64,000 nt of DNA from a virus. Under the pieces are notes generated by a model. The model saw only the letters and a list, made by a program, of their open reading frames with translations. It did not search any database and was not told the DNA's origin. This document shows, piece after piece, positions 1 through 64,000 of this stretch. Location: the IMG/VR virus record IMGVR_UViG_3300018080_000112, positions 1-64,000 of that record. One strand, 5' to 3'. The translations under genes were made by a program, and so were the position numbers. Within the stretch, counting starts at the first letter, position 1, and each line of letters begins with the position of its first letter.

Positions 1-498
1 GCTACTATCCGCCTGCGCCTCGATGAAGTTCGGATATAAAAAGGTCTTTGTCGCCTTCTCTCCACATACCATACAGACAGCGTTCAACTTCAAAATCTTG
101 TCGGCTCGCGCCAGCAAGAACGGCATAGGTCCAAAGGGTTTCCCGCGATAATCCTGGTCAAGACCCGCAACAATGACCTGGATTCCCTGATTCGCCCACA
201 TCTCCACAGCGGACACAATCTTTGTGTCGAAAAACTGGACCTCATCGATCCCAATGACGTTTGTGTCTTCTGTGATGTGCTGTTCCATCTGGGATATGGC
301 GTTTACTCGAATGGAAGGAAAGGTTTGCTTCTGGTGTGTGACGATCTTGTCGTCTGCGCTGTACCGGTCATCTGCAGAGTGTTTGAAAGCGACCACTTTC
401 AGCTTTGCAATCACGGCTCTCCGTAGCCGCCGAATCAACTCCTCTGATTTCCCGCAAAACATAGGACCGCAAGAAACGACTAGACCGCACTTTGACAT
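1..498 (-). CDS. tdk: Thymidine kinase (runs off the window edge)
   Basis: Manual translation MSKCGLVVSCGPMFCGKSEELIRRLRR...IGIDEVQFF...VIVAGLDQDYRGKPFGPMPFLLARADKILKLNAVCMVCG. Shows the type II TK P-loop GPMFxGKS, DEVQFF and GLD motifs. Not in the ORF track because it has no stop in the window. Confidence 0.93.
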   Translation of the reverse strand, partial: MSKCGLVVSCGPMFCGKSEELIRRLRRAVIAKLKVVAFKHSADDRYSADDKIVTHQKQTFPSIRVNAISQMEQHITEDTNVIGIDEVQFFDTKIVSAVEMWANQGIQVIVAGLDQDYRGKPFGPMPFLLARADKILKLNAVCMVCGEKATKTFLYPNFIEAQADSS

Positions 499-526
499 TT
501 TTTTCCCTTTCCCCCGGACACAAAAA

Positions 527-838
527 CTACCACTCAACATCCTCAAAGGCTGTTGCTTTGTCCGGTTCCTTCTCTTGTTTGTAGATGATTTCGCCTTTGT
601 CAGTCAATCCCATGCGGACCCCTTCAGCCAACACAGCATATTGACCCTTTGGGAGAATACCACTTTCCACCCCTTCCTTCACAACTTTTTGCACATCTTT
701 CAACGCATAATCAGCGTCAAGTTCGAGGGGGTGCCACAGATTTGCGTTCTCCCCTTTCTCATACATGTGAAGCAACATGAATTCGGGTTCTACAGGTTTT
801 GTACCTTCAGGAACAGGTTTCTCTGTCAAGCTCGACAT
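527..838 (-). CDS. Hypothetical protein
   Basis: ORF in the packed minus-strand run. Confidence 0.6.
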   Translation of the reverse strand: MSSLTEKPVPEGTKPVEPEFMLLHMYEKGENANLWHPLELDADYALKDVQKVVKEGVESGILPKGQYAVLAEGVRMGLTDKGEIIYKQEKEPDKATAFEDVEW

Positions 839-1004
839 AATCGCCTCCTGTCGAAGGCTGACAAACTTGATATCGCAAATCAGAGAGATCCATTTCGCCG
901 CTCATCAAATCGAGCCAAAGCTCTTCTCTCTCTTCTTCGTTCTTCGTTATCAAGTCCAGCAACCGTTCAACTTCTTGTTTAAGATAAGCCATTTTGGAAA
1001 TCAC
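807..1004 (-). CDS. Hypothetical protein
   Basis: GAAGGAG RBS; lies downstream of a class B promoter motif. Confidence 0.55.
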   Translation of the reverse strand: MISKMAYLKQEVERLLDLITKNEEEREELWLDLMSGEMDLSDLRYQVCQPSTGGDYVELDRETCS

Positions 1005-1042
1005 TCCTTCAAGTGGGTAAATAGGAAACTACTTACCAACAC

Positions 1043-1065
1043 AAGGGCATGACTTTTTTCTGACT
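1043..1065 (-). promoter_or_regulatory. Class B repeated promoter-like motif AGTCAGAAAAAAGTCTTGCCCTC; other copies at 26773, 28120, 29411, 41645, 52585, 53402, 62145
   Basis: Eight near-identical 23-bp copies in one orientation, each upstream of a minus-strand gene start. Confidence 0.65.
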
Positions 1066-1076
1066 GATCTTACAAT

Positions 1077-1418
1077 TCAAATATCAGATGCCTCTCTTTG
1101 CGTCTTGTAGTAATTTTGACGCTCCCGGACCTCTTCTTTTGTGGCTCGCTCCCAACAGTCAACCACGGTCCATCCATGACTCCATGTTCCGTCATCCATT
1201 TCGACCTTGACCTTGTTTCCTGGTTTTGCAAACTTTTCTTTAACCCACGTGGTCAAGAAATACCAACCCCCTTTGTCAATGTTCTGTTTCTTCAGGCGAC
1301 ACTGAAAATAATATTCTGTCTTTCCAGGCATTTTCATCTCCCAAATACCGTCACCATGTACCTTCAAACAACATATCTTCCCACTCATCACGTACAGCTT
1401 GCAAGATGGGATGGTCAA
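1077..1418 (-). CDS. Hypothetical protein
   Basis: ORF track; true start may be internal. Confidence 0.55.
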   Translation of the reverse strand: MTIPSCKLYVMSGKICCLKVHGDGIWEMKMPGKTEYYFQCRLKKQNIDKGGWYFLTTWVKEKFAKPGNKVKVEMDDGTWSHGWTVVDCWERATKEEVRERQNYYKTQREASDI

Positions 1419-2058
1419 GAGCCTTTCCTTCTAACTCTGCAACAAGGTCACCAATCCGGGCGGTCAATGTGGCGTAATGCTCCGCAAAACAATACATCTC
1501 ACCAATCAACGGTGTTGTTCTTTCCGGTCTCAAACCACGACAAGAGGTTCGAACATGATTGCACACATTTTGAATTGTACCGCGTAACCGCGTGCGATAG
1601 CCTCCAAGCTCCTGGAAAGCTCTCGTTGCATACCTGGTGCTGTATCTCATTCGGTCACCCCGTATCGGGTCCGGGCGTAGCTCTACAGGCAAATGTCTAT
1701 CCAGCCGATGGTGGTTCAATGGGCGACCGTACTGAAAACACGCAGAATAGTTCTCGTGAAACTCTGCAACAATGGACTCTTCGTCTTGTGTTGTGGTTCT
1801 GCATGACGAGTCATGATATTCGAGAACAAGACGAGCCATCGACATGTATTCTGTAGGGAGACCGCGACCACGCTCGAACTCTCGCTCATAGCAATCCTCC
1901 AGGACCCCATATAGAAACAGAGCCAGCATCTCCTTCGACACGTACTCTGAATTGATTACGTGGTTGAACTCCATCTCCATCCGATGAGAGGACCCCTTAA
2001 TCGCCTTTTGGAGTCTCTGGTGCATCTTCCGGAGTACTTGAAGCTTTTTGTCGCTCAT
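1351..2058 (-). CDS. Hypothetical protein
   Basis: 235-aa ORF with GAGG RBS. Confidence 0.65.
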   Translation of the reverse strand: MSDKKLQVLRKMHQRLQKAIKGSSHRMEMEFNHVINSEYVSKEMLALFLYGVLEDCYEREFERGRGLPTEYMSMARLVLEYHDSSCRTTTQDEESIVAEFHENYSACFQYGRPLNHHRLDRHLPVELRPDPIRGDRMRYSTRYATRAFQELGGYRTRLRGTIQNVCNHVRTSCRGLRPERTTPLIGEMYCFAEHYATLTARIGDLVAELEGKALDHPILQAVRDEWEDMLFEGTW

Positions 2059-3061
2059 CCTCTTCCTCTGTGCGTTTTATGACGTGCTCACAGACCGTGG
2101 CAATATCTTGCACCGTCACCTGTTCCATCGCCCGTTCCATCTTGTCATGCATTGACTCGACCGGTTTCATCAACAGGTGCTGGTCAACAGCATTTGAAAG
2201 ATGATCGAGAGGTGTCTCTTGTTTCTTCTTCCACCCACCAACATAAACATGATCGAAGATGGCTTTTTGGAGACCCGCCAAACGGTCACGAGCTTGAACC
2301 CGTTCGTGTTTGTTTGCGCCAGAGAACGTCACAATGTCATCCATATCCTTGAGCGCCTGTTCAATACAGAACGCCAAGAACATCGCGGAGTCACCACGGA
2401 GGAAAAAACCAGGCCAATCCTTCTTGAACTCCAGCGCACCCGTCTCGACTCGCGGATGAATCTCAAAAGGCAACCGGCGCACATTTTGGACCGCAATCCT
2501 GTCTTTCCACTCCTGGCTGATCTCTTGCTTGAACTCCGGCTTCTTTTCTGCGCGAACATAGTCCACCTCTGAGAGTTCCGCGTCCACAACTCCCATACAA
2601 GTTTCGCAGTAATAGAACACCACAGATGCGTGTGTGTCGAAACAATCACAGCCGCTCTCTGTCTCCTCAATGACACCAGAAACATATGGCTCTTGATTCG
2701 CTACAATCTCCGTAATCAACGCAGAACACAACGCAGTACGACCACCACAAGCCGGACAAATCACGGAACTGTTCTCATGATCCACAATCTGCGGAGGCAT
2801 TGGGGCGGCTCGCTCTTCCTCTTCTAACAACGCCGCTCTTTGGACCTCGCGTGCTTGTTCAATCTCTTCTGGCGTGAACTTGCGAGCGTAGCCCAATCCG
2901 TCCAGTTCTTCGTTTGTGGGGTCAGAACCTGCATTTTCCTTTGTAGGTCTCTCATAACAAGAGTCATCCACAAGTTTCATCTCTCCCTCACTTATTACGG
3001 GAGGATGATCCATACAAGGGTTAGGACCTAACTCTTTCTCTTTCTTCTTCCCGTCGCTCAT
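1997..3061 (-). CDS. Hypothetical protein with CxxC motifs
   Basis: Start moved to MSDGKKK after AAAGGAAAG; contains CPACGG and CETC. Confidence 0.65.
   Translation of the reverse strand: MSDGKKKEKELGPNPCMDHPPVISEGEMKLVDDSCYERPTKENAGSDPTNEELDGLGYARKFTPEEIEQAREVQRAALLEEEERAAPMPPQIVDHENSSVICPACGGRTALCSALITEIVANQEPYVSGVIEETESGCDCFDTHASVVFYYCETCMGVVDAELSEVDYVRAEKKPEFKQEISQEWKDRIAVQNVRRLPFEIHPRVETGALEFKKDWPGFFLRGDSAMFLAFCIEQALKDMDDIVTFSGANKHERVQARDRLAGLQKAIFDHVYVGGWKKKQETPLDHLSNAVDQHLLMKPVESMHDKMERAMEQVTVQDIATVCEHVIKRTEEEDERQKASSTPEDAPETPKGD
3020..3032. promoter_or_regulatory. 13-bp palindrome GTTAGGWCCTAAC; perfect copies at 3020, 9011, 12837, 16810, 19141, 24371, 26799, 29473, 34223, 38795, 44338, 52019, 60938
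   Basis: 13 perfect copies, mostly at gene boundaries. Confidence 0.75.
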
Positions 3062-3071
3062 CTTCTTTCCT

Positions 3072-4409
3072 TTAGCCGGTTTTCTTGGGCATTTTGATTT
3101 TAAATGGTTGGTCACTGTACTCATACCCGTCATTCTTCTGGAGTGTTTTCAGATAGCGCGGATGGAAACCATCGACCGCTTTTCCATTGAGAGAACCAGA
3201 AACAGGTTTCAACATGAAAGATGGTTTTTGGCGAATCGTGATGCGACCTCGCCAGATTCCCTTCTTCGTTCCTTTCGTTACATCAGCTTTTACAAAGTCA
3301 CCCGTTTTGAACCCCTGACAAGCCTTGTTTCGAGTACGGTGAGCTTTCGCGAACCCGTGACTGTCTGGCTTGATCATCTTCCGGCTACCATGACCCATGC
3401 ACTTGATATACAGCGGCTTGACGCCGTTCGGTCGAAGATTATCAGGTGTGCTCGCGCCAACACAAGCGGCATCTTCCCAATGGGTCTTGCTCAGACCTCG
3501 CTTGATTCGATTGAACTTCGTGCGACCGCCAGACCCGCTTTCGAGAGGTAACCCGGTATCTTTTAGATGATTGAACAGACACCAGCGTGTTGAGTTGATC
3601 GCCGCCGCATCTCGCAAAGGAGCCTTCGCCTGTTTCAAGATCTTTTTGAGAAGGTCTGGTTTCTTTTTCAAGAACACTTTGATGTCCTTGTCACTCTTCC
3701 TCTTGTTACAAGGCGCACAGGAGAGCGTCAGATTCGAGATGCGATTGGTTCCACCCTTTGCCTTCGGTTGAATGTGTTCGACCTGTAAAGGGCGGTCTTC
3801 TTTCCCACAGTAGACACATTTGCGACCCCACTTCTCCAGGAGGTATTCTTTGACCTCGTACCCGTGGAGTTCGCCTTGCTGATATTCGACACCTTCGATC
3901 TCTGGGTTCTCCATCTTCTGGAAATCGAAGCTTACCAGTTCCATGCTGATTGCACCAACCGGAGCATACTTCATCAGCCGTCGTACCCACGTCATCGTGG
4001 TGAGGACCCGGTGCATCAAAGAAGGAGCCAGCCATCCTTTTGGTTTGGGTCTGTGTCGCCAGCGAGCCGGACGATACCTGGTCTTGCGAGCACGGCGATT
4101 CCGACGAACATCGCGGCGCTTTTTCATCTTGTCGGTGATTTGCCAGCCGCGATGATACAGAACAGCCGCCCAAACGATCTCACCGGTTTTGTCATCTAAC
4201 AGAACAATTCCGGTCTGTTTGCTACCGGGGTCAATTTTAATCCGAAGTGCCGGTGGTGTCTTTTCCTTGACTTCCTTTTTCATGATGATAGTAAAGGGGT
4301 AATAGCGCAACACCGCCGCCTTCCCGTCAGCCAGCAACTTCCTTCCTCTGCTTGGATGGCACGGATAAAGCGGGTTGCGCTCTGCATCTACGACAAAAAC
4401 TCGACTCAT
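3072..4409 (-). CDS. iscB: IscB RNA-guided endonuclease (RRXRR/PLMP, split RuvC, HNH)
   Basis: N-terminal VFVVDAERNPLYPCHP (PLMP domain), RuvC-I IDPGSK, Arg-rich bridge helix RRDVRRNRRARKTRYR, RuvC-II MELVSFD, HNH CVYC...EHIQPKAKGG..NL..SCAPCN, RuvC-III THWEDAACVG. Start set at MSRVF after a CAGGAG RBS. Confidence 0.95.
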   Translation of the reverse strand: MSRVFVVDAERNPLYPCHPSRGRKLLADGKAAVLRYYPFTIIMKKEVKEKTPPALRIKIDPGSKQTGIVLLDDKTGEIVWAAVLYHRGWQITDKMKKRRDVRRNRRARKTRYRPARWRHRPKPKGWLAPSLMHRVLTTMTWVRRLMKYAPVGAISMELVSFDFQKMENPEIEGVEYQQGELHGYEVKEYLLEKWGRKCVYCGKEDRPLQVEHIQPKAKGGTNRISNLTLSCAPCNKRKSDKDIKVFLKKKPDLLKKILKQAKAPLRDAAAINSTRWCLFNHLKDTGLPLESGSGGRTKFNRIKRGLSKTHWEDAACVGASTPDNLRPNGVKPLYIKCMGHGSRKMIKPDSHGFAKAHRTRNKACQGFKTGDFVKADVTKGTKKGIWRGRITIRQKPSFMLKPVSGSLNGKAVDGFHPRYLKTLQKNDGYEYSDQPFKIKMPKKTG

Positions 4410-4450
4410 CTCTGTGTTCTCCTGTGTGTATTTTGGACCCCGGTGTTCGC

Positions 4451-4834
4451 TTATTTCTTGTTCCACGGTTTGAATGTTGCGATGAACTCAAGAGAAGGAA
4501 ACGCCCCCTCGAAATGAAAAGCTCGGTCGTCAACAATCAAGACAGCCAGCGGTTTCTCAATGGGGAAAGAGATCTTCTCCAGTGCGGTTGTGGGTAGACC
4601 ATTGTCCAGCAACCATTTTTTCATCGCATCAATACCGCCTTCTTGTGCGTTTCTGGAAGAGAAGATACAGACCTCAAACTGGTCATCCTGACAGAGGTCC
4701 ATCAGCCATCGAATTGCTCCAGGAACCGGCGGGTCAGGAATCACGTCTGCGCCTTGCCACCGGGAGGAATACGAATGCAATACGCCATCAAAATCAACAG
4801 ATACTGTTTTCGCCATTTCTTTGATCTCCTTCAT
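4451..4834 (-). CDS. HAD-superfamily phosphatase-like protein
   Basis: VSVDFDGVLH motif I; IVDDRA motif IV. Confidence 0.75.
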   Translation of the reverse strand: MKEIKEMAKTVSVDFDGVLHSYSSRWQGADVIPDPPVPGAIRWLMDLCQDDQFEVCIFSSRNAQEGGIDAMKKWLLDNGLPTTALEKISFPIEKPLAVLIVDDRAFHFEGAFPSLEFIATFKPWNKK

Positions 4835-4850
4835 GTTGTCTCAAGTGGAA

Positions 4851-5318
4851 TCACCACTTACTTTGTTTCTCTCGCTTCTTCAGCGCTTTTGTCTTGCTGT
4901 TCTTTGTGACTTTCTTTGCTGGTCTCTCTATTTCGTTCGGTAACCCCTCCGGAAGAATCTCCTCAATAGCGGCGTCAAGAATCTCATCTGAAATAATCAC
5001 ATAGCTCGTAATATCCAGATGTAACCGCCTCATTCCCTCCAGTTCTCTGTTGTAGAACTCAATGGTCACTGGACCCTTCTTTTTCTGTATGGTGCAGATG
5101 CGCCAGCCGACCCGCTCAAATACCCGGCGGACGATATCGATAGCCCCCGAAAAAATGCGGCTTATCTCCCAATCCGTCTTGTAGACCATTTTTTCTTCGC
5201 CGTCATAGTTCTTGAGCAAATAGGCATCAATACGTTTGATCATCTCCTTCGCTTGACCCTTGGCATCATCTGAGATGTGATCAAAAGCTTCTCTGGGGGT
5301 TACAGGAACCATTACCAC
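4851..5318 (-). CDS. Hypothetical protein, tandem paralog 1
   Basis: PVTPREA start; ends KKREKQSKW. Confidence 0.7.
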   Translation of the reverse strand: MVMVPVTPREAFDHISDDAKGQAKEMIKRIDAYLLKNYDGEEKMVYKTDWEISRIFSGAIDIVRRVFERVGWRICTIQKKKGPVTIEFYNRELEGMRRLHLDITSYVIISDEILDAAIEEILPEGLPNEIERPAKKVTKNSKTKALKKREKQSKW

Positions 5319-5671
5319 TTACTCTCGCGCTTCTTTTTGGTCGCCTTTTCTCCACTATCTTCGGGATGTTCGGGGAAGTGCTCGTTCACAATCTTCTCGA
5401 ACACAGCGTCATAACTCTGGAGTAATGCCGCTTTTGTCACTCCGTTGGTGATCTCCCAGACCACAGCGGTCCAACCAGATCGCTTATAGATGACCTCCAC
5501 AGCTTCCTTTACGCCTGCAACAGGAGCCTCTTGACCAAGTGTTATGGTTATCCGACCAGAGCCGCTGTAGTCACTCAACAGCTTCTCATCAATGAGCTTG
5601 ACGAAGCTCTTGATCTGTTGCACCGCCTTATCTGAAAAATTTGTAAACGCTTCCATTGGTGTCACTGGCAT
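5312..5671 (-). CDS. Hypothetical protein, tandem paralog 2
   Basis: MPVTPMEA start; ends KKRESKW. Confidence 0.7.
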   Translation of the reverse strand: MPVTPMEAFTNFSDKAVQQIKSFVKLIDEKLLSDYSGSGRITITLGQEAPVAGVKEAVEVIYKRSGWTAVVWEITNGVTKAALLQSYDAVFEKIVNEHFPEHPEDSGEKATKKKRESKW

Positions 5672-5675
5672 GTCC

Positions 5676-6443
5676 TCACCATTTGCTCTGGCTCTCACGT
5701 TTCTTGAGCGCCTGTTGATGATCCACAGGTTCCTCCGGGTGCTCTCTTCCCCCCGACTTCTCGAACTCACCTTCTGGCAAATTCACCTTGAAGATCTGTT
5801 TGTCACTGACCAACTTGAACTTGTGCTTTGTATCTTTGCCAGTAGCCTCCCAGATCGCATCCTTCCAACCAGCTTCTATGTATTGTTTGATTACCTGATG
5901 GCGAGCGTACAATTTGAGCTTGCTGTACTTCTTTGGAATCTCATAAGTAATGGTGTGCTCTCCGTTGTAGTGTACCCTCAAATACTCATCAATGTTATTG
6001 ATTAGCTGTTTGATCTCTTGTTTCTCGTCATGTGACATAAATTTTGCCGCCTCTTCTGGTCCCACAGGCATCGGTAGTTCTCCTTTCTCCTCTCTTTCTA
6101 CATAAGGTAAACCAGACTCCTTTCTGAACTCCGCCGTCTCCCCTGGAGACATATGCATGTGTCTTGCTTGACCTATTTTTCCGTTACTCTTTTTCTGGAA
6201 ACCGTGGTTGATTCTTGTGTTGATGTCCAGTTTGATCACACCCACCAGCAATTCAATGTTTCCTTCTTCGTCTTTATTGGTCCGCAAGCTGGTGTACATC
6301 ATGGCTTGAACTGGCGAATGCATCTCCACTTCTTCGCCAGAAGGGAGAATCATATAAAGCAAGTCCCCAGCTACCGGGATGTAAATGCGCCTAAACTTTA
6401 CATGGACCGTATTGATCCACCTACACAAAACAAGTTCAGCCAT
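5676..6443 (-). CDS. Hypothetical protein; C-terminal half is paralog 3
   Basis: Internal MPVGPEEA preceded by AAAGGAG; ends KKRESQSKW. Confidence 0.65.
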   Translation of the reverse strand: MAELVLCRWINTVHVKFRRIYIPVAGDLLYMILPSGEEVEMHSPVQAMMYTSLRTNKDEEGNIELLVGVIKLDINTRINHGFQKKSNGKIGQARHMHMSPGETAEFRKESGLPYVEREEKGELPMPVGPEEAAKFMSHDEKQEIKQLINNIDEYLRVHYNGEHTITYEIPKKYSKLKLYARHQVIKQYIEAGWKDAIWEATGKDTKHKFKLVSDKQIFKVNLPEGEFEKSGGREHPEEPVDHQQALKKRESQSKW

Positions 6444-6447
6444 CGTG

Positions 6448-6930
6448 TTACTCTTCTTTTGGCTCCTCTGGTGTCAGGTAATCTTCACCTTGCGGAAACC
6501 AGAACTCTGGAATGTCCTCGATTTTCTTCTTTGCCACGACAGTCCGCCGGGACTGATAATGCACACTCACCAGTGCCCACCCGCGCCGAGAATCAGCAAA
6601 AGCATCGTGAAGTGATACCTTTCCCCCCAGAATGTCATCTTTCCGCTCTGGACTCACAGGAACATGCAAATACACATCCCGTTCCTGGTTGTGGTCAATG
6701 TGGACTGTGATGAAGACCTCTTTCATGCCATCAAGACGCGCACGACAGAAATACAATTGAGGACCGTCATACCAAACGATCATATCCGGGTCTTCTGGAT
6801 CTTTCGGAATCATCTCAAAGAACACTTTGTTTGAATCGTGGACCACTTCGTGGTTAAACATACTCACAACACCCGGTATCACGTGCATATCAATCTTCCT
6901 CCGCTCGCAAAGGACGCAAGCGTCGCTCAA
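6448..6930 (-). CDS. Hypothetical protein
   Basis: ORF in the minus-strand run. Confidence 0.55.
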   Translation of the reverse strand: MSDACVLCERRKIDMHVIPGVVSMFNHEVVHDSNKVFFEMIPKDPEDPDMIVWYDGPQLYFCRARLDGMKEVFITVHIDHNQERDVYLHVPVSPERKDDILGGKVSLHDAFADSRRGWALVSVHYQSRRTVVAKKKIEDIPEFWFPQGEDYLTPEEPKEE

Positions 6931-7285
6931 CCCACTTGTTCATTTGTTTGATGTTAAGTTCGACCGCATCTTGCAGTTCGTAGATATCGGCGGGACAATA
7001 GGACCCGTGAACACACAAATCCAGACAAACATCCCAGAGATAGCGAACCTTGTCTCGAAAGGTCCGTTCCCCTGTGATACCCTTCAGTTCAGACAAACGA
7101 GATGTGATGGAAAAGACGAGATCTGTCGCCTCTTGTGAATCTGTAAACACACACAAACGACCATCTGAATTGGTCAATTTGGATAGGTGGTCACATCTCC
7201 TTTCCAGGTACTCCAGCACAGCGCCGTATGCGCTCCCATAGGCATAGCGACTCATCGCCTTGTTACTTCTAAGTGGACTCCCCAT
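6890..7285 (-). CDS. Hypothetical protein
   Basis: AGGAGGAG RBS; lies downstream of a class A promoter motif. Confidence 0.65.
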   Translation of the reverse strand: MGSPLRSNKAMSRYAYGSAYGAVLEYLERRCDHLSKLTNSDGRLCVFTDSQEATDLVFSITSRLSELKGITGERTFRDKVRYLWDVCLDLCVHGSYCPADIYELQDAVELNIKQMNKWVERRLRPLRAEED

Positions 7286-7369
7286 TTCTCCTCCTGTTTC
7301 AAGTCTGTTAACCCTTTGTCTTAGCCATCTTCAAAGCTGTTGGCTTAATGCACGTCCTTCGGCTGTATC

Positions 7370-7404
7370 TATAGAGACACAAGTTTTGTCAAAAACGCAC
7401 CACT
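7370..7404 (-). promoter_or_regulatory. Class A bipartite promoter-like motif (A)GTGGT-N4-TTT-N9-TGTGTCTCTRTA; other copies at 12522, 14619, 17516, 19035, 24283, 27174, 34146, 39452, 48548, 60224, 63581
   Basis: 12 copies with an invariant 35-bp span, all upstream of minus-strand genes or RNA clusters. Confidence 0.75.
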
Positions 7405-7417
7405 AGAAATGAAAAAT

Positions 7418-7490
7418 AAGGCTGTTGACTGAAATTCGCAGGGATGAAGAAGGCTGTTGACTAACGCTCAATGACCCGGAAGGCTGTTGC
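7418..7490 (-). repeat. Short-repeat mini-array A (3 repeats, consensus GTCAACAGCCTT)
   Basis: AAGGCTGTTGAC on the + strand; period 30-32 nt. Confidence 0.75.
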
Positions 7491-7512
7491 TGTGGAATGG
7501 TATTTGTAGTTT

Positions 7513-7947
7513 TTAGTCTTCTATTTCCTCCGCCGCCATCTTTTTGACCCCCTTCATGTACTCGTTTCCGGGTTCAACGAAACCATCACGAACCAGTTGT
7601 TCGTTAACACAGACCAGTACGCCTTTTTGTCTTATCCAGACCATCGCTCGATAAATGGCGGTTGTATCTCGTTGGGTCTGAATATAGATCGTCTTGCCGT
7701 CAAGTAGACGGTAAACCGCGCCTTTTGCTTGTTCTTCCTTCTCTTGTTCTTTCTTGCTCTTGCTCTTAGCTTTCGATACTTTGATACCCCACAGCCGGAT
7801 AACCTCTTCTCGCTTTGTCTTCATGCCAAGTGACACTTCAACCTCAATAGTCTCGCAATCAATGACACGAAGAACCCGCGCTGTGTAGTGGTACATTTTG
7901 TCTGTGAACTCTTTGAGTTGAATCGTTCCCGGTTCCAATTCTTTCAT
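7513..7947 (-). CDS. Thermonuclease (SNase)-like protein, probably degenerate
   Basis: VLRVIDCETIEV, IRLWGI and VNEQLVRDG; the usual DGDT is altered. Confidence 0.65.
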   Translation of the reverse strand: MKELEPGTIQLKEFTDKMYHYTARVLRVIDCETIEVEVSLGMKTKREEVIRLWGIKVSKAKSKSKKEQEKEEQAKGAVYRLLDGKTIYIQTQRDTTAIYRAMVWIRQKGVLVCVNEQLVRDGFVEPGNEYMKGVKKMAAEEIED

Positions 7948-7967
7948 ACCCTGTGTTCTCCTATTGT

Positions 7968-8363
7968 TCAGAAATCAAATCCTACTTGTTTTGGCTTGCC
8001 TGTGTGCATCCGATGAACATAAACCTGCAATCCATAGCTCTTTGCAGTGGCGATCATGTTCATGGTTCCACGGCTCTGGTTGAACGGAACAGCAATCAAT
8101 GCGCCGCCACAAGGTTGACTGGATGCATAAACCGCCATCTCCTCATTACGCATAGGACCCGCTTGTTTTCCCCAATCCCTCCAGTTAGCTGGAAAGCGGA
8201 CCACCGGGATCTTGTTTTCCAATGCCCAACGCTCTCCCAATGAGTCTACACCAGGAGCCGCACCGGAAACAACTTTTGTGATTTCGAATTGTGAAAGAAG
8301 AATGGCGCGTTGAACAATCCAGAGATCTTTGAGGTGTCTACTTCCGGCGATGATGGTGACCAT
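7968..8363 (-). CDS. SLOG/YspA-like (DUF2493) protein
   Basis: IIAGSR, VSGAAPGVDSLGERWA, AGPMRNEEMA, SRGTMNMI. Confidence 0.8.
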   Translation of the reverse strand: MVTIIAGSRHLKDLWIVQRAILLSQFEITKVVSGAAPGVDSLGERWALENKIPVVRFPANWRDWGKQAGPMRNEEMAVYASSQPCGGALIAVPFNQSRGTMNMIATAKSYGLQVYVHRMHTGKPKQVGFDF

Positions 8364-8374
8364 GACGAACCCCC

Positions 8375-9004
8375 TTACAACGAAGAGCTTACTTCGTCCT
8401 CTTCGTCATCATCATCATCACCGTACAGATCCTGTTCCCACCGGCGTTTTGCTTCCAGAGCCTTCGCTTGTATGGTCTCGATATTCTGTCTCTCAGGTTC
8501 TCCGAAATCCAGAATACCGTCTTCATGCCAGATGCATCCAGATGGAACATCCACACCGCTGTAGAAGGTCAAGGAGAAGACCTCATCATGAGTCAAGCGG
8601 CTCTCTTCATCATCGCTGTAAAAGTTGAACATCAAGTTTCTACGGTACGGGTAGAACTCGATCCCGGCGTAATCTTCAGCCACTGCGTTCCAGTCAATCT
8701 GTTTGAAGGACATGAACCCGAGAGGACCGAAATCAACACCGTACTTAGCCAGGAACGAACGAAGCTCAGCAACCTCGCCTGGAAGAGTCAAGATGCGCTC
8801 GTGGTTCAACTTCGGTCGGTAGATGTAGGGGTACGCCCCTAACCAGTCCGGCTGTTCTGAGATGACCCACGCAAGCCATGCATCGCCGATACTGTACCAG
8901 AGTCCCCGTGGTTTGAAGTTGTCCGCGTTCACATCTGCGATGTTTTGGAATTGTAATTCTTCACTGCGGCTGTAGTGGATTCGTTCTAACTTGTTCATGA
9001 TCAC
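8375..9004 (-). CDS. Hypothetical phage protein
   Basis: KPRGLWYS and DVPSGCIW motifs; acidic tail. Confidence 0.65.
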   Translation of the reverse strand: MIMNKLERIHYSRSEELQFQNIADVNADNFKPRGLWYSIGDAWLAWVISEQPDWLGAYPYIYRPKLNHERILTLPGEVAELRSFLAKYGVDFGPLGFMSFKQIDWNAVAEDYAGIEFYPYRRNLMFNFYSDDEESRLTHDEVFSLTFYSGVDVPSGCIWHEDGILDFGEPERQNIETIQAKALEAKRRWEQDLYGDDDDDEEDEVSSSL

Positions 9005-9035
9005 TCCAATGTTAGGACCTAACCTTCAGTCAGGT

Positions 9036-9140
9036 TTCAGGCTGTTGACTTGCCTGGACTATACAATCGCGGCTGTTGACAAAGGGCACATAGCTACAAG
9101 GCTGTTGACTAAGCTTCATTATAACATCGCGGCTGTTGAC
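9036..9140 (-). repeat. Short-repeat mini-array B (4 repeats)
   Basis: GGCTGTTGAC ending at 9049, 9080, 9109, 9140. Confidence 0.8.
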
Positions 9141-9646
9141 TATAACAAATTCATTTGCTCTACAGGTCTGACGAAACCAAGGTGCTCGATCTGACATTTG
9201 ACCTCGTGAAATATTGCCGCTGCGACCTCTTTACGATGACAATGGTCTGGATTCCTCTCCAGACACATAAGCAAGACGGGATGTTGCTTCAGGAGGTTCG
9301 CAACCGCCTTCACGCCCGTATGCCAATGGTCTCCCTTCAGCCACGGTAGTTCCTTGTGTTCATTCCCCAGAATCTCATAGTGCTCGTACCAGGAAAATTG
9401 ACTCAGTCTCTCTTTGCGAAAATCAGGCTGATACTTTGACCACGGTTTGCGGCGAACATCAATCACACGCTTGATCCCGTGATTCATCACGATGGCTTGT
9501 AGCTCTTCCAGGTCCCGGCTCTGATAACCCCATGTGTACAGCATCGGAAGGTGTGTGATCTCCCGTGCAGTCGCTGAAAAAGAAATCAGCTTCTGTCCTG
9601 GTCTAGGCTTGCCGACCTGTGGTTTATTGCTTCCCTTGTTTGTCAT
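9140..9646 (-). CDS. DUF488 family protein
   Basis: LYTWGYQ, IDVRRKPWS, LMCLERNPDHCHR. Confidence 0.8.
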   Translation of the reverse strand: MTNKGSNKPQVGKPRPGQKLISFSATAREITHLPMLYTWGYQSRDLEELQAIVMNHGIKRVIDVRRKPWSKYQPDFRKERLSQFSWYEHYEILGNEHKELPWLKGDHWHTGVKAVANLLKQHPVLLMCLERNPDHCHRKEVAAAIFHEVKCQIEHLGFVRPVEQMNLL

Positions 9647-10112
9647 CGCCTTTGCTCTCTTCTTCTTGTATCTTCCGGCGCTCCTCCATGACGTAACTCT
9701 GACCAATGACCCCTTTGCAGAACGCCATGTTTGGACCTTCGTGGGGACAGAACATGTAACCTTCCAGCGGTCCCTGGAAACTCATAGCCCACTCATCTTT
9801 CCATTCTTCCTTGGGGCGGTCCACTGTCTTACCGTCCTTGAAATCATGCTTGAAGCGAAAAAAGACCAGCCCCACATAATCGTACTTTTCAGAGAGGTTC
9901 TTGAGACCAATCAACAACGCCTCCGCGTTCTGAGAATAGGGATATACGTCCGTTCCCAGAACAGAAGCAACCCACTTGTCCAGATCCGCACCAGGTCCAA
10001 TCTCTTCCAGCGTCTTGTCCGTCGTTGGACACTTCTGTTGTAACGCCTCTTTGACAAGATCTCGTTCTGGTCGTACATACAAGGAATCATCCGGGTTTGG
10101 GATCAAACTCAT
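9624..10112 (-). CDS. Hypothetical protein
   Basis: GAGGAG RBS. Confidence 0.65.
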   Translation of the reverse strand: MSLIPNPDDSLYVRPERDLVKEALQQKCPTTDKTLEEIGPGADLDKWVASVLGTDVYPYSQNAEALLIGLKNLSEKYDYVGLVFFRFKHDFKDGKTVDRPKEEWKDEWAMSFQGPLEGYMFCPHEGPNMAFCKGVIGQSYVMEERRKIQEEESKGDDKQGKQ

Positions 10113-10236
10113 AATTGTTCTCCTCTATTGAAAGAAACTCTGACAAGCTCTCAAAAGGAAAGCCAGAACCAGACACATTACAACGCAGATACAACCTGCA
10201 ATAATTTCCGGCTCTTTGTCTAACATAACCACTCCG

Positions 10237-10490
10237 TCAAGGCTGTTGATCGCTAAATATTCCCGTCATAACGGCTGTTGATCGGACACGTAGTTCAAAG
10301 CAAGGCTGTTGATGTTGCTTACCTTCTGACTCAAAACTGTTGATCCTACATTGGAACTAAAGTAAAAACTTGTTGCAGTTATCAAGCAACGCAAGAACTG
10401 CAAAAATTGCCATCAGTATGCCCCAAGCATACATCAGTTTCTTCATCACCTCATCAAACGGCATTTCGTCACCCATTCAAGGCTGTTGAT
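10237..10490 (-). repeat. Short-repeat mini-array C (4 phased repeats plus one at 10477)
   Basis: CTGTTGAT-type repeats ending at 10250, 10282, 10313, 10344, 10490. Confidence 0.7.
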
Positions 10491-10505
10491 GGCAACGTAT
10501 CTCCT

Positions 10506-11402
10506 TTACGAGGCTGGCGCTACGAACACCGCACCATGATATTGCCAGTCATACGCAATTCGACCGTCACCATAGAAGATCAAGGTTCGAATGTTGTCAT
10601 GATCCGGCTCAAGGGTCAAACAATCCGACAGACACACATTTTGACCCTTCACATCGTAAATGGTCGCGCCGTGCGACAATGTCATCAGTTTCGCATGATC
10701 CGAAGCACCGACCCAATGATTGACGAATGTCAGATCTGACTCGTCTGGCGCATTGTCTTCCACATACGCCGCCACCCGTTTGTTTTCGTGGTCATTCGTG
10801 GCGCGAATCGGTCGAAGTGTCAGTTGAGCCACCTTGTGCTCACGACAAAAATCAATCACCTCCCGAACCCGCTTGGCGCTGTCAACCATATCTCTGTGCA
10901 TCATGATACAAAGGCGAATCGAGAACTCGAACTGATGCAGATACTGAATGATCGGAAGCAAGCCAGGATAGTCATCACCGTAGATTTTTCGGTTGTTCTC
11001 GTTGTGGATATCCACAGCAGACAATGCGATGGTATCCAGACCATTCACGTACCAATCATCTAAAACACGGTCAGTCAAATCCACGTCACTTCGTCCGCTG
11101 ATTGCGAGCTTTCCGATCTGTTTTCCGTTCGTTTGCAACTCGATCAGCGGAATATCAGGATGCAGATGCGACAGGTAATCGGTGATCTCCTCCGGGTACA
11201 ACGTAGGTTCTCCTTTGCCGGTCAAGAGAGCCGTCGTTGTTCCTCCTAGCTTTGCCAGCCGAATCGCTTTCCAGAGGTTCCGCACATTGATCTCTCGATT
11301 GCGCGGTATCTCCTCATAACCGGTTTGTTTGGACACACAGAACGGACAAACCGCGTCACAAGCTTGTGTCCCGACCACCACGCTCAACGTTTGAATCTTC
11401 AT
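10506..11402 (-). CDS. Radical SAM protein
   Basis: CDAVCPFC (CxxxCxxC), TGKGEPTL, LQTNG. Confidence 0.9.
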   Translation of the reverse strand: MKIQTLSVVVGTQACDAVCPFCVSKQTGYEEIPRNREINVRNLWKAIRLAKLGGTTTALLTGKGEPTLYPEEITDYLSHLHPDIPLIELQTNGKQIGKLAISGRSDVDLTDRVLDDWYVNGLDTIALSAVDIHNENNRKIYGDDYPGLLPIIQYLHQFEFSIRLCIMMHRDMVDSAKRVREVIDFCREHKVAQLTLRPIRATNDHENKRVAAYVEDNAPDESDLTFVNHWVGASDHAKLMTLSHGATIYDVKGQNVCLSDCLTLEPDHDNIRTLIFYGDGRIAYDWQYHGAVFVAPAS

Positions 11403-11428
11403 CTTTGTTTCTCCCCTGTACTCTTCGG

Positions 11429-12190
11429 TTATCTGTTCACCGCCGGACCAATGTAGGTTCCGTGTGGGTCCTCATTTTCTTGCAGTTCGCGCCCAATATC
11501 CAGCATCAACTCCTGAAGGCTCTGGAAGATGCGAAAGACCTTTTCCAGCGGAAAATCCACATCCGCCAGCCGTTTCCGGGCGTCATCAGAGGCGCTATCT
11601 GTTCCCTCTGTTCCATGCAAAACCTTTGAGAGACCCACAAGCTGTTTGTTCAATCCAGGAATGTATCGGTCCAGAAGGCGCTGTCTGGCTGTTGAGTTAC
11701 CAAGGTCCGCTTCTTCAACAATGCGAGTCGCAACATGCAACCGGTCAGCGAAAGCGATGATCCATGTTTCGATGGACGTGTTGTCTTTGTCATACTCCTC
11801 CGCCATATCTGACAAATACAACGGAAGCTTCTCTTTGTGGTGCTCTTCTCGCATCATATCAAAAGAAGCTTGCTCCATCTTCTGGCGAAGGTCCAGGTCA
11901 TAGCGCTTGAACGTTATCACCAGGTCCCCAGAGATTGATTCTGGGAGGTCATGGAGGAGCGCAAGGCTCAAGAGCCGCCCTTTGTCATACGCGCCCGGAA
12001 ATAGCTCTTCCGCGATGATTAAGCTGTACAACGCCACATAGTAAGAATGTTCCGCCACATTGTCTTTGCGCCGGAACTTGAACGTCGCATATCGGTCCAC
12101 AAAAGCAAGGTTGTTCACACTCCCTCGGACCAGTGCGCGGAACAAATCTTTTCTCTCTCGATTCTCTTGTGCTTCTTTCTCACTACTCAT
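11429..12190 (-). CDS. HD-domain 5'-deoxynucleotidase (YfbR-like)
   Basis: NVAEHSYYVA, ALLHDLPESISGD, FADRL. Confidence 0.85.
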   Translation of the reverse strand: MSSEKEAQENRERKDLFRALVRGSVNNLAFVDRYATFKFRRKDNVAEHSYYVALYSLIIAEELFPGAYDKGRLLSLALLHDLPESISGDLVITFKRYDLDLRQKMEQASFDMMREEHHKEKLPLYLSDMAEEYDKDNTSIETWIIAFADRLHVATRIVEEADLGNSTARQRLLDRYIPGLNKQLVGLSKVLHGTEGTDSASDDARKRLADVDFPLEKVFRIFQSLQELMLDIGRELQENEDPHGTYIGPAVNR

Positions 12191-12473
12191 TTGATTTTCC
12201 CTTTATAGCTTGTGGTATTTCAGTCATTTCCTCTTTTCCCTTTATGGCGTTTGCAATTTCGGTCATACCTTCTCTGATTTGCTGCGCGGTTAGAACTCCA
12301 ACTTCTTCCTTTGTCATAGCTTGAACGAGCGCGACAACATTCTCAGGATTGTCGCGGGGATACTCGCACCCGAATTCACCAGAAAGGAGCAACACAGCAT
12401 GACGAAAATAGCGAGATACCGTATTTTCTGCATGGGTCTGAATGGCGTCACAGTTTGACCGAATTCTGTTCAT
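12183..12473 (-). CDS. Hypothetical protein
   Basis: GAGG RBS; follows a class A promoter motif. Confidence 0.55.
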   Translation of the reverse strand: MNRIRSNCDAIQTHAENTVSRYFRHAVLLLSGEFGCEYPRDNPENVVALVQAMTKEEVGVLTAQQIREGMTEIANAIKGKEEMTEIPQAIKGKSNE

Positions 12474-12591
12474 CTTCTTACCTCACCTGAAAATTTTAAT
12501 TTTGAACTCTCACGTTTCACCTATAGAGACACACTTTTTCCCAAAAGCGCACCACGGAATCTTAATTTTCTTTGATAATTATGAAGAAAGG

Positions 12592-12819
12592 TCAGTCGTA
12601 GTCGATGTAATCATCCAGCCCACGGTCTATCAGAATCCAATTCGGACAATCAAATTGTTCCTCTTCCCCTTCCGTAACCTCAAAGAGACCGTCACACTTG
12701 ATGAATGGAAACCAGGCGCGTTCTCCGTCTTCAAGCTCTATCAATGCTGATGCTTCCGTTGTTGCCACAACTTCCGCTACTTTCAATATTGTGCTTCCCT
12801 CATCTTCAAAGGACATCAT
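12592..12819 (-). CDS. Hypothetical protein
   Basis: GGGAGG RBS. Confidence 0.55.
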   Translation of the reverse strand: MMSFEDEGSTILKVAEVVATTEASALIELEDGERAWFPFIKCDGLFEVTEGEEEQFDCPNWILIDRGLDDYIDYD

Positions 12820-12967
12820 AACCTCCCTTGTCGAATGTTAGGTCCTAACTCACCGCCCAAAAAGGAAATGCCATCCAACCAAGATGGCATTCCACAAACG
12901 AAGGAGTCTCAGCAAAATGACAAACAGCCAAACTGACTGTCTTTGAACCGATGTGGTACGCACCGGC

Positions 12968-13348
12968 TCAATACAAAAAGGGCTTTTCCAGCCCAACCCC
13001 CAACCGTGAACAAACACACTCAAATTCCTTGTCACCCTTCTTATAAGACATGACACAGTATCGTGCTTCTGACAGGTCGTGGTAGGTGAGATCTTCAAAT
13101 CCATCTTGTTGCTGTTTCATCTCCAACCAATCATGTTCCTTCTCGAACCGCTGTCCAGGGGAAAGCTCTCCGAATCGTTCAAGATACTCATCTTTCTCTT
13201 TTCTCAATGCCTCTGATTGTGCTCTCAACTCTTTGATCTTTGTCTGCGCCTCTTTCTCGTCTTGTGAGGACCACAACAAACCTTCAATCCCGTCAAAATT
13301 AACACGCACAACCACAAAGGTCTCCACGAGTGTTGTATCTTGACTCAT
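12968..13348 (-). CDS. Hypothetical protein
   Basis: ORF in the minus-strand run. Confidence 0.6.
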   Translation of the reverse strand: MSQDTTLVETFVVVRVNFDGIEGLLWSSQDEKEAQTKIKELRAQSEALRKEKDEYLERFGELSPGQRFEKEHDWLEMKQQQDGFEDLTYHDLSEARYCVMSYKKGDKEFECVCSRLGVGLEKPFLY

Positions 13349-13351
13349 TCC

Positions 13352-13702
13352 CTAATAACCCCTGTCATGACCTTGGCGATCCCGGTTATATCGGATTTTA
13401 ACGATTGTCAACAATTGGACCGCCTCTTTTCGCAACTCAGCCAATCTCTCCTCCGCTATGGCTACGTTGCCAAGCAAGATCTCCAGAACGTTATGCTCGT
13501 TTCGTGCTCGCTGGCGACGCAACACACCACCAGCCCATTGGACTCGCTCAAGAGCATCCGCAACATCTTCTCCCTTCCGATAGAGAAGGTCATACATATC
13601 ATCAACAGGACCGCTGTTACTCAAAATCTCAACCTCTTCTGGTTCCTCGTGCCGGTTACGATGCTCTGGTTCTCGTTTGTCAGCCCCTGTCATTTTCGGC
13701 AT
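13352..13702 (-). CDS. Hypothetical protein
   Basis: ORF in the minus-strand run. Confidence 0.55.
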   Translation of the reverse strand: MPKMTGADKREPEHRNRHEEPEEVEILSNSGPVDDMYDLLYRKGEDVADALERVQWAGGVLRRQRARNEHNVLEILLGNVAIAEERLAELRKEAVQLLTIVKIRYNRDRQGHDRGY

Positions 13703-13973
13703 CCTCTCGCTTGATTGTAGCCTTCCAATAACGTTTGTGATTCTTGTACTCCGAAAAAACTTTTATCCGACTGTGTCCCTTCTTTCGAATGGATCGAAAC
13801 AACATACCAACCTGATTCGGTGTGTATGCGCTACTCAAAGCGTTCGACCATTCACCCCCACACATACAGGTCTCTTCCAGGTTCTGAGAGGTTAAATAGG
13901 TGAAGATTGCGTCACCATATAGCTCAGCCAGTTCCGTTGCTGGTCTCTCCGGGTCTGTGCTCAAGCGTGCCAT
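13680..13973 (-). CDS. Hypothetical protein
   Basis: ORF in the minus-strand run. Confidence 0.5.
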   Translation of the reverse strand: MARLSTDPERPATELAELYGDAIFTYLTSQNLEETCMCGGEWSNALSSAYTPNQVGMLFRSIRKKGHSRIKVFSEYKNHKRYWKATIKREDAENDRG

Positions 13974-14214
13974 CCTTTTGCTCCTCTGGGGGGTCCTCTC
14001 GTGGCGCTACTTCCTTTGTGTGCGTCAAGAAAATTGTTGCCAGTCTGTTCATTTCACCATACGCATCCCGGCGGTTCTTTGCAGTTTTGTACCAGCAACC
14101 CTGGTCATATTCGTAATCAGCGGAAAGTAGCGCGTCATTCAGCCGCTGATTTGACGGATCTGCAAAGACAGTGATTTTGTGATTCGTGATGATTGTAATT
14201 GTTTCGGGTTCCAT
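13924..14214 (-). CDS. Hypothetical protein
   Basis: ORF in the minus-strand run. Confidence 0.5.
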   Translation of the reverse strand: MEPETITIITNHKITVFADPSNQRLNDALLSADYEYDQGCWYKTAKNRRDAYGEMNRLATIFLTHTKEVAPREDPPEEQKDGTLEHRPGETSNGTG

Positions 14215-14912
14215 GTGATACGCTCCGAATCAAGAAAGGGTCTCTTTGGGTATAAGAAATATCACGACCTGAAGCAAGCTGAATTACGAGTCCAACAAAT
14301 CTATCCGCGCATTTGTCTTCTCTGTGGGAAACATAATCACACCAAAAATACGGGTCAGAGAATGCATCTCGGTGACTACATCTGTCTGTTTCTGCAAATT
14401 CTTGCACCAGAAGCTTTGTGTGGTTCCATGTGCAATCTGGCGCGTCTGTTTGGCGTAACCCATTCGAGCTAACTGTGAAGGTACTCGGATATCACAGCCG
14501 TCCGGCAACACCACATGAATTTGGGGCAACTGTAACGCATCTGTGGTCACAAACGTTATTTGATGAATTGGGAACGTCATTTCTTTGTCTCCTTGTGTTA
14601 CTCATTTTACCTCTGTGTAATAGAGACACATCAAAGATCAAAACGGAACCAGTAGACAATAAAAAAAGCCGGAGAAGGTTTGTCCTTCCCCGGCTCACTG
14701 CCAACTGGCTCGCTCTAGCCAGTCATCGTAGAGGTGTGTTGTCTGTCAAAACATGAACATTGTTTCCAGGATCTCGCATGCTTCCTTGATGCCGTCGTTG
14801 CATTCGAGATAGGTGCGAAACAATTCCCAGAGAACCAGGAGCACGACAATGACAAGAAGGACCAGCAAAAGCTTCCAGGCTGTTGACCGACTCATCACTT
14901 GCTCCTGTTATT

Positions 14913-15323
14913 TGGAGATGGCGGGATTCGAACCCGCGTCTTGAAACGTCGCTGTAAACGACTCTACGTGTGTAGTCAATCCTTCGTTTCCTTCACCACC
15001 AGAGTCATCAGATTGACAGATTCTCTGGTCAGCTACATCTCATAGTTTAGCCAGCACTAGCGAGATATTCCAGTCGCAGGCGATCTCGTGTATTTTTGCG
15101 TTTCCAGCAAGCCCACAAGCGAACTCACTGGACCCGTGGCGGTCACGCCGCCATTGCCACCGGTTGTTCCACCCGGTAATCCGCCATACTGACGACCTTA
15201 CCAGACGAACGATGTGATTTATTATCGTTGGCAGTTATCAAGTTTTCAGGTTTTTACAGAGCCTCCTGAACCTCTGACACGCATCGGATACCACTCCGCC
15301 CCAATCGATACCAAGTCATCCCC
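14913..15323 (-). ncRNA. ssrA: tmRNA
   Basis: 5' GGGGATG pairs with 3' CATCTCC-A, giving G3-U70. T arm GCGGGTTCGAATCCCGC. Tag frame 15232-15143 follows ATAACT and encodes ANDNKSHRSSGKVVSMADYRVEQPVAMAA*. Confidence 0.92.
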
Positions 15324-15421
15324 TGGAGCCGGAGAGCGGAGTTTCACCGCTATCTGTGATCTTTGGGGAGATCAACCCCCAACAGACTGTGCGCCGCTCA
15401 ACGCAGCAACAGCACTCCGGC
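15324..15421 (-). ncRNA. Atypical tRNA-like RNA with encoded CCA
   Basis: Acceptor GCCGGAG/CTCCGGC followed by TCCA; T-like arm AGCGG-TGAAACT-CCGCT; no canonical anticodon loop. Confidence 0.6.
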
Positions 15422-15425
15422 AGAA

Positions 15426-15560
15426 TGTCGAGTTAAGGTGAGAGTCAAACAAGTCGTTGTTCTACCACTAAACTATCCCCCGGTAAAATCGGGGGACCTG
15501 GATTCGAACCAGGGTCTACGGAGTCGCATTCTATCTGTAATGACTCTGCAGTTCTCGACA
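15426..15560 (-). ncRNA. YrlA-like Y RNA (terminal stem plus permuted tRNA-like domain)
   Basis: Outer stems TGTCGAG/CTCGACA and AGAGTCA/TGACTCT enclose a T arm (CCTGGTTCGAATCCAGG), a loop-closed acceptor stem and then a D arm (TAGTTTAGTGGTAGAAC). Confidence 0.7.
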
Positions 15561-15631
15561 AAGTGTGTATTCGTTTTTCAAAGATACCAAGCTATAGAAC
15601 CATACGAGGATCTACCATCTTCGGTTTGAAA

Positions 15632-15847
15632 TCAAGCCCCCGGAACACCTGTGTAATCGTAGTGCTGGTCACCACGACAGAAGTTCAGCGCATTTGCCAA
15701 CGCGGTGTTTGGGGGGTTTCCCATCGAAAGAAAAAACAAGGTCGCATCCTTCAGCCGCAAAACATCATTCTGTTCCGTTTCGAACGCATCCAGGTTTGAC
15801 TTCCATTCTTCGACCGTGATTCCTTTTTTCTCTTCTTCCTCGTTCAT
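15632..15847 (-). CDS. Hypothetical protein
   Basis: GAGGAAGG RBS. Confidence 0.55.
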   Translation of the reverse strand: MNEEEEKKGITVEEWKSNLDAFETEQNDVLRLKDATLFFLSMGNPPNTALANALNFCRGDQHYDYTGVPGA

Positions 15848-15908
15848 GATCTTTCCTTCCTCTCGGTTGTTGACAAAATCAAGGCTGTCAATCCTCTCGG
15901 TTTTTCAG

Positions 15909-16430
15909 TTACTGGTTCTTGTACAGACGGCTCTCCACGGGTTCCGTGGTATTGGAGTCCTGGTATCGACCTTCGTACTCTATCCCGGTATCACCACAAA
16001 CTGCATGAAAAGAGATCTGACAAATCCGTATATTAGGATAAATAATGACAGGATGCAAACAGGCAAGTTCTAACGTCCACCGACCCCGGAAACCAACATC
16101 ACCAAAACCAGCCGTGATGTGAACGAAGATACCTAAACGACCCACAGAAGAGCGACCGTCAAGGCGCGGAACCAGGTCCCGCGTCTCTGTGTATTCGTTC
16201 GTAGATGCCAGGTACAACCGCCCTGGTTCCAGCATGAGACCAGACTCCGGAATTGTTATGAGCTTGGTCTCATTCTGTCCCTTCGCATCCAGCGGAAACT
16301 GGTCATAGACCTTCAACTGGTTACTCAAAGAGAGGTTGTAGCTGTTCGGGTTCAGGTGCTCCTCTTCGAAGGGTTCAATGATAATGTCACCGCCAAGGCG
16401 TTTTCGGATTTCATCTCCTGAAAGAATCAA
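15909..16430 (-). CDS. dcd: dCTP deaminase
   Basis: NPNSYNL, GRSSVGRLG, AGFGDVGFRGRWTLE, RICQISF, GRYQ. Confidence 0.93.
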   Translation of the reverse strand: MILSGDEIRKRLGGDIIIEPFEEEHLNPNSYNLSLSNQLKVYDQFPLDAKGQNETKLITIPESGLMLEPGRLYLASTNEYTETRDLVPRLDGRSSVGRLGIFVHITAGFGDVGFRGRWTLELACLHPVIIYPNIRICQISFHAVCGDTGIEYEGRYQDSNTTEPVESRLYKNQ

Positions 16431-16795
16431 AATGGACCTCCGTACTTCGTCACAGCGCCGCGACCTCGACCACCCTGGTTTCTCTTTGCTGGCATTGGAG
16501 AAGCTTGTACTGGTGCTGGTGCTGGTATGAAAGAGTTGTCAAGAAATGCACTGTCTTGTTGCGGACCTTGTTCGCCTTGCAGCGTGTACTGTACTTCTTT
16601 GCTGAACACTACAACAGCATGTGTTTCTTGCACAAGAAAAATGTTCTCACCAGACAACGCTCCCATCTGGACCCGTTGGTTGATCCAGGTGCGAGCTTCG
16701 TCCTTGTCCTGGAACTCTGGATGGTTCCCTACTTTCTTGTATGTGGGGTCAAGACCACCGGCGCTATAAAGAATCTCAAGCTTCTTTTCAATCAT
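16427..16795 (-). CDS. Hypothetical protein
   Basis: GGAG RBS; overlaps the dcd start. Confidence 0.6.
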   Translation of the reverse strand: MIEKKLEILYSAGGLDPTYKKVGNHPEFQDKDEARTWINQRVQMGALSGENIFLVQETHAVVVFSKEVQYTLQGEQGPQQDSAFLDNSFIPAPAPVQASPMPAKRNQGGRGRGAVTKYGGPF

Positions 16796-16831
16796 GGTAA
16801 ATCTCCAAAGTTAGGTCCTAACATTCTAACA

Positions 16832-16924
16832 TTTCAGGCTGTTGGCGTAAGGCTGTCAACATGAAAGCTGATATCGTCTCAAAACGGTTGACTTAGGAGG
16901 ATCAGCATGTTCAAAGCTGTGGAC
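16832..16924 (-). repeat. Degenerate mini-array D, just downstream of the omegaRNA
   Basis: TCAGGCTGTTGGC, TCAAAACGGTTGAC, TCAAAGCTGTGGAC. Confidence 0.45.
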
Positions 16925-16959
16925 AAGGATTGAGGATAAAATTTTGCATCCCCCAAATA

Positions 16960-17256
16960 GGTGACCCCCGAAACGCTCAACAGCCAGATGACGTTCCGGG
17001 GGTCATTTGCTTAATCTAATAAGCCATCTCTGCGCCCTCTATGAGAGAACTAACAGGTGTTCGACCGGTGAAGGTCTAGTGAGCCTCGCCAATGCTAATA
17101 ATGCTTGTCACATGAGGTCGGTGTCAGTCAGTACGCCTTGAAGCACCCTGTGTTCCTTCCCCACGAAAGAGCCGGAAACTGGCTCGCGCATTCCGGGTTT
17201 CATGACAAAACTAGCGTAGTCCCCGAAGAGACTGAGGCTGGTCAACATCTGGCTGA
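16960..17256 (-). ncRNA. Stand-alone HEARO/omegaRNA scaffold lacking its 5' guide/GTCAAC strand, with an added 3' hairpin
   Basis: GTTGACCAGCCTCAGTCTCTTCGGGGACTACG..GTCATGAAACCCGGAATGCGCGAGCCAGTTTCCGGCTCTTTCG...TGACAAGC...CATTGGCGAGGCTCAC follows the HEARO motif order, including the GAGCC/GGCTC pseudoknot. Confidence 0.85.
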
Positions 17257-17267
17257 TAAAGAAAAAG

Positions 17268-17377
17268 TAGTGAGGGTAGGATTCGAACCTACATCTGCCG
17301 GTATTTTCACACCCGCCGACTTTCCAATCCGGATCAAGGGGGTCAGCATTACCTGACTCCTTTTAGACCACCTCACC
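17268..17377 (-). tRNA. tRNA-Ser(GGA)-like with an expanded D arm
   Basis: Acceptor GGTGAGG/CCTCACT; T arm GTAGGTTCGAATCCTAC; loop TTGGAAA; long variable arm; extra hairpin in the D arm. Confidence 0.6.
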
Positions 17378-17381
17378 TTAA

Positions 17382-17466
17382 TGGACCGTGATGGATCTGC
17401 ACCACCGACCTCCGAGAGTTTACCTTGCGGTCAGCCCCCGGCGCTCTACTGCTGAGCTAACGATCC
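17382..17466 (-). tRNA. tRNA-like gene whose anticodon arm ends in a GCAA-capped hairpin
   Basis: Acceptor GGATCGT/ACGGTCC; D arm GCTC-AGCAGTA-GAGC; T arm GGTGG-TGCAGAT-CCATC. Confidence 0.6.
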
Positions 17467-17602
17467 CCGTCCAGATGACTTGAAAACTTTTTATTCTTTT
17501 TTCAAACAACATGTATATAGAGACACACCCTACGTCAAAGTGTAACCACTTTTTTTTCAATAAAATTCCACTTTTTTATTCTCCCTTTGAAATCAACGAG
17601 TT

Positions 17603-17794
17603 TCAAGGCTGTTGACACCGGGCTAGTTGAAAAAAGGCTGTTGACTGCGATCTGCAAGACTCTCAAGGCTGTTGACAATGGGGAAATGCCCTTTCAAGGC
17701 TGTTGAGGGGGTGGCAAAGACCTGGCAAGACTGTTGATAGTTAGGTAGAGCGGGGGCACGGCTGTTGACCAGGATTAATGGACCGGCGGTTGAC
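17603..17794 (-). repeat. Short-repeat mini-array E (7 repeats)
   Basis: Repeat ends 17616, 17645, 17676, 17707, 17738, 17769, 17794. Confidence 0.85.
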
Positions 17795-17805
17795 AGAACG
17801 TAGAA

Positions 17806-18471
17806 TCAGAAATCGGTTTCTTGCATGTTGACCTGAACGACCTGTTTGACCGTCGCGCCGAACTTCTTCACCAGCCGGATAATGAAGTAATCACCACTTG
17901 GGAGTTCTCCCTTTTCCAGCCGGTTTTTGACCCATATGGTTGCTTCCGGGACACCAGGGAAGATCAGCGGATCTTCATCCGGTTCCACAACCGGGATCAA
18001 GATCTCGTCTTTGTATCTCGGAATCGGTTCTTCTGGGTTCGTTCCGCGCATCCGCTCCTCTGTGAGACCCAAGCTGAAAAGATGCTCGTCAAGAGGAAGA
18101 GAACGGTAGACCGTCACCTTCCCCAGAGAGCGACCCTTCTTCTTTGTCGCTTCGCCGTTCGCCTTTTTGGTTGTCTTTTTGGGTTCCTTCTCCGGAGGCG
18201 TGGACCCTTGACTTTGGGTCTCCGGTGCGGTCTCCTTTGTCTCAGTTGTAGATTCCGGCGAAGAACCTGTTCCCTCCTTGGTCTCGCCGGAGGTCTCACC
18301 TGTCTGTGGCGTCACCTTCTTGAACCCCGTCTTCTTTTTGCCAGCCGTCTCCGCTCCTGCAATCGGTTTTCCAGTTGGCATCGGTGCTTGTTTCACGTCT
18401 GGTTTGTCCTGACCTTCTTCCAAAAGTGATTGTTGGGTGTCTGGATCTGACATTCTTGTTCTCCCTTTCAT
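17806..18471 (-). CDS. Hypothetical protein with a low-complexity K/E/T N-terminus
   Basis: ORF track. Confidence 0.65.
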   Translation of the reverse strand: MKGRTRMSDPDTQQSLLEEGQDKPDVKQAPMPTGKPIAGAETAGKKKTGFKKVTPQTGETSGETKEGTGSSPESTTETKETAPETQSQGSTPPEKEPKKTTKKANGEATKKKGRSLGKVTVYRSLPLDEHLFSLGLTEERMRGTNPEEPIPRYKDEILIPVVEPDEDPLIFPGVPEATIWVKNRLEKGELPSGDYFIIRLVKKFGATVKQVVQVNMQETDF

Positions 18472-18484
18472 TGTTCATGACTGT

Positions 18485-18952
18485 CTACCAGTCAGCTTCG
18501 CTCATTCTTCGTGCGATGCTTCGTTTGAGCTTCTGTTTGTTTGTTAACTTCACCGCCGGTTTCGGTGGTTCCGGTGGTGGTTTCGGTGCGGCTTTTTTCT
18601 TTGCCACGGCTTTCTTCTTCTTTACAGCGGGTTTCTTTGGTTTTGGTGTCGCGCTTCCTGGATCTGGAAAGATGAGATCCGTTTGTGCATCGTACCGATA
18701 TTGTTTGTCACCGCTCCGTCCTAATTTCGCACGCACATTCTTTCTTGCATATTCGTAATCTTTTATGACCACAGTTCCGGTAGCACCAATCTTTCCGTAG
18801 CGAACTCGAACCTCTCCTGTTGTACCCGTTCCATAAACTTCCCAGAATTTGTTGTGCTTCCCGTTTTCATTGAGTAGACGAACCTTCCATTCTTCGCCCT
18901 TTGCGGCTAAATGCGCGGCTCCTTTCCATGTAACGTATGGTCTTTCCATCAT
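18485..18952 (-). CDS. WGR-domain protein with a basic tail
   Basis: HNKFWEV...VRVRYGKIGATG. Confidence 0.7.
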   Translation of the reverse strand: MMERPYVTWKGAAHLAAKGEEWKVRLLNENGKHNKFWEVYGTGTTGEVRVRYGKIGATGTVVIKDYEYARKNVRAKLGRSGDKQYRYDAQTDLIFPDPGSATPKPKKPAVKKKKAVAKKKAAPKPPPEPPKPAVKLTNKQKLKRSIARRMSEADW

Positions 18953-19174
18953 TCCGTTCCTTTGTGCTTCCTTTTACTTCCCTTGTGCTTCCTTCTGGTC
19001 AAGATCACTTGACCCGTCAACCCGACTGTTCACTTATAGAGACACATCTTTTTCCAAAGTGACACCACTATTTTTCATTTTGTGTCTGACGTGTGTCGCG
19101 TTGTGACATAGATGAGAAAAAAGTGGAGGGGGACCGAAAGGTTAGGACCTAACTATTCAGTATTCTACTTCTAA

Positions 19175-19834
19175 CTATTCAGAGAAAAGACCATCTTCAG
19201 TTTCGGTTTGCCAGGGAGGAACTTGTTGAATCGCAGCAAGCTGGTCTGTTCGCCTGTTTCTTAACAAGTTGACAAGGGTGCTTCTGGATTGTCGAAAATA
19301 GCGCCAGTATCGACGCATCAGTTCAATTGCTGTGTGGATGGGAATATCAAGTGTACTCTTGATTTGGAGAACCATCGCGCCGTCTCGCTCATCTCTCTCC
19401 AGGTCCACATACCAGTCACACCACCCATAATAGTAGTACGCATGCGCAAAAGCCTGTTTTGCACCTGTAAGAGGTCCGCGAAGCGCCGCCGCCACAAGAG
19501 ACACATGACCTTCGTCATTATCCCAGAGAAGGGTCTCCATCAGCCCTATGTGCAAGTACTCCAGCGCTTCAACGGATGCGTTGCCCTCCAGATACTTCGC
19601 CAGTACACCGAGAGCATACGTTATCATCCCACTTGTCTCTTTGTTCTCCGTGATCCGCTTCTGGAGTACCTGGAAAACGTAGTCATAAGCGAACCGGTGC
19701 AAGATCACATCTGGAACCTCATTCTTTAGGAAACGTTTGACCTTTAGCCGCTGATTGTCATCCATCTCCGGCATGTAGAAATAGGGTTTAACAATCATCC
19801 CCACACCCGCCCTGTGCTTTGAACATTCTGACAA
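19175..19834 (-). CDS. Hypothetical protein
   Basis: ORF track. Confidence 0.6.
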   Translation of the reverse strand: MSECSKHRAGVGMIVKPYFYMPEMDDNQRLKVKRFLKNEVPDVILHRFAYDYVFQVLQKRITENKETSGMITYALGVLAKYLEGNASVEALEYLHIGLMETLLWDNDEGHVSLVAAALRGPLTGAKQAFAHAYYYYGWCDWYVDLERDERDGAMVLQIKSTLDIPIHTAIELMRRYWRYFRQSRSTLVNLLRNRRTDQLAAIQQVPPWQTETEDGLFSE

Positions 19835-20340
19835 ATATCACACATGTTGCAACTCCGGCACTGCGGAGAGAGATCAAAATCACCGATCTTTTTTGGCGGA
19901 TTTGGACACCAGCCGTCACTTATATCCACTATGGGGGGAAACTCTGCACCATCCGCCCGCTTCGGAATCGGAGTCTCTTTCTTGATCACATGTTTGTACT
20001 TGCGGACCCCACGAAATCCTTTCATCTCTGGACCTTCCACAGTATAAAAGGGACCGCTCCGTTGAATATACTCTCCTGGTTGCCAAACCGCGCCCGTAGT
20101 CTCACAAACCCATGACCTCTGGCAATACCAGAGACCTACGATCTTCATCCAGCCGCGAACACGACCATTCCAGACAGTGAAGCATCGGTGACCGCCACAC
20201 ATATCTTTCGGAAAGTACCGGGTTCTGTAGTTGATAAAAGATTTACCGTCAGCCACGGCGATCAATTCAGCTTCGTAATCATCCCACCGCGTTGTTTTGG
20301 GGACCGTCACAATCCAATCTATCATGCTTTGTGGGTCCAT
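19795..20340 (-). CDS. Hypothetical protein
   Basis: Start moved to MDPQSM. Confidence 0.6.
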   Translation of the reverse strand: MDPQSMIDWIVTVPKTTRWDDYEAELIAVADGKSFINYRTRYFPKDMCGGHRCFTVWNGRVRGWMKIVGLWYCQRSWVCETTGAVWQPGEYIQRSGPFYTVEGPEMKGFRGVRKYKHVIKKETPIPKRADGAEFPPIVDISDGWCPNPPKKIGDFDLSPQCRSCNMCDICQNVQSTGRVWG

Positions 20341-20852
20341 TCTTTTTCCCCTTTCAGTCTCTTCATCACAGCATAAGCTGGTTGAAGGTCCTTCTCTGTG
20401 TGGATACTTCCGCCGGTGTTCAGGTCCAAATACCACTGAACCACAGCCAACGGGTCATCCAGGTCATTGACAAAGAACTTGAACCGGTGACGAATCGGGT
20501 TCAACTCATCTTCGAACTCGTAGATCTTTAGACCGAACACCGGGACGTTGCCAGCAAGGAAGGAAAGAACAGCCTCCAGGCGCTGTTTTCCATCCACCAA
20601 CTCCATCGCGGTATGTTCTCCGCGATGCCAGCCGGGAGCATTCCAGAAGAGATCACCTCCGGACATTCCACCCTTCATACGAAACTCCAGGTATGCGATC
20701 TGTTGTTCCAAGGTCCAGACGTACCCGCGCTGATACTCCGGGTCCAATTCAATAGGAACACCAAATCCCTCGAAATGGCGACGTATCGAGGTCCACGCCA
20801 CATCAATGCAATAGTTCGCCTGTGACATTCTGGGAATATCTTCAAATCTCAT
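20322..20852 (-). CDS. DUF262 (ParB-like/GmrS N-terminal) protein
   Basis: PEYQRGYVW, LVDGKQRL, LNTGG. Confidence 0.85.
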   Translation of the reverse strand: MRFEDIPRMSQANYCIDVAWTSIRRHFEGFGVPIELDPEYQRGYVWTLEQQIAYLEFRMKGGMSGGDLFWNAPGWHRGEHTAMELVDGKQRLEAVLSFLAGNVPVFGLKIYEFEDELNPIRHRFKFFVNDLDDPLAVVQWYLDLNTGGSIHTEKDLQPAYAVMKRLKGEKEWTHKA

Positions 20853-20861
20853 CTATCCCTC

Positions 20862-21281
20862 TCAATGAAACAACGAAGCGCTGACAGAACTCAGGTTCTT
20901 CTTCATCGCCTCGATTGCTTCCTCTTTTGTGGCTCCTTCTCCGCTGGCGAAGTTGTCACGGAAGTTCTCGTGGAACGGGTTGCAGTCGCATGCCTCAAAT
21001 TCTTCCTCTGTCATCATTGTCGAGCCAAACAACGCAAATCCGATACGAGCCTCAAAGACACCGTCTTTCTCTTGAACATGGACCTCTGTGGTGCCATCAA
21101 CGCCAACATCCTGACACATGAAGATCGAGATCTTGTCATCTTGCGCCGGTTCTTCTTCTGGCGTCACCTCTGCAGGTTTCTCTTCTGGTTCTTTTACGGG
21201 TCTTTCCGCTTTCGGTATCAAATCCCAACCTTTGATGCGGTTCATCTGTAACTCTCTTCCTTCTATTCTTGTTTCTTCCAA
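20862..21281 (-). CDS. Hypothetical protein
   Basis: ORF track. Confidence 0.6.
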   Translation of the reverse strand: MEETRIEGRELQMNRIKGWDLIPKAERPVKEPEEKPAEVTPEEEPAQDDKISIFMCQDVGVDGTTEVHVQEKDGVFEARIGFALFGSTMMTEEEFEACDCNPFHENFRDNFASGEGATKEEAIEAMKKNLSSVSASLFH

Positions 21282-21577
21282 CCCTCTAAAGAGGTCAAAT
21301 TGTTATACAACGCTGGCATAGGGAGTCCATCTGTATCCTCCGTTCCAGACCACCGGGTCTCTGGCATCATCAAAATTGGACCTTCCCACAACTCCACACG
21401 ACCACTGTTCTCCGGAAGAACAAGCGGACCTTGTTCGCTGAACACCACGCCGCTCATCAAAATCTTGTGTGATGGTCCTGGTGCTAGTCCCTTTGGCATC
21501 ACCACCATACGACCGCGAACTAAATGCCGGTTTGGTCTCTCATGTATCAGCGCCAGTAACTTCTCAGTGTCAGTCAC
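21263..21577 (-). CDS. Hypothetical protein
   Basis: GGAGG RBS. Confidence 0.5.
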   Translation of the reverse strand: MTDTEKLLALIHERPNRHLVRGRMVVMPKGLAPGPSHKILMSGVVFSEQGPLVLPENSGRVELWEGPILMMPETRWSGTEDTDGLPMPALYNNLTSLEGWKKQE

Positions 21578-22226
21578 TGGACACCTCCATCTTCTTCCAT
21601 TCCCATTGTTCTTTTGATTGTTTCCATTCCCACGTCACTGTACCGTCCTCGTGGCGGGTGAACTCACAGACGTATGTTGGCGGAATCTCACCTTCTGGTG
21701 TCACATCGAAGTGTGGTGATATTGCGTGATACTCGAACACGCGGCGCATCCACATCATCTCGCACCGGACCACGAGAACACCTTCCATTGACCGAATCAC
21801 ATCTTTCGGATTGTCCATCAAGAAAGCTTGAGAGATCTCAAACTTCCCAATGCGCCGGTGTATATCCTTGTACCGGTCCTCTGGCTTTTCTTGTGGCTCT
21901 TCCCCTTCCACAACAAGCTCAAGTTTCTCTGGAGGAACCAGACAAGTACAACCCTTTTGCATTGGATGCGCCTCTACAGGAACAATCGTGTGATGCACCT
22001 CGCACTTGTGCCACCAATGACCATTTTTGCACTTGGCGTTCCGCTTCATACACTTGGCGATAATCTCCGGCGGCTCGCCACATTCCGGACACAAATAGTC
22101 CTTGTACCTCTCTTTGCGAACCTCTGGATCTTTTCTATCTTTCTTTGCTTCGATCATAACCTTTCCCCTTTCCCAAATATCCGAGTTTCCCGTACTTTGT
22201 GAGCTTCGAACTGTTATTGACAGCAC
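21570..22226 (-). CDS. Hypothetical Cys/His-rich protein
   Basis: CPECG and CKNGHWW; start is likely internal (MIEAKK). Confidence 0.6.
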   Translation of the reverse strand: MLSITVRSSQSTGNSDIWERGKVMIEAKKDRKDPEVRKERYKDYLCPECGEPPEIIAKCMKRNAKCKNGHWWHKCEVHHTIVPVEAHPMQKGCTCLVPPEKLELVVEGEEPQEKPEDRYKDIHRRIGKFEISQAFLMDNPKDVIRSMEGVLVVRCEMMWMRRVFEYHAISPHFDVTPEGEIPPTYVCEFTRHEDGTVTWEWKQSKEQWEWKKMEVSSD

Positions 22227-22421
22227 ACTCCCACAATCCCATCAAAAATATCAGCACAAAATAAACCACCATAATCAACGCAAAAAGTTGTCCTGTCGAA
22301 AACTTTTTATCTGCATAAGACACATCACAGCGGATGAATAACACAAGCCACATCACAAAGGCGAACATCAGCGAGCTTACCAGCGACTGAATCAACACAT
22401 CTTTGATGGTCTTGATTGGTT

Positions 22422-22712
22422 TCATGATGAGCTTTCCTTCTTTTTGACTCCGCTTGTGAGAAGGTCGGCGATCATTCCAGCCGCATGTCGGGTTGATTCC
22501 GTGTAAGGATTGTCACCCCAATCCAGACTACGGTCATTCTTCGGTCCTTCTGGATTCTCGCGGTCATCATAACCACACTCACGACACACATGCGCTTCGT
22601 TCGCCATCTGTTTCAACTGTGCTTCTGATTTGCCGAGACCGGTCTTGTAACCGACGTATGAATAACTGCGCCCACACTCCGGGTTCGCACATCTGAAAAT
22701 ATATTGCTCCAT
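22422..22712 (-). CDS. Hypothetical zinc-ribbon protein
   Basis: CANPECG and CRECG. Confidence 0.6.
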   Translation of the reverse strand: MEQYIFRCANPECGRSYSYVGYKTGLGKSEAQLKQMANEAHVCRECGYDDRENPEGPKNDRSLDWGDNPYTESTRHAAGMIADLLTSGVKKKESSS

Positions 22713-22724
22713 TTTGTTCCTCTT

Positions 22725-22767
22725 TCAGGCTGTTGACTACATAGATACGCGCTTCAAGGCTGTTGAC
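22725..22767 (-). repeat. Short-repeat mini-array F (2 repeats)
   Basis: Repeat ends 22737 and 22767. Confidence 0.7.
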
Positions 22768-22784
22768 TTAACGTGATCTTAACT

Positions 22785-23111
22785 TCAAGCTGACGGTCGC
22801 TTCTTTGTCACATCCTGCACAACAGCGGAGAGCGCCGCCGTGCTGTTGCTGACCAGAAAAGAGATCCGGTCTGGACTCTCCGGGTCAACAACAACGAGCA
22901 AGGACCCCACATCGGTCTCAACCTTGTTGACCTCTGAGTGTTCCGGACCAACACGGGTGAACTTTTGTCCGGTGTGCTCCTCTGCATACTCCATAATCTC
23001 GCTGTGAAGCTTCAGATAGACCTCGTAACCCAGAAGAGCGATTGTTGGTTCTTCTCCGACCTTTTCAAAGAAGCTCTTCGCCGCCGTATTTATCTCTGTT
23101 CTCGTACTCAT
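22785..23111 (-). CDS. Hypothetical protein (paralog of 30500-31162)
   Basis: Shares LLGYExYLxL and VxDP..R.xFLV. Confidence 0.6.
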   Translation of the reverse strand: MSTRTEINTAAKSFFEKVGEEPTIALLGYEVYLKLHSEIMEYAEEHTGQKFTRVGPEHSEVNKVETDVGSLLVVVDPESPDRISFLVSNSTAALSAVVQDVTKKRPSA

Positions 23112-23124
23112 CTCCAGCCCTCTT

Positions 23125-23991
23125 TTATAATTGCATACCTTCGTATCGTTTCCGACCGTCAGCCGTAAGGTGATATTGTTTCTGGTTCTTGTCTTTTCGG
23201 AGCAACCCCTTGTCACAAAGAAGGTCAGCGGTGCTTTTCTCATGAAGAGCCAATGGTTTCTGACCCTTCTTTCCGCGAGCTAAGCCGCTGTCCGTCGTGT
23301 TGCCTCTTGCAATCCGGGTGAAGATGCGCCGCTGTCTTTCCGTCAGTGGATAGCGCTGGCTGATTGGGCGTTTGTCCTCTGGCTTTTCCTTTGCGCTCTC
23401 TTTGGTTGCGCTTGCCAGACCGGTGTTGCGGATCTGTTGGTATGCCTTTTCCACATCCCCATCATTGTTCGTCAACGCCTTGCTGCAAGCCAGCATGCTC
23501 GCGCCGGTTCGATCCCGCAATTCTTTGACCTTTTTAGATGGTCCGACTCTGGGCTTGCCAGCCGGTTTGGGGGTCGCTTTCTTTTCAGGACCGCCAGCCG
23601 TATCATCATCCGTAAGAGTCCCCTGGTTCACCTTTTCGCCTTTCGAGGACTCCTGGCTTGCGCCTGCACCCTTGTGTGTCTTCTCTGGCGTCTCTGGTGC
23701 GTTGTCGTCTGCATCCTGCACTCCGTCCACCACACCCTGTCTCTTTTGCTCCATGATGTTGATCGCATTCTTCACATGAACCACACAACGATGACAAAGG
23801 ACCACCTCGGTCAACTTCGGCTCGTTCAGGTCCCACTTGAGGTAAATAGCACCTTGTAGATACAGGTCTTCTCCAAGTTCTTCTGTAATCTTTACAGACT
23901 CCAGAAGATCGTTCCAGCTAAGCTGAACAGACTGGATTGTTTCGTTACAGCGAGCACAGTTCAATGACAGTGTGTACATCTTTTCGGTCAT
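23125..23991 (-). CDS. Protein with an EF-Ts N-terminal (UBA-like) domain and a probable C-terminal winged helix
   Basis: KVKELRDRTGASMLACSKALTNNDGDVEKAYQQIR matches the EF-Ts N-terminal consensus. Confidence 0.7.
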   Translation of the reverse strand: MTEKMYTLSLNCARCNETIQSVQLSWNDLLESVKITEELGEDLYLQGAIYLKWDLNEPKLTEVVLCHRCVVHVKNAINIMEQKRQGVVDGVQDADDNAPETPEKTHKGAGASQESSKGEKVNQGTLTDDDTAGGPEKKATPKPAGKPRVGPSKKVKELRDRTGASMLACSKALTNNDGDVEKAYQQIRNTGLASATKESAKEKPEDKRPISQRYPLTERQRRIFTRIARGNTTDSGLARGKKGQKPLALHEKSTADLLCDKGLLRKDKNQKQYHLTADGRKRYEGMQL

Positions 23992-24038
23992 GGTTTTCTC
24001 TCCCTACGGTCTCTTGACCTTCTCTTTGTTTGTTGCCT

Positions 24039-24260
24039 TCAGCTATCAGGGTCACCCGGAAATACACGCTCCCGATCTTCCAGCGGGATATTCAACGCCG
24101 CCAGAATCTGGCGTTTGGTCTTTGGTCGTGACGCCTCTCCATTTTCAATTCTTGTAATTGTCAGCACCGAAACACCCGCCTCTCTTGCAAGCTCAGCTTT
24201 CCCCAACAATCGTTCTTCTCGTACCTTCCTCAACTGGTTCTTTTCTTTCATCCTGATCAC
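24039..24260 (-). CDS. XRE-family HTH regulator
   Basis: LRKVREERLLGKAELAREAGVSVLTITRIENG. Confidence 0.85.
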   Translation of the reverse strand: MIRMKEKNQLRKVREERLLGKAELAREAGVSVLTITRIENGEASRPKTKRQILAALNIPLEDRERVFPGDPDS

Positions 24261-24382
24261 CTCCTAATACAACAGGCATACCAACAGAGACACATCTTTG
24301 TCTAAAAATGCACCACTTTTAGTGTAAATTTCGTGAAATAAGTGGAAATATCTACAAAGGAGGGGGAATAGTTAGGACCTAA

Positions 24383-25390
24383 CTATTTGACTTCATAACG
24401 ATCTCGTACCGCTTCCGCCACGGTATCACCACGCTCGAACGGCTTGACCCAATACAGCACCAGCTTGCGGTCATCACCCGTCCCTACCCAATAATGGTGA
24501 TCGTGACCACGGACCCAATGACGGCGCACCTTGATCCCCGTGGGGTCACCCGGCGAATAATTAAGCTTCACAGACGGCGCAACAACCGTGATGACAGCTT
24601 TGTTTGAGAGAAGATTCAAGCGCTTCTGAAGCTTGCTCCGCTTCCGGTCCTTCATCTTCTTGTTCTTGAGCCGAACCTTGATCTCCTTGATCTCTTCGCT
24701 GTTGTCATGCTTGACAGTTTCCGCATTTGTTGCATTGAGATAGAACAACAAGTTCAACACAATCCGCAACACAGCTTGAACACTATCTGGCTTGTTGAAA
24801 TCAGGAGAGAAATCTTTCAGGTACTCTTCCAGATCGTCTCTGTGATGGCTCAGCATAAAGTTGAAGTTACCGAAACCAGGAGAACCATCCAGCTTCTTTG
24901 TGATGATATGGAACATCACTCGCGGCTTGTCACCAGGTACGTCACGGCTGTTTTCTCGTATCACCTGGAAGTCACTCACATAAGCGCCGATAATACGGTC
25001 AGAGTCTAGTTCATCAGGACCCGCATGCAACAATAGATTCATGGACTCCGGGATCTGTACGTAAAATCCGGGATAGGGGAAGTTGATCGAGTCAATTGGC
25101 AACTTCGGAAGTTTGGTCATGTTCAACATCCAGGCGATATCGTGGCTTAGATGGAACACTTGTTGACCGTACTGTTGGAACTCATAAACGGAGTGACAAG
25201 CCATCACAAGGATACGCTGGAATTCAATACGAGAATCAAACATGTTGATCCAACTTTCGAGATTCCGGTCTGCAATAGCTTGCAAATAGGATGTGTAAAC
25301 AACGCCTGTAAGCGGGTCTTTTATAAATGTTTCATGGTGTACGTTTTGAGATATAGCCTGAATGTTCATAACAATCTCCCCTGATTGCAA
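24383..25390 (-). CDS. Hypothetical phage protein
   Basis: 335 aa; C-terminal RRHWVRGH motif. Confidence 0.7.
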   Translation of the reverse strand: MQSGEIVMNIQAISQNVHHETFIKDPLTGVVYTSYLQAIADRNLESWINMFDSRIEFQRILVMACHSVYEFQQYGQQVFHLSHDIAWMLNMTKLPKLPIDSINFPYPGFYVQIPESMNLLLHAGPDELDSDRIIGAYVSDFQVIRENSRDVPGDKPRVMFHIITKKLDGSPGFGNFNFMLSHHRDDLEEYLKDFSPDFNKPDSVQAVLRIVLNLLFYLNATNAETVKHDNSEEIKEIKVRLKNKKMKDRKRSKLQKRLNLLSNKAVITVVAPSVKLNYSPGDPTGIKVRRHWVRGHDHHYWVGTGDDRKLVLYWVKPFERGDTVAEAVRDRYEVK

Positions 25391-25456
25391 TAAATATTGT
25401 TTTTGAATCTCTTAACTACCAAGACGCATTGACTCGCGCAGATCTGACAAACTTTC

Positions 25457-26071
25457 TCAGGTTCCTACAATCTTGACACTGTAGGTTGTGTGCATTCCGT
25501 GACCTTTGCGACTCACGAGCATATCAAGACCGCTCTTCTTCTCTTTCTTGCACTTAACGAAGAAGTGAAACACCTTTGTCCACCAAGGACCATACTTACG
25601 AACCCGGAGAAAGAAGCGGTCAAGCTCACCATCTATCGCCTGTATTAGCGCCTGTCCTGTGACAAAGATATTGTCCTCTTCCTCGTACTTGTAGAAGCGC
25701 TCTCCTTCCGCGTCTGTGACGTATTGCGCTCGCTGCACATGGCAAACAAAGCGAGGATAGACCCGGAGACCATCAGCGCACATAGGACAAAGAGACGAGC
25801 CGATACACAAACACGCCTTGCCATCATAGAAATGTATGGGGACGAACTCAAACATATCATCTAAGCTCGTACACAGAAACCGAAACGGCGCTTCTGTGTT
25901 CGGCTTGACCATCACGAACTCTTTTCCTGGAAACAATTGACCAATCGTCTTCATCTCCAAACCACGGTACGTCAAGCTGGGGCGAGCCACCGGCTCTTTC
26001 CGCTCACCTGAGAAATCACTTTTCATTTTCTTGAACGCCATCTGTCTGTTCTCCCTGTAGTGAAAAGGCAC
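25457..26071 (-). CDS. Hypothetical protein (possible Zn-binding ssDNA-binding protein)
   Basis: H..C.C....CPMC and C-terminal RKGHGMHTTYSV loosely recall gp32-like SSBs; weak. Confidence 0.45.
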   Translation of the reverse strand: MPFHYRENRQMAFKKMKSDFSGERKEPVARPSLTYRGLEMKTIGQLFPGKEFVMVKPNTEAPFRFLCTSLDDMFEFVPIHFYDGKACLCIGSSLCPMCADGLRVYPRFVCHVQRAQYVTDAEGERFYKYEEEDNIFVTGQALIQAIDGELDRFFLRVRKYGPWWTKVFHFFVKCKKEKKSGLDMLVSRKGHGMHTTYSVKIVGT

Positions 26072-26098
26072 AAGGCAAGCCCCCCGCTTGCCGTCCTA

Positions 26099-26767
26099 TT
26101 ATTTCTTTGTTCGTTCCTTCAAGCCCTTATAACGCTTTTGTCCTTCGTCTGTCAGCACCACGCATTCGCTATGTTTGACGTACCGACACAAGCCCACATC
26201 GATCAAGTAGCTCACAATCTTGCTGTGTAGCTGTAGCCGCTCAACAGACATCCGGATCGGCTCATAGTCACCGACACAAGCCAGAATCTCGCGTTGTAGG
26301 GGTGTGAGAGGGTACTTGGAAGCATGCGCCGGGTTGCCCTTGGTGCGAACGACCCGGTCGCCGTGATCCGGCGCGTATTCAATCACAAAGACCTCATCCA
26401 GCCCAAGGTTCTTTGCAAACTGCGCCATGTAGTGCTTCTGACAGTCCACACAGTAACACTTCATGCTGGCGGGTCCGTTGCTGGAGTTGTGATAGACACC
26501 CTTGTTCTCCGCCTCGTTGAAGATGTGAAGGCGCTGTTCTTTGGTCATTTCCTTTTGATCTCGCTCATAGCGGACGGTTGCAACCACTTCGCCGCAGTTG
26601 TGGCAAACGAGACCAATGATCGGCTCTTTGTGATGCTTGACCCAGTCGCCAGAGCCAAGTTCGAGACCATCAATTTTGATGGGTGCGCTGTCTGGATCGT
26701 GGCGGTCTATGTTTTGATAAGTCATGATTTTGACTCCTTCGTGGAGGTTAAAAAGGTCAACTTGCAC
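26099..26767 (-). CDS. Hypothetical protein sharing N-terminal CxxC and C-terminal domain with 23125-23991
   Basis: YPLT..QR.I ... L.D.GL ... LT..G.KRY.G. Confidence 0.6.
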   Translation of the reverse strand: MQVDLFNLHEGVKIMTYQNIDRHDPDSAPIKIDGLELGSGDWVKHHKEPIIGLVCHNCGEVVATVRYERDQKEMTKEQRLHIFNEAENKGVYHNSSNGPASMKCYCVDCQKHYMAQFAKNLGLDEVFVIEYAPDHGDRVVRTKGNPAHASKYPLTPLQREILACVGDYEPIRMSVERLQLHSKIVSYLIDVGLCRYVKHSECVVLTDEGQKRYKGLKERTKK

Positions 26768-27207
26768 AGAACGAGGGCAAGACTTTCTTCTGACTCGTGT
26801 TAGGACCTAACTCACTTCCCATTCAGCTTGTACAGCGCACCGGCGGACCCGCCGAACAACAGGACACCCGCCACATTGAAACCATCAAACAAACGGCTCT
26901 CCGGGCTGTGACACAGCAACAAGAACCCCACAGCGAGACAACAAAACAACACAACATCAATCTTCTTCATCACACATACCTCTTTTTTTGCGCTTCCAGT
27001 TCCAATTGATCTGAACCTCATCGATGAACCCCAGAACAACCACGAACGCAATCAAGCGAAACAAATCCAACTTTCCATCCACCACACAAAACACCCACAC
27101 AAGCCCAACAAGACCCGCAACGGCTAACAGATACCCGAACACACTTTCAAACCTCATTACGTCACCTCTACCCAACAGAGACACACCTCAGAAGCAAATG
27201 ACACCGC

Positions 27208-27465
27208 TTAATAACAAACTTCTTTGACGTGGTCACACATGATTTTGTGTGCTCGTTCTTCGTAGCGGTTGTTGAAATTGTCGAAATCGTACATGAGACC
27301 ATCCCAATCACGCCTTTCGACCGCTGGACAAACCTGTTGAACCCGCGCCAGAATCTCATGGTAATTCATCCCCATTTTGGTCTGACAATAGGTTGCGATA
27401 TATCCAGCAACTTTGTGATCCTCTTGTTCCACCGCGATCTTGATCATCTTCTCAAACTGCGTCAT
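27208..27465 (-). CDS. Hypothetical protein
   Basis: AAGGAG RBS. Confidence 0.55.
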   Translation of the reverse strand: MTQFEKMIKIAVEQEDHKVAGYIATYCQTKMGMNYHEILARVQQVCPAVERRDWDGLMYDFDNFNNRYEERAHKIMCDHVKEVCY

Positions 27466-27732
27466 GTTCCTGGCTCCTTCTATGGGTTGACCATGTCTTC
27501 CAGTTCAGATTTGCGGAAACTCATCAAGGTCGCCGCAGAATAACCAAGGGAGAACTGATTGACGATCCGTTCCGCCAATGCTTTCTTGCTCCCGTCATCC
27601 TGAATATTCTCCAATATAACTTCCAGATACGCCTTCTTTTCCCGCTGGAGGTCGTTCACACTCAGGAATGCCGCCGTGCGCTTGTCCTGTAAAATCAATG
27701 TGATTAATTGCATCCGGGTCATGATCGGCTCC

Positions 27733-28071
27733 TTACGAGATTCGTGTGAAGTTCTCGAAACTCTCGACAAAAACGCCGTGGTATTGGCGAGTCAAGCCCT
27801 TCTCCATCTCACCATCGTAGACCTCGAAACGGAGGTCATAGAGGTCCAGCCCCTCATCCAGACCGAGAACAACCTGGATCATCGCGTTGAAGCTCTCGCC
27901 GCGAGCTTTGCGAGCGACGTAGCGAAGAAGCAACTCGCCTTCTTCGTTGTGAAGGGTGCGTTTGGGGTCGAACTTGAACTTGCGGTCTCGGTCATTGACG
28001 GGCGCGGTTATGGTTTTGGGAGCGATGCCACCCCATTGTTTCCGTGCGATTTGAAGTTGTATCTGGTCCAT
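27733..28071 (-). CDS. Hypothetical protein
   Basis: AAGGAG RBS; follows a class B promoter motif. Confidence 0.6.
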   Translation of the reverse strand: MDQIQLQIARKQWGGIAPKTITAPVNDRDRKFKFDPKRTLHNEEGELLLRYVARKARGESFNAMIQVVLGLDEGLDLYDLRFEVYDGEMEKGLTRQYHGVFVESFENFTRIS

Positions 28072-28140
28072 GTTCCTTGCTCCTTCTGGATGTTAAAAAA
28101 TCGACTGTCTTATATTTATGAGGGCAAGACTTTTTTCTGA

Positions 28141-28494
28141 CTATCTCAGCTTGACAGCTTGCAGCGCTTTGATCCGCATTTTGTACATCACAATCAACCG
28201 TTGCTTCTGGAGTCGCACATTGGCGAAGAGCTTCTTTGCGCTCTCTGCAAGCTCTTTGAAATCTTCCTTGGACATCTGCGCCTTGAACTGGTCTCGGTTG
28301 GCTCGCCAGCCAGCCGGAGAGAGATACAGGAACCCCATATCGCGACCGATCACCGGCTCATCTTTCGAAGAGATCTCCATGAACCACTCATCAGGAAGCT
28401 CAACCATCTTGTGTGTCGTGTGTTTGGTCTGCGTTGGAACCTGCAGACTCTTGAACGTCACCACATTGTTTTCCCAACCCTTCAGTATCTTCAT
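28141..28494 (-). CDS. Hypothetical protein
   Basis: AAGGAG RBS. Confidence 0.6.
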   Translation of the reverse strand: MKILKGWENNVVTFKSLQVPTQTKHTTHKMVELPDEWFMEISSKDEPVIGRDMGFLYLSPAGWRANRDQFKAQMSKEDFKELAESAKKLFANVRLQKQRLIVMYKMRIKALQAVKLR

Positions 28495-28506
28495 TGGTCT
28501 GGCTCC

Positions 28507-28833
28507 TTACTCTTCCGGGGGGAAAAGTTGTTTTTTGTACTGTTTGAGTTCCGCATAGGTGAAACCATCCGCTGATGAAACCAACGCTTCCCATGCTTCT
28601 TTTTCCACTGGCGGGTCACAGAATTCCGCGCCTTGCTGGACACGCTTCCAGACGCTTTCTGGACGGAGAACACCTTTGGCGACCAATCGACCGCTTTTGG
28701 TGTAGAAGTGCCAGAACCACGCCGCGAGCTTTGAATCCTTCGTTTTCCAGGCTCGTTCAATCACAGCATCCACAGGTGTCCGGATATCAGAATGTCTCAT
28801 GACGTGGCTCCTTCCGTCCTTTGGTTGTCTCAA
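28507..28833 (-). CDS. Hypothetical protein
   Basis: ORF track. Confidence 0.55.
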   Translation of the reverse strand: MRQPKDGRSHVMRHSDIRTPVDAVIERAWKTKDSKLAAWFWHFYTKSGRLVAKGVLRPESVWKRVQQGAEFCDPPVEKEAWEALVSSADGFTYAELKQYKKQLFPPEE

Positions 28834-28840
28834 CTGAAAA

Positions 28841-28917
28841 AGGAAACCGGGGATTTGAACCCCGCGAACCCGCCGCCGAAGCGGTGTTATTTCCTAGCCC
28901 CCCTTGAAACATCCCCC
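28841..28917 (-). ncRNA. tRNA-like element with a UUCG tetraloop at the anticodon position
   Basis: T arm CGGGG-TTCAAAT-CCCCG; hairpin CCGC-TTCG-GCGG; weak acceptor stem. Confidence 0.4.
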
Positions 28918-28927
28918 CGAACCCGAA

Positions 28928-29365
28928 TCAACCAAGTCCCTTTTCGGCGCAGACAGGACCGAGACCGAGGTTGATGCTCTCAGGGGTGGTCAAGGGGCGA
29001 CCGCAGCGACCACAGCGCCCTTCGTGGTAAAATTTGACGGACTCGGGAAGGTTACGGTCATCCATCAGGATGTTCCAGAACCATACGAAGGTTTTGGCGG
29101 AGCGAGCATCGCGACCGATTGTGCTTTTGGTGCCGTGGCGGTAATTGCCATCTGCGAAGATGGTTCCTAAGAAAGCGTAGTCAGAGCCGTTATCAGGACC
29201 GGTGAGAACCTGAACGAAGTGTGGAGAGTCTTCTTTGGGCTGATTCACGCGAAAGGTGAGGTGATTTCCGGTAGCCTTGTTTTCGAGAGTGAAGGTAGCT
29301 TTTCCGGCGCGGAGGAAATTTTTGATGGTTTCGTTGGCGGTAAGTTCGGCGCGTTCGGTGGTCAT
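28928..29365 (-). CDS. DUF6011-like phage protein
   Basis: CGRCGRPLTTPESINLGLGPVCA. Confidence 0.75.
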   Translation of the reverse strand: MTTERAELTANETIKNFLRAGKATFTLENKATGNHLTFRVNQPKEDSPHFVQVLTGPDNGSDYAFLGTIFADGNYRHGTKSTIGRDARSAKTFVWFWNILMDDRNLPESVKFYHEGRCGRCGRPLTTPESINLGLGPVCAEKGLG

Positions 29366-29525
29366 TTGCTTTCTCCTTCGAGAGTTAAAATTTTTGCGTC
29401 ACAAAATAACGAGGGCAAGACTTTTTTCTGACTCTGATCTTTTTGTGAGATCAAGCTGGAAGGAATCTGAAAGTTAGGACCTAACTATTTAGGGGCTGTT
29501 CTTCTAACTATAAGAAGGAGAGAGC

Positions 29526-30194
29526 TTAATTGGCGGGTGCGCTTTTCCGTAGTGTAACCTCGATCCCCATCCCCGCGTCACCTTGTTTGACTCCCACAAG
29601 CATCCTGGTTTCACCACCGCGTGGTTTTGTGCGGCTGACAAAGGAGTCCACTGCGTCTTGAAAGCAAACAAGCGCATCTTCGATCAAAGGGTCTACCACA
29701 TCCAAGAAATCGAGCGGCTGGCTTACTGGCGGACACTCACAACCATTCAAGCGGTTCTCCAGTGCATCCGCGATAATCTGGACCTGTTCTTTGATGAACA
29801 CCGTGTTCCAGCGGCTCTTGTTCGGGACCTTCGTTAGAATCACTTTTTGATTGTATGACTGGTAGCTGTAAACCTCTTCTTTTCGCTGGATGGGAAGGAA
29901 ACAGCTTGCGAAATCTGGAAAGATATCCAGCGACACAAGGCGGATCTCTCTGGGGTCTGAGCTAGGGTCAGACCCTTGTTCCTCCGGACGATTGTCAAAA
30001 GAATCCAGGGGACACCAATCCGGTTGCGGCGGCTCTTTATCTTCCTTCTCTTTGCGGGATACAATCGTTTTTTCGCCCACATCACAGGTCCAAATTTCAG
30101 GCGGGTCCGCATTCTGAAGCGGGTTCGAATAATCAGAGGAGATCTTCAGGTGCGGACATTTCTTGCATTCGTCAATTGGTATGTATCGGGACAT
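29526..30194 (-). CDS. Hypothetical protein (Cys motif shared with 37341-38102)
   Basis: CKKCPH...WTC...PDWCPLD. Confidence 0.6.
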   Translation of the reverse strand: MSRYIPIDECKKCPHLKISSDYSNPLQNADPPEIWTCDVGEKTIVSRKEKEDKEPPQPDWCPLDSFDNRPEEQGSDPSSDPREIRLVSLDIFPDFASCFLPIQRKEEVYSYQSYNQKVILTKVPNKSRWNTVFIKEQVQIIADALENRLNGCECPPVSQPLDFLDVVDPLIEDALVCFQDAVDSFVSRTKPRGGETRMLVGVKQGDAGMGIEVTLRKSAPAN

Positions 30195-30197
30195 TCG

Positions 30198-30512
30198 TCA
30201 ATCTCCTTTTCCGTCAGTAAGTAACGCTATTGTATCTTTCGTTGCTTGCTTATACAAGACCTCGTCACGGACCTCGTTACAGAGCGAAGAACAACACCCC
30301 GCGCCGAAAGCTGGAGAAGACCAAGAGCCAGGATCAGCGGCGATCTCGTCATACTTTCCGCAAAACCGTTGACCGAACTCATTCGGCTCACTCAAGAACC
30401 GACAACCAGAACCAAGCAAAACTACTTCGCCATAAGGACACGGACACCGCGAGCAACAATATCCGCACATCACACACTCAATTTTCAGAACTGGCTCGTT
30501 CATCCGCTGCAC
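30198..30512 (-). CDS. Cys-rich protein (YkgJ-like Fe-S/Zn cluster)
   Basis: CVMCGYCCSRCPC, CRFL, CGKY. Confidence 0.55.
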   Translation of the reverse strand: MQRMNEPVLKIECVMCGYCCSRCPCPYGEVVLLGSGCRFLSEPNEFGQRFCGKYDEIAADPGSWSSPAFGAGCCSSLCNEVRDEVLYKQATKDTIALLTDGKGD

Positions 30513-31162
30513 ACGACCGGATTGTCTAGTTCTCGATTTGCTTCTAATATCCGAGCTTCTTCACGAAAAGCTCGCAAGTTCACATGATACTCATCCATAT
30601 CAGACGCTGCGAAGAACTCATCCAACAAATCCTGAAAATCATTATCTGTTGTGGTCACAAAATGACACCCGCCTTCCGGGTGTTCTTGTTCCAAACCAAT
30701 CAAGGCGCGTGTTCGTAACAAGCTTACAAACTTCATAATTAGATCACGATGCCTGTTCATCTTGTCAACTTTTTCGTGCTCCGGAAACGTCACCTCTACT
30801 TCGTTTTCCTTGTTCTCCTCTTGAATCTTCTGGATCGCCTCTTGTACCTCTTTTGCTTGGTGTTGCGAAGAGAACTGGTTGTCTACCAGGAAGGTCAAGC
30901 GATGTTTGTGGTCCGGGTCTGCAACAACATCAAATTCACACTGGTCCAGTGCAAGACCCGTCAACGCCTTGCAAATATCAACCGAACCCACGTCCTTCCC
31001 CTCTTCCTGAACAGGAACCAGTACGCTTCGTTTCTCTTTCTCATACAGCCTCAAGTAGTACTCATATCCGAGCAAGAGACACTTCGGGAACTTACCCGTC
31101 TCGCCGATAAACTTATCAGCTTCATTTTCGATCAATTCGCGAACATCGATGCCTTCAGCCAT
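30500..31162 (-). CDS. Hypothetical protein
   Basis: Start moved to MAEGID after GGAGG. Confidence 0.65.
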   Translation of the reverse strand: MAEGIDVRELIENEADKFIGETGKFPKCLLLGYEYYLRLYEKEKRSVLVPVQEEGKDVGSVDICKALTGLALDQCEFDVVADPDHKHRLTFLVDNQFSSQHQAKEVQEAIQKIQEENKENEVEVTFPEHEKVDKMNRHRDLIMKFVSLLRTRALIGLEQEHPEGGCHFVTTTDNDFQDLLDEFFAASDMDEYHVNLRAFREEARILEANRELDNPVVCSG

Positions 31163-32126
31163 TTCCAGCCTCCTTTTTTCGGTCCCGGTTTGTCCAGGTG
31201 TCAACATTTGTTTTGTATTTCCCATGGTACGGACAATACTTGTGTCGATACCACTTCTTTTCGATCTGACCCGGACAGAAACAACCAACCTTTCTTGCTT
31301 TTTCCGTTCCAGGTTGTGGTCCGGGACCGCCAGCGCACTCATCCAGATAATCTTTGAATGATTCGCCGATTACATAAAGACCATCCCGGTACAGTTCCCC
31401 CAACTCAAGCATCAAAGAGAACTGTTCAACTCGCTCGCGGTGCTCCTCGTATTGCATCAACTTGAGGTATTTCTCGTATAGGTTGTTTCGATATTGGTTC
31501 TCCACCCATGAAACACACACCGGACACATCAGGTGTCCATACACGCCCACATAGATCCATTCGTGACAACGGTTCTTTGCGTCAACGCTTCCCTTTTCCA
31601 TTGGAGTTCCGCAGTACCGGCATGCGATAGGTCCCCCCAGACCACCCGCTGTGATTTGACTCCCATAGGTGCGCTCTTCATCTCCATACTTCGACACCCC
31701 GCAATAGATACAGGGGCTGTGACGCGGACCATCTTTGCTGTCATAGATACAGATCCCCAAAGGACTCTTTGCACAATTGTGGCGCACATCGTAATCAAGA
31801 CCCGTGTAGCCATACTTTTCTTCGCTGGTCGCCTCTACAAAGCGCAACACAAAATCTTCCCGCATGTTCTCCAGCAACTCGACCTGTAATTGTGCTTCTC
31901 CAATATCCGCGTCCAAGCTGGCGAGCACATCACCCGGCGCTGTTTCACCATGTTCTTGCAACATCCGAAGATACGCCGGGAAATCTTTCTTGATCTGGCT
32001 CCTGATCTTCCCCAGACCATCGTTCTTTTCTTTGTAGTTCAGCAACTCCAGTACCTGTTTGATATACTGGTAGTTGAACCGTGACGAGTTGTCTGTCATG
32101 TTCTTGTTCTCCCCTGTTCTCGTCAT
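31155..32126 (-). CDS. Hypothetical multi-Cys protein
   Basis: Several CxxC motifs. Confidence 0.65.
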   Translation of the reverse strand: MTRTGENKNMTDNSSRFNYQYIKQVLELLNYKEKNDGLGKIRSQIKKDFPAYLRMLQEHGETAPGDVLASLDADIGEAQLQVELLENMREDFVLRFVEATSEEKYGYTGLDYDVRHNCAKSPLGICIYDSKDGPRHSPCIYCGVSKYGDEERTYGSQITAGGLGGPIACRYCGTPMEKGSVDAKNRCHEWIYVGVYGHLMCPVCVSWVENQYRNNLYEKYLKLMQYEEHRERVEQFSLMLELGELYRDGLYVIGESFKDYLDECAGGPGPQPGTEKARKVGCFCPGQIEKKWYRHKYCPYHGKYKTNVDTWTNRDRKKEAGNG

Positions 32127-32127
32127 C

Positions 32128-32562
32128 TTAGTTCATGTCCTTCGGTAACTTCTCCGGTTTCTTGACCCCGTTTGTCTTCAACCGGAAATTCCAGTGGTCC
32201 TCATCCTCTTCTGTCATATCCCGCTCAAACTCGCCTTCAAAAGCGGAGTTACACAAGCAAGTACCCACGGGGATCTTCTGACCGTTTCGCTCTTTGTCAG
32301 GTTGATTGAAGATCTCTTGCATGTCGTCAATCAGGTTGTTGCTGCAAGATGAGCTACCTGTGAGAAAGAACGCGATGTTTTTTTCATCCCAGAACTCTGG
32401 AACCACCATTGGCAACTCAAAGCTGACCTTGACCAGCACAGTCTTCTTTCGACGCACGCATTCTTTCCCATGTTCACGCCCGATCTCTTGCCGACAGTAC
32501 ACACAGACCTTCGTGATCGGGTCCACTTCCTTCTCTTGTACCAACCAGGAGTCTTGTCTCAT
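32128..32562 (-). CDS. Hypothetical protein
   Basis: AAGGAG RBS. Confidence 0.6.
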   Translation of the reverse strand: MRQDSWLVQEKEVDPITKVCVYCRQEIGREHGKECVRRKKTVLVKVSFELPMVVPEFWDEKNIAFFLTGSSSCSNNLIDDMQEIFNQPDKERNGQKIPVGTCLCNSAFEGEFERDMTEEDEDHWNFRLKTNGVKKPEKLPKDMN

Positions 32563-32827
32563 TCTTTGTTCTCCTTTTCACATAACGGGTCTTGTGGATC
32601 TACAGGAAGATCCATATCCCCTCCGGCGCAACAAAGCATAGGTTTGCGATCAAAAAAACTACAATTATAACATCTGTATTTCCTATACAATTTTGAATCA
32701 TCCTCATGAGGGGGATTGTAAACAAAAGGTGGAACATCAAGTGTAGTATCCCATTCGAATTCATTCTTGCAATCACAGAGAGCACTGTCATTTTGACAAA
32801 GAAAGCAAATCCCTTCCCACTCTTGTT

Positions 32828-33574
32828 TCATTCTTTCACCTCATAATCACTACAGCCGCAATCCACACGCAACTTCCCATGAACCACACACCAGGGGTCA
32901 ACTTCTTCCAGGGGGTCATCTGAGTTGTTACATGCGCAAGCCGCCGCTGGTAAGTTATGAACGGGACAGACCTCGATATCCTCATCTTTGTAATAATCTT
33001 CGTTCTCCTTCTGAAGACGCGCTGTTTCCGTTTCCAGAAAGAGAATTTCCGGATCTTTTTCCTCAATAGCTTCCGCCACATCTTTGACTGTATCCAGTGG
33101 CTTTTTGAGCGGCGAACCTGGCGAAGGAACACCCATCAAGCGATCTGTCGGAAAATCAGCAAACTTTGTGAGGTCTGCATTTGGCGGATATTTTGGGGTC
33201 CACTTCCCCTCGACAGGTTTCTTTGTCTCCGCCTTGTCTTCTACAGGCTCAAACAGTGTATTGAACCAACCTTCGTTCATTCCGGGGGTCGCAAAACCAT
33301 CTTCTTTCACCGGCGGAGGGGGAACATTAAAGATACCCCTTCCTGGAACATCTACTGGAAACTCCGCGCCGTCTGGGATCTTGATCCAGACCTTGTAAAT
33401 CTTAATCCCTTTGGCTCTTGGATTACCACGCCCTGCAATCGTGCCCACGGCGTATTCGTATTGCTCCCCATATTTGAACCACGGCATGTTGCCACTCTCA
33501 CATATGCAACGAGCCGTCCTTCTCTCGCCAAAACCGTCCTCAAGAATGGACTCAAAAACACTTGCATCAGACAT
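32828..33574 (-). CDS. Hypothetical protein
   Basis: AAGGAG RBS. Confidence 0.6.
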   Translation of the reverse strand: MSDASVFESILEDGFGERRTARCICESGNMPWFKYGEQYEYAVGTIAGRGNPRAKGIKIYKVWIKIPDGAEFPVDVPGRGIFNVPPPPVKEDGFATPGMNEGWFNTLFEPVEDKAETKKPVEGKWTPKYPPNADLTKFADFPTDRLMGVPSPGSPLKKPLDTVKDVAEAIEEKDPEILFLETETARLQKENEDYYKDEDIEVCPVHNLPAAACACNNSDDPLEEVDPWCVVHGKLRVDCGCSDYEVKE

Positions 33575-33760
33575 GTTGTATTCTCCTTCGGATATTGCGC
33601 ATCAATAGACCATTGAAGCACCTGTCTTATGTGGTCATACTCCAGCTTACCTTCTGGGTTCTGGTGTGTTAGAACATAATGCTTATACACCTTTTTCAAC
33701 CACGCTAGATTTTCATCCATGAGTTGCTGATAAGCTCGTTTGTTCATCTGTGTTCCCATA

Positions 33761-34105
33761 TCAGCGACTCCCCAACTTGATTGTGGCGTCACCAAAGCAC
33801 CAAACATCCTTCTGGACCTCTTTCGGTACTACGATGAGACCCTTTTGTCGTTCTCCGCGCTCAAGCTCTTCTATACGCCTCTCTGCACATTCTAGGCGCT
33901 GTTCAACTTCCTTCAAATCTTTTCGTGTGACTCCGATGCAATTATCCAGGTCATTCGGGTCAATCACTTGTGTTTGAAGAACCGTCTCGCACCCCTGCAA
34001 CGGTAACCCTTCGAAAGACCGCGCCGATATACGCTGCATCAGAATCTTATTGTACTTTCTCAAGGTTGGATATCCGGGTTTTATACTTGATCCTCCGGCG
34101 GACAT
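33761..34105 (-). CDS. Hypothetical protein
   Basis: AGGAGG RBS; follows a class A promoter motif. Confidence 0.55.
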   Translation of the reverse strand: MSAGGSSIKPGYPTLRKYNKILMQRISARSFEGLPLQGCETVLQTQVIDPNDLDNCIGVTRKDLKEVEQRLECAERRIEELERGERQKGLIVVPKEVQKDVWCFGDATIKLGSR

Positions 34106-34230
34106 GCTCGCCTCCTGTCAAAATGGTTTCAATACATGACTCCCTTATAGAGACACATCTATTGTCAAAGTTGAACCGTTTGGGCTTGAAATAAAAAAGT
34201 AGAAGGGTAAGAAACGCTTGTGGTTAGGAC

Positions 34231-34992
34231 CTAACTTTTTTCCTGACTCCGTTTTTCCATCGCCTCAACAAAAGCATCCCACATTTCACGAAGCGGGATC
34301 TTCCAAGTCTCCCCCGTCCCCTTTTGCGAGAAGTACGGCGCTCCGTTGATCCCCCCGTGAACGTGACCAATCTTTGTTTCCCCGTCATCATCAAAAACCT
34401 CTGCGCCGCCCGTGAAAAAGGTCAGAATCCCCTCTGTATGCCTTGGTGACATCACCAGCTTCAATGGAACTTGAATCATGATCTCTTCATCTGGCGGACC
34501 CTTGATGCGCTCCTCATATGGAATACGAACCGGGTCCTCAAGATCGTCATGGTTTCCGTTGTCAACGTCCGGGCTGGTCTCTTCGATCTGTTCCTCTACA
34601 GGTTCCTCTGTTTCCTCTGTGGGGTTTTCTCTTGTCCGTGGTAGGTTGAGAGGATTCGCCGCTTTTGCGGCTCGCGCCAACTCCTCTTGTGACGCTTCGT
34701 ATCCATCTGGGTCCACAAAATGCCACCAAGCAATCGTACCGTCTATGTGTTCAAACAGAACCGCAATATCTGGCGGACCCGGTCGGTGGTCATGTTGAAA
34801 AGGGGGGTTCTTTGTCCATCCCAGAATAGTCCACCCCGCGCCGTGGTCCTCTTTTACCAAGCAAGGTTCTTTCCCCTCATTGAACCGCCACTTGATACGG
34901 AAAGGAGGCAACGGGCTTGCTGTGTGTGGTCCGTAGTTCAGGCGATTAAGCCGAGAACTATTAATCCTTTTTAATCCATCAAAAAGTAACAT
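34231..34992 (-). CDS. Hypothetical protein
   Basis: ORF track. Confidence 0.6.
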   Translation of the reverse strand: MLLFDGLKRINSSRLNRLNYGPHTASPLPPFRIKWRFNEGKEPCLVKEDHGAGWTILGWTKNPPFQHDHRPGPPDIAVLFEHIDGTIAWWHFVDPDGYEASQEELARAAKAANPLNLPRTRENPTEETEEPVEEQIEETSPDVDNGNHDDLEDPVRIPYEERIKGPPDEEIMIQVPLKLVMSPRHTEGILTFFTGGAEVFDDDGETKIGHVHGGINGAPYFSQKGTGETWKIPLREMWDAFVEAMEKRSQEKS

Positions 34993-35255
34993 CTTCTTTC
35001 CCCTCTCCCGTTATATTTTATGTTCTTATGTAGACCCCACCTTTCCACCAATTGAAAAACCTTGCATTTTTGGTTCGCTCACCCCTTTGTAGCAACTGGT
35101 ACAGACCCACAACTCTTGTTGAACCTGAGCCATCGAATCCACAGCCTGGTTCGATGGCATCCCCTGACCGACCATGATTTTCCGCAAAGGAACATTATGA
35201 CTGACGTGGTGATTACTGCACTGTGTGATCGCACACTTTCCGAACTTAACCCCGC

Positions 35256-36284
35256 TCATGCGTCACCTTCTCGTATCACCTTTTTGTATGCCCAAAACTG
35301 GCGCAGAACTCTCAGATACTCGTCTTGAATCTCACCAATCAAGACCGCATCTTTCTCCGGCGGAACATCATGAGCACCGTCTTCCGGGCTGTCCAAGACA
35401 ATCCCGAACTGAATAGGTTTCAACAGCCGCCAGAGTTCCTCATGTGCTTCTTTGTAGACAGGTCCATTGTAACGATATGGTTTGATATAGTCACGTCCTA
35501 AAGAACTCTCCTCTTCAAGATTAACATTGTATATTTTCAGGTCACAGATCAACTCTGTGATTCGAATTTGTTCCTTCGTGGGGTACTCTTTCGGTAATTC
35601 CTGGTTGTCCGGATTCACAACCTCCAGGCGCGGCTCCTCTTGCACTTCTGATTCCTCATTCAATCGCACATACGGAATCACAGGCTCGCGAGGCATCTTC
35701 TCCTCTTGTGTCGATGCCACACCATTCCCCTTCTTACTTTTCCGCGCTGTGTTCTCCTGGTACATCTTCTGAGCTTTATCCATGATGCTCGCGGCGTTCT
35801 TTGCTCGCTGTTCCTTTTTCTTCTCCCGCGCCATATGAGCCACAGAACCGGGAACCGCATCATCAGCCATCTTAAAGATTGACCGCCACACGTTATCATG
35901 CGCCGGATTACCACAAGAGTACGTTTCGACCGCATCATCCAGGACCTTCTTTTTGTGCTCCTCGATCTGTTCTTCGAACTCCTTTTTGATCCAGATGAAC
36001 GCATCAACGATCTCCCCCATCTTGAACTCTTTGCAGAACTTCGGAAAGTGACGCTTCAAGTTCATAATCGGGACCGCTCGAATAATTTTGTCCTCCGTAT
36101 CAAACTCCACACTACCAATCGGCACAACACCAACCGCCGAAAGCGGACCCGCATAAAAGACCATGATGATCTGCGATTTGAACCCCAGAAAGACGGGAAT
36201 CAACTCTCCGTTTGTCTCTCGCTGGAAACGCTCTTGTTCTGGTCTCAAATCACCAAACAACTCTTCGAAACTCTTCTCTTCCAT
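35256..36284 (-). CDS. Hypothetical protein
   Basis: 342 aa; GGGGAG RBS. Confidence 0.65.
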   Translation of the reverse strand: MEEKSFEELFGDLRPEQERFQRETNGELIPVFLGFKSQIIMVFYAGPLSAVGVVPIGSVEFDTEDKIIRAVPIMNLKRHFPKFCKEFKMGEIVDAFIWIKKEFEEQIEEHKKKVLDDAVETYSCGNPAHDNVWRSIFKMADDAVPGSVAHMAREKKKEQRAKNAASIMDKAQKMYQENTARKSKKGNGVASTQEEKMPREPVIPYVRLNEESEVQEEPRLEVVNPDNQELPKEYPTKEQIRITELICDLKIYNVNLEEESSLGRDYIKPYRYNGPVYKEAHEELWRLLKPIQFGIVLDSPEDGAHDVPPEKDAVLIGEIQDEYLRVLRQFWAYKKVIREGDA

Positions 36285-36494
36285 CTGTTACTTCTCCCCT
36301 GTGTACAGGTTTTCAATCAATTTCTATCGGAATACGGCGAACATTTCGGTTCTTTTTGCGCCGCTGTTTCCTCTTCCTCTTTGTCTGCGGATGTGTTGTG
36401 TGGTGCAACCACTCCTTTGGGATCTCTACGAGTTCGCCGCGCCGCATTCGGTAAAACTTGCCGTCAATTGAAATCAGTGTTCTCTTTCCCATTG

Positions 36495-37301
36495 TCAGAT
36501 ATCCAAACCAGCTTCTGTTGGGATCTGCAGCCCCACAACCTTCTTGATCGATTCTTTCCACTTGATTTTCGGGTGGTCCTTCAACTTCTCATACAGCGAC
36601 AAGATCCGCTCATCGGATTGTGATTGAAGAAGGGTCTTTCCCATCACCTTCATCGCGTGAGTAATCTCCACCCCGTTCCGCTGCAAGCGCTCCTCCAGCC
36701 GGTTCATCTTGCCGATCCAAATTGCATCGGTCACATAATCTTCCAGAGCGCTGACCGTTGCGAGCACCACATCTTCGACCACATCCAGCAAAGGTTCCAT
36801 CGATACAGAGGTTTTGAACCCCTTCTCAAAAGCAAAGCTCAAAGACTCCAGTCGCGACATGAAGGCGGGTGCGTTTGGTTCCCAAAAGCTCAGAACCTCA
36901 TCTAGCCCGGACCCGATTGTGAAGCGAAACAGAATCTGGTCTTTGTACTTCTCGCAAGCTTCGCACATTTCCCAGATCACATGGAGGTTTGGCTTGCTAA
37001 CCACAAGCACCTGGTTTCCAGCTTCCAACATGCGAACCAGCGGTGGTAAGGTATGTTCCAGGTTTGCCAGGGTGAAGTCATGCGTTGTGGGATACATAAT
37101 CGTCCCATCACGCAAACCAAAGACTCGCTTCGCCGCCTTCTCATTGACCTCTTCGTGGGTCCATGTTCCCGGCTCCTTCTGATTGAACCGAATTGCATTG
37201 GCGCAAGCGTAGCAATACAGGCAACCGTTGGCGCAACCTCTCATCACATTGAAGTTGCTGGATGCCCACTCCTTTGTCCCTGACACAGTTTTCTTGCTCA
37301 T
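36495..37301 (-). CDS. Radical SAM protein (SplB-like/DUF5131-like)
   Basis: GCANGCLYCYA, WEPNAP..R, SVSMEPLL. Confidence 0.8.
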   Translation of the reverse strand: MSKKTVSGTKEWASSNFNVMRGCANGCLYCYACANAIRFNQKEPGTWTHEEVNEKAAKRVFGLRDGTIMYPTTHDFTLANLEHTLPPLVRMLEAGNQVLVVSKPNLHVIWEMCEACEKYKDQILFRFTIGSGLDEVLSFWEPNAPAFMSRLESLSFAFEKGFKTSVSMEPLLDVVEDVVLATVSALEDYVTDAIWIGKMNRLEERLQRNGVEITHAMKVMGKTLLQSQSDERILSLYEKLKDHPKIKWKESIKKVVGLQIPTEAGLDI

Positions 37302-37340
37302 CTCGTATCTCTCTTTCCCTGACCTTATGCTTGGGTTCCC

Positions 37341-38102
37341 TTACAGGTTTTTGATGATTTCCTCAATGTACATCACAGCCCACTCCAGCCGGTTATCATA
37401 TGCGTCCTGCAACTCTTCGGCTGTAATGAATTCTTTCATCGCTTCCGGATCTTTGGCGGTCTTTCGATAGATTGGTGCTTCCGCCTCGAAACAGGAGTTC
37501 AGCCAGTTTTCAACTAGAATGTCCTGATGGTCCCTCACAACGGTCTCTTTGTGGAAAGGAATTGGGCGACCACTGTCATCTGTCAGTGGTTGAACAACAT
37601 GTGCTTCCAGATCCGCCAGATACTTTTCAAGGGACTCTCTCAGATCCTTTGGGCAATACGGCGCACAACCCCGGTACTTCGTCCCACAATCCACATCGTG
37701 TGTCCAGCGAAGCGGTGTCACATCTTCTCTGAAGTTATCCAGCGGACACCACTCCGGGACGCTCTTCGGCTCTTCGCTTGACCATTCAATATAGCCGCAG
37801 ATCTTCTTGTTTTCCATCGCACCACAGAGCCAATCCGAAGCACACCCGGCTCCTGGTGTCGCCACTGTGACCTTTTTCGGACAATTGGCGCAACTGATGA
37901 TTTTGATCACTTTGATAATAGATGGTTCTGGTGGTGTGGCATGTGTTGCCATCTTTCTTTGAATAGCGGCGAGGTTGTTGATAGAACCGACCTTTGTTCC
38001 GTGGTCTGGCAAGTTTTCATAGACCTCCAACAGATCTGTGATCAACTTCTCCATCTCTTTGAAGGCTTTTCGATCCGTATCCGTGTATTTCTTTTCCGTC
38101 AT
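37341..38102 (-). CDS. Hypothetical protein
   Basis: CANCP...WLC...PEWCPLD. Confidence 0.6.
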   Translation of the reverse strand: MTEKKYTDTDRKAFKEMEKLITDLLEVYENLPDHGTKVGSINNLAAIQRKMATHATPPEPSIIKVIKIISCANCPKKVTVATPGAGCASDWLCGAMENKKICGYIEWSSEEPKSVPEWCPLDNFREDVTPLRWTHDVDCGTKYRGCAPYCPKDLRESLEKYLADLEAHVVQPLTDDSGRPIPFHKETVVRDHQDILVENWLNSCFEAEAPIYRKTAKDPEAMKEFITAEELQDAYDNRLEWAVMYIEEIIKNL

Positions 38103-38119
38103 CTCCCCTGTTCCTTTCG

Positions 38120-38461
38120 CTATGTTTCTTCGGTTATGCGTCGATAGAAATCTTGCATGACCGTCTTGATCGCCTTTCTGAACTCTTCATGCTTCATGCG
38201 GTTATGTAATGTCTGAACAACTGGATGTTTCGATTGACGGGTCCAGTAATGCAACCAGTTTCCGTGTAGAATCTTGATTTCATCCGCTGCATTCTCAACC
38301 CCACGAACAAAGAACAAGACCTCCGCCAACTCCAGGATCAGAATCTCCACAATCTTGTAACCACCAAGCATCTCCGGTCTGTTGATTGCATACTGTATCT
38401 TCTCCAGAATCACAGCTTCGATCTTTTCCTGGTCAACCATCTTTCTTTCCGCCATCACCAC
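38120..38461 (-). CDS. Hypothetical protein
   Basis: ORF track. Confidence 0.55.
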   Translation of the reverse strand: MVMAERKMVDQEKIEAVILEKIQYAINRPEMLGGYKIVEILILELAEVLFFVRGVENAADEIKILHGNWLHYWTRQSKHPVVQTLHNRMKHEEFRKAIKTVMQDFYRRITEET

Positions 38462-38780
38462 CGCAAAGGGTCACCGAGCCGCCATCATGTAAAGACGGCT
38501 CTTGTTTCTCTTCCTCCGGCTCTTCGTCTTCTGGGAGAACTCCGATATGAGGAATCATCATGGCGTAAATCTCAGCTACCACTTGCGAAATCGTGTCAAT
38601 CGTCGCCTTGGTATCGTCTTTGTGGACGGCATGACCGATCAACAAGATCTCAACCACAGCAAGCAAGCCATAAGCAACCATCGCACCACCAATAGCAATA
38701 AAGAGATAGTGACTCCAAAAGATCCCGAGAAGGAGGAAAAAGACACCAAAAGCAACTGTACTTCGTTCAAGCATCATCAA
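38433..38780 (-). CDS. Putative membrane protein
   Basis: Two hydrophobic N-terminal segments. Confidence 0.6.
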   Translation of the reverse strand: MMMLERSTVAFGVFFLLLGIFWSHYLFIAIGGAMVAYGLLAVVEILLIGHAVHKDDTKATIDTISQVVAEIYAMMIPHIGVLPEDEEPEEEKQEPSLHDGGSVTLCGGDGGKKDG

Positions 38781-38809
38781 CTCCTATTTGCTAGGTTAGG
38801 TCCTAACTA

Positions 38810-39487
38810 TCAGACAAAAAGTTGTGGCTCATCAGATTCGGAGATCATCTGTAACAGTTTGACAATCAAAGAGGTCACAAACAGCCCTCTCCCGTCATCA
38901 GAGCCGTCTTGGAAACACTCTTCATCAATTGCATGCAAGTGATCCAGAACATGCTTGATCCGCGCTTTTGCGTGCTCCTTTCCGTGTTTGACCTCCAGAG
39001 TGCGATGGAACACACCCGCCAGCATCTCCAGGAGCGCTTTGGCGTCACCCACGAGACGGTCCAGATCTACCTCTCCAGCAACGCTGACATAAGAATTGGG
39101 GGAAATATCGGAAGGAAACATCTCCGGCGCTTCTGGCGGCTCCTCCGTTGCTTCTGACACAACCTCCGGCGAAACATCCGCACCGATCTCATCCCCCATG
39201 ACCAGATCATCTTCGAGACCTGGAACCATATGCATCAACATCTCGAATTTCTCTTGCAAGAGGTTCATCTCGCAACGTCCGCAGAGAACGACCCCTTTGT
39301 TGACACAGGACAAACACAAAACCGCGCCGCAATCATCACACTTCGGGAGATCCTCATCTGAAACATGAGAAGGAATCTGTGTGCGACAACCTGAAGCATG
39401 ACAGAGAACTCGATAGCTCATTCTTTCGCCTTTCGCTAAAATGTTTCTACCTACAGAGACACATGTTTTACGGAAGTGTAACCACAA
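38810..39487 (-). CDS. Hypothetical zinc-finger protein
   Basis: Multiple CxxC motifs; start is likely MSYRV. Confidence 0.6.
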   Translation of the reverse strand: MWLHFRKTCVSVGRNILAKGERMSYRVLCHASGCRTQIPSHVSDEDLPKCDDCGAVLCLSCVNKGVVLCGRCEMNLLQEKFEMLMHMVPGLEDDLVMGDEIGADVSPEVVSEATEEPPEAPEMFPSDISPNSYVSVAGEVDLDRLVGDAKALLEMLAGVFHRTLEVKHGKEHAKARIKHVLDHLHAIDEECFQDGSDDGRGLFVTSLIVKLLQMISESDEPQLFV

Positions 39488-39498
39488 GAAATGATTTT

Positions 39499-39786
39499 TC
39501 AGAATACTTTGTGAGGACCCCCCAGGACCCGCTCATCTTCTTCTATCCCAAAAATGGTGTCAAAGGTAACCTTGACTTTTCCGACCACTTCGTCACAGGC
39601 ACGACAAACAGCGTCCTGAGTGATGCTGTCGCGGCTCTGTTCTGTCGTTCCGTTCTTTCCTGATACCTGGAACGGCTCGTGTTTGCAAAGCGGACAGGAG
39701 CCATCTACGTCAACCCTTTCGGCGGTCGGAAATTTCAAACTACCGTCCCGGACCTCATCTTCTCCGATGTGAATTGTGATCTTCAC
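39499..39786 (-). CDS. Hypothetical zinc-ribbon protein
   Basis: CPLC and CRAC. Confidence 0.55.
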   Translation of the reverse strand: MKITIHIGEDEVRDGSLKFPTAERVDVDGSCPLCKHEPFQVSGKNGTTEQSRDSITQDAVCRACDEVVGKVKVTFDTIFGIEEDERVLGGPHKVF

Positions 39787-39797
39787 CAGACACCTCC

Positions 39798-40181
39798 CTA
39801 CTTTCGTTCTTCCGGGTCACCACAAAACAGACAACCATCCCGCGCCGGATCATTCACAGTGTCATATACACAAGCATTGACCGGCGACGGACCACACTCG
39901 TGATACTCGCTGAATTCGATATTTGACTCGTCCGCCGGATAACGCAGCGTCTCTTCTTTGTCCGCCTTGTACTTGCGCCACTCATCAGAGTCCACAACAA
40001 GCTCAAGACCAATTCCTTCCGCCTCCGACTCGTACTCGTGCTGTTGTAATTCCAGCCGCTCAATAGACTCCTGTACCGTATGAGCACACTCCCGCAAGCG
40101 AGCATGTTCCGCAAGCTTCTCGTCGTATGTCAGCTTCTTTCTTTTCCTCATCCGTTCGTTCTCCTTCTTGTTCTCCGTCAC
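39798..40181 (-). CDS. Hypothetical protein (C..SP...C.YD motif family)
   Basis: CGPSPVNACVYD..DP...CLFCGDPEER. Confidence 0.6.
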   Translation of the reverse strand: MTENKKENERMRKRKKLTYDEKLAEHARLRECAHTVQESIERLELQQHEYESEAEGIGLELVVDSDEWRKYKADKEETLRYPADESNIEFSEYHECGPSPVNACVYDTVNDPARDGCLFCGDPEERK

Positions 40182-40331
40182 GAGCTAACAACTCCAAAAA
40201 GACCGCTCTTTTCTCTTCGTTGCTCTTCGTGACCATCATCACGTTATAAAAATACTCGATTTGATCTTCCTCTTTGGGGTCAACTCCGTACCGCGCCGCG
40301 ATCTCAGCATAGACAAACATACCTGTCGGCA

Positions 40332-40610
40332 TCAGCTTGCTCCTTTCTTGAGTTCCAACGCTGATTGAAACCTCGCCATGATTTCCTGGCTTGTTCCAGA
40401 CGATTCCAGACAAACCAGCATAATCTTCGCTTCTGTCAAGTTGCGAACCCGACAGTTGCGACCATCTTCCAAGGTCGCACGACCCACCCGGTTCGATTGC
40501 TTTTCGAAGTGTCCTATCTCACAGGTCCAGAACATACCGGAGACCTTAGTCATCTTGAGTTCTTTCGCCCGGTCCAGAACCTCTTGCGGCGTCAAAGCTG
40601 TCGCAACCAT
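40332..40610 (-). CDS. Hypothetical protein
   Basis: AGGAGG RBS. Confidence 0.55.
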   Translation of the reverse strand: MVATALTPQEVLDRAKELKMTKVSGMFWTCEIGHFEKQSNRVGRATLEDGRNCRVRNLTEAKIMLVCLESSGTSQEIMARFQSALELKKGAS

Positions 40611-40863
40611 GACGACCTCCTATCTGTTCGGGTAAACAATCCACTTTCGGAGGCGATAGCGAGACCCGCCTTCATAAGACGTAAGGATGAACCATTCGCC
40701 GTCACCGACCTCCGGAATACGATCCGGGTTGTCTTTCAGCCACTGTTTGACGGCTGTGATGTTCTTGAGAATTGTGGTCTCAAGATGTACATCCTTCGAT
40801 GGAAAGCTTGTCTTTCCGCCATTCATAACCTTCATCACAGACTCCTCTTTTTGCAGGTTACAA

Positions 40864-40961
40864 AGTCGAAGCGGGGAGTTGAACCCCGAAACCAGGACCG
40901 CTTTGGGTACACACATTCCTGACTACGGTTGATCATGCCTTAGCCACCCGGTTAATCGACC
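40864..40961 (-). ncRNA. Degenerate tRNA-like element
   Basis: Acceptor GGTCGA/TCGACT; T arm CGGGG-TTCAACT-CCCCG. Confidence 0.35.
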
Positions 40962-41113
40962 GCGAATCTTTCTCCGGGTACGGTCACACACTCCTCTTTG
41001 GAGCGTGCGGTTTATGTGCTGGTTGCTCTTCCGTCTGAGCCATCGACAAAAGTGTTCGTCACGACCATGGCGAGGTCAGAATCTATGATTAAGAGACGAA
41101 CACTGCGATCAAT

Positions 41114-41629
41114 TTATCGAGCTTTCTGGACCCACACAGCGCTGTTGAGCTTGCGAGCCAGTTGCTTTTCCGTCATGGGGCGAAGGTCGCTGGTGCTACC
41201 GACCGCGAACCGAACTCCGCGAGCCGTATCGACCTTGAACAACGTGACCGTCTTGTTGTCTTTGTTGGTCACATCCACGCCGCCCTCTTCGAGCCATGCA
41301 TCCAGAACCTCGCGAGAGTAAGGCTGGCTGTATTCAGCGATCCGCGCCAGATGACCTTCGTGCTCATGTTTCCCGCCTTGTGCGTCATCCCGGCAACAAC
41401 CCGCGAGACCCGCGACCATCAGCCCGTTTGTGCTGACGTAACCAAGTTGGCTGTTACCGATCCGGTCGCGGTATGCGTTGATTTTGATGCCTGTAAGAGC
41501 ACAAACACCATCGTATTTCGCTTCAAAGAAGGTCAGGCTGTAACGGTTGTCTTTTTTGTCCGTAAGGGCTTGCGAGAAACGTTCGATGGTATTCATTGTC
41601 TGGCTCCTTTTGCCGTTCGAGAAAATCAA
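41114..41629 (-). CDS. Hypothetical protein
   Basis: AAGGAG RBS before MNTIE; follows a class B promoter motif. Confidence 0.6.
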   Translation of the reverse strand: MIFSNGKRSQTMNTIERFSQALTDKKDNRYSLTFFEAKYDGVCALTGIKINAYRDRIGNSQLGYVSTNGLMVAGLAGCCRDDAQGGKHEHEGHLARIAEYSQPYSREVLDAWLEEGGVDVTNKDNKTVTLFKVDTARGVRFAVGSTSDLRPMTEKQLARKLNSAVWVQKAR

Positions 41630-41694
41630 TGCGCTTGAAAAAATGAGGGCAAGACTTTTTTCTGACTGTGATCTGAATCAGACTGGAAAGGGAA

Positions 41695-42039
41695 TTACTC
41701 TTTGGTATCAGATACCAGGAGGGAACCGACAGCAACGGGATCTGGGATGGCAATCTGAACATTTCCCACGCGGGTCAACACATAACAGCGCCAGTTGCCA
41801 GTTTCTTGCTGATCATCTCCGAACTCAATAAGGGTGTCCTGGAACTCATACCTGGCATACCCAACCGCCATCAATTGCAGGAACAACAACTCAAGCTCGT
41901 CCGGGTCCACATAATGCAGGTTGCGCCCGAAGATGCTCTTGATGACCCACTGGTCTCCTTTGAAGACCATCAACAACACATCATATTGCTCAACCAGCTT
42001 ATCAATTGTATTTTCGTCAAATATAGCACAGTCCGTCAT
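41695..42039 (-). CDS. Hypothetical protein
   Basis: ORF track. Confidence 0.55.
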   Translation of the reverse strand: MTDCAIFDENTIDKLVEQYDVLLMVFKGDQWVIKSIFGRNLHYVDPDELELLFLQLMAVGYARYEFQDTLIEFGDDQQETGNWRCYVLTRVGNVQIAIPDPVAVGSLLVSDTKE

Positions 42040-42051
42040 CTCAGCACTCCC

Positions 42052-42687
42052 TTAGAAAGTAATAGTTATCTTTGGTTTCACAAAAGAGAAGACTCGGATG
42101 TTTGTGGGGAGATAGCCTTGCGACATCAGTTCATTTGAGTACTGAATCGCATCCTCTTTCTCATCAAAACCCTGCGCCTTGTCGAAAGCACCATCTGTGT
42201 TAATAGCGACCACAAGCACATCTTTTGACGCCAACATTTCACGAATAGAGCTATCAAGGTCACTCTGGAGATTGCTCAGGTCCCCCACAGAAGATGCAAC
42301 CGTCTCCTGAGACTCGTCATACATCGCACGAGACTCCACTCGTGATTTGTATGTTCCTTCTGTCAAAGCGGTTGTAACAGCCCACTGACCTCCGTATTGT
42401 GTATCTTTGACAACAATCAATTTGATAGGCATAGGCAAACCATTCAGGTCTGTTGGTTCCAGCGTCGCCACAAAGTCATGTTCGCCGCCGGAGATTGGCG
42501 GATAATGTTCCGCTGGCATACCCTTCTTGTGTTCTTCGATAACAGCTTTCGAAATAATATCACGCAACCATCCATCCGAATGTTGCGCTGTTTTGTCCCC
42601 GTCCCCATTTGAATGAACCCTGGAAATCTCCCGAAGCTTCTCTAACGGATGTGTACCAATTGAAACTGGATAGCTATGCGTCTTCAT
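42052..42687 (-). CDS. Hypothetical protein
   Basis: GAGGAG RBS. Confidence 0.65.
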   Translation of the reverse strand: MKTHSYPVSIGTHPLEKLREISRVHSNGDGDKTAQHSDGWLRDIISKAVIEEHKKGMPAEHYPPISGGEHDFVATLEPTDLNGLPMPIKLIVVKDTQYGGQWAVTTALTEGTYKSRVESRAMYDESQETVASSVGDLSNLQSDLDSSIREMLASKDVLVVAINTDGAFDKAQGFDEKEDAIQYSNELMSQGYLPTNIRVFSFVKPKITITF

Positions 42688-42738
42688 CTTGTTCTCTCCT
42701 CTGTGTCTGTTCTATTCCCTTACTTACCGCGTAAGGAC

Positions 42739-43200
42739 CTAATCTTTCAGAAGGACCGCCATTTCTTCGAAATAAATCTGGACCTCATACAAACCAGCGC
42801 TGTGACCGTACTTCCACGCCAGAGACCACAACTCCGCGAGCTTTGGGTGCAAAGTCAAGCCATGCTTCGCCGCGAGGTCATCCCGGAACTTGACCCGCAT
42901 ATCACGGTCCCCTTTCTCATGATCCTTGAGCGCTTCGTTGAACGCTTGTTGATCGAAACTGTCATTGACAGTGAACCCCTTCTCTTTGTACTTTGCTTTT
43001 ACGATTGCAAAGGTTGAGTCCGGTTCTTTCGAGTCCACCGCAAGGCTAAACTTGTTCGCCCCGTGGTCTATGACTTCCTGAAATGACAAATTGGGGTCCA
43101 CAACACGACCGTCCTTCCAGATGTGATAGATCCGGTGGTCACACTTATTCGGAAACGGTTTCGGGTTCTTATACTTCTTCAAATCCTCTTTTGTGAACAT
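42739..43200 (-). CDS. Hypothetical phage protein
   Basis: C-terminal AWKYGHSAG motif. Confidence 0.65.
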   Translation of the reverse strand: MFTKEDLKKYKNPKPFPNKCDHRIYHIWKDGRVVDPNLSFQEVIDHGANKFSLAVDSKEPDSTFAIVKAKYKEKGFTVNDSFDQQAFNEALKDHEKGDRDMRVKFRDDLAAKHGLTLHPKLAELWSLAWKYGHSAGLYEVQIYFEEMAVLLKD

Positions 43201-43221
43201 TGGGTCCTCTCCTATTACTTA

Positions 43222-43851
43222 TTACCAGCGGCTGTATGATTCCCGCCGAATAATTCTTTTCACCTGATCTCGACTCCAGGAGTCTTGCCAGTCACATCGC
43301 CGACCAAACCGGCGGTGTAGCTTCTTCATCTGTTCGTAGTTTCCAGCACAGATATCGTACCAAATGTCATGCCAGACACAATCCCAGCGCCGTCCCTTCT
43401 CCGGTTTCCAGGTCAGCGCATCTTCTTGGCGGATCTCAAGCTTATCTCCGAACCTCTCAAGATAGGTCGGCGCTACCAGGTCAATCACGTCCTGAGACTT
43501 CTCTATAACCAGGACAGAGGTGACCTCTTCTTTACGAGCCACAGCTTGCAAACACATGCCGATTCCCAGACCATGAATCAACACATCTCCCTGAGCTTGC
43601 CAGATAAAATCGAGATGGTCCTTGATCTCCGCCGGAGTATCAGACATCACAACTTCATACAAACCACGTTGCGGTCCACAGAGCCTCGTGTACGTCCCTT
43701 GTGGCACCGGGCGCAAACCGTCTTGTAAAAGAGATGCAAACGCAGTTTCTGGTCCTACATCAAACTTCTCCACACACCAGTTGTTTTTCTTACCGTCCGG
43801 GATATCCACCTGATACTTGTGGAACCATCGTTCTTTCTTCTTTTGTGTCAT
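43222..43851 (-). CDS. Class I SAM-dependent methyltransferase (spermidine-synthase-like)
   Basis: VMSDTPAE, VLIHGLGIG, VIEKS, EDAL, WHDIW. Confidence 0.8.
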   Translation of the reverse strand: MTQKKKERWFHKYQVDIPDGKKNNWCVEKFDVGPETAFASLLQDGLRPVPQGTYTRLCGPQRGLYEVVMSDTPAEIKDHLDFIWQAQGDVLIHGLGIGMCLQAVARKEEVTSVLVIEKSQDVIDLVAPTYLERFGDKLEIRQEDALTWKPEKGRRWDCVWHDIWYDICAGNYEQMKKLHRRFGRRCDWQDSWSRDQVKRIIRRESYSRW

Positions 43852-44010
43852 TGAACTCTCCACAGCATGTTGTTGTTTCTCAGTCACCACAGCCCCCACC
43901 ACAACCACTGCAACTACTACAACCACCGCCGCCTCCTCCGCCCTTTCCCCCGCTGATTGCCCCGGCTAGTCCACAAAGAATTGCAATACCGATAAAAATC
44001 CAAAACCACG

Positions 44011-44319
44011 TCATCGAACACCCCCTGGAACAGAAGCATCTGAGGTGAGAAATATGCTTAGAAGTTTAATGAATTCCAAACTTTGTTCTTCATCCATCAG
44101 GTATGAATCTGGCTTTTCCAGTCCCTTCCACCAAACCAGGATTGTGTAAAGGTCAACATAAGCATCTTTTTCACTGACCTCTTCTGTGGTCTCCGGTTGA
44201 CCTACCACATCCACACGATTTGTTTCTCTACTAGAACGAGCCGAACGAACATCCGACAAAACGATATGTTCCTTCCCTCCCACATCTTTTCTACTAAATG
44301 AAAAAAGTCCCTGTTTCAT
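44011..44319 (-). CDS. Hypothetical protein
   Basis: ORF track. Confidence 0.5.
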   Translation of the reverse strand: MKQGLFSFSRKDVGGKEHIVLSDVRSARSSRETNRVDVVGQPETTEEVSEKDAYVDLYTILVWWKGLEKPDSYLMDEEQSLEFIKLLSIFLTSDASVPGGVR

Positions 44320-44369
44320 CTCTCAAAACTCCCAATTGTTAGGTCCTAACTTTTCAAAGCTACGGACGA

Positions 44370-44798
44370 TTACCATTCACTCCTGGACGCTCTCTTTTCG
44401 AGCTTGGAGTGCTTCTTTTTCGACTCCGCCTCTTTCTCTTGCTCCTTTCTCTCCTGGATAGTTACGATCCACTTAGGGCGCTCTTTCATCCAGTCTGTCT
44501 TTGTGTACTTTTCCCACTGATTATTTGTGGGCTGTGTGAAAATCTTCAGATACCACCAGACATAAGACACAGCTAACACATAAATCGAATCATCAACTTC
44601 TTCTCGCTGTCGCCTCAAACACTCCGGGTCCACATCCATGGCACCAGCCAATGTTTCAAGTTCAACACGAACTCCTGGTCTTCTTGAAATTCCAGCTTTG
44701 TGAACTTTATCTCGTATCTGTTCTTTCTCAGCCAACAAGATGGTCTGTACCATCATCAAGAACTGGTTGTAATAATCTGTTGGCGAACTGATATTCAT
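44370..44798 (-). CDS. Hypothetical protein
   Basis: Ends EKRASRSEW. Confidence 0.6.
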   Translation of the reverse strand: MNISSPTDYYNQFLMMVQTILLAEKEQIRDKVHKAGISRRPGVRVELETLAGAMDVDPECLRRQREEVDDSIYVLAVSYVWWYLKIFTQPTNNQWEKYTKTDWMKERPKWIVTIQERKEQEKEAESKKKHSKLEKRASRSEW

Positions 44799-45127
44799 CT
44801 CTCCGCCTTTTCGACTACCCCGCTTTCCAGGTCAACCCAACCAATGAATCCATAACGCCATCCCAACCCAGCCGGAGAATCCGGTATGCGACCCGGCGGC
44901 TCTTTGAATGTATTCTGTGAACCTACGGCAAGGAATTGCATATGACCCACGTTGACCGAATCAAGAGCCATATTTTGATATACAGCCCAACGGGTATCTT
45001 CGTGGTTATACGGCGAGGTTTTCATCTCTTCGAGCGTCTCTGGCTCGACCTGTAGCGTCTTCTCTCCCATCTTATTCTCCCCTGTTACTTCGTTGTTATC
45101 TTTTCCTGAACTTCCTCCCCTTGTCAT
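44795..45127 (-). CDS. Hypothetical protein
   Basis: ORF track. Confidence 0.55.
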   Translation of the reverse strand: MTRGGSSGKDNNEVTGENKMGEKTLQVEPETLEEMKTSPYNHEDTRWAVYQNMALDSVNVGHMQFLAVGSQNTFKEPPGRIPDSPAGLGWRYGFIGWVDLESGVVEKAER

Positions 45128-45330
45128 CCAACCACAACACGGGAAGATTCTCCGGACCCTTGTCCTGAATCATCAGGTCATAATCCGCCGCAAGCGTCAT
45201 CACACCCTCCAGAGTCAACTGAAATGTGTAGATAGAATCTTGCTGGACCGCTCGCGGATGTGGTGGTTTATTCCCCATCCAATGACAAACCTGAAATTTC
45301 ACCATGGCTTTTCCTATCTTAGATTCTCAA

Positions 45331-45541
45331 AGTAAATCCCCATGTATATGGGGAATACTCCAACTCGCTGTCAGAGAAGATCTCCTTGACCGGAATATCC
45401 CCATGTATATGGGGAATACAGCCACAACCGTAAAATGGTGCCAAATAAACATGGAATATCCCCATGTATATGGGGAATACGGTCATCAAGGAGACGAGCG
45501 AAATCGAGCTTGCGGAATATCCCCATGTATATGGGGAATAC
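45331..45541 (-). CRISPR. CRISPR array 1: 4 repeats GTATTCCCCATATACATGGGGATATTCC and 3 spacers of 33 nt
   Basis: Repeats at 45331 (degenerate terminal), 45392, 45453, 45514; period 61; type I-E-like palindromic repeat. Confidence 0.95.
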
Positions 45542-45687
45542 TCTTCTTCTGTTCACCACGCTGTTTCGTATTCCTTTACACATGGATTTTACTGCTTCAC
45601 AGGCTATTGCCGTTAACGGTCTTACATAAGCCTCCACAGTCAGAACCGTCATATTCAGCCGGTTATAGAACTTAATACTCATCTTCT
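45542..45687 (-). ncRNA. TnpB reRNA-derived tracr-like RNA, copy 1
   Basis: AACCG-GCTGAATATGA-CGGTT..CTGTGGAGGCTTATGTAAGACC..GCCTGTGAAGCAG resembles IS605 tnpB right-end RNA. It is followed by the anti-repeat CCATGTGTAAAGGAATAC (45568-45585). Confidence 0.8.
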
Positions 45688-46835
45688 AAAACAGTGACGC
45701 CTTTTTGTTTTAAGATAGACGCCGCTTCTTTCCTTATGTTGATTGCTGCATTGATGTCGCGGTCATGTTTTACACGACAACAAGGACAGGTCCAGTTTCG
45801 AACAGAAAGAGGGAGTTTGTCTAACACCTCGCCGCAAACATAACAAGTTTTGCTGGAAGGAAAAAAACGATCAATTTTCACAAGGTGACCGCCGGTTCTC
45901 TGCATCCGCGTCTCAATTCTAGTTCCAAAAGCGCCCCAACTGGCGTCTGCAATCGCCTTTGACAATTTTCTGTTCTTTTGCATGTTCTTTACTTGCAAGG
46001 TTTCCAATCCCACAGCTTGTACGTCTTTCAATGTTGCTGCAATCATCTGGTGTTGATATGTCTCTCGCTTATTTGCAACCTGTGCTTCTCTCTTTGCGAC
46101 AACAATACGAGCCTTTTCTTGGTTTTTTGACCCCTTCTTCTTTCTGGAGTATTTGCGCTTCTTTCGCCGTAAATTATCTTGCGCTTTCTTCAAGAACTTA
46201 GGATTGTCAACCTTCTCTCCCTCAGACGTAATGAACAAGTGAGTCAAACCAAGGTCAAGACCCACAACATCATCAACTTCCGTTAATTTTTTCGGATACT
46301 TCAAACCATCATCAATCAACAGAGACATGTAATACTTAGCTGTAGAAGCTCTTTTTAGTGTACATGTCTTTATCTTTGCGCCGTCTGGAATATTGCGATA
46401 AACATTTGCCTTTACCCATCCGATCTTTGGAATCCAGACCCGTTTATAATCATCTGATACACGAACACCACAAGGATATCCTGCAGACTGACAATGGTTA
46501 CTTTTTTTCTTGAATTTTGGAAAATTGGCGCGTCCTTCAAAGAAGTTAACAAACGCACGATGGAGATTCATAACAGCCTGATTCATCACATCACGCGGCG
46601 CTTTTCGTAGCCACGGATTCTTTTTAATCAAGTCATTCAACCGCCGCATCATGCTATGTGCGTCTACTTTGACCCGCAAACGAATTTTTTCACCCGTGAA
46701 AGGAGATTCTTTATAGATCATCTTTCGCCATGCCAGCATATTATTAAATACCCAGCGTGACACATCAAAATGGTCCTGGAATTTCAATTTTTGTTCCTCT
46801 GTTGGTTTCAGTGGAACTTTGATTCCATACATCAT
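45672..46835 (-). CDS. tnpB: TnpB (IS200/IS605 OrfB) RNA-guided nuclease, CRISPR-associated
   Basis: HTH_OrfB-like N-terminus, FPKFKKK, RuvC triad GLDLGL / GLETL / HDRDINAAINI, and Zn ribbon CYVCG..CPCC. Start MMYG follows GGAGGAG. No tnpA nearby. Confidence 0.95.
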   Translation of the reverse strand: MMYGIKVPLKPTEEQKLKFQDHFDVSRWVFNNMLAWRKMIYKESPFTGEKIRLRVKVDAHSMMRRLNDLIKKNPWLRKAPRDVMNQAVMNLHRAFVNFFEGRANFPKFKKKSNHCQSAGYPCGVRVSDDYKRVWIPKIGWVKANVYRNIPDGAKIKTCTLKRASTAKYYMSLLIDDGLKYPKKLTEVDDVVGLDLGLTHLFITSEGEKVDNPKFLKKAQDNLRRKKRKYSRKKKGSKNQEKARIVVAKREAQVANKRETYQHQMIAATLKDVQAVGLETLQVKNMQKNRKLSKAIADASWGAFGTRIETRMQRTGGHLVKIDRFFPSSKTCYVCGEVLDKLPLSVRNWTCPCCRVKHDRDINAAINIRKEAASILKQKGVTVLEDEY

Positions 46836-46873
46836 AATCTTCGATCTCCTCCGGTTACAAAAGCACATAAAAC

Positions 46874-47084
46874 CTTATATCCCCATGTATATGGGGAATA
46901 CCTCAACCCTTCATCATCTGGGTCAAAGAGTAGGGGAATATCCCCGTGTATATGGGGAATACTCGCCGATTGGCCTGTGTGGTGAAGTCAAGTCGGGAAT
47001 ATCCCCGCGTATATGGGGAATACTTCCTGGTCCACTTTTTGTTCCTCTCGCTGGTCGGAATATCCCCGCGTATATGGGGAATAC
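46874..47084 (-). CRISPR. CRISPR array 2: 4 repeats GTATTCCCCATATAC(GC/AC/AT)GGGGATATTCC and 3 spacers of 33 nt
   Basis: Repeats at 46874 (degenerate), 46935, 46996, 47057. Confidence 0.95.
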
Positions 47085-47230
47085 TCTTCTTCTGTTCACC
47101 ACGCTGTTTCGTATTCCTTTACACACGGATTTTACTGCTTCACAGGCTATTGCCGTTAACGGTCTTATATAAGCCTCCACAGTCAGAACCGTCATATTCA
47201 GCCGGTTATAGAACTTAATACTCATCTTCT
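47085..47230 (-). ncRNA. TnpB reRNA-derived tracr-like RNA, copy 2
   Basis: Direct repeat of 45542-45687 with 2 substitutions; anti-repeat CCGTGTGTAAAGGAATAC. Confidence 0.8.
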
Positions 47231-47938
47231 TAAACGACCACACCAGGTGCAATACTGTTGACCATACTCACCGGGCGCTCGACTCTTGACCCAACTGTGA
47301 AATCGTCCTGGAACAGGATGGTTCGAACACACCTCGTTATCACAAGGGAAAAAATCATCCACTTTTTCAATTCTTTCCTTCCAGGTCCCATCTGGCTGGA
47401 GTTCCTTGAACACACGCTTTCCTGGCTTGCCTTTAGGTTGTTCAATAGATGCCACCACAGCATCCACAATCTCCGCGTCTTCCATAGGTTCCGTATTCTC
47501 AGCCAGACCAGAAAACGGGTCCGTGTCTCTCGACAAACCGCCGGGTCGGAAATCAAGAGGCATCTGCACCTCTGGCGGCTCGCGGTCTCCAAACAACTCT
47601 CGAATAGGAGCCAGGACCTCGTTAATGTGTGGGCGCACCGCATCTTCCGCTTCACGTAGCACTTGACGCGCCATATCTGCAACTTTCAGGTCCTTGTCTC
47701 CCGGCGGAAACTCACCGCGCCGAGAGAGGCGCTTATAAGCCGCAACAATAGGTTCATCACCGGAAGGGTCTTCTGGTACTTCCCACAACGACAAAGGTCT
47801 CTTAGGAGACTCTGGCGGCTCAATTTTGACCTGTTTCGGTCGTATGAAACGCAGATCAAACTCATCTTTGCCTGTAGAGATCTCATTCATCTCCTTCACC
47901 AGGTCTTCAATCAAAGAACCACTTCTGTTCCGACTCAT
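47222..47938 (-). CDS. Hypothetical protein with a C-terminal Cys/His motif
   Basis: ORF track; its stop codon lies inside the duplicated segment. Confidence 0.6.
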   Translation of the reverse strand: MSRNRSGSLIEDLVKEMNEISTGKDEFDLRFIRPKQVKIEPPESPKRPLSLWEVPEDPSGDEPIVAAYKRLSRRGEFPPGDKDLKVADMARQVLREAEDAVRPHINEVLAPIRELFGDREPPEVQMPLDFRPGGLSRDTDPFSGLAENTEPMEDAEIVDAVVASIEQPKGKPGKRVFKELQPDGTWKERIEKVDDFFPCDNEVCSNHPVPGRFHSWVKSRAPGEYGQQYCTWCGRLRR

Positions 47939-47951
47939 CTCTCAGGCTCCT

Positions 47952-48323
47952 TTAGCAATCCAGCGGCTCTTTTGTGAAAAGCAAAACCATTGGCGACTCC
48001 GCTCGCTGTTCTTGCAAAAGCTGATGCAAGACCAGAGCCATAGCACCAGTAAAGACAGGGGGACCAATAAGCTCTCCACACTCATCCACTACATCTTCAC
48101 AAAGCTCATCCAACCGTCGCTGAACACCCTTGATCAATTCTTCAGCTTCGTCCTCTTCCTGGAGTTCTCTCAAGTACACATGAGAAGCACCCAACAACAA
48201 CTTCAAGAGTTCTTGTCCCTCATCCAGGATCTTCTCAATGTCCAGCGCACCGTCATCCAGAGAATACTTGTCAGTCACCTTGTTGTCTTTCATGATCACT
48301 TCTCCGCACCGAAAACGATGCAC
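47952..48323 (-). CDS. Hypothetical protein
   Basis: ORF track. Confidence 0.55.
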   Translation of the reverse strand: MHRFRCGEVIMKDNKVTDKYSLDDGALDIEKILDEGQELLKLLLGASHVYLRELQEEDEAEELIKGVQRRLDELCEDVVDECGELIGPPVFTGAMALVLHQLLQEQRAESPMVLLFTKEPLDC

Positions 48324-48525
48324 TCTTTGTTTTGCCCACAGTCACTTCATGGTCACCCACCGGTAAAGTCTGACCAAGCTTGGTTATCTTCCGCTGGTCA
48401 ACCGACACAGCGCCTTGTGCAAGCAATCGCCGGGATTGGCTTACACTCTGCGTCAAGCCAATTTCACGAAGCATCTGTTCAAGTATCTGGTCTTCTTCGA
48501 ACTCTTTCTTTTCTTGTTCTGTCAT
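48271..48525 (-). CDS. Stand-alone S4 RNA-binding domain protein (TyrRS C-terminal-like)
   Basis: LREIGLTQSVSQSRRLLAQGAVSVDQRKI...VTVGK. Confidence 0.7.
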   Translation of the reverse strand: MTEQEKKEFEEDQILEQMLREIGLTQSVSQSRRLLAQGAVSVDQRKITKLGQTLPVGDHEVTVGKTKSASFSVRRSDHERQQGD

Positions 48526-48594
48526 CGTAGAACCTTTCGTTGATGTTAGTAGAGACACACCTTTTTCCAAAGCTCTACCACTAAAAATTCAAAA

Positions 48595-49098
48595 TTATGG
48601 TTTTGGTTGTGGATCATCCCCCCACAACAGATCCGCCGCCTTCTTGATGTTCTCTTGATGTTTCTCCGGTGACCAGTCCTTCTTCTTTCTGGTAATCGGG
48701 TCAAACCAGTCCACACGAAACAGAGAGTTCAACAACATGGCGAGAACAGAACCTTCCTTCTCCGACAACAACAAACGGTCATGAAAAAACCGCAACATTT
48801 TTTTCATCAACCCGTGTGATGGTTCGTCAATTTGCTCGTATAGCTTATACAGCGCATCAGCATCCACCAATAACGACATCGCAGATGATTGCAGTTTTCC
48901 AGACTCCGGGTCTGGCGGAAGCAAGATCGGAACAATCTTGTACGTCGCATTGTCCAGCCCCCGCGAGCCATCCGCGCCGCGATACTCCCGATCCATCCAA
49001 GCAAGCGCATCCTCCGGGCTATCAAACAAACACCGCCGTCCGTGATCGGGTCCGTCATGACCCCAGACACCCTTCCATACCAGCAATAGATACTTCAT
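48595..49098 (-). CDS. Hypothetical protein
   Basis: AAGGAG RBS. Confidence 0.6.
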   Translation of the reverse strand: MKYLLLVWKGVWGHDGPDHGRRCLFDSPEDALAWMDREYRGADGSRGLDNATYKIVPILLPPDPESGKLQSSAMSLLVDADALYKLYEQIDEPSHGLMKKMLRFFHDRLLLSEKEGSVLAMLLNSLFRVDWFDPITRKKKDWSPEKHQENIKKAADLLWGDDPQPKP

Positions 49099-49965
49099 CT
49101 CGCTCTCCTTTTAGGACCCTATTGATAATAAACACTCTGATCTGGAGAACTAAAGCTTTTGTTTTTCATGAGAATCTCTCTCCAGAATCAAAGTGTTTAT
49201 TTTAGGCTGTTGACTTACCTCTGAATAACAGTCAACCCCGTTCCGTAACACAGACTCCAGGGGGACCAATCCGCCCAATATGCGTCAAGATTTTGATCTT
49301 TGCCTTTGGCGGTTTGGCAAACCCATGCCAGCGCTGGTGGATCTTGCTCAGAACATCCTCTTCGCTCATACAAGCCTCATCTGTGAACTTGTAGCCGCGC
49401 CCTTTTGTGTTCTTCCAGACATGCAAGCCATCATGACCTTCTTTCAACAGACACCGGGTTCCAAACATCCCATGACGGGATTGACACTGTTGATCTGACA
49501 AGCGAGCTTGCTCTTCCTCCTGGTACTTCCCTTTCCAGTTCTCCGGCGTACCTGGAACAAACTGTTCACAGGTCTCACAAACATGACCATTCCCTTCCAT
49601 ATCCCCCATCACAGGACCCGCACAAGTCAAAACTTGGTTCAGCGGTGGTCCCCCCGTCATACGCTCCCCCGTGAAAAAGGGAGACATTCGACAAAACCAT
49701 CGGCTCGGTAATGGTGCGCTCATATCCTCACTCCTGTCTAAAAATGCGTTTGAATTGTTCAAAGGAAATGATGTCGCCAGCTTGCGGACCCACATGGAAA
49801 CGAGATTTGAGAATCTTGACCATCCCGTTGTCATCCAGTGCGCAGACCTCCGCTTTTGCGACAATCTCATAAGAGCCGCCAACATCCACATCTGTGATCT
49901 CTTTCAGCGGTTTGTCTCTTGCAGATTGTCGTAGATCAGACCTGTTCAATAGTTTGAGCGCCATC

Positions 49966-50382
49966 TTATTTCCTTTCCTTGAATGTATGTGGTTTGTCTT
50001 TCTCCGGTACGATGTGGATTTGATAGTTTCCACGATGTGGCGGAGGCAAGAACACACGGATCACGTCATAGTGTTCCGAAAAGTGTTCGCCGCTCGCTCG
50101 TAAGCTCTCTGTGTCAAAATGAATCCGTTCCAGCAACTCCATCAACAAGCCGCTGAGACGCATTGAATCAGTGATCTTCATCTGATGTTCGTAGGGGCGG
50201 ACCTCCGCGATATCCTCACAGAACTCATCCATCTTCTCTTGAAGTGCAGCTTCGCGCTCTTTGAGACCCGCAAGCTCTCGCTCTTTGTGGCGAATCTCTA
50301 TCTCCATCATCTCGATTTTGTAGCGCTGTGTTCGTATTTCCTGCGCCAAGTGCTTGGAGGTCCTGTGTAATAGATTGATCAT
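49966..50382 (-). CDS. Hypothetical coiled-coil protein
   Basis: ORF track. Confidence 0.55.
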   Translation of the reverse strand: MINLLHRTSKHLAQEIRTQRYKIEMMEIEIRHKERELAGLKEREAALQEKMDEFCEDIAEVRPYEHQMKITDSMRLSGLLMELLERIHFDTESLRASGEHFSEHYDVIRVFLPPPHRGNYQIHIVPEKDKPHTFKERK

Positions 50383-50611
50383 GACTTCCTCCCTTCAAAG
50401 AACTGCGACCACTCTTCCAGGTCTCGTTTGACGCAATCAAGAGCACCAGAGTGCCGAAGAGCGCCGCGTAGCTCACCATCCGAGAAGTAGGTCTGAGCGG
50501 TCTCCAGAATCGCCGTCACGATGTTCTGACGGTCTCCTGTGAGGGGATGCGCCTCCATGTGTTGCTTGAACTGTTCTTGAATGGCTTGCAGAGTCTCTTG
50601 ATCAATCATGA

Positions 50612-50965
50612 TCACACCTTTGGTTGATAGTGTTGACAGTTGCAGAGTTCGCCTTCTCCGACCTTCTTCACACAGCCTTGATCCCAATGCGCCACCTTGC
50701 GATGTCCACACTCCGGACACCATTCGTAACCCATAGCGCAAGGACGGGCGCAGATACCGAACACCGTAATTTCTCCCCCGCTCCCTAGCCAGCGGCGTAC
50801 CAGATCGTCACCCTTCCAATGACTCGGCATCTTCAATTGACAGCGGTCCAGCCCGGTCCCAATCTCGACACATAAAGCGTTCGCCGGTCGTCTCTCTGTC
50901 TCCATCGCGAGGCGATATTGACATGTGTTGGCGAACTCACTGAAGGCTTGCGCATCTGGTTTCAT
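50612..50965 (-). CDS. Hypothetical Cys-rich protein
   Basis: ORF track. Confidence 0.5.
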   Translation of the reverse strand: MKPDAQAFSEFANTCQYRLAMETERRPANALCVEIGTGLDRCQLKMPSHWKGDDLVRRWLGSGGEITVFGICARPCAMGYEWCPECGHRKVAHWDQGCVKKVGEGELCNCQHYQPKV

Positions 50966-51189
50966 GACTCGTCATCCTCATCTTTATACGGCGGGGCGAT
51001 CTGCAAGTGAACCAACCCCACTTCATCCGGCTCTTCGTCCGTATATTCCACCAGACCCAACTCTTCATCTGGAAACTTTTCCGCCATGAAAGTATGAGCA
51101 CACGCGGTCATCTTCTCGATCATCTCCCGCGCCAGCGCTTCCTGGTTCTCGGGAAAGTAGAGATAGAGTTGAAACAGCTTGTCTTCCAT
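50962..51189 (-). CDS. Small acidic protein, tandem paralog 1
   Basis: Similar to the next two ORFs (F.E...HLQI.P). Confidence 0.65.
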   Translation of the reverse strand: MEDKLFQLYLYFPENQEALAREMIEKMTACAHTFMAEKFPDEELGLVEYTDEEPDEVGLVHLQIAPPYKDEDDES

Positions 51190-51416
51190 CAGTTTGACTC
51201 CTCTTCTGGAACGATTTGAAGATGCATAGAACCGGTCTCTTCGCTCTCGTGAAAGGTCAGTGTTAGCCCGTCATGCTCTGGGTTCTTCATCTGTCCACTA
51301 AACACCGGGTCTTCGAACTTGGAGAGGGCATACTGAACCAGGTCATACACCAGTTGGTCACCGGGTCCGCTGTGCTCCTCCGAGAAGCAAACATGGATCT
51401 GAACTGTCCTCTCCAT
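51189..51416 (-). CDS. Small acidic protein, tandem paralog 2
   Basis: CFSEE...YALSKF...HLQIVPEEES. Confidence 0.65.
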   Translation of the reverse strand: MERTVQIHVCFSEEHSGPGDQLVYDLVQYALSKFEDPVFSGQMKNPEHDGLTLTFHESEETGSMHLQIVPEEESN

Positions 51417-51661
51417 CAGCTTGACTCCTCTTTTGGAACGATCTGCAAGTTGATTGCTTCGTCTTCATCCCTGTGGAAAACCAGCGCATGACCTTCGTTC
51501 TTTTTGTGCGCCGCTGGACCCTTGAACTGAGAGATGGCATAAGCAACCGTCTTGCGAACCAGGTCCTCACCAAGCTCGTTCTGTTCCTCAGAGAAACAAA
51601 TGTTGATCCGAATAACCTTGTCTTCCATCAGCTTGACTCCTCTTTCAAGAGCTTTCGGCAA
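51416..51661 (-). CDS. Small acidic protein, tandem paralog 3
   Basis: CFSEE...YAISQF...NLQIVPKEESS. Confidence 0.65.
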   Translation of the reverse strand: MPKALERGVKLMEDKVIRINICFSEEQNELGEDLVRKTVAYAISQFKGPAAHKKNEGHALVFHRDEDEAINLQIVPKEESS

Positions 51662-51999
51662 ACATCCGCGCCATACTTACGATGAAGGTTGTCTCGGTGC
51701 TTCCGGTTCTGGTTCTGATCCCGCTCAACTCGATAGCGCTCTTGTTGGACCTCATACAACCGCTTTTTCAGAATCTCCTCCTTCTCACGAGCCTCATCCA
51801 GATCCTTCTGACTGGTCAAAGATCGACTCATCAACGCGGAGTACTTCAGAGCAACCGCTTGTTCGATCTCGTCCTTCTCCTCCGCGTGATCCTCTGTGAA
51901 CCCCCACGCCGGAACATGGCGCATCTTCCACTGTTGAACCAACTCTTTCCAGCGCTTGTGCTTCTCTGTGACCAGCTTTGTATAACTGATGTTTTTCAT
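51628..51999 (-). CDS. Hypothetical coiled-coil protein
   Basis: ORF track. Confidence 0.55.
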   Translation of the reverse strand: MKNISYTKLVTEKHKRWKELVQQWKMRHVPAWGFTEDHAEEKDEIEQAVALKYSALMSRSLTSQKDLDEAREKEEILKKRLYEVQQERYRVERDQNQNRKHRDNLHRKYGADVCRKLLKEESS

Positions 52000-52047
52000 C
52001 GTTTCGTCTCCCGCTGATGTTAGGTCCTAACCCCGTGTGTTCGTGTA

Positions 52048-52533
52048 TTACTTTGCTTCCATGATCTGTTGCTGGCGGTCCTCGCTCCATCCCGCCGGGT
52101 AAGCCTGCATGGTACGATGAACCAGCTTTTGGGGGAGATCTTCGGCGAATTCAGCAAAGACACCTTCGAGGCGCTCTTTCAACTCGACAACCCGCTTGTG
52201 GGCGCGAATCTGCGCGTCAATGTAAGGTGCGTATCCCTCGAAGTGTAGCTTGGCGACCGCCTCTTGACCCGTCTCAGTCAGCCGGAAGTAATTAGCGATC
52301 TTTGTGGGGGAGGAGAACTTGCCAGCCTTGAACTCAATCAAGCCGCGTTTGGCGAGAGCTTTCAACGTAGAATCGAGCATCCAGCTTTTCCGACCATGCC
52401 ACAGACCAGGATGAACATGCGTAATCTTGAGAACGTCACGCATGGGTTCCGACAACTTGTGCGCCTTCACGGTGCGCTCGATATGGTTGTGATAAAGCTC
52501 TCGTTTTTGCTGCAGATAATCTTGAAAACTCAT
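52048..52533 (-). CDS. Hypothetical winged-helix-like protein
   Basis: TLKALAKRGLI..FRLTETG. Confidence 0.55.
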   Translation of the reverse strand: MSFQDYLQQKRELYHNHIERTVKAHKLSEPMRDVLKITHVHPGLWHGRKSWMLDSTLKALAKRGLIEFKAGKFSSPTKIANYFRLTETGQEAVAKLHFEGYAPYIDAQIRAHKRVVELKERLEGVFAEFAEDLPQKLVHRTMQAYPAGWSEDRQQQIMEAK

Positions 52534-52606
52534 GACCTGTTCTCCTGTGTCGGTCGGTTACAAAAAAGGAACGCTTAATCAGATGAGGGCAAGACTTTTT
52601 TCTGAC

Positions 52607-52870
52607 TCACCCGGCGAACAACTTTTTGACCAAAGAGCGCCCCTTCTCTGTCAGTGAGAACCCCGGAAGAATACGACTCTCGTGTTTTTCAATCATCCCG
52701 CGCCGAACCAGCGCTTGCACTGTTACTGTCGATGTGCGAACAGGGATCATAATCCAGCCATTCGGATAGCTGTGACCTAATTCCAGAAGCTCAACCATGA
52801 ATTTTGACAGCTTGTTTTCTTTCTGAATTTCCGGGTTCATAACAACCTCCAATATTGTTCTGTGAATCAA
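52607..52870 (-). CDS. Hypothetical winged-helix-like protein
   Basis: TVQALVRRGMI..FSLTEKG. Confidence 0.5.
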   Translation of the reverse strand: MIHRTILEVVMNPEIQKENKLSKFMVELLELGHSYPNGWIMIPVRTSTVTVQALVRRGMIEKHESRILPGFSLTEKGRSLVKKLFAG

Positions 52871-53493
52871 CCACGAAACAGCGCATCTTGCGCCGGTTCA
52901 AAGGTCGCGGAAGCATCCCAACAAATCTCTGCACAGACCAGATTCCCACGCCGTGACTTGAACTTTGGTGCTCCGCACTCTTCGCAATATTCCGTCTGGC
53001 GAACCGTCCCGTACACATCCCGCATGGTGTCTAATGTGCGCTGTACAATCGCCACGATGTGACCCGTACGATTGATCCGCTTCGTGCTTGCAAGCCCCTT
53101 GTCGCCTCTTGCACTGTGATACACAGCGCAGATCTTGATTGAATCCTGAGCGCAAGAGCGAACGGTGTATGTATTGGCGCGAATGGTCGAATAAACCAGC
53201 ACCTCTACATTATCCATCCCGTGAACCATGCGACCATAAACACGCTCGCGGCTCTTCTTATCTACCTTCTGATCAAAACCAGATTCGACCAGCATACGAT
53301 GAAGGGCGACCGCCAGCTTGCCCCTGTCTGCGCTGTCATGCGGTTTGTATCGGTTCGACATGTTCTTGCTCCCTGGAAAAAATAAATGACTCAACCAAAA
53401 CGAGGGCAAGACTTTTTTCTGACTGGATCGGATCGGCGGGTTATCGGTCTTCTGGCTCGCAACAGAACAAACAAACCTGGTACTCTGGATCAT
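52867..53493 (-). CDS. Hypothetical protein with a C-terminal zinc ribbon
   Basis: Start is likely MSNRY, after a class B promoter motif. Confidence 0.6.
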   Translation of the reverse strand: MIQSTRFVCSVASQKTDNPPIRSSQKKVLPSFWLSHLFFPGSKNMSNRYKPHDSADRGKLAVALHRMLVESGFDQKVDKKSRERVYGRMVHGMDNVEVLVYSTIRANTYTVRSCAQDSIKICAVYHSARGDKGLASTKRINRTGHIVAIVQRTLDTMRDVYGTVRQTEYCEECGAPKFKSRRGNLVCAEICWDASATFEPAQDALFRG

Positions 53494-54079
53494 TCAGCGG
53501 ATCAAAGACGCAAACACCAACAGGACTCTCGGAACAACTCACATCAGAGTCCACAAGGTCATCGGGGTCCGGCTCGATCTCCCAATCCTGATATCCCACA
53601 TAGTCCTTCCAGCTATCAGAGTTGACCACAGCTTCCTTCAGGAGGTCATACAACTGTCGCTGGACCCCCTTTACAATTTCCAGACCCCGCTGATACCTGT
53701 TCTTGTAGTTCATCTCGACAGCGCCGTCTCCGTTGCTCCTGGACCCCTCTTCGAACACCTCAAGACCTATCGGCGACAAACGATAGTAACCAAACCCCTT
53801 CTCTTTGTTCTCTTCCACATAACTAAGCTGTTGCAGAAACTTGAATGTGCTGTGTTCCCCGTTGACCAACATCACAACTTGAAGACCATCCGCTTCGTTC
53901 AGCCGCTCCATCAATGACCACATCTGTGCTGTGATGACCCGAATACCACCCCGGTCAAAAACTCGTCTTACTCCGTCACCCGTCTCCGACATCTTTCTTT
54001 CCTTTCTTCCTCTTGTGGCGGTACACAACATGTTCGTTCTTGTACTTCTGCGGGTCCGCCAACTCTTCCCCATGTGCAA
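53441..54079 (-). CDS. Hypothetical protein (C..SP...C.FD motif family)
   Basis: CSESPVGVCVFDPLNDP...CLFCCEPEDR. Confidence 0.55.
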   Translation of the reverse strand: MHMGKSWRTRRSTRTNMLCTATRGRKERKMSETGDGVRRVFDRGGIRVITAQMWSLMERLNEADGLQVVMLVNGEHSTFKFLQQLSYVEENKEKGFGYYRLSPIGLEVFEEGSRSNGDGAVEMNYKNRYQRGLEIVKGVQRQLYDLLKEAVVNSDSWKDYVGYQDWEIEPDPDDLVDSDVSCSESPVGVCVFDPLNDPEYQVCLFCCEPEDR

Positions 54080-54175
54080 ATCTGTAGTGGATCAACAACG
54101 CCGCTTCATCCGTCCGCCAGACCTTGCAACGCGGACATTCGTAATAAGTGATTTCGTGGCTCTCTTGTCCCTTGC

Positions 54176-54904
54176 TCATCCCGAAAACAACCCCTCTTCA
54201 CCTTCCTCTTGCCATTGTTTTGTGACCCCTACCAAAGGCATATCTTTTCCTATGATCTTCTTCACCAGATGATCCGTCACATGATCGTACAGCCTGTCTA
54301 CATCTGGTTGTCCAGGATCACGGTCCACTCCATCCTCCGCTGTGTAACGCCACCGCAATTTTTCGAAATCATACAAGATGATCTCTTCATTGTACGCCTT
54401 CCCATTGACCTGAAAGACCGCCATCAGCGTCTCCCTGGCACACCAGGCAATCACCGGTATATCTCGCGTTCGAAACTTCACCATCAACACCAGCTTGTTC
54501 CCGTCTTCTCGACACTCCTCCAACGTCAACCCGTGCATTCTCAGCTTGTTCTCAAACTGCGCCGTGATCTTCCGGGTGGAGATAGGTCGCCACATACGCC
54601 CCAACCCGTTCCGGAGACACCGCTTGCAGACCCGATACCCCCCTGGTCTTTCCTCTGGGGTCCAAACCTGGTCACCCGGTCGAAAAGCACGGTTTCCGTC
54701 GCACCACAGCGGTTGCCACACTCTCTCTACGTTGAACTCTTTCGGAATGTACGGACCCCAATACGAACCGATGTGAAGAATATCCCCCTTACTTCCCCGT
54801 TGTTTCACAAATACCATCTCTTGTTTGTTCATCTCGCAATCCCCTGTAACAGCATCATATATGCTCCCGCCAAACCAGCGGAACCTCTTCCACACAAACG
54901 CCAC
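54176..54904 (-). CDS. Hypothetical protein
   Basis: ORF track. Confidence 0.6.
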   Translation of the reverse strand: MAFVWKRFRWFGGSIYDAVTGDCEMNKQEMVFVKQRGSKGDILHIGSYWGPYIPKEFNVERVWQPLWCDGNRAFRPGDQVWTPEERPGGYRVCKRCLRNGLGRMWRPISTRKITAQFENKLRMHGLTLEECREDGNKLVLMVKFRTRDIPVIAWCARETLMAVFQVNGKAYNEEIILYDFEKLRWRYTAEDGVDRDPGQPDVDRLYDHVTDHLVKKIIGKDMPLVGVTKQWQEEGEEGLFSG

Positions 54905-55196
54905 GACAAAACATCAACGTACCCGGAGAAACCGGTATATCTGGATAACAGCGCTTCGCGAACTGAATCAGTTGCTTGTAGAACGCACTTTGCTTGTCCA
55001 TATCCTCCGGGTGTTGCGCATCATACTCAGCTTCCCATTGGCGCAAGTCATCCAACAAAGAACCCCACTTGTCCCGCAACTCAAACGCCAACTCCCGATC
55101 TATCGTTGCATAGAAGTGCATACAGGTCTCGTAATCGTATCCGTTCACCAGATAGACCACCGGTCCACTTACGTCTGTTTCTTTCTTGTCCATCAC
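54855..55196 (-). CDS. Hypothetical protein
   Basis: ORF track. Confidence 0.55.
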   Translation of the reverse strand: MMDKKETDVSGPVVYLVNGYDYETCMHFYATIDRELAFELRDKWGSLLDDLRQWEAEYDAQHPEDMDKQSAFYKQLIQFAKRCYPDIPVSPGTLMFCRGVCVEEVPLVWREHI

Positions 55197-55388
55197 CAGC
55201 TACCCAAAACGCTCTTCAATTCCATCACCGAAATCGAATCCGAAGCGATCTCCTCCGGATAAATCATTCCATCACCCTGGTACATCAACTTGACATTCAA
55301 GGACTGACTCGACATACCACCCTTGTCCAATGAAATCTCCAGTGACAAACTCCGAAAAGCGCTCTTTATCGCTTCTTCCACTTCGTGC

Positions 55389-56570
55389 TCATCCATCTTG
55401 TGCCTCTTTATCTTCCGCAAAGAGGTCTTCCACAGGACAGTCAAACAAAGCAACGAGTGCCTTCTTATGTTTGTCCGCGACTTTACGAGATAATCCGCGT
55501 TCGATTATCGAAAGTTGTCTTGTGGAAATGCCTGTGTGAAAAGTAACTTCGTCCAAAGACATACCGGTTTCATTTCGAATCTTCCGCAGCATCGGGATAA
55601 TGATCTTCGGCAAGCCTTCCTTTCTCGGTATGGTCGGTTTATTCATTTTGTTCTCCTTCCTTGATTTCTTTTTTACAGATTTCTTTTTATGAGATTCTTC
55701 AATCCCGCTTCCTAATCCCCACCTTTGACGATTATCCGGCTCTTCCCACAAACCACCAGCCCCAGGATGAGCCAAAGAAGAAGATGCAACATCACAAGAG
55801 ACACACAAAAAGACCTCTTTGTTGCTGTTCCAAATCAAATGGTCGTCTTGCTCATCCTCCCCACAATACCAACATTTGAAAATTCGACCTCGCGGCTCTC
55901 CATCTTCCTTTGTCATCGGTCGCTTATATGTTTCAACCGCTGCGTCATTCATAATTGTCAAATCACTTACCTGGTCATCCAGCGAACAAAACAATGACTC
56001 GTCTGATACAAAGGGCTTTAAATATTTTGATCGTGATGGATGACGAATCTTGCGTAATGCTCTCGCTCCGACCTGATTGACTCTTCCAGCACCAACACCA
56101 AGAGACTCACCAATCTCTCGCTCCGTTTTTCCAGCAATAAAATAACTTCTTAGAATAAACGCCTCTTTCGGCGACAATGTATCCAATACTTTCTCGATTT
56201 GACTACGTAACTCCAATTTATCAAAAACCTGGTCTGGCGAACTCAACAAGCGCTCCTGGTGCCCCGTTAACATCGGAACTATCTCATCCTTGTTCAGCTT
56301 CGAGCGAATCACGTTCTTCTTTATATCCATCACAGCATCTGGAAATAGTTCCTTCAGAGATACGTGATAGAAATCAGCCAAAGCAACCGCTGCAACACGC
56401 CACACCCCGCGCTTAGTAACCGGAGAAACCTTCAAAAGTTCTAGTTCCGAATAAGACGCCACTGAAACACCCAGAAGACAAGACAACTCTGGTATTGTCA
56501 AACCTAACTTCGTCCGTCTCTCCTTCAGCAAATTACTCCGAATACGGATCTCAACTTCAAGCTCTTTCAT
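55389..56570 (-). CDS. HTH + sigma70 region-4 + XRE-HTH protein (C-terminal HTH may start separately at 55646)
   Basis: LDTLSPKEAFILRSYF..TEREIGESLGVGAGRVNQVGARALRKIRHPSRSKYLK is RpoD region-4-like; XRE-type HTH motifs at both ends. Confidence 0.75.
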   Translation of the reverse strand: MKELEVEIRIRSNLLKERRTKLGLTIPELSCLLGVSVASYSELELLKVSPVTKRGVWRVAAVALADFYHVSLKELFPDAVMDIKKNVIRSKLNKDEIVPMLTGHQERLLSSPDQVFDKLELRSQIEKVLDTLSPKEAFILRSYFIAGKTEREIGESLGVGAGRVNQVGARALRKIRHPSRSKYLKPFVSDESLFCSLDDQVSDLTIMNDAAVETYKRPMTKEDGEPRGRIFKCWYCGEDEQDDHLIWNSNKEVFLCVSCDVASSSLAHPGAGGLWEEPDNRQRWGLGSGIEESHKKKSVKKKSRKENKMNKPTIPRKEGLPKIIIPMLRKIRNETGMSLDEVTFHTGISTRQLSIIERGLSRKVADKHKKALVALFDCPVEDLFAEDKEAQDG

Positions 56571-56886
56571 GAGCTACCACCACCGGCTCATCCAACACGA
56601 CCTCATCACGAGCCAGAATGAACATGTGGACGGGAACGGACTCCTCAATACCGTCACGCATCATCGATGTGACGCCCAAAGACTGTTCTTTGTCAATTCG
56701 CCACCCCTGGTTAAACAGCGTTTCCAGTTCATCGGCTCGCTCTTTCGTCCCGTGCTCCCCTTGGTAACGACCCGCATAAAACATGAAAACCTTGTACTTC
56801 TTCTTTGTAATCTGTTCCATCTTCCCTTCACTCCTCTTGTTTCTCTTGTTGCTCTTGTTCCAAAACGTCCTCAAAGAACCTCGCAT
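56557..56886 (-). CDS. Hypothetical protein
   Basis: ORF track. Confidence 0.5.
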   Translation of the reverse strand: MRGSLRTFWNKSNKRNKRSEGKMEQITKKKYKVFMFYAGRYQGEHGTKERADELETLFNQGWRIDKEQSLGVTSMMRDGIEESVPVHMFILARDEVVLDEPVVVAHERA

Positions 56887-57151
56887 CTACCCGCGACACA
56901 AACGCCAATAGCGATTTGTGCATCTTGTAGCTCTCCAACAAATCATCCCACTTGCGCATCCAGTCCAAAATCCCCTCTTCCGTCACACAGCACATCTGTT
57001 GCCACAGCGCCAGCAAAGTGAACTCCTTGAAAAACTCCTTTGGTAAACCACCAAACTCATACTCCCGCTGAATCTCCGTCACCATCTGCAATACATACGT
57101 CCGCGCATACTTCCGCCGCAACATCAAACGCTGTGTCTCACTTATATCCAT
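56828..57151 (-). CDS. Hypothetical protein
   Basis: AAGGAG RBS overlapping the end of array G. Confidence 0.6.
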   Translation of the reverse strand: MDISETQRLMLRRKYARTYVLQMVTEIQREYEFGGLPKEFFKEFTLLALWQQMCCVTEEGILDWMRKWDDLLESYKMHKSLLAFVSRVDARFFEDVLEQEQQEKQEE

Positions 57152-57164
57152 CGAACCGGCTCCT

Positions 57165-57364
57165 TCAAGGCTGTTGATCTCTCTACAGAAATACGCTCAA
57201 GGCTGTTGATGCGTCTGTCCAAAGTGGGCGCGGCGGTTGACATTAGACTCCTTTTTCTACCTGGCTGTTGACTCGTGGGAATACCGCTTCAAGACTATTG
57301 ATCCCTCGTCTCTGATTTTTCAAGGCTGTTGACAAGGACAAATCAATGACGCAAGGCTGTTGAT
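57165..57364 (-). repeat. Short-repeat mini-array G (7 repeats)
   Basis: Repeat ends 57178, 57210, 57241, 57272, 57302, 57333, 57364. Confidence 0.85.
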
Positions 57365-57394
57365 ACCCTTGACGATCCCACGTGGATATTGCTC

Positions 57395-57850
57395 TTATAC
57401 CCTCGGATCTCTCCGCGCTACAGGAACCTCCAGTCCCTTCTCAATGTAATACGCCAGCACACCCTCCGCGACCTTACCCAACTCCTCTACAGCTTCCCCC
57501 GGTGTCTCTCCTGTTTGACTGCATGCGCTGTGACCGAAATCCGGTAGCCACGCCAACCAATAGCTGTCTTCACCGTCCTCCATCCACTGCAAAGAGACCG
57601 GATACAACCTCAAAATCTCATCACCCGTTAACTTCTCCCCGTTGTAAGGGTGCGTACTTTCCGGACATAGCGGCTTGTACTTACCAAAATTGTAACGGTC
57701 ATTGTAGTGCTGCATCGCCGCCGCCCACGAAAGCGCCTCAAAAGACTCTACATGCTTCCGATCCACACCAAAAGCTAAATCCTTCTGTGTGTGATTCTCC
57801 GGGACCAAACCAGCATCACCGTCCGCCGTCTCCCATATCTCAAATTTCAT
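57395..57850 (-). CDS. Protein with a C-terminal HicB-like domain
   Basis: YPVSL...WLAWLPDFG..CSQTGETPGEAVEEL......LEVP. Confidence 0.65.
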   Translation of the reverse strand: MKFEIWETADGDAGLVPENHTQKDLAFGVDRKHVESFEALSWAAAMQHYNDRYNFGKYKPLCPESTHPYNGEKLTGDEILRLYPVSLQWMEDGEDSYWLAWLPDFGHSACSQTGETPGEAVEELGKVAEGVLAYYIEKGLEVPVARRDPRV

Positions 57851-57861
57851 CTCTCTTCTCC

Positions 57862-58156
57862 CCAGGCTGTTGACCTCGAAACCGTCTCTGGTTCAAGACT
57901 GTTGACTTTCTGAAACACTGAAACAAAGCTGTTGACCCTTGTGAGATATCTTTTCAAAGCTGTTGACCCTCCGAAACCTCATAGCCCAAGGTTGTTGACA
58001 TTTCGTCTCTTACGCAAACAAAGCTGTTGATATCCTCGATAACGGTTCTCAAGGCTGTTGATCTCTCCACAGAGATACGCGCAAGGCTGTTGACTATCTG
58101 CAGGTTGTCGCTCAAGGCTGTTGATTTCGCCAATGACGGAACTCAAGGCTGTTGAC
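57862..58156 (-). repeat. Short-repeat mini-array H (10 repeats)
   Basis: Repeat ends from 57874 to 58156; period 30-32 nt. Confidence 0.9.
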
Positions 58157-58169
58157 ACAGACAGGAGCT

Positions 58170-58586
58170 TCACAGCTTCGATACATCCGTCACCACCACA
58201 TCATCTCCCTTCAGATCTGTCCGACAAACGACACGCGGTGACACACCTGCAAACTTCTCCCGATACTCCCGTATAACCGGCGAATCCAACTCCGGATAGA
58301 TCCCGTGAATGTTCCAGAACCCTACATTGTCCGACTCTTTGCGGAACTCTCCGTACAACCCGTAACTCATCTCGATCACCAGGTCACCCTCCGGCGATAC
58401 GTCAGCATCTAAGAACGCCTGCGCGATCACCTCGTGAACTCGATACTTCTCCTGGTTTGTCTGGCTCATCTGACTCATCTGGCTTTTTTGAGAAAATTCC
58501 GATTGTCCGGAAGCGTCTCCATGATCTCCGTCACTTGCTTCAAAGACAACGGAAGATAGTTGTTGTTGTCCACTCCAACATCCCAT
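58170..58586 (-). CDS. Hypothetical protein
   Basis: Start is likely at MSQ near 58480. Confidence 0.5.
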   Translation of the reverse strand: MGCWSGQQQLSSVVFEASDGDHGDASGQSEFSQKSQMSQMSQTNQEKYRVHEVIAQAFLDADVSPEGDLVIEMSYGLYGEFRKESDNVGFWNIHGIYPELDSPVIREYREKFAGVSPRVVCRTDLKGDDVVVTDVSKL

Positions 58587-58993
58587 TGTTTACCAACAGG
58601 AGGCAAACCGCCGTGACTGTGACCGTACAGTTGCCAACTGTTGTAATGAGAAAGACCCCAAACTCGCATCGCGTAATGACAAACCACAATGTGCTGACCC
58701 GAAAGCTTCTTCTCCCAGATCTCATGTGCTGTCTTGTCCAACCACTGGTCGTGACTACCGCGCAAAAAGATGTGCGTCCCGTTCAGAGCCTCCACATACC
58801 TTTGCGCATCTTCGCCCCGTCGTAACGTGAAATCACCAGCATGCACCACAATGTCATTGTCCGTGACCACGCTGTTGTGCAAACGAGCCAACTCCACATC
58901 CATCTCCTCCACCGTCGCAAACGGACGGTCACAGTACTTGATGATGTTCGTGTGTCCGTAGTGCTCGTCCGCTGTGAAAAAATATGTGCTCAT
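58475..58993 (-). CDS. Calcineurin-like metallophosphoesterase
   Basis: ADEHYGH, AGDF, RGSHD, YGHSH, DVGVD. Confidence 0.9.
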   Translation of the reverse strand: MSTYFFTADEHYGHTNIIKYCDRPFATVEEMDVELARLHNSVVTDNDIVVHAGDFTLRRGEDAQRYVEALNGTHIFLRGSHDQWLDKTAHEIWEKKLSGQHIVVCHYAMRVWGLSHYNSWQLYGHSHGGLPPVGKQWDVGVDNNNYLPLSLKQVTEIMETLPDNRNFLKKAR

Positions 58994-59011
58994 CCCCGTA
59001 TCTACTCCGTT

Positions 59012-59271
59012 TCAAGACTGTTGACCTACCTAAAGAACTCAAAAAAGGCTGTTGACGATACATACTTACCTTTTCAAGACCGTTGACCCTGTTATTACGG
59101 GCAAAAAGGCTGTTGACCGTACCCGTCATGAAGCTCAAGGCTGTTGACACCTTCGCTGTTCCGCTCAAGGCTGTTGACAACGGTTTAGCCTTTTCTCAAG
59201 GCTGTTGACTATCAAGATGAGACAATCAAGGCTGTTGACTTGGACTCCCGACATCATTCAAGGTTGTTGAC
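59012..59271 (-). repeat. Short-repeat mini-array I (9 repeats)
   Basis: TCAAGGCTGTTGAC-type repeats ending at 59025, 59056, 59087, 59117, 59148, 59178, 59209, 59239, 59271. Confidence 0.9.
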
Positions 59272-59293
59272 TCAGGTGAAACTCCTAACGTCA

Positions 59294-60247
59294 TCAATCT
59301 AACATCCGCTCTAACTCACGTACACGCTCTTGTAACGACGCTCGACCACGAGCCATCACTCCCATCAACTTCCAATACACGTCATGCAAATGATCCGGCA
59401 ATAACTCGCCTTCATCCAACTTACGACCGTCTACATGAAAACCTCCCGGCGATACACGCAACTTCTCCACCTCTGAACCATCATCCGCCAAGATCACAAA
59501 TATCAGGTCCTCGACAGCACCACATCCGTCCAAAAAATCACACATCGCTCGATACACCCGCTTGTCATGCGAACTGTGTACCTTTAAACCCCAAGTCTTA
59601 TCCTCCAACAAAACGTTGTCTGCACAGAAACCGTCCGTACCAACCTCCAACACCACGCGCTCTCCCACCTTCCGCACACGACCATCAGCACCCTCCTTCT
59701 CCACCGGTAATAGAAATCGGACACGATTGCTCTCGCCAACCCCGATCTTCACACCTCCAGACCCCACAACTACTCCCACCGCGTGACGCTCATCATCGAA
59801 ATCACTCCACTGTGCGCCAGCTTCCACTACAAAACCACCACTTCGATCCAACACCCCTGACCCCGCTTCGACCCCGCCTTCCTCACCGGACCCCACAGCG
59901 GAACTCGACCCCGACAACTCACGCGACTCCAACCACTCGTAATACCCCTCCACCAAACATCGAAACTCCACCGGCGTTACCAACAACGCCTCCTCCCTGT
60001 CCGATACAAAAATTCCCTCCTCCACAAATGACTCCGCAGATTGATCCGTCACATACGGTCGCGTGTCCCCTACCTCATCTCGATAATCCGACCAAACTCG
60101 ATCACCACTCACACGCATCACAAACGAATGACCCTTCCCACGTCCACCCCAAACCTGTCCTACCTCCACACGCTGTACCATCTCCCCTACGCTCCTTTCT
60201 ATTTCCCATCCCAAACGTTCACTTATAGAGACACAACTTTTTTCCAA
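59294..60247 (-). CDS. Hypothetical Val/Gly/Glu-rich protein
   Basis: Start is likely MVQRV, after a class A promoter motif; strongly G-rich coding strand. Confidence 0.55.
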   Translation of the reverse strand: MEKSCVSISERLGWEIERSVGEMVQRVEVGQVWGGRGKGHSFVMRVSGDRVWSDYRDEVGDTRPYVTDQSAESFVEEGIFVSDREEALLVTPVEFRCLVEGYYEWLESRELSGSSSAVGSGEEGGVEAGSGVLDRSGGFVVEAGAQWSDFDDERHAVGVVVGSGGVKIGVGESNRVRFLLPVEKEGADGRVRKVGERVVLEVGTDGFCADNVLLEDKTWGLKVHSSHDKRVYRAMCDFLDGCGAVEDLIFVILADDGSEVEKLRVSPGGFHVDGRKLDEGELLPDHLHDVYWKLMGVMARGRASLQERVRELERMLD

Positions 60248-60349
60248 ATGTAACCACTACACCCATCATGAACCTATACACCAAGATTTTACCCCGCACA
60301 TATACACCCCCCTCTAACAACACAGACAAACACAGACCCACTTTCGCTG

Positions 60350-61295
60350 TCTCAATTTTTTCTCTGAAAAACTGACGCCAGAAATAATACATGACTTTTT
60401 TATCCAAATTTTTCTCAGAAAAATGTAGACCTGTTTCTTCACTGTAATTTTTCTCTGAAAAACTGAATTCCCACTAGGGGATACCTTACGATCTGCGTTT
60501 TGTAGTTTGGATAGGGGGGGGCATAAATCGCCGCCGAAAGTCGCCAAAAAGCGACCTAATCAGCGATCTGCGGCGCGTTCTCTGGTGCATGCGGCTGGCG
60601 GCTGGCGTCTCGTCCCTACATGCGTCCTTGCTATTCATTTACACGTTGTCGGCACATTCGCAAACGGCTCTGTATATACGTGTCTCTGGCAAAAGCCCCT
60701 AGCTGTTCAGATCAGCTTATCAATATGAGCTTTATGATACGGCGCAGATGATCGGCGCAACTTGTCAATATGGGCTTTATGATATGACCGTTATGATACG
60801 ACGCTTTTGCAAAACGCTCTGTATGACAACTTGTCAATATGGCGTTTATGATACGGGCTTTATGATACGGCGCTTTTCATAGAGGGCTTTATGATATGGC
60901 GTTTATGATACGGTCGTTTTGGCGACACACAAAAAATGTTAGGACCTAACCCCAAGGCGCTTCCCCTGGCATGACTTTTGACGGCGGTGAAGTACTGAAC
61001 AACTGACCGAAATTCCGAAGTACTGAACAGACCTTGGAAATCTGAGACTACTGAACAACTGACAGAAAAACGGACGGCGCGACTCCGGCGAAGAATCACT
61101 GAACAACTGACCGAAATTCGTCCGTCCAATTCCTACGCCGGACGTAGGTCAAAAAAAGCGCGAAGTCTTTTATCTCGTAGGGGGAGATTTTTTACCCGAA
61201 GTGACCTAAGTGATTGAAAATACTACGGCGAGATTTTGGCGAGATTCCGCGAGATTTGTAGGACGCGGAGCGGCTCTTGACACTGAACAGAACCG
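60350..61295. repeat. Repeat-rich non-coding region (candidate origin or terminus)
   Basis: TTTTTCTCTGAAAAACTGA x2, TTATGATAY about 7 times (60731-60911), ACTGAACA(ACTGAC) x5 (60992-61290). Confidence 0.55.
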
Positions 61296-61296
61296 A

Positions 61297-61503
61297 CTAG
61301 TTGCTTTGCGGCTTGCCTAGCAACGGACAACCGGCGGCGCACGGCATCTCGGCGCAGTCCAGATCATGCTCCGCCTGATACTCTTCGGGGTCCACATCAT
61401 CACCAAGGATTGGCGCGGCGTGATCCCGACAAGCACCTTCAGCCGATTCCTCTTGTGCAGCGCAGTGACGATCCCACGCCTCTACGTTATGATCGTAGCT
61501 CAT
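61297..61503 (-). CDS. Hypothetical protein
   Basis: GGAGG RBS. Confidence 0.5.
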   Translation of the reverse strand: MSYDHNVEAWDRHCAAQEESAEGACRDHAAPILGDDVDPEEYQAEHDLDCAEMPCAAGCPLLGKPQSN

Positions 61504-61506
61504 TGG

Positions 61507-61698
61507 TCAACCTCCATTCTGGCTTGCGTTCTCCGCTTGCTCTTGGTCCTCTTGTTCCAGTTCCTTGGCAAGCTCAACACACTCCTCCAAGGGGTCCTCA
61601 ATGGCATAACACGCGGCGACAGGGTCATAACCGCAAGAGACCTCTCCGACCTTCTCCGCGATCCACTCTAGCTTTTCTCGTAGCTTTTTCGCCTTCAT
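61507..61698 (-). CDS. Hypothetical protein
   Basis: GGAGG RBS. Confidence 0.55.
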   Translation of the reverse strand: MKAKKLREKLEWIAEKVGEVSCGYDPVAACYAIEDPLEECVELAKELEQEDQEQAENASQNGG

Positions 61699-61701
61699 CA
61701 G

Positions 61702-62121
61702 TCAACCTCCAATCCATTCCGGCTTGAGTTCTTCGGGAATGAAGTCTTCCAGAAACACATCCCACGACCCGTCATCGTACTGACGTTCAAGGATGTAGCT
61801 GTTGGGTCCAAGGACCTTGAAACGAAGCGTCGTGTCCGCCGGAGGGTTCTCTGTGCCGAGATATCCCCACTCCTCCACGTGGTCATTCTCCCAATGATCC
61901 ATAAGCTCGCCAAGGGTGAAGGTCTGCGGCTCCTTCTCAAACGACTCAAGGTGCTCGCACTGTTCCTCGAACTCTCGATCCGCTTCGGGCTGATACAGCG
62001 CTTGGCGTTGCTTGCTATGCTCATCCAGTAGCTCGTTGGCGGTCTTGTGATGCTCGACAAGCATCTTCGCTTCGCCCGGTTTCAGTCCATCCCAGAAATT
62101 GCTCATTGTCCAATCCTCCAA
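61702..62121 (-). CDS. Hypothetical acidic protein
   Basis: Follows a class B promoter motif. Confidence 0.6.
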   Translation of the reverse strand: MEDWTMSNFWDGLKPGEAKMLVEHHKTANELLDEHSKQRQALYQPEADREFEEQCEHLESFEKEPQTFTLGELMDHWENDHVEEWGYLGTENPPADTTLRFKVLGPNSYILERQYDDGSWDVFLEDFIPEELKPEWIGG

Positions 62122-62165
62122 TCCGCAAAGGGTTACACTAGATCAAGGGCAAGCCTTTTTTCTGA

Positions 62166-62684
62166 CTACTCTTCAAGCTCTTGCCACTGCAGCACACAAG
62201 GTCCGCCGCGCTCGAAAACAGGTCGCGGAATGGTCGCAAAGATCTTTTCCTGGAACATCATCTCGTCTACTTTGCGCGGACCAGGATCAAGGGTCAGTGA
62301 GTACATCCCGATCATAAAGACCTCGTTGGGGTAACGGGTCTCGAAGATCTGAACAGTCTCCGCCCCGCTTGTGACGTACCCAAACCGGCGGATATCCTCA
62401 AAGGCAATCGAGGGATAATAGCCACGCGGCTCTTTGGCGTAGTTCAGCTTGCCGGGGTCCGGGCTATCCAATAACAGCCTTGCACATTCCTTGAAGTACA
62501 ACCGCCGCTGGATCTGTTTCGCCGCTACGTACCCTTCATCTGTCAAGGTCCCGTGGGAGTCCAGCAAGCCACGGTTCTGAAGTGCTTGGACCTTTTGCTT
62601 GTGGAAGGACGGCTTGACCTTCCAGCCCTTCGAGCGGAGCACCAGCACCGCAAACAACTCTTGTCCCCTGTTCAGCTTTTTCAT
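62166..62684 (-). CDS. Hypothetical protein
   Basis: ORF track. Confidence 0.6.
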   Translation of the reverse strand: MKKLNRGQELFAVLVLRSKGWKVKPSFHKQKVQALQNRGLLDSHGTLTDEGYVAAKQIQRRLYFKECARLLLDSPDPGKLNYAKEPRGYYPSIAFEDIRRFGYVTSGAETVQIFETRYPNEVFMIGMYSLTLDPGPRKVDEMMFQEKIFATIPRPVFERGGPCVLQWQELEE

Positions 62685-63115
62685 GTATCTGTTCCTTTCG
62701 CCGGGTTCGTGATATCCCGGTAGATCTCGAAAGCTTTCCGAACCACTTCGGATTGGTCGCCCGGTACGGCTCGCACAACGGTCTCAAACAGCGCATCACT
62801 GTCGTCTTCATCATCACACTCAAAGATATCTTGATCGTGCTCATAGGACCAGTGACGCCCCGTGTTGTGGTCATAGATGTTGATCGTATGACACTTGCCA
62901 GGGAGTTCCAGATCATAGACGTAATCCGTAACATCTGCAAAGGTCTCGAAACCATGAAGGACGGCGTCAGCCTTCAGAGCGCCGTTCACAAATTCGGTGT
63001 TGCCTGTGCTGAAAAGGTACAAAGTAAACCCTTGAAGCTTCGTCATTTTACCATCTCCCGTTGTCTGTTTGTCTGTCCTACTTAGCAAGACGTTAGCCGT
63101 TTCGAGATCTGACAA
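62681..63115 (-). CDS. Hypothetical protein
   Basis: ORF track. Confidence 0.55.
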   Translation of the reverse strand: MSDLETANVLLSRTDKQTTGDGKMTKLQGFTLYLFSTGNTEFVNGALKADAVLHGFETFADVTDYVYDLELPGKCHTINIYDHNTGRHWSYEHDQDIFECDDEDDSDALFETVVRAVPGDQSEVVRKAFEIYRDITNPAKGTDT

Positions 63116-63221
63116 GGTTTCTGAAAAAGTTAGAAGCGAAGCACCTAAATAGTTAGAAGCGAAGCGCTGAAATAGTTAGGACCTACCCTTTTGGTCCGAT
63201 CTTCGCCAATCCTAACCAATC

Positions 63222-63593
63222 CTAGTCTTCCAGCAAGGGAAGCTTTTCGATGAATGCAACGGTCTCCGGAAGCGCTGTAAGCCACTTGCGCCGATAGTAG
63301 ACCTTCCAGCCCAAAGTGAGATCTTCAAGGGCACAGAAGGACGCTACAAAGGAACCGTACCAGCGAACATGTTCGGCGGTCTTGTGCTTCGGGTCCGCCT
63401 GATAAATAACCGGGTTGCCGGTACACTGCGACCGGACCTTCTTCAAGTTGTCCAATCCCGTAATCATATCGTGGGCGCGGGTCGCTTCGTGAATGAGTTC
63501 CGGAACAAATTGGGTCTTGCCTTGTTTCTGGTTCGCTTGCAATTTCATCGATCCCGCTCCTACTTCGTTAGGGTCCTGTTGGTAGAGACACAC
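63222..63593 (-). CDS. Hypothetical protein
   Basis: Start is likely MKLQA, after a class A promoter motif. Confidence 0.55.
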   Translation of the reverse strand: MCLYQQDPNEVGAGSMKLQANQKQGKTQFVPELIHEATRAHDMITGLDNLKKVRSQCTGNPVIYQADPKHKTAEHVRWYGSFVASFCALEDLTLGWKVYYRRKWLTALPETVAFIEKLPLLED

Positions 63594-63596
63594 TTT

Positions 63597-63869
63597 CTAG
63601 CAAAGTGCATCCAGGTAGCTCAGAGAAAACTGTTGTCCGTCCACCACAATCTGATCAATATCAAACGGCGCATGGTACACAACACAGCCACGGCGGACCA
63701 GCTTAGCCAGATTACGAAGCTTCGTTGTGGGCTTGCGCTGGTAGTTCACACAAACGTTCGCCGTGAATCCCAATCCCGCCGCGTTCAACTCCTGAACCAA
63801 TTCCGCCTTCGAAGATGCCTTGCGTCGTTGCCTTGCCATTGTTCCAATCCTCCGCTTGTCTGGGGTCAC
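63597..63869 (-). CDS. Hypothetical protein
   Basis: ORF track. Confidence 0.5.
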   Translation of the reverse strand: MTPDKRRIGTMARQRRKASSKAELVQELNAAGLGFTANVCVNYQRKPTTKLRNLAKLVRRGCVVYHAPFDIDQIVVDGQQFSLSYLDALC

Positions 63870-64000
63870 CTTTCGGCTCCTCCGGGTCTATTGTTGTCTG
63901 TTTGTGTTTCCGTGTCTTGTCGTGGCTCTCTCAGCCATTGATTGCTTCCAGAATGCGAACCTTCAAAGAGAGGTCATACCAGATCTCGTAACCGAACCAG

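Follow-up and report, generated by a model that had tools for sequence, protein, structure and literature searches.

A phage IscB with a trans-encoded omegaRNA and dispersed spacer-repeat units: a possible split guide

A phage genome carries an iscB gene without a cis omegaRNA, a single trans scaffold and scattered sense-strand units of spacer plus repeat, and we tentatively propose that these three parts constitute an IscB whose guide RNA has been split and multiplied. This is the best single reading of the analysis, and it is unproven. The genome is a 144-kb record with a completeness of 89% (CheckV), and the window analysed here is a stretch of 64,000 nt of it (IMGVR_UViG_3300018080_000112). 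All genes of this genome lie on one strand (minus), and the phage looks lytic. The architecture given in a preliminary description of this DNA is real, while the split crRNA/tracr-like, multi-guide IscB deduced from it is partly supported: the architecture, the tiling of the repeat by anti-repeats and the conservation of spacers argue for it, whereas the absence of targets and the 7-bp adaptor pairing argue against it.

The iscB gene (3072..4409, minus strand) encodes a full-length protein of 445 aa (expected ~400-500 aa) with intact RuvC and HNH motifs, in which an N-terminal PLMP/RRXRR region is combined with a split RuvC and an inserted HNH domain. The Pfam matches are RRXRR (4e-66, 222 bits) and HNH (51 bits), the top PDB matches are IscB structures (TbaIscB, OgeuIscB), and the sequence is 55-59% identical to named cyanobacterial and Chloroflexi IscBs. 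The residues D8, E157, H212, N235, H310 and D313, which we take to be the active site, occupy invariant columns of an 11-sequence alignment and are all retained, in line with the earlier statement that every catalytic motif is present. A GTG at 4466 was rejected as the start codon in favor of the ATG at 4409, which is the true start and is conserved in relatives. With this start, the gap to the upstream stop codon is 41 nt, and no HEARO match was found within 1-9000, i.e. around iscB; the reported gap of ~40 nt and the lack of a cis omegaRNA are thus borne out. The lack of tnpA near the gene extends to the whole genome, where no Y1 transposase was found. iscB is a fixed phage gene that is conserved across three related phages.

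The scaffold (transcript 16955..17255, minus strand) is located 12.6 kb from iscB on the upstream side and not, as expected of a HEARO omegaRNA, directly upstream of the gene with a 5′ guide. The cis arrangement is present in all four close homologues checked; the omegaRNAs of these nearest IscBs reach 83-129 bits, with a gap of 18-35 nt between their ends and iscB. In the phage, the conserved part begins at CAGCCAGAUGUUGAC (17255-17241), and cmscan aligned the full HEARO model (RF02033) to 17074-17257 with 58 bits and an E-value of 2e-10. This is the sole copy in the genome and confirms the lone scaffold previously placed at 16960-17256, with a score below the Rfam gathering threshold of 83 bits. 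The shortfall is largely explained by the lack of the first hairpin together with an insertion of 41 nt, while the core helices (nexus, central and pseudoknot hairpin) are present and conserved. The alignment starts at the 3′ strand of the guide adaptor hairpin: this strand, UGUUGAC (17241..17247, minus strand), is kept where the adaptor normally joins the nexus stem, and the ~45-nt 5′ strand and loop found in cis omegaRNAs are lacking. The earlier observation that GTTGAC is retained and its GTCAAC partner lost is true in letters; as a structure the loss is not proven, since cmscan fits, and RNAfold likewise allows, a weak 5-bp mini-hairpin (AUCAGC...GUUGAC) at this position. The transcript also features an extra 3′ hairpin (stem 17004-16992/16975-16963, 16-nt loop 16991-16976). 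On the upstream side, a tRNA-like gene (17268..17377, minus strand) is separated from the conserved start of the omegaRNA by 12 nt and is preceded by a second tRNA-like stretch (~17385-17470) and a promoter-like motif (~17516-17550).

The 14-nt repeat, RTCAACAGCCTTGA, occurs in ~84-85 copies genome-wide, always on the sense strand. An array-context rule yields 84 copies in 19 arrays or singletons, with 52 copies in the window, where about 50 in co-oriented arrays had been described. With up to two mismatches, GTCAACAGCCTTGA matches 43 times in the window, exclusively on the minus strand (0.63 expected by chance); with up to three, there are 96 minus-strand and 8 plus-strand matches genome-wide, and the latter, all with three mismatches, look like chance. 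The repeat is asymmetric and intergenic, with no credible antisense copy against 84 sense copies. Because all genes lie on one strand, its orientation relative to transcription is inseparable from that relative to the genome. Conservation is confined to the 14 core positions. The period of 29-32 nt and the unique spacers of ~17 nt agree with the preliminary description, 49 of the 58 internal spacers being 16-18 nt long (mode 17).

Arrays were found at all nine positions named previously. On the minus strand of the window there are arrays of 4 repeats at 7299..7461 (split by a promoter-like motif at 7380) and 9036..9140, of 4 + 1 at 10237..10490, of 3-4 degenerate repeats at 16833..16924, immediately 3′ of the omegaRNA hairpin, of 6 at 17603..17769, upstream of the tRNA-omegaRNA promoter, of 2 at 22724..22767, of 6-7 at 57165..57364, of 10 at 57861..58156 and of 9 at 59012..59271, as well as a single repeat at 14874-14887 and a degenerate pair at 15861..15892. 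The largest tandem arrays have up to 10-17 units. In a typical CRISPR array, repeats of ~23-55 nt alternate with spacers that are about as long or longer, at a single locus that includes a leader. The phage repeat measures 14 nt and its spacers ~17 nt, and the units are dispersed over ~19 intergenic places across 100 kb.

Three partial anti-repeats in the omegaRNA transcript tile repeat nt 1-7, 2-10 and 8-14 and cover the whole repeat. The adaptor strand UGUUGAC is complementary to nt 1-7. UCAAGGC (17135..17141), in the predicted 8-nt loop of a hairpin that is inserted relative to the HEARO model, is complementary to nt 8-14, and GGCUGUUGA (16977..16985), in the loop of the 3′ hairpin, is the single antisense occurrence of the repeat core in the intergenic DNA of the genome (all minus strand). 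Windows with at least three such complementary 7-mers number 4 of 7182, all at the omegaRNA locus, with no other cluster of this kind in the 144 kb, and duplex energies of −15.9 and −15.3 kcal/mol fall in the 3% tail; these complementarity statistics are post hoc. Two predicted loops contain the best duplex sites (unpaired probabilities 0.82 and 0.65). The 3′ hairpin loop has two possible alternative partners, the 5′ end of the scaffold (10 bp) or the repeat core (9 bp). The proposed adaptor pairing GUCAACA:UGUUGAC involves a perfect complement located exactly at the position of the adaptor hairpin, but it is short, at only 7 bp, and offers no covariation to draw on because all relatives have the same repeat. 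The 26% of repeats that start with A count against it, since this base mispairs with the C of the adaptor strand. An argument for RNA pairing from wobble tolerance was tried and failed, as the repeat variants show a plain GC-to-AT bias.

The expectation that iscB, scaffold and arrays co-occur in related phages holds for a diverged relative, in which the three parts are arranged as in the phage and four-fold degenerate sites, at 0.44 identity, approach saturation. Its iscB has no cis RNA (L082), its tRNA-linked omegaRNA (L083; HEARO 53 bits, E-value 2e-8) contains the same three segments with compensatory stem changes, and 22 sense repeats are found in 15.8 kb. The two omegaRNAs are ~90% identical with pair-preserving changes in two stems, and the 16-nt loop of the 3′ hairpin is conserved at 16 of 16 positions across a compensatory change in its stem. 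Approximately 9 of 70 spacers of the relative match those of the phage at up to two mismatches, a level of conservation far above the neutral expectation given an identity of 0.44 at four-fold sites. Several of them reside in arrays that are not orthologous and have been preserved more faithfully than the flanking repeats: the three spacers of the array at 16833..16924 are conserved but spread over three different arrays in the relative.

The guide adaptor hairpin of IscB systems corresponds to the repeat:anti-repeat duplex, and the IscB heteroduplex is 16-17 nt (PMC9640706). The polarity of the units and the 17-nt spacer mode fit such a 5′ guide and heteroduplex, which supports a split guide. 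The mechanism would be as follows. Domestication of an IS200/IS605-type IscB in a small phage clade may have been accompanied by a split of its guide RNA. The 5′ end of the scaffold would be freed by tRNA processing, and the intergenic arrays would be transcribed inside the all-minus-strand operons, so that each unit, ~17 unique nt followed by GUCAACA and GCCUUGA, could serve as a guide with the missing adaptor strand. GUCAACA would pair with UGUUGAC and GCCUUGA may pair with the UCAAGGC loop, while the alternative pairing of the 3′ hairpin loop may extend or gate the composite helix. Loaded IscB would cut spacer-matching DNA, probably of the host or a rival phage, and the repeat after each spacer in the phage DNA would act as a non-TAM flank that prevents self-cutting. 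In its fullest form, which is possible but doubtful, the clade would possess a hard-wired multi-guide IscB with ~85 guides in mRNA leaders, completed by a tRNA-linked omegaRNA with a multi-strand adaptor, and would represent a living intermediate between one-piece transposon guides and crRNA:tracrRNA.

A spacer search for targets sharing a 3′ TAM, as had been suggested, found no protospacer within the phage genome itself or in ~90 kb of relatives, and the IMG/VR matches of two conserved spacers were at chance level with no shared flank. No Cas1 was found in the 144-kb record (89% complete by CheckV), nor a phage RNase III, and no known route of spacer acquisition is present. The absence of targets and of an adaptation or processing enzyme, the 7-bp adaptor, the lack of wobble bias and the arrays that end at ribosome-binding sites all weigh against a split guide. 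The last point would fit a regulatory element: in 8 of 19 arrays the distance from the array end to a start codon is 10-19 nt, and repeats abut Shine-Dalgarno sequences. Moreover, the palindromic arms TCAA-N5-TTGA and a 31-bp period of three helical turns would fit a protein-binding site. Nearly as likely as the split guide, although improbable by itself, is a reading in which the repeats regulate in cis and have nothing to do with IscB. They would be arrays of asymmetric protein-binding sites on DNA or the mRNA leader that time early genes or their translation as a roadblock or operator for a phage or host binder, while IscB and its omegaRNA would form a separate domesticated or selfish module. 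Mycobacteriophage stoperators, single sites bound by the prophage repressor, are comparable in being asymmetric 13-14-bp sites, dozens per genome, intergenic and in one orientation relative to transcription; unlike them, the phage repeats form tandem arrays with a 31-bp period and have complementary omegaRNA segments. Oriented intergenic repeats that carry promoters are also known from halovirus HF2 (PMC8707807). The genome encodes its own sigma factor and contains two other classes of dispersed motifs (~25 promoter-like GTGTCTCTATA boxes and ~30 GTTAGGWCCTAAC palindromes), arrays occupy orthologous positions in the relative, and the structural-gene half of the genome is free of them, all of which agrees with regulation. 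However, this reading explains neither the clustering of three conserved anti-repeat segments in the omegaRNA transcript nor spacers that outlast their own repeats and move between arrays, one 6-repeat array precedes a tRNA promoter rather than an ORF, and no candidate binding protein was identified.

The complementarity itself could have another meaning. It is unlikely, but conceivable, that the omegaRNA pairs with the arrays as an antisense RNA and supplies no guides, its loops UCAAGGC and GGCUGUUGA binding leader repeats beside ribosome-binding sites to control translation or stability, or that the arrays act as a sponge that titrates the omegaRNA and gates IscB activity. The location of the two best duplex sites in predicted loops, the invariance of the 3′ loop across the stem change, the vicinity of repeats to Shine-Dalgarno sequences and the switch-like option of the same loop to pair with the omegaRNA 5′ end are consistent with this, but the predicted fold of the relative partly buries UCAAGGC, and no reason is given for the fixed ~17-nt length, polarity and conserved, portable nature of the spacers or for the retention of an intact nuclease and full scaffold. 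The 5-bp mini-hairpin raises the question of a one-piece trans omegaRNA with a minimal cis first hairpin, in which tRNA processing would leave 10-16 nt to act as the guide and the similarity to the repeat would be coincidental. The first hairpin of a Nodularia phage cis omegaRNA is likewise very short; nevertheless, we judge this highly improbable, as a leader of just 12 nt shows no conservation from one phage to the other, the hairpin falls to 4 bp in the relative, candidate leader guides match nothing in either phage and the anti-repeat tiling is ignored.

CRISPR-associated IscB was reportedly described by Altae-Tran et al. in 2021. The prior remark that CRISPR-linked IscBs are known is correct, and DelIscB provides a precedent for the split guide (PMC12660989): a spacer-repeat guide pairs with an anti-repeat at the scaffold 5′ end, as proposed here, guides are 16-17 nt, and interference needs no adaptation genes. 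In the known systems, however, one array adjoins the scaffold and gene, and the duplex of direct repeat and anti-repeat has enough length to be truncated in experiments, whereas the phage has ~19 intergenic places, a 14-nt repeat, a distant tRNA-fused scaffold and an anti-repeat split into three short segments. With canonical IS200/IS605 IscB-omegaRNA (OMEGA; OgeuIscB, PMC9640706) the phage shares the HEARO-like core, the junction of adaptor hairpin and nexus stem and a protein with 55-59% identity to cyanobacterial and Chloroflexi members, but it lacks TnpA, the cis arrangement and the adaptor 5′ strand or loop, has extra 3′ hairpins and carries iscB as a fixed phage gene. The two-RNA logic, in which a short guide RNA would pair with a scaffold encoded elsewhere, resembles the crRNA:tracrRNA of Type II CRISPR-Cas9, in contrast to which Cas1 and a phage RNase III are missing, the repeat does not reach half of its normal length and the spacers measure 17 nt instead of ~30 nt.

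If the split guide is true, the phage system would be a variant of CRISPR-associated IscB with dispersed units, the OMEGA-to-CRISPR transition would be possible without a classical array or adaptation genes and with a 14-nt repeat, and phages could hide dozens of fixed guides in mRNA leaders. Because array finders miss such short repeats, the search space for RNA-guided systems would widen, and a compact nuclease would come with a natural crRNA of minimal size (~31 nt) and a scaffold that is naturally matured by tRNA processing. Under the regulatory reading, the clade still has a domesticated IscB with a trans-encoded omegaRNA, along with an unusually rich and conserved set of phage control motifs. 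The same genome also encodes a TnpB that is flanked by mini-arrays.

The 14-nt repeat (GUCAACA followed by GCCUUGA as RNA) has 43 matches with up to two mismatches in the window, all of them on the minus strand, while 0.63 would be expected by chance. Counted by an array-context rule there are 84 copies genome-wide, 52 of which fall within the window, and no credible copy was found on the plus strand of the genome. The repeat arrays of a single orientation that were noted in the preliminary description are therefore confirmed, and the observation is also extended. The information content is confined to the 14 core positions of the repeat, and the spacers measure 16-18 nt in 49 of the 58 internal cases with a mode of 17 nt; the guide-target duplex of IscB is 17 bp long (PMC9640706). 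The longest array region, at genome positions 70724-71327, comprises at least 17 units. It holds paralogous spacer families of the AGCG.AGTTCCGCATG and AGAGCATTCCGAA.G types, which indicates that the arrays grow by unit duplication.

The iscB gene (3072-4409, minus strand) is real and intact. The ATG at 4409, common to the relatives, is its true start, and the upstream stop codon lies 41 nt earlier. No HEARO match was found near iscB, so that with this 41-nt gap the claim of an intact IscB without a cis omegaRNA holds. Neither a Y1 transposase nor Cas1 nor RNase III was found in the genome.

The lone scaffold that had been proposed as a trans omegaRNA is matched by the Rfam HEARO model at 17074-17257 with 58 bits and an E-value of 2e-10, which is under the Rfam gathering score, and it is the sole HEARO-type RNA of the genome. 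Among the nearest IscB homologues, four cis omegaRNAs have scores of 83-129 bits, and their 3' ends lie 18-35 nt ahead of iscB. The first structural element of an omegaRNA, its guide adaptor hairpin, corresponds to the crRNA:tracrRNA duplex (PMC9640706). All four homologue RNAs open with the 5' strand GUCA(A/G), which pairs with the strand that immediately precedes the nexus stem. The alignment of the phage omegaRNA begins at the adaptor 3' strand (GUUGAC, then CAGCC), and nine other bases take the place of the 5' strand and loop. The retained GUUGAC and the missing 5' strand thus stand as described, with the reservation that a weak cis mini-hairpin is possible there. Conservation with the diverged relative phage starts exactly at CAGCCAGAUGUUGAC, and the 12-15 nt between the tRNA and CAGCCAGAUGUUGAC are unrelated between both phages. 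Two conserved hairpins are located 3' of the Rfam model; in the last one the stem shows a compensatory change and the 16-nt loop does not differ between the two phages, and conservation drops off immediately past this hairpin.

Upstream of the omegaRNA, two tRNA-like genes with long insertions of about 110 nt occupy 17268-17470 on the minus strand. Rfam finds one of them (33 bits) and ARAGORN none; they are possibly intron-containing or otherwise unusual tRNAs. The relative carries a different tRNA at the same place (contig L083, 4807-4908, 47 bits), and the leader from this tRNA to the omegaRNA (L083, 4909-4924) reads UUUCAAGGAUUGAAAC. It forms a small hairpin that looks like a shortened anti-repeat and is missing in our phage.

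Three segments of the omegaRNA transcript together cover the complement of the repeat. UGUUGAC, at the position of the adaptor 3' strand, is complementary to repeat nt 1-7; GGCUGUUGA, which lies in the terminal loop, is complementary to nt 2-10, and UCAAGGC, in the loop predicted for an inserted hairpin, to nt 8-14. Apart from the 9-mer GGCUGUUGA, the genome has no antisense copy of the repeat core between genes, and the terminal loop has an alternative 10-bp pairing with the scaffold 5' end. The first segment stands precisely where a split guide RNA would need it. The complementarity statistics are post hoc: the three complementary 7-mers occur in 4 of 7182 sense-strand sliding windows, all four at the omegaRNA locus, and the duplex energies of -15.9 and -15.3 kcal/mol lie in the 3% tail.

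Relatives were found via pattern and protein look-ups. They comprise the diverged relative phage (contigs L024, L032, L040, L042, L045, L076, L082, L083 and L084), a closer relative (L081 and L086) and a fragment that looks unrelated and carries the same repeat (L046). The relatives come from hypersaline and saline metagenomes. The diverged relative has 40-86% protein identity to our phage and an identity of 0.44 at four-fold degenerate sites. Its iscB lies in an unchanged gene order and has no cis RNA (L082), a HEARO-type RNA comes after a tRNA at the corresponding position (L083), and 22 repeats stand on the sense strand within 15.8 kb. In more distant phages (TerL 58% identical) the terminase surroundings are repeat-free, whereas ours are repeat-rich. 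The anticipated co-occurrence is thus seen, in that iscB, omegaRNA and arrays travel together in one examinable clade, which counts as a single evolutionary observation. L046 shares the repeat and the palindrome GTTAGGWCCTAAC with our phage and no proteins, and its proteins gave no informative Pfam match. Other matches of the pattern scan in metagenomes, genomes and IMG/VR (gut MAGs, JAABU/JAEEG contigs, a cyanobacterial MAG) were dismissed as unrelated, most of them being repeats of coding or satellite type whose “spacers” are conserved.

The majority of spacers differ between our phage and the relative. Nevertheless, 9 of 70 spacers of the relative match ours with up to two mismatches, compared to about 0.01 expected under four-fold-site drift. 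Three spacers adjoining the omegaRNA are identical over 15-17 nt to spacers that occupy three different arrays in the relative, and they are more conserved than the neighbouring repeats. From conservation and relocation it follows that some of the spacers are portable and under selection for the sequence they carry. The proposed search for spacer targets with a shared 3' flank returned nothing beyond chance for either phage, neither in the own genome or relatives nor in IMG/VR, where two fully conserved spacers gave 11 and 2 matches at chance level with no common flank. An antisense “RBS + ATG” signal in the spacers (4 seen vs. 0.56 expected) was dropped because homologous copies had been counted twice.

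Could the arrays supply guides to IscB by way of the single trans omegaRNA? A split, multi-guide IscB with an anti-repeat spread over three segments is the likeliest single mechanism, which we favor tentatively: the proposed parts and their layout are confirmed and the anti-repeat tiling is added, while the missing targets speak against it. The nearest known system is the CRISPR-associated IscB (PMC12660989). New here would be the dispersed layout, the ultra-short repeat and the trans scaffold, making it a variant and not a new category. That the repeat is instead a protein-bound regulatory element unrelated to IscB is only somewhat less likely. Regulatory repeats are typical of this phage because it has two other dispersed motif classes, and this was counted against the guide model, as were the palindromic arms of the repeat, the array period of 31 bp (three helical turns) and the ending of 8 of the 19 arrays 10-19 nt short of a start codon. 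The portable conserved spacers fit guides or another trans-acting RNA and do not fit neutral linkers.

That the arrays and the omegaRNA transcript stand in an antisense or sponge relation appears unlikely, and a guide in one piece with a minimal hairpin is quite improbable. The possible weak cis mini-hairpin at the first element and the natural cis omegaRNA of a Nodularia phage, whose first hairpin is very short too, were likewise counted against the guide model. The same applies to the mere 7 bp that the candidate adaptor duplex would span, to the lack of acquisition machinery in the genome, to the A found as first base in about a quarter of the repeat copies, and to the variants of the repeat. 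Wobble-tolerant variation of these was not supported, since per site C-to-U is about equal to G-to-A and A-to-G to U-to-C, which is a GC-to-AT bias.

The source record is a single contig of 143,941 bp, with the window as its first 64 kb, and its completeness is 89% according to CheckV. The virus is a tailed phage with a GC content of about 49% and essentially all genes on the minus strand, encoding a large terminase, a DNA polymerase, a Dda-like helicase, SbcC and its own sigma-70-family protein (genome 104809-105009). No close relative was found among GenBank phages by megablast or in IMG/VR by a TerL scan. A tmRNA with an unusually long tag peptide is located at 14912-15323 on the minus strand (133 bits), beside a weak match to YrlA, a Y-RNA-like RNA, at 15436-15536. 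The tmRNA represents a recent gain or loss, because the orthologous place of the relative (L024, L083) has no match.

About 30 copies of the 13-bp palindrome GTTAGGWCCTAAC are spread over the genome (for example at window 9011, 16810, 19141, 24371 and 26799), nearly always intergenic and in many cases with a T-rich stretch after them. The relatives and L046 have the palindrome too; a role as operator, processing site or weak terminator is conceivable. A long promoter-like motif, GTGG..TTTGACAAAA..GTGTCTCTATA, has about 25 sense-strand copies (window 7380, 12532, 14629, 17526, 19045, 24293, 27184, 34156 and others), is kept in relatives and may be recognised by the sigma factor of the phage. 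The 14-nt repeat itself was rejected as a sigma-70 promoter: no -10 element is kept at any fixed distance, the arrays adjoin start codons, and the phage has this separate, clear promoter motif.

The window also encodes a TnpB of 398 aa (45672-46868, minus strand; Pfam OrfB_IS605 and Cas12f1-like TNB), flanked by two mini-arrays (45320-47235, minus strand). Each consists of four copies of a 27-nt palindromic repeat with a 61-nt period and 34-nt spacers, which have no matches in the genome or in GenBank phages. Each mini-array is preceded by a 180-nt element, the two copies of which are 97% identical and overlap the 3' end of a gene, as a TnpB omegaRNA does.

What the first reader, a model, noticed from the sequence alone, without database searches (positions are those of the whole stretch)
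3072..47230. One genome apparently domesticating both OMEGA nucleases into array-guided forms
The Cas9 ancestor (IscB) and the Cas12 ancestor (TnpB) both occur without a transposase, each with an apparently split guide RNA and its own array type in the correct polarity: spacer-then-repeat for IscB, repeat-then-spacer for TnpB. Inference: this phage lineage may be a setting where class 2-like systems arise de novo, perhaps for inter-phage competition.
Basis: inference. Interest (0 to 1): 0.75.

Follow-up and report, generated by a model that had tools for sequence, protein, structure and literature searches.

The report
Phage TnpB arrays; IscB without arrays
A 144-kb phage from marine sediment and seawater samples carries a TnpB nuclease wired to two small CRISPR-like arrays, which is a known type of transposon-to-CRISPR intermediate, and a conserved IscB nuclease whose guide-RNA scaffold lies 13 kb away; the short repeats proposed as IscB's guide arrays look like gene-regulation sites, so only half of the 'double domestication' idea holds.

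Summary
Both nucleases are real and intact, and the 144-kb virus record has no TnpA, Cas1 or Cas6e.

TnpB (45672-46835, minus strand) is bracketed by two 4-repeat arrays with 28-nt repeats and 33-nt spacers. Each array follows a ~150-nt copy of the TnpB 3' scaffold. The scaffold contains an 18-nt anti-repeat that pairs with the repeat (7 bp + 9 bp). One anti-repeat change is compensated in its own array. This fits the published TranC class (TnpB-to-Cas12 intermediates), one of which comes from a phage. This scan has noted more than 30 similar phage loci on other DNA.

IscB (3072-4409) is under strong purifying selection (dN/dS about 0.05) in three related phages and has no adjacent omegaRNA. 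A single HEARO-type omegaRNA lies at 17074-17257, behind a tRNA-like gene.

The proposed IscB 'arrays' are 13-14-nt boxes phased at 31 bp. Their last copies abut ribosome-binding sites or phage promoters. The layout is kept in a related phage. They resemble operator or stoperator-like sites more than guide arrays.

In some samples the phage lacks TnpB and one array. No spacer turnover was seen in four samples.

Verdict: partly supported. TnpB is a new member of a known kind; the IscB array idea is unsupported.

The parts
3072..4409 (-). iscB, 445 aa, RuvC (RRXRR) plus HNH; no transposase and no adjacent omegaRNA
   Evidence: Pfam. PDB IscB hits, e.g. OgeuIscB 7xht at 9e-28. 86-89% identical orthologues occur in two related phage contigs with the same neighbours. 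dN/dS is 0.04-0.06.
4451..4816 (-). 121-aa HAD-like gene that abuts iscB and occupies the place where a cis omegaRNA would lie
   Evidence: Sequence; weak Pfam HAD_SAK_2 match; conserved in L033 and L034.
17074..17257 (-). Orphan HEARO-type omegaRNA scaffold with a minimal first stem
   Evidence: cmscan RF02033: 58 bits (gathering score 83), E 9e-11, model positions 1-211. It is the only match in the genome. It aligns with the cis omegaRNAs of IscB homologues from the pseudoknot strand onward but lacks their ~50-nt first hairpin.
16962..17003 (-). 13-bp hairpin after the omegaRNA; its loop holds an inverted copy of the box core
   Evidence: Sequence. RNAduplex against the box gives -15.9 kcal/mol versus shuffles at -11.3 +/- 1.9. 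It lies 64 and 128 nt from two degenerate boxes, so it may simply belong to the local box cluster.
17268..17377 (-). tRNA-like gene that ends 10 nt before the omegaRNA scaffold
   Evidence: Rfam tRNA match, 33 bits, with long insertions; not called by ARAGORN.
45672..46835 (-). tnpB, 387 aa, with the RuvC D/E/D motifs and the zinc finger aligned to solved TnpB
   Evidence: Pfam. PDB: ISDra2 TnpB 8h1j at 2e-49 and LaTranC 9jfq at 2e-29. The best non-self homologues are 41-47% identical ordinary TnpBs.
45542..45692 (-). Scaffold B: the last TnpB codons plus a ~130-nt structured RNA, with the anti-repeat at 45568-45585
   Evidence: It is the 180-nt duplicate of 47056-47235. The anti-repeat/repeat duplex is -22.2 kcal/mol; 3.7% of shuffles are as good.
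45331..45541 (-). Array B: 4 repeats of 28 nt and 3 spacers of 33 nt; the last repeat is degenerate
   Evidence: It is identical in the contigs of three metagenome runs that cover it whole and in a fourth that covers most of it.
46874..47084 (-). Array A: 4 repeats and 3 different spacers; it ends 38 nt before the tnpB start codon
47085..47235 (-). Scaffold A: a copy of scaffold B that still includes the last five TnpB codons; anti-repeat at 47111-47128
   Evidence: Only 5 differences occur in 180 nt. One is in the anti-repeat (47126) and two are in the first repeat (47068-47069).
57167..59270 (-). The three largest box arrays in the window (57167-57363, 57863-58155, 59014-59270), alternating with small genes
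   Evidence: In all three the last box lies 12-20 nt before a start codon, at the Shine-Dalgarno sequence. One sample has an extra unit after 58023.
7301..7490 (-). Box cluster that flanks a phage promoter motif and reaches the ribosome-binding site of the next gene
   Evidence: the related phage L034 has the same order of boxes, promoter motif, box, ribosome-binding site and conserved gene, with unrelated linkers.
17605..17768 (-). Box array of 6-7 units directly upstream of the promoter motif that drives the tRNA-like/omegaRNA unit
55389..56570 (-). 393-aa protein with three helix-turn-helix modules, including sigma-70 region 4; a candidate box-binding regulator (inference only)
   Evidence: PHROGs and Pfam.

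Best explanation
The phage carries two separate, transposase-free OMEGA-derived modules. Only one of them is array-guided.

(1) TnpB is a TranC-like system. It is probably one operon on the minus strand: scaffold A, array A, tnpB, scaffold B, array B. The scaffold acts as a tracr-like RNA. Its 18-nt anti-repeat pairs with the 5' two-thirds of each 28-nt repeat. This leaves a 9-nt tail and then the spacer as a 3' guide. The scaffold, first repeat and first spacer can also fold in cis as an ordinary single omegaRNA. The six spacers then direct TnpB to cut foreign DNA, most plausibly competing phages. The targets are unknown and acquisition seems inactive.

(2) IscB is a domesticated phage gene. 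Its omegaRNA is made in trans from a tRNA-like operon 12.7 kb away. It most likely works with whatever short 5' flank that RNA retains, giving a fixed guide and a homing or exclusion type of use. Alternatively it has a role not yet defined.

(3) The dispersed boxes are cis-regulatory sites, either operator or stoperator-like on DNA or leader elements on RNA. They are not a guide store for IscB.

Shown: the gene content, the architecture, the complementarity, the selection on IscB, and the placement of the boxes. Inferred: RNA processing, use of the guides, the targets, and which protein binds the boxes.
For: TnpB. The nuclease motifs are intact and the protein is close to solved TnpB and LaTranC. 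The arrays lie on the TnpB strand with an exact 61-nt period and degenerate distal repeats. The scaffold-plus-first-repeat block is duplicated at 97% identity in front of both arrays and carries the last TnpB codons, so it derives from the TnpB 3' end. The anti-repeat/repeat duplex has 7 + 9 bp; the minimum-free-energy fold of the cis transcript contains it, and 3.7% of shuffles reach its energy. Of the 5 differences between the copies, the anti-repeat A-to-G change is matched by U-to-C in all three full repeats of array A. This weakens the repeat's own hairpin (-10.5 to -8.6 kcal/mol), and cognate pairs beat scaffold B with repeat A (-23.2 and -22.2 versus -19.1). No Cas6e or Cas1 was found in the phage. 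The published TranC class has TnpB-sized effectors, 3-20 repeats, no adaptation genes and a tracr between the gene and the array, and one member comes from a Caudoviricetes genome.

IscB. dN/dS is 0.04-0.06 across three phages with conserved synteny and no cis omegaRNA. There is a single full-length HEARO match elsewhere in the genome.

Boxes. There are 62 on the gene strand versus 2 on the other. 55 of 62 lie outside ORFs although 86% of the genome is coding. The spacing mode is 31 nt, about three helical turns. The last box lies 12-20 nt before a start codon in at least five clusters and directly before the promoter motif in four. The layout is conserved in L034 while the linkers are not. 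A triple-HTH protein is encoded next to the largest arrays.
Against: No RNA data exist for this phage. No protospacer was found, so no TAM and no proof that TnpB uses the spacers.

The scaffold shows no sequence similarity to the omegaRNAs of TnpB homologues. On its own it can fold into three hairpins plus a tail, like a complete omegaRNA, so the first repeat could instead be the guide.

The repeat has the exact geometry of a type I-E repeat, and all spacers are 33 nt. This points to a Cas1-Cas2 ruler and possibly to use by a host Cascade.

The covariation is a single event.

TnpB plus array A is absent from the phage in one sample and from part of the population in another, so the module is dispensable.

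For IscB, the closest non-phage relatives (59% identity) are CRISPR-associated. The linker length of about 17 nt equals an IscB guide. The box begins with the 6-nt HEARO first-stem consensus. The omegaRNA region has 7-nt and 9-nt complements to the box. A guide-array role is therefore unlikely but not excluded.
Confidence: 0.55

Rival explanations
1. Both nucleases are array-guided. IscB uses the orphan omegaRNA as a tracr-like scaffold, and the dispersed linker-plus-box units act as crRNA-like guides (spacer then repeat). They dock by box/omegaRNA pairing, as a de novo Cas9-like split.
For: Linkers of 16-19 nt equal the IscB guide length. On the gene strand the box starts with the HEARO first-stem consensus and can pair over 7 nt with the 3' strand of the omegaRNA's first stem. 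A 9-nt complement sits in the 3' hairpin loop; 1.3% of shuffles reach that duplex energy. The omegaRNA has only 10 nt of 5' flank after the tRNA-like gene and a truncated first stem. IscB homologues at 59% identity are CRISPR-associated, with a repeat that pairs to the omegaRNA 5' region.
Against: Boxes are only 13-14 nt and occur in more than 13 clusters over about 97 kb. The last box abuts a Shine-Dalgarno sequence or the promoter motif, and this layout is conserved in a related phage. The 31-bp phase fits proteins binding one face of the DNA. The box is a TCAA-N5-TTGA near-palindrome, which by itself produces the 6-nt resemblance to a stem. The loop 'anti-repeat' is in phase (64 and 128 nt) with neighbouring degenerate boxes. 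The omegaRNA still closes its own first stem. No linker target could be tested.
Confidence: 0.07
2. The two arrays are type I-E-style mini-arrays that work with a host Cascade and Cas3 and were filled by host Cas1-Cas2. TnpB is an ordinary omegaRNA-guided nuclease whose right end happens to abut the first repeat. Its guide would then be the repeat itself, for example for homing next to such repeats or for cutting them. TnpB does not use the spacers.
For: The repeat geometry is 5 nt, a 6-bp C-rich stem, a 4-nt loop and an 8-nt handle, with a 61-nt period, as in type I-E (from my own knowledge of the E. coli repeat; sequence). All spacers are uniformly 33 nt. The scaffold alone folds as three hairpins plus a 14-nt tail, like the complete omegaRNA of a homologue whose end was mapped from two copies. 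A TnpB-less allele keeps scaffold and array B intact.
Against: No array with this repeat was found in 185,579 species genomes, in IMG/VR or in JGI metagenomes. A guide complementary to its own scaffold over 16 bp would be self-sequestering. The compensatory change preserves scaffold/repeat pairing while the Cas6e-type hairpin is weakened in array A. The scaffold is duplicated in front of the second array even though no second tnpB is there.
Confidence: 0.2
3. Both loci are decaying leftovers of IS200/IS605-type elements with no present function. The arrays and the orphan omegaRNA are inert debris.
For: No transposase was found. TnpB plus array A is lost in some populations. No spacer change was seen across the four samples laid. 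Orphan omegaRNAs are common transposon derivatives in phages (Meers et al., bioRxiv 10.1101/2023.03.14.532601, listed, content recalled from my own knowledge).
Against: IscB is under strong purifying selection in three phages. TnpB is full length with its catalytic motifs. Two scaffold copies remain 97% identical with a compensatory change. The omegaRNA matches the whole HEARO model.
Confidence: 0.1

Closest known systems
TranC (transposon-CRISPR intermediate) systems: Jin et al., Cell 2025, known here through citing papers (PMC13565253; bioRxiv 10.64898/2026.03.27.714800; 10.1101/2025.09.28.678669) and through the LaTranC structures 9jfo and 9jfq. The class includes the phage-borne, TnpB-sized CauTranC9.
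   Same: TnpB-like effector of TnpB size. No adaptation genes. A short array of 4 repeats. A tracr-like anti-repeat lies in the region between the gene and the array, which derives from the right-end RNA. The locus is on a phage.
   Different: The repeats are 28 nt with type I-E-like geometry; 32-38 nt is reported for TranC. Two arrays bracket the gene, each with its own scaffold copy fused directly to the first repeat. At sequence level the protein is nearer to ISDra2-type TnpB (2e-49) than to LaTranC (2e-29, C-terminal part only). Clade membership was not tested.
ISDra2-type TnpB with a single omegaRNA/reRNA (IS200/IS605)
   Same: The same fold and motifs. A structured RNA is encoded at and after the 3' end of the gene, with the guide at its 3' side.
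   Different: There is no TnpA and no recognisable transposon ends. The scaffold is followed by an array instead of one flank-derived guide.
IscB with a cis HEARO omegaRNA, and CRISPR-associated IscB (e.g. DelIscB, PMC12660989; loci L037-L039 found here)
   Same: RuvC plus HNH protein that is 55-59% identical to bacterial IscBs. A HEARO-type RNA is present in the genome.
   Different: The omegaRNA is 12.7 kb from the gene, behind a tRNA-like gene, and lacks the long first hairpin. There is no 36-nt-repeat array next to iscB. There is no transposon context.
Protein-less, PATE-like omegaRNA elements (Meers et al. 2023, bioRxiv 10.1101/2023.03.14.532601; content recalled from my own knowledge)
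   Same: An omegaRNA scaffold without an adjacent nuclease gene, possibly served in trans by an IscB encoded elsewhere.
   Different: No transposon-end hairpins were identified. The first stem is truncated and the RNA is embedded in a tRNA-like operon, so it looks fixed rather than mobile.
Phage intergenic regulatory repeats: Cluster A mycobacteriophage stoperators (PMC9283540) and Cluster K start-associated sequences (PMC3203893; content recalled from my own knowledge)
   Same: A short asymmetric motif of about 13 bp, in tens of copies, intergenic and co-oriented with transcription. Some copies lie immediately upstream of start codons.
   Different: Here the motifs form tandem arrays of up to about 19 units at a strict 31-bp phase. 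The binding factor is unknown.

Membership tests
TranC / minimal type V (TnpB-derived, array-guided) | TnpB/Cas12-type RuvC nuclease with an intact catalytic triad | tested here: met
   Pfam domains. The alignment to solved TnpB shows the D, E and D motifs and the CxxC...CxxC zinc finger.
TranC / minimal type V (TnpB-derived, array-guided) | CRISPR array beside the effector on the same strand, in repeat-then-spacer polarity | tested here: met
   Two 4-repeat arrays with a 61-nt period and degenerate distal repeats.
TranC / minimal type V (TnpB-derived, array-guided) | tracr-like RNA derived from the right-end RNA, with an anti-repeat | tested here: met
   The 18-nt anti-repeat pairs 7 + 9 bp with the repeat. 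3.7% of shuffles reach the energy, and there is one compensatory change. Derivation from an omegaRNA rests on position only; no sequence similarity to homologues' omegaRNAs was found.
TranC / minimal type V (TnpB-derived, array-guided) | Spacer-directed DNA cleavage | not testable with these tools
   No RNA run is listed and no protospacer was found.
TranC / minimal type V (TnpB-derived, array-guided) | Phylogenetic placement in a described TranC clade | not tested
Type I-E CRISPR array (host-dependent mini-array) | Stem-loop repeat of 28-29 nt with 32-33-nt spacers | tested here: met
   The comparison with the E. coli repeat is from my own knowledge.
Type I-E CRISPR array (host-dependent mini-array) | A cognate Cas6e/Cascade/Cas1-2 system, in the phage or in a host with the same repeat | tested here: not met
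   No Cas6e or Cas1 in the phage. The repeat was not found in GTDB species genomes, IMG/VR or JGI metagenomes. The host is unknown, so this is 'not found', not 'absent'.
IscB (OMEGA) | RuvC split by an HNH domain | tested here: met
IscB (OMEGA) | omegaRNA (HEARO) encoded directly upstream of iscB | tested here: not met
   A coding gene fills the upstream space. No HEARO match occurs in L033 or L034, whereas homologues L036-L039 have one at 103-122 bits. The only HEARO match in the phage is 12.7 kb away, at 58 bits against a gathering score of 83.
IscB (OMEGA) | IS200/IS605 context (TnpA, transposon ends) | tested here: not met
   No Y1 transposase in the genome. Synteny is fixed in three phages.
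CRISPR-associated IscB / Cas9-like array guidance | Array of longer repeats (36 nt in the relatives found here) with unique spacers, and an anti-repeat in the omegaRNA | tested here: not met
   Relatives L037-L039 have 36-nt repeats with 13 of 14 nt complementary to the omegaRNA 5' end. The phage has only 13-14-nt boxes with 7-9 nt of complementarity.
Stoperator- or operator-like phage regulatory repeats | Short asymmetric motif in many copies, intergenic, co-oriented with transcription, placed at promoters or start sites | tested here: met
Stoperator- or operator-like phage regulatory repeats | Bound by a phage regulator, with an effect on expression | not testable with these tools
   The candidate triple-HTH protein at 55389-56570 is an inference only.

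The most novel reading that the evidence does not exclude
The phage IscB is guided by 31-nt linker-plus-box RNAs cut from more than 13 dispersed arrays. These RNAs dock on a trans-encoded, tRNA-processed omegaRNA. This would be an independent, phage-born reinvention of the crRNA/tracrRNA split with ultra-short repeats, sitting in the same genome as a TnpB that made the analogous split.
Probability: 0.06. Interest if true: 0.9.

Novelty: new variant of a known kind. Interest (0 to 1): 0.4.

Why it matters
The TnpB locus is one more natural example of the step from a single transposon guide RNA to a tracr-plus-array format. Three features are unusual: a duplicated scaffold in front of each array, a compensatory anti-repeat/repeat change, and repeats shaped like type I-E repeats with uniform 33-nt spacers. 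These raise a testable idea: a phage TnpB may read arrays that a host Cas1-Cas2 can fill.

The IscB result shows that a phage lineage can keep IscB under strong selection with no transposon and with its omegaRNA moved into a tRNA-like operon. This is a handle on what OMEGA nucleases do for phages.

Showing that the abundant 31-bp-phased boxes are probably regulatory prevents a false 'new CRISPR-like system' claim. It also points to an uncharacterised phage regulon.

Tried and rejected
- Relatives of the TnpB locus. None were found in IMG/VR by protein or by repeat, in GTDB genomes (the one hit is a terminator hairpin in Alteromonas) or in JGI metagenomes. The best TnpB homologue loci (45% identity) have no arrays.
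- Spacer targets. There are no self matches, no match in 50,697 phage records, and no exact 24-nt match for the two leader-proximal spacers in IMG/VR. The other four spacers were not scanned.
- RNA evidence. No RNA holder is listed. Only DNA contigs could be laid.
- Relatives carrying the omegaRNA region. The adjacent 122-aa gene has no homologue other than itself. Conservation of the orphan omegaRNA and its hairpin could therefore not be tested.
- Box arrays elsewhere. The only IMG/VR hit (G402, 29 kb) has two exact boxes inside an unrelated iteron-like region and no IscB or HEARO match. This is uninformative.
- A fixed 16-nt guide taken from the omegaRNA's 5' flank has no other match in the genome.
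- The tail after the omegaRNA shows no similarity to regions downstream of IscB homologues. A PATE-like right end could not be shown.
- IS insertion into one pre-existing array was considered and rejected. The right end is followed by a complete repeat, and the upstream scaffold copy carries TnpB codons.
- The 161-nt contig with the B-type anti-repeat at 47126 in runs X1 and X3 was not used as evidence. Both scaffold copies share the 41 nt beside it, so assemblers can cross between them.

Full report
Setting. The window is the first 64 kb of a 143,941-bp IMG/VR virus record, estimated 89% complete. Nearly all genes lie on the minus strand. The phage is found in sediment and seawater metagenome runs from five studies. 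It has no close relative among 50,697 deposited phages.

The TnpB locus: what is there.
- The ORF 45672-46868 has the three TnpB Pfam domains. A ribosome-binding site places the likely start at 46835, giving 387 aa.
- It aligns over its whole length with solved ISDra2 TnpB (E 2e-49) and, in the RuvC/zinc-finger part, with LaTranC (2e-29). The alignment shows the D, E and D motifs and the zinc finger.
- On the same strand there are eight copies of a 28-nt repeat at an exact 61-nt period: four downstream of the gene and four upstream. They are the only copies in the genome.
- The six spacers are all 33 nt and all different. The last repeat of each array is degenerate at its 3' end.
- Each array is preceded by the same 180-nt block, 97% identical between the copies. 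The block begins with the last five TnpB codons and ends with the first repeat. The upstream copy is therefore a duplicate of the TnpB 3' region.

The TnpB locus: is the nuclease tied to the arrays?
The scaffold segment 45568-45585 pairs with repeat positions 1-7 and 11-19 (7 + 9 bp around a 3x3 loop). This leaves 9 nt before the spacer.
- The minimum-free-energy fold of the cis transcript contains this pairing. RNAduplex gives -22.2 kcal/mol against -15.9 +/- 2.8 for shuffled repeats, and 3.7% of shuffles are as good.
- The two blocks differ at only five positions. One is an A/G in the anti-repeat. Its partner in the repeat is U in array B and C in all three full repeats of array A. This is a compensatory change.
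- The same change weakens the repeat's own hairpin (-10.5 to -8.6 kcal/mol). Scaffold B with the array A repeat is the worst combination, at -19.1.
- It is one event, so the evidence is suggestive rather than conclusive. It favours a tracr-like duplex over a Cas6-type hairpin.
- The phage has no Cas6e, Cas1 or TnpA.
- This architecture is what the literature calls TranC: TnpB-sized effectors, short arrays, no adaptation genes, and a right-end RNA functionally split into tracrRNA and crRNA. One member, CauTranC9, comes from a Caudoviricetes genome. This scan has also recorded more than 30 phage TnpB-plus-mini-array loci in other genomes.

The TnpB locus: caveats.
- The scaffold has no detectable sequence similarity to the omegaRNAs of homologues.
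- Folded alone, it forms three hairpins and a 14-nt tail. This resembles the complete omegaRNA of a 40%-identical homologue whose right end I mapped from two genomic copies. A reading in which the first repeat is itself the guide is therefore not excluded.
- The repeat has the geometry of a type I-E repeat, and the spacers have the 33-nt length that a I-E Cas1-Cas2 would insert (from my own knowledge). Filling by a host, or even use by a host, is possible.
- Against that, no array with this repeat was found in GTDB species genomes, IMG/VR or JGI metagenomes.
- No protospacer was found.

Natural variation.
- Contigs from four metagenome runs were laid on 44.5-59.5 kb.
- In run X4 a 4.4-kb contig joins 45583 to 47127, and nothing covers tnpB. 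In run X2 the joined and the full forms coexist.
- The missing 1,543 nt are tnpB plus array A, lost by recombination between the two scaffold copies. The remaining allele keeps the TnpB codons, so it is derived from the full form. The module is dispensable and unstable.
- Arrays A and B are identical wherever they are covered, so no spacer turnover is visible in samples from 2018 to 2021.

IscB.
- The ORF is a bona fide IscB and is 55-59% identical to bacterial IscBs.
- Two related phage contigs have 86-89% identical orthologues in the same tight gene cluster. The 121-aa HAD-like gene ends about 25-40 nt before iscB, and neither contig has a HEARO match.
- dN/dS is 0.04-0.06. This is a selected phage gene, not a decaying insertion.
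- Homologues at 58-59% identity carry a canonical HEARO omegaRNA (103-122 bits) directly upstream.
- In the phage, the only HEARO match is at 17074-17257, 12.7 kb away on the same strand. It scores 58 bits over the whole model at E about 1e-10.
- That omegaRNA starts 10 nt after a tRNA-like gene, in a unit driven by a phage promoter motif. It lacks the ~50-nt first hairpin of the cis omegaRNAs.
- The observation 'IscB separated from its guide scaffold' is therefore correct. Orphan omegaRNAs are, however, a known class and recur in phages in this scan.

The proposed IscB arrays.
- The candidates are boxes with an 11-nt core that reads TCAACAGCCTT on the gene strand.
- There are 62 copies with at most one mismatch on that strand against 2 on the other. 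55 of the 62 lie outside ORFs in a genome that is 86% coding. The modal spacing is 31 nt. They form more than 13 clusters between 7 and 97 kb.
- Points for a link to IscB. The linkers are about 17 nt. The box begins with the HEARO first-stem consensus and can pair over 7 nt with the omegaRNA. A 9-nt complement sits in the loop of the hairpin at 16962-17003; 1.3% of shuffles reach that duplex energy. The IscB homologues in L037-L039 turned out to be CRISPR-associated, with 36-nt repeats, spacer content that varies between samples, and a repeat that pairs with the omegaRNA 5' end.
- Points against. In at least five clusters the last box ends 12-20 nt before a start codon, immediately at the Shine-Dalgarno sequence. 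In four others it is followed directly by the phage promoter motif.
- In the related phage L034 the same order is kept in front of the orthologous gene (boxes, promoter motif, box, ribosome-binding site), while every linker differs.
- The 31-bp phase is three helical turns. The box is a TCAA-N5-TTGA near-palindrome, which by itself produces the stem-like hexamers.
- The loop 'anti-repeat' lies 64 and 128 nt from two degenerate boxes, so it is probably just another box.
- A protein with three HTH modules is encoded beside the largest arrays.
- Tens of short, asymmetric, co-oriented intergenic sites are known from mycobacteriophages as stoperators and start-associated sequences.
- I therefore read the boxes as a regulatory system. 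I give the guide-array reading about 6%.

Verdict. The composite claim is half right. One genome does hold both OMEGA nucleases without a transposase. TnpB is plausibly array-guided in the known TranC manner. IscB is domesticated with a trans omegaRNA, but there is no credible array for it. Nothing shows de novo origin of the systems in this lineage or identifies their targets.

Noticed in passing
window 14912-15323 (-): The phage encodes a full-length tmRNA (Rfam 133 bits; ARAGORN gives a 29-residue tag peptide ending in AMAA).
   Followed up: no
window 17268-17466 (-): Two tRNA-like genes lie in tandem behind a phage promoter motif. One is a 110-nt Rfam tRNA match with long insertions. The other starts with a canonical acceptor and D-arm sequence but was not called by ARAGORN or Rfam. 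The omegaRNA follows them.
   Followed up: partly
window 7368-7405, 12520-12557, 17512-17556, 19033-19070, 24281-24318, 34144-34181, 39450-39487, 48546-48583, 60222-60259 and others: A promoter-like motif of about 38 nt occurs in at least 11 copies upstream of minus-strand genes. It probably serves a phage-specific sigma factor or RNA polymerase. A sigma-70 region 4 protein is encoded at 55389-56570.
   Followed up: partly
window 1030-1065, 26760-26795, 28107-28142, 29398-29433, 41632-41667, 52572-52607, 53389-53424, 62132-62167: A second conserved repeat of about 23 nt occurs in eight copies. In run X1, contigs join 52607 to about 53399, between two of these copies. This may be a deletion variant or an assembly crossing.
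   Followed up: no
window 3017-3039, 9002-9032, 16801-16831, 19138-19160, 24368-24390, 29470-29492, 34220-34242, 38786-38816, 44329-44359: A 13-nt perfect palindrome (GTTAGGNCCTAAC) recurs just upstream of gene starts. It looks like another operator-like site or a small hairpin.
   Followed up: no
window 60699-61068 and 63123-63179: Dense iteron-like tandem repeats (14-nt, 28-nt and 23-nt units) lie in a region of strongly negative GC skew. This is a possible replication origin.
   Followed up: no
window 45583/47127 junction: There is a natural deletion allele without tnpB and array A. It is the only form seen in run X4 and is mixed with the full form in run X2.
   Followed up: yes
window 58023: Run X4 carries one extra box-plus-linker unit (27 nt) and many substitutions in the linkers at 57638-57892, while the flanking genes are nearly identical. 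The box arrays gain or lose units and their linkers evolve fast.
   Followed up: partly
L037:1750-3957, also L038 and L039: IscB homologues at 59% identity have both a cis HEARO omegaRNA (122 bits) and a downstream CRISPR array of 36-nt repeats (8, 7 and at least 3 copies). Spacer content differs between samples. Part of the repeat is complementary to the omegaRNA 5' end.
   Followed up: partly
window 47222-47938 (-): A 238-aa ORF with no Pfam or PHROG match reads 12 nt into scaffold A. It is retained in the independent contig L015 and in the TnpB-less allele.
   Followed up: no

What the first reader, a model, noticed from the sequence alone, without database searches (positions are those of the whole stretch)
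16960..17256. Orphan omegaRNA in a tRNA operon with a 3' hairpin that displays an anti-repeat
Seen: the scaffold starts about 12 nt after the tRNA-Ser-like gene, so tRNA processing could generate a guide-less 5' end. Its 3' end forms the hairpin TGACCCCCGGAACG/CGTTTCGGGGGTCA, whose loop reads TCATCTGGCTGTTGAG. GGCTGTTGA in that loop is the exact 9-nt complement of the repeat core TCAACAGCC. CATCTGGCTG is also the exact complement of the RNA's own 5' end, CAGCCAGATG (17246-17255). A second site, TGTTGAC (17241-17247), pairs with GTCAACA of the repeat. Inference: mutually exclusive pairings that could act as a capture-and-handoff or auto-inhibition switch for loading very short crRNAs. Arrays E and D flank this operon.
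Basis: partly seen in the sequence, partly recalled or inferred. Interest (0 to 1): 0.85.

Follow-up and report, generated by a model that had tools for sequence, protein, structure and literature searches.

The report
Unlinked phage IscB guide-RNA scaffold
A 144-kb uncultured phage keeps the scaffold RNA of its small Cas9-ancestor nuclease (IscB) 12.6 kb from the nuclease gene, behind two tRNA-like genes and without the usual hairpin that carries the guide, so the guide probably comes from elsewhere, perhaps from short repeat units scattered over the genome; that last step is not shown.

Summary
The RNA at 17074-17257(-) is a real IscB omegaRNA scaffold: Rfam HEARO gives 58 bits (E 5e-11), which is below the family's 83-bit gathering score. 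It is the only scaffold in the genome. A sister phage has a 90%-identical copy with compensatory changes.

It is unlinked rather than orphan. An intact iscB (3072-4409) lies 12.6 kb away with no omegaRNA of its own, and sister phages share this layout.

Its guide-adaptor hairpin, the counterpart of Cas9's repeat:anti-repeat duplex, is cut to 4-5 bp. A phage-specific 3' extension ends in the reported 14-bp hairpin. That stem shows a G.U to U-A compensatory change, and its 16-nt loop is invariant.

The loop, the 5' tail and an apical segment each complement the genome's 14-nt repeat. Three matches of 7 nt or more are seen where 0.2 are expected.

Guide supply by the repeat units is plausible but unproven. 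The repeats are degenerate, dyad-symmetric, phased at 31 bp and clustered at promoters, so an operator role remains a strong rival.

This scan has noted split-guide phage IscB systems before, on other genomes. Verdict: a new variant of a known kind, and the proposed switch mechanism is untested.

The parts
17512..17562 (-). Promoter of the tRNA-like/omegaRNA operon, one of a family of 16 phage promoters (GTGGT-N5-TTTGAC...TGTGTCTCTATA).
   Evidence: One search found 16 copies, all on the minus strand. The same motif stands upstream of the sister phage's operon (L116:4526-4560). Function is inferred from sequence only.
17382..17466 (-). tRNA-like gene 1, with a 13-nt insertion in the anticodon arm.
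   Evidence: Found only by relaxed ARAGORN. It has a canonical D arm and an acceptor stem.
17268..17377 (-). tRNA-like gene 2, 110 nt. The acceptor and T arms are perfect and the central part is enlarged.
   Evidence: Rfam tRNA gives 33 bits and relaxed ARAGORN finds it. In the sister phage a tRNA-like gene with a 34-nt anticodon-loop insertion stands in the same place at 46.9 bits.
17256..17267 (-). 12-nt leader between the tRNA-like 3' end and the conserved scaffold. It is not conserved.
   Evidence: Alignment A1. The sister phage has an unrelated 15-nt leader, UUUCAAGGAUUGAAA, that is itself a small hairpin.
17074..17257 (-). IscB omegaRNA scaffold core (HEARO-type).
   Evidence: Rfam RF02033 gives 58 bits and E 5e-11 over the whole model. 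This is below the gathering score of 83. It is the only hit in the genome. The central stem has two double compensatory changes against the sister phage.
17241..17255 (-). 5' tail CAGCCAGAUGUUGAC. It is the remaining 3' strand of the guide-adaptor hairpin. CAGCCAGAUG pairs with the 3' loop and UGUUGAC pairs with the repeat.
   Evidence: The cis mini-hairpin is worth only -2.8 kcal/mol. The segment is identical in the sister phage.
17127..17142 (-). Apical segment UUCAAGGC-GUAC-UGAC of the long hairpin. It is a near-complete anti-repeat (8 + 4 bp).
   Evidence: -16.1 kcal/mol. It lies in a 12-nt insertion that cyanobacterial omegaRNAs lack.
16962..17073 (-). Phage-specific 3' extension of the scaffold, made of three or four hairpins.
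   Evidence: It is not covered by HEARO. It is conserved in the sister phage, with G-C to A-U and G.U to U-A compensatory changes.
16962..17005 (-). Terminal 14-bp hairpin with the 16-nt loop UCAUCUGGCUGUUGAG (16976-16991).
   Evidence: It is not terminator-like by the scan's rule.
16833..16924 (-). Array E: four degenerate repeat units directly downstream of the scaffold. No predicted terminator lies between them and the scaffold.
   Evidence: The sister phage has five or six units in the same place.
17603..17769 (-). Array D: six repeat units upstream of the operon's promoter.
16810..16822 (-). Palindrome GTTAGGACCTAAC between array E and the next ORF. It may be the end or a processing site of the operon transcript.
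   Evidence: The same palindrome stands in the sister phage.
3072..4409 (-). iscB, 445 aa, intact, with no omegaRNA in front of it.
   Evidence: NF040563 gives 447 bits against a cut-off of 175. Pfam finds RRXRR and HNH. Solved IscB structures match. Only about 40 nt separate it from the upstream ORF.

Best explanation
This is the gene for the scaffold RNA (omegaRNA) of the phage's own IscB nuclease. It has been moved away from iscB and rebuilt as a trans-acting, tracrRNA-like RNA.

Shown:
- It has its own phage promoter.
- It lies behind two tRNA-like genes.
- It keeps the nexus and central stems of the HEARO-type omegaRNA.
- It has lost nearly all of the guide-adaptor hairpin.
- It carries a conserved 3' extension.

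Inferred:
- Host tRNA-processing enzymes trim the 5' end to a short leader that is not conserved, so no guide comes in cis.
- IscB binds this scaffold.
- The guide is delivered in trans by '17-nt spacer + GUCAACAGCCUUGA' units. Their first six bases, GUCAAC, are the missing 5' strand of the adaptor hairpin and would pair with the scaffold's GUUGAC.
- The 3' hairpin loop can hold either the scaffold's 5' tail (10 bp) or the repeat core (9 bp). Together with the apical anti-repeat segment, it probably helps to capture or position the short repeat.
For: Identity of the RNA:
- HEARO match with E 5e-11 over the whole model.
- It is the only scaffold in the 144-kb genome.
- A sister phage holds a full-length homolog, L116:4932-5235, at about 90% identity. 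The independent HEARO central stem shows U-A to A-U and U-A to G-C changes. RNAalifold predicts 98 pairs, 7 of them changed on both sides and none broken.

Partner nuclease:
- iscB is intact at 447 bits and its catalytic motifs are visible.
- No omegaRNA stands in front of it in this phage or in two sister contigs.
- More than 50 of 80 IMG/VR IscB loci have a scaffold ending about 30 nt before the gene.

Missing guide adaptor:
- The guide-adaptor hairpin is a 14-bp duplex in OgeuIscB and corresponds to Cas9's repeat:anti-repeat duplex (PMC9640706).
- Here only UCAGC/GUUGA is left, worth -2.8 kcal/mol.
- In other viral omegaRNAs the 6 nt before CCAG vary. In 24 of 41 cases the exact complement lies 41-96 nt upstream.
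- Here no GUCAAC lies upstream, but 44 of 82 repeat units start with GTCAAC, each preceded by a variable stretch of about 17 nt.

Complementarity and context:
- Three anti-repeat matches of 7 nt or more where 0.2 are expected.
- The loop-to-5'-tail complement of 10 nt occurs in 0.1% of shuffles.
- All these sites are invariant in the sister phage.
- An array directly follows the scaffold in both phages.
- Some spacers are conserved with 0-3 mismatches in 17 across three sister phages, although the units have moved between arrays.
- CRISPR-associated IscB with a repeat/anti-repeat is a known type (PMC12660989, PMC10734277).
Against: - The Rfam score is below the curated threshold.
- No pairing between repeat and scaffold, or between loop and 5' tail, is supported by covariation, because the only homolog is identical at all those positions.
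- The contiguous anti-repeat stretches are short (7, 8+4 and 9 bp).
- By duplex energy alone the repeat is not exceptional. 8.8% of random genomic 15-mers and 2% of shuffles bind the RNA at least as well.
- Only 20 of 82 units are perfect 14-mers. That is far more degenerate than CRISPR repeats.
- The repeat is a dyad (TCAA-N5-TTGA) phased at 31 bp. It often lies just upstream of promoters or just before ribosome-binding sites, as operators would.
- No spacer has a match in the phage itself or in 1.26 Mb of fetched loci.
- The genome has no Cas1.
- On the single-sequence MFE fold, 13 substitutions keep pairs and 17 break them. About half of the broken pairs involve the non-homologous leader.
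Confidence: 0.5

Rival explanations
1. The scaffold is a real trans omegaRNA for IscB, but the 14-nt boxes are not guides. They are operator-like or UTR control elements of the phage's transcription programme, bound by a protein as DNA or RNA. The complementarity in the omegaRNA is then either coincidence or serves a regulatory contact, with the 3' domain acting like a small RNA on box-containing UTRs.
For: - The box is a dyad, TCAA-N5-TTGA, with period 31 (26 cases), 32 (14) or 30 (11), about three helical turns.
- Arrays abut members of a 16-copy promoter family on either side. The last box often lies 5-20 nt before a Shine-Dalgarno sequence.
- The copies are degenerate, with only 20 of 82 perfect.
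- There is no Cas1 and no protospacer.
- An unrelated phage with 36% G+C has similar CAACAG(C/T)CTT iterons in a long non-coding region.
Against: - It does not explain why the box begins with exactly the hexamer that the scaffold's orphan GUUGAC strand needs.
- It does not explain three anti-repeat segments concentrated in this one RNA.
- It does not say where IscB gets a guide.
- All 82 boxes have one orientation relative to transcription.
- Several 17-nt 'linkers' are conserved across sister phages, while truly neutral flanks such as the leader are not.
Confidence: 0.3
2. The scaffold uses its own 5' flank as guide, as transposon omegaRNAs do. On this view it is the relic of an IS200/IS605-type insertion next to a tRNA gene. 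The short cis hairpin suffices, and the guide (leader plus tRNA 3' end) directs IscB against sister genomes that lack the insertion.
For: - In IS elements the guide is the flank of the insertion, and IscB cuts the donor joint (PMC10734277).
- The variable leader sits exactly where a guide would.
- Engineered IscB guide RNAs tolerate large truncations of the adaptor/repeat hairpin (PMC12660989).
Against: - tRNA 3' processing would leave only 12 nt (here) or 15 nt (sister phage), whereas 16-nt guides were used for IscB (PMC12660989).
- The sister's leader folds on itself (UUUCAA-GGA-UUGAAA).
- The cis hairpin is worth only -2.8 kcal/mol and loses a pair in the sister phage.
- There is no transposase and no element ends.
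- The unlinked layout is stable in two phages.
Confidence: 0.12
3. The RNA is a decaying remnant without function, and the hairpin is simply a transcript end.
For: - The score is below the Rfam threshold.
- The adaptor hairpin is lost.
- The hairpin lies at the 3' end of the conserved block.
Against: - It is 90% identical between phages whose proteins are 78-86% identical, with structure-preserving substitutions.
- It has a dedicated promoter.
- iscB is intact.
- The hairpin has a 16-nt loop and no U tract.
Confidence: 0.05

Closest known systems
Transposon-encoded IscB omegaRNA (Rfam HEARO, RF02033; OgeuIscB omegaRNA, PMC9640706)
   Same: - A full-length match to the HEARO model.
[quoted passage not shown]
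- The cognate protein is a typical IscB, 58% identical to cyanobacterial IscBs whose omegaRNAs score 104-131 bits.
   Different: - It is not upstream of iscB but 12.6 kb away.
- The guide-adaptor hairpin is cut from about 40-60 nt to 17 nt.
- The long hairpin has a 12-nt insertion.
- It carries a 110-nt 3' extension.
- It is fused to tRNA-like genes under its own promoter.
- There is no transposase and there are no element ends.
CRISPR-associated IscB, such as DelIscB (Altae-Tran et al. 2021 as described in PMC12660989 and PMC10734277)
   Same: An IscB whose guide RNA is thought to be divided into a repeat-bearing part and an anti-repeat-bearing scaffold. The repeat:anti-repeat duplex stands in place of the adaptor hairpin.
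   Different: - In DelIscB the array and anti-repeat lie in one non-coding RNA just upstream of the gene, with a long duplex.
- Here the scaffold is unlinked.
- The candidate repeats are only 14 nt, degenerate and spread over about 20 intergenic sites.
- The anti-repeat is in short pieces.
Cas9 tracrRNA:crRNA (type II CRISPR)
   Same: The logic is the same: a trans scaffold plus short guide RNAs joined by repeat:anti-repeat pairing. The scaffold gene has its own promoter next to an array.
   Different: - There is no Cas1 or Cas2.
- The pairing is 7-12 bp rather than more than 20 bp, so an RNase III substrate is unlikely.
- The effector is IscB, which has no REC lobe.
Stoperator or operator arrays of phages (13-14-bp asymmetric sites in intergenic regions, all oriented with transcription; from my own knowledge of cluster A mycobacteriophages, not checked in a paper here)
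   Same: Short, co-oriented intergenic boxes in many copies near promoters.
   Different: The boxes here form phased tandem arrays of up to 18 units, and they are complementary to a structured RNA of the same phage.

Membership tests
IscB omegaRNA (Rfam HEARO RF02033) | Covariance-model match at or above the curated gathering score (83 bits). | tested here: not met
   58 bits with E 5e-11 over model positions 1-211. The sister copy scores 53 bits. The match is significant but below threshold. The shortfall comes mainly from the missing adaptor hairpin.
IscB omegaRNA (Rfam HEARO RF02033) | Conserved nexus and central stems, kept by compensatory change. | tested here: met
   In the HEARO central stem, U-A changes to A-U, U-A to G-C and G.U to G-C between the two phages. 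The first internal hairpin swaps U-A and U.G.
IscB omegaRNA (Rfam HEARO RF02033) | A guide-adaptor hairpin directly 3' of the guide (a 14-bp duplex in OgeuIscB, PMC9640706). | tested here: not met
   Only UCAGC-CAGAU-GUUGA is present, at -2.8 kcal/mol. No GUCAAC lies within 110 nt upstream. 24 of 41 other viral scaffolds have the exact partner 41-96 nt upstream.
IscB omegaRNA (Rfam HEARO RF02033) | Encoded immediately upstream of iscB. | tested here: not met
   The scaffold is at 17074-17257 and iscB at 3072-4409. iscB has about 40 nt to the upstream ORF.
IscB omegaRNA (Rfam HEARO RF02033) | A cognate IscB protein with RuvC, HNH and PLMP motifs in the same genome. | tested here: met
   NF040563 gives 447 bits, Pfam finds RRXRR and HNH, and the protein aligns to solved IscBs.
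IscB omegaRNA (Rfam HEARO RF02033) | Binds IscB and directs DNA cleavage. | not testable with these tools
   No RNA runs are listed. This needs biochemistry.
CRISPR-associated IscB / tracrRNA-like scaffold | An array of repeats and variable spacers in the transcribed orientation. | tested here: met
   82 units, with period mostly 30-32 and spacers without information content. An array directly follows the scaffold.
CRISPR-associated IscB / tracrRNA-like scaffold | An anti-repeat in the scaffold that pairs with the repeat, supported by covariation. | tested here: inconclusive
   Complementary stretches of 7, 8+4 and 9 nt exceed chance. They do not vary in the only homolog.
CRISPR-associated IscB / tracrRNA-like scaffold | Spacers that match foreign or host DNA next to a common motif. 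| tested here: not met
   No match in the phage's own genome or in 1.26 Mb of fetched loci, apart from homologous array units. Public collections could not be searched for 17-mers in a meaningful way.
Intrinsic terminator | A G+C-rich stem, a loop of 3-8 nt and a U tract. | tested here: not met
   The loop is 16 nt and the tail reads CCUAUUUGGGGG. The scan does not call it.
TIGR-Tas arrays | Two alternating 8-12-nt repeats with 9-nt spacers, next to a Nop-domain Tas protein (PMC12045711). | tested here: not met
   There is a single 14-nt repeat with 17-nt spacers, and the genome has no Nop-domain match.

The most novel reading that the evidence does not exclude
A phage has split the IscB guide RNA further than any described system. 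One unlinked scaffold released by tRNA processing serves about 80 very short guide units (17-nt spacer plus 14-nt repeat) embedded in the untranslated regions of its own operons. The repeat rebuilds the missing adaptor hairpin in trans, helped by a bipartite anti-repeat and a 3' loop that alternately holds the scaffold's 5' tail and the repeat.
Probability: 0.3. Interest if true: 0.85.

Novelty: new variant of a known kind. Interest (0 to 1): 0.62.

Why it matters
IscB omegaRNAs are thought to have given rise to the Cas9 tracrRNA:crRNA pair when the guide-adaptor hairpin was split. Natural intermediates are few. This RNA is a naturally truncated, trans-encoded scaffold that selection has kept in at least two phages. 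Its layout (tRNA-like gene, then scaffold, then array) resembles engineered tRNA-gRNA cassettes.

If the 14-nt units are its guides, three things would follow:
- A repeat:anti-repeat contact of 7-12 bp can be enough.
- Guide arrays can be dispersed inside ordinary operons.
- Compact split-guide IscB tools become conceivable.

If the units are operators instead, the finding still defines a domesticated phage IscB whose source of guides is unknown.

Tried and rejected
- Expression: no RNA holder is listed among public runs for this stretch.
- Natural variation: contigs of four DNA runs laid on 7000-23000 were essentially identical to the window in this region, so they gave no covariation.
- Relatives by single proteins in IMG/VR: IscB gave none. 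dCTP deaminase gave nothing above 58% identity and no HEARO hit in the two closest loci (L008, L009). Terminase gave none. GenBank phages reach at most 29% terminase identity.
- The repeat-pair pattern in IMG/VR gave one contig. It is an unrelated phage with 36% G+C and no IscB or HEARO match.
- The 20-mer CAGCCAGATGTTGACCAGCC in JGI metagenomes gave 22 hits. One was a true relative, cut at the contig end (L095). The others lie in unrelated sequences that show no omegaRNA features; the two that I scanned with Rfam (L096, L097) have no HEARO match. IMG/VR gave none.
- A profile of four phage-type IscBs in IMG/VR gave 80 loci at 59% identity or less. Nearly all have an ordinary cis scaffold, so none served as a covariation partner.
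- Spacers against the phage's own genome and against all fetched loci gave only homologous array units.
- TIGR-Tas was rejected, as was an intrinsic terminator.
- Mapping the sister's substitutions on the single-sequence MFE fold gave a mixed result, 13 kept and 17 broken. The MFE pairs the non-homologous leader with distant segments. I therefore rely on the Rfam structure and on local helices.
- Duplex energy alone does not single out the repeat.

Full report
**Setting.** The window is the first 64 kb of a 143,941-bp IMG/VR virus record. Nearly all genes are on the minus strand. The record has a large terminase and DNA-metabolism genes, a tmRNA, and no close isolate relative. Near-identical DNA occurs in sediment and seawater metagenomes from several studies.

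**The observation.**
- The hairpin spans 17005-16962. Its stem has 14 bp, one of them G.U, and folds at -29.2 kcal/mol. Its 16-nt loop is UCAUCUGGCUGUUGAG.
- GGCUGUUGA in the loop is the exact complement of the repeat core.
- CAUCUGGCUG in the loop is the exact complement of CAGCCAGAUG at 17255-17246.
- UGUUGAC at 17247-17241 complements GUCAACA.

These matches exceed chance. A perfect loop-to-RNA complement of 10 nt or more arose in 25 of 20,000 shuffles. Anti-repeat matches of 7 nt or more occur 99 times on the minus strand of the whole genome, about 0.2 per 300 nt. This RNA holds three.

It is followed by GUAC-UGAC, so the segment is an 8+4-bp near-complete anti-repeat. It lies in a 12-nt insertion that cyanobacterial omegaRNAs lack.

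**What the RNA is.**
- Rfam's HEARO model, which describes the IscB omegaRNA, matches 17074-17257(-) over its full length. The score is 58 bits with E 5e-11, below the curated 83 bits.
- It is the only such match in the genome.
- The genome encodes an intact IscB at 3072-4409. It scores 447 bits on NF040563, carries RRXRR and HNH domains, and aligns to solved IscBs with the PLMP-like, RuvC and HNH motifs visible.
- iscB has only about 40 nt to the upstream ORF, so it has no omegaRNA of its own.
- Two sister contigs with IscBs 89% and 86% identical show the same tight packing.
- In contrast, more than 50 of 80 IscB loci in IMG/VR have a scaffold ending about 30 nt before the gene. So do the cyanobacterial relatives at 56-58% identity, whose omegaRNAs score 104-131 bits.

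The RNA is therefore unlinked rather than orphan, and it is the only candidate scaffold for this IscB.

**A homolog.** Through the neighbouring dCTP deaminase (78% identical) I reached contigs of a sister phage (L116, L117, L118; L095 holds the 5' part).
- The order there is the same: array, promoter, tRNA-like gene, scaffold, 3' hairpin, array, and iscB about 11.5 kb further on.
- The two RNAs are about 90% identical, while their proteins are 78-86% identical.
- On the independent Rfam structure, the central stem shows U-A to A-U, U-A to G-C and G.U to G-C.
- RNAalifold predicts 98 pairs. Seven changed on both sides, seven changed on one side, and none is broken. That structure is fitted to the alignment, so it is not an independent test.
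- On the single-sequence MFE fold the result is mixed, 13 kept and 17 broken. About half of the broken pairs involve the non-homologous leader.
- The 3' extension (17073-16962) is part of the conserved RNA. One small hairpin changes G-C to A-U and the terminal hairpin changes G.U to U-A.
- The 16-nt loop, the first 20 nt and UCAAGGC are invariant.
- The leader between the tRNA-like gene and the scaffold is unrelated in the two phages (12 and 15 nt). In the sister phage it forms its own small hairpin. This argues against a guide in cis.

**The missing part.**
- In OgeuIscB the guide is joined to the scaffold by a 14-bp guide-adaptor hairpin. [quoted passage not shown]
- Here only UCAGC-CAGAU-GUUGA remains, at -2.8 kcal/mol, and the sister phage loses one of its pairs.
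- Across other viral omegaRNAs the six bases before CCAG vary. In 24 of 41 cases their exact complement lies 41-96 nt upstream. This is family-level covariation of the hairpin.
- For GUUGAC the required partner is GUCAAC. None lies upstream here.
- GTCAAC does open 44 of the 82 units of the genome's 14-nt repeat (G/A)TCAACAGCCTTGA. Each unit is preceded by a variable stretch of about 17 nt without information content.
- All units point the same way as transcription, and an array directly follows the scaffold in both phages.

This is the arrangement expected if the omegaRNA had been split in the adaptor loop, as described for CRISPR-associated IscB (PMC12660989, PMC10734277). The scan has also noted split-guide IscB systems in other phage genomes. 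Those notes are leads, not evidence.

**The 3' hairpin.** It is not a canonical terminator. Its loop can pair with the scaffold's 5' tail (10 bp, -19.3 kcal/mol) or with the repeat core (9 bp, -15.9 kcal/mol). The two pairings share GGCUG, so they exclude each other.

An alternative reading is that the loop:5'-tail helix forms the distal part of the adaptor helix, and repeat:UGUUGAC forms the proximal part. These two overlap by only two bases, and together they approach the 14-15 bp of a normal adaptor helix. Nothing in the data chooses between these readings, because all the bases involved are invariant.

**Reasons for caution.**
- The boxes are degenerate. Only 20 of 82 are perfect.
- They are dyad-symmetric (TCAA-N5-TTGA) and phased at about 31 bp.
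- They cluster around a 16-copy phage promoter family, on either side of it, or lie just before ribosome-binding sites. Operators or UTR control elements would look like this.
- There is no Cas1.
- No spacer has a target in the phage's own genome or in the fetched loci.
- Duplex energy alone does not single out the repeat.

On the other side, several spacers are conserved with 0-3 mismatches in 17 in three sister phages, although the units sit in different arrays. The truly unconstrained leader has diverged completely.

**Verdict.**
- That this is a conserved, trans-encoded IscB scaffold with a truncated adaptor hairpin and a phage-specific 3' domain is well supported (about 0.85).
- That it serves the IscB at 3072-4409 is likely (about 0.7).
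- That the dispersed units are its guides is plausible (about 0.4).
- That the 3' loop acts as a switch is speculative (about 0.2).

It is a new variant of a known kind.

Noticed in passing
whole genome, e.g. window 17512-17562, 7340-7400, 12500-12560, 14600-14660, 19010-19070, 34120-34180, 48520-48580, 60200-60260 (all minus strand): A family of 16 near-identical promoter-like elements, (A/C)GTGGT-N5-TTTGAC/GGA-N~9-TGTGTCTCTATA, all on the minus strand. Sister phages have it too. It may mark one temporal class of phage transcripts or a phage-specific sigma factor.
   Followed up: partly
window 17268-17377 and 17382-17466 (-); L116:4807-4908: tRNA-like genes with normal acceptor, D and T arms but 13-34-nt insertions in the anticodon arm. 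The insertions are too short for group I introns. The genes may be processing handles rather than decoding tRNAs.
   Followed up: partly
window 16847-16878 (-); L116:5304-5334: One unit of the downstream array reads AUCAGCUUUCAUGUUGACAGCCUU in both phages. It resembles the scaffold's own 5' end, AUCAGCCAGAUGUUGACCAGCCU, as if it were a second, decayed scaffold start.
   Followed up: no
window 10282, 10313, 16892, 16924, 81179 (unit positions); L116:187, 4384, 9542, 9573, 10881; L119:6163, 6194, 6287: Spacer-plus-repeat units are conserved with 0-3 mismatches among three sister phages but sit in different arrays. The units seem to move between arrays while keeping their spacer sequence.
   Followed up: partly
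G001 = IMGVR_UViG_3300045988_085929, minus strand about 18300-18365 (L200/L201): An unrelated phage contig with 36% G+C has two boxes, TTCAACAGCCTTGC, 31 nt apart. One of their spacers (...CTTGCCACCCC) nearly equals the unit at window 17707. The boxes lie in a 1-kb non-coding region full of CAACAG(C/T)CTT iterons. This could be horizontal transfer of a unit or a shared host factor.
   Followed up: partly
L166:11405-11585 and L195:12581-12752: Two IMG/VR phage contigs carry a second omegaRNA scaffold in addition to the one in front of iscB. The L195 copy has no exact adaptor partner upstream, so it may be another trans scaffold.
   Followed up: no
window 16810-16822 (-): The palindrome GTTAGGACCTAAC lies between the downstream array and the next start codon. 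It is conserved in the sister phage (L116:5401-5413). Another reader noted the same palindrome at many gene ends.
   Followed up: no
window 14912-15323 (-): A phage-encoded tmRNA (Rfam 133 bits) lies 1.6 kb downstream of the scaffold operon. The sister contig L119 has one too, at 149 bits.
   Followed up: no
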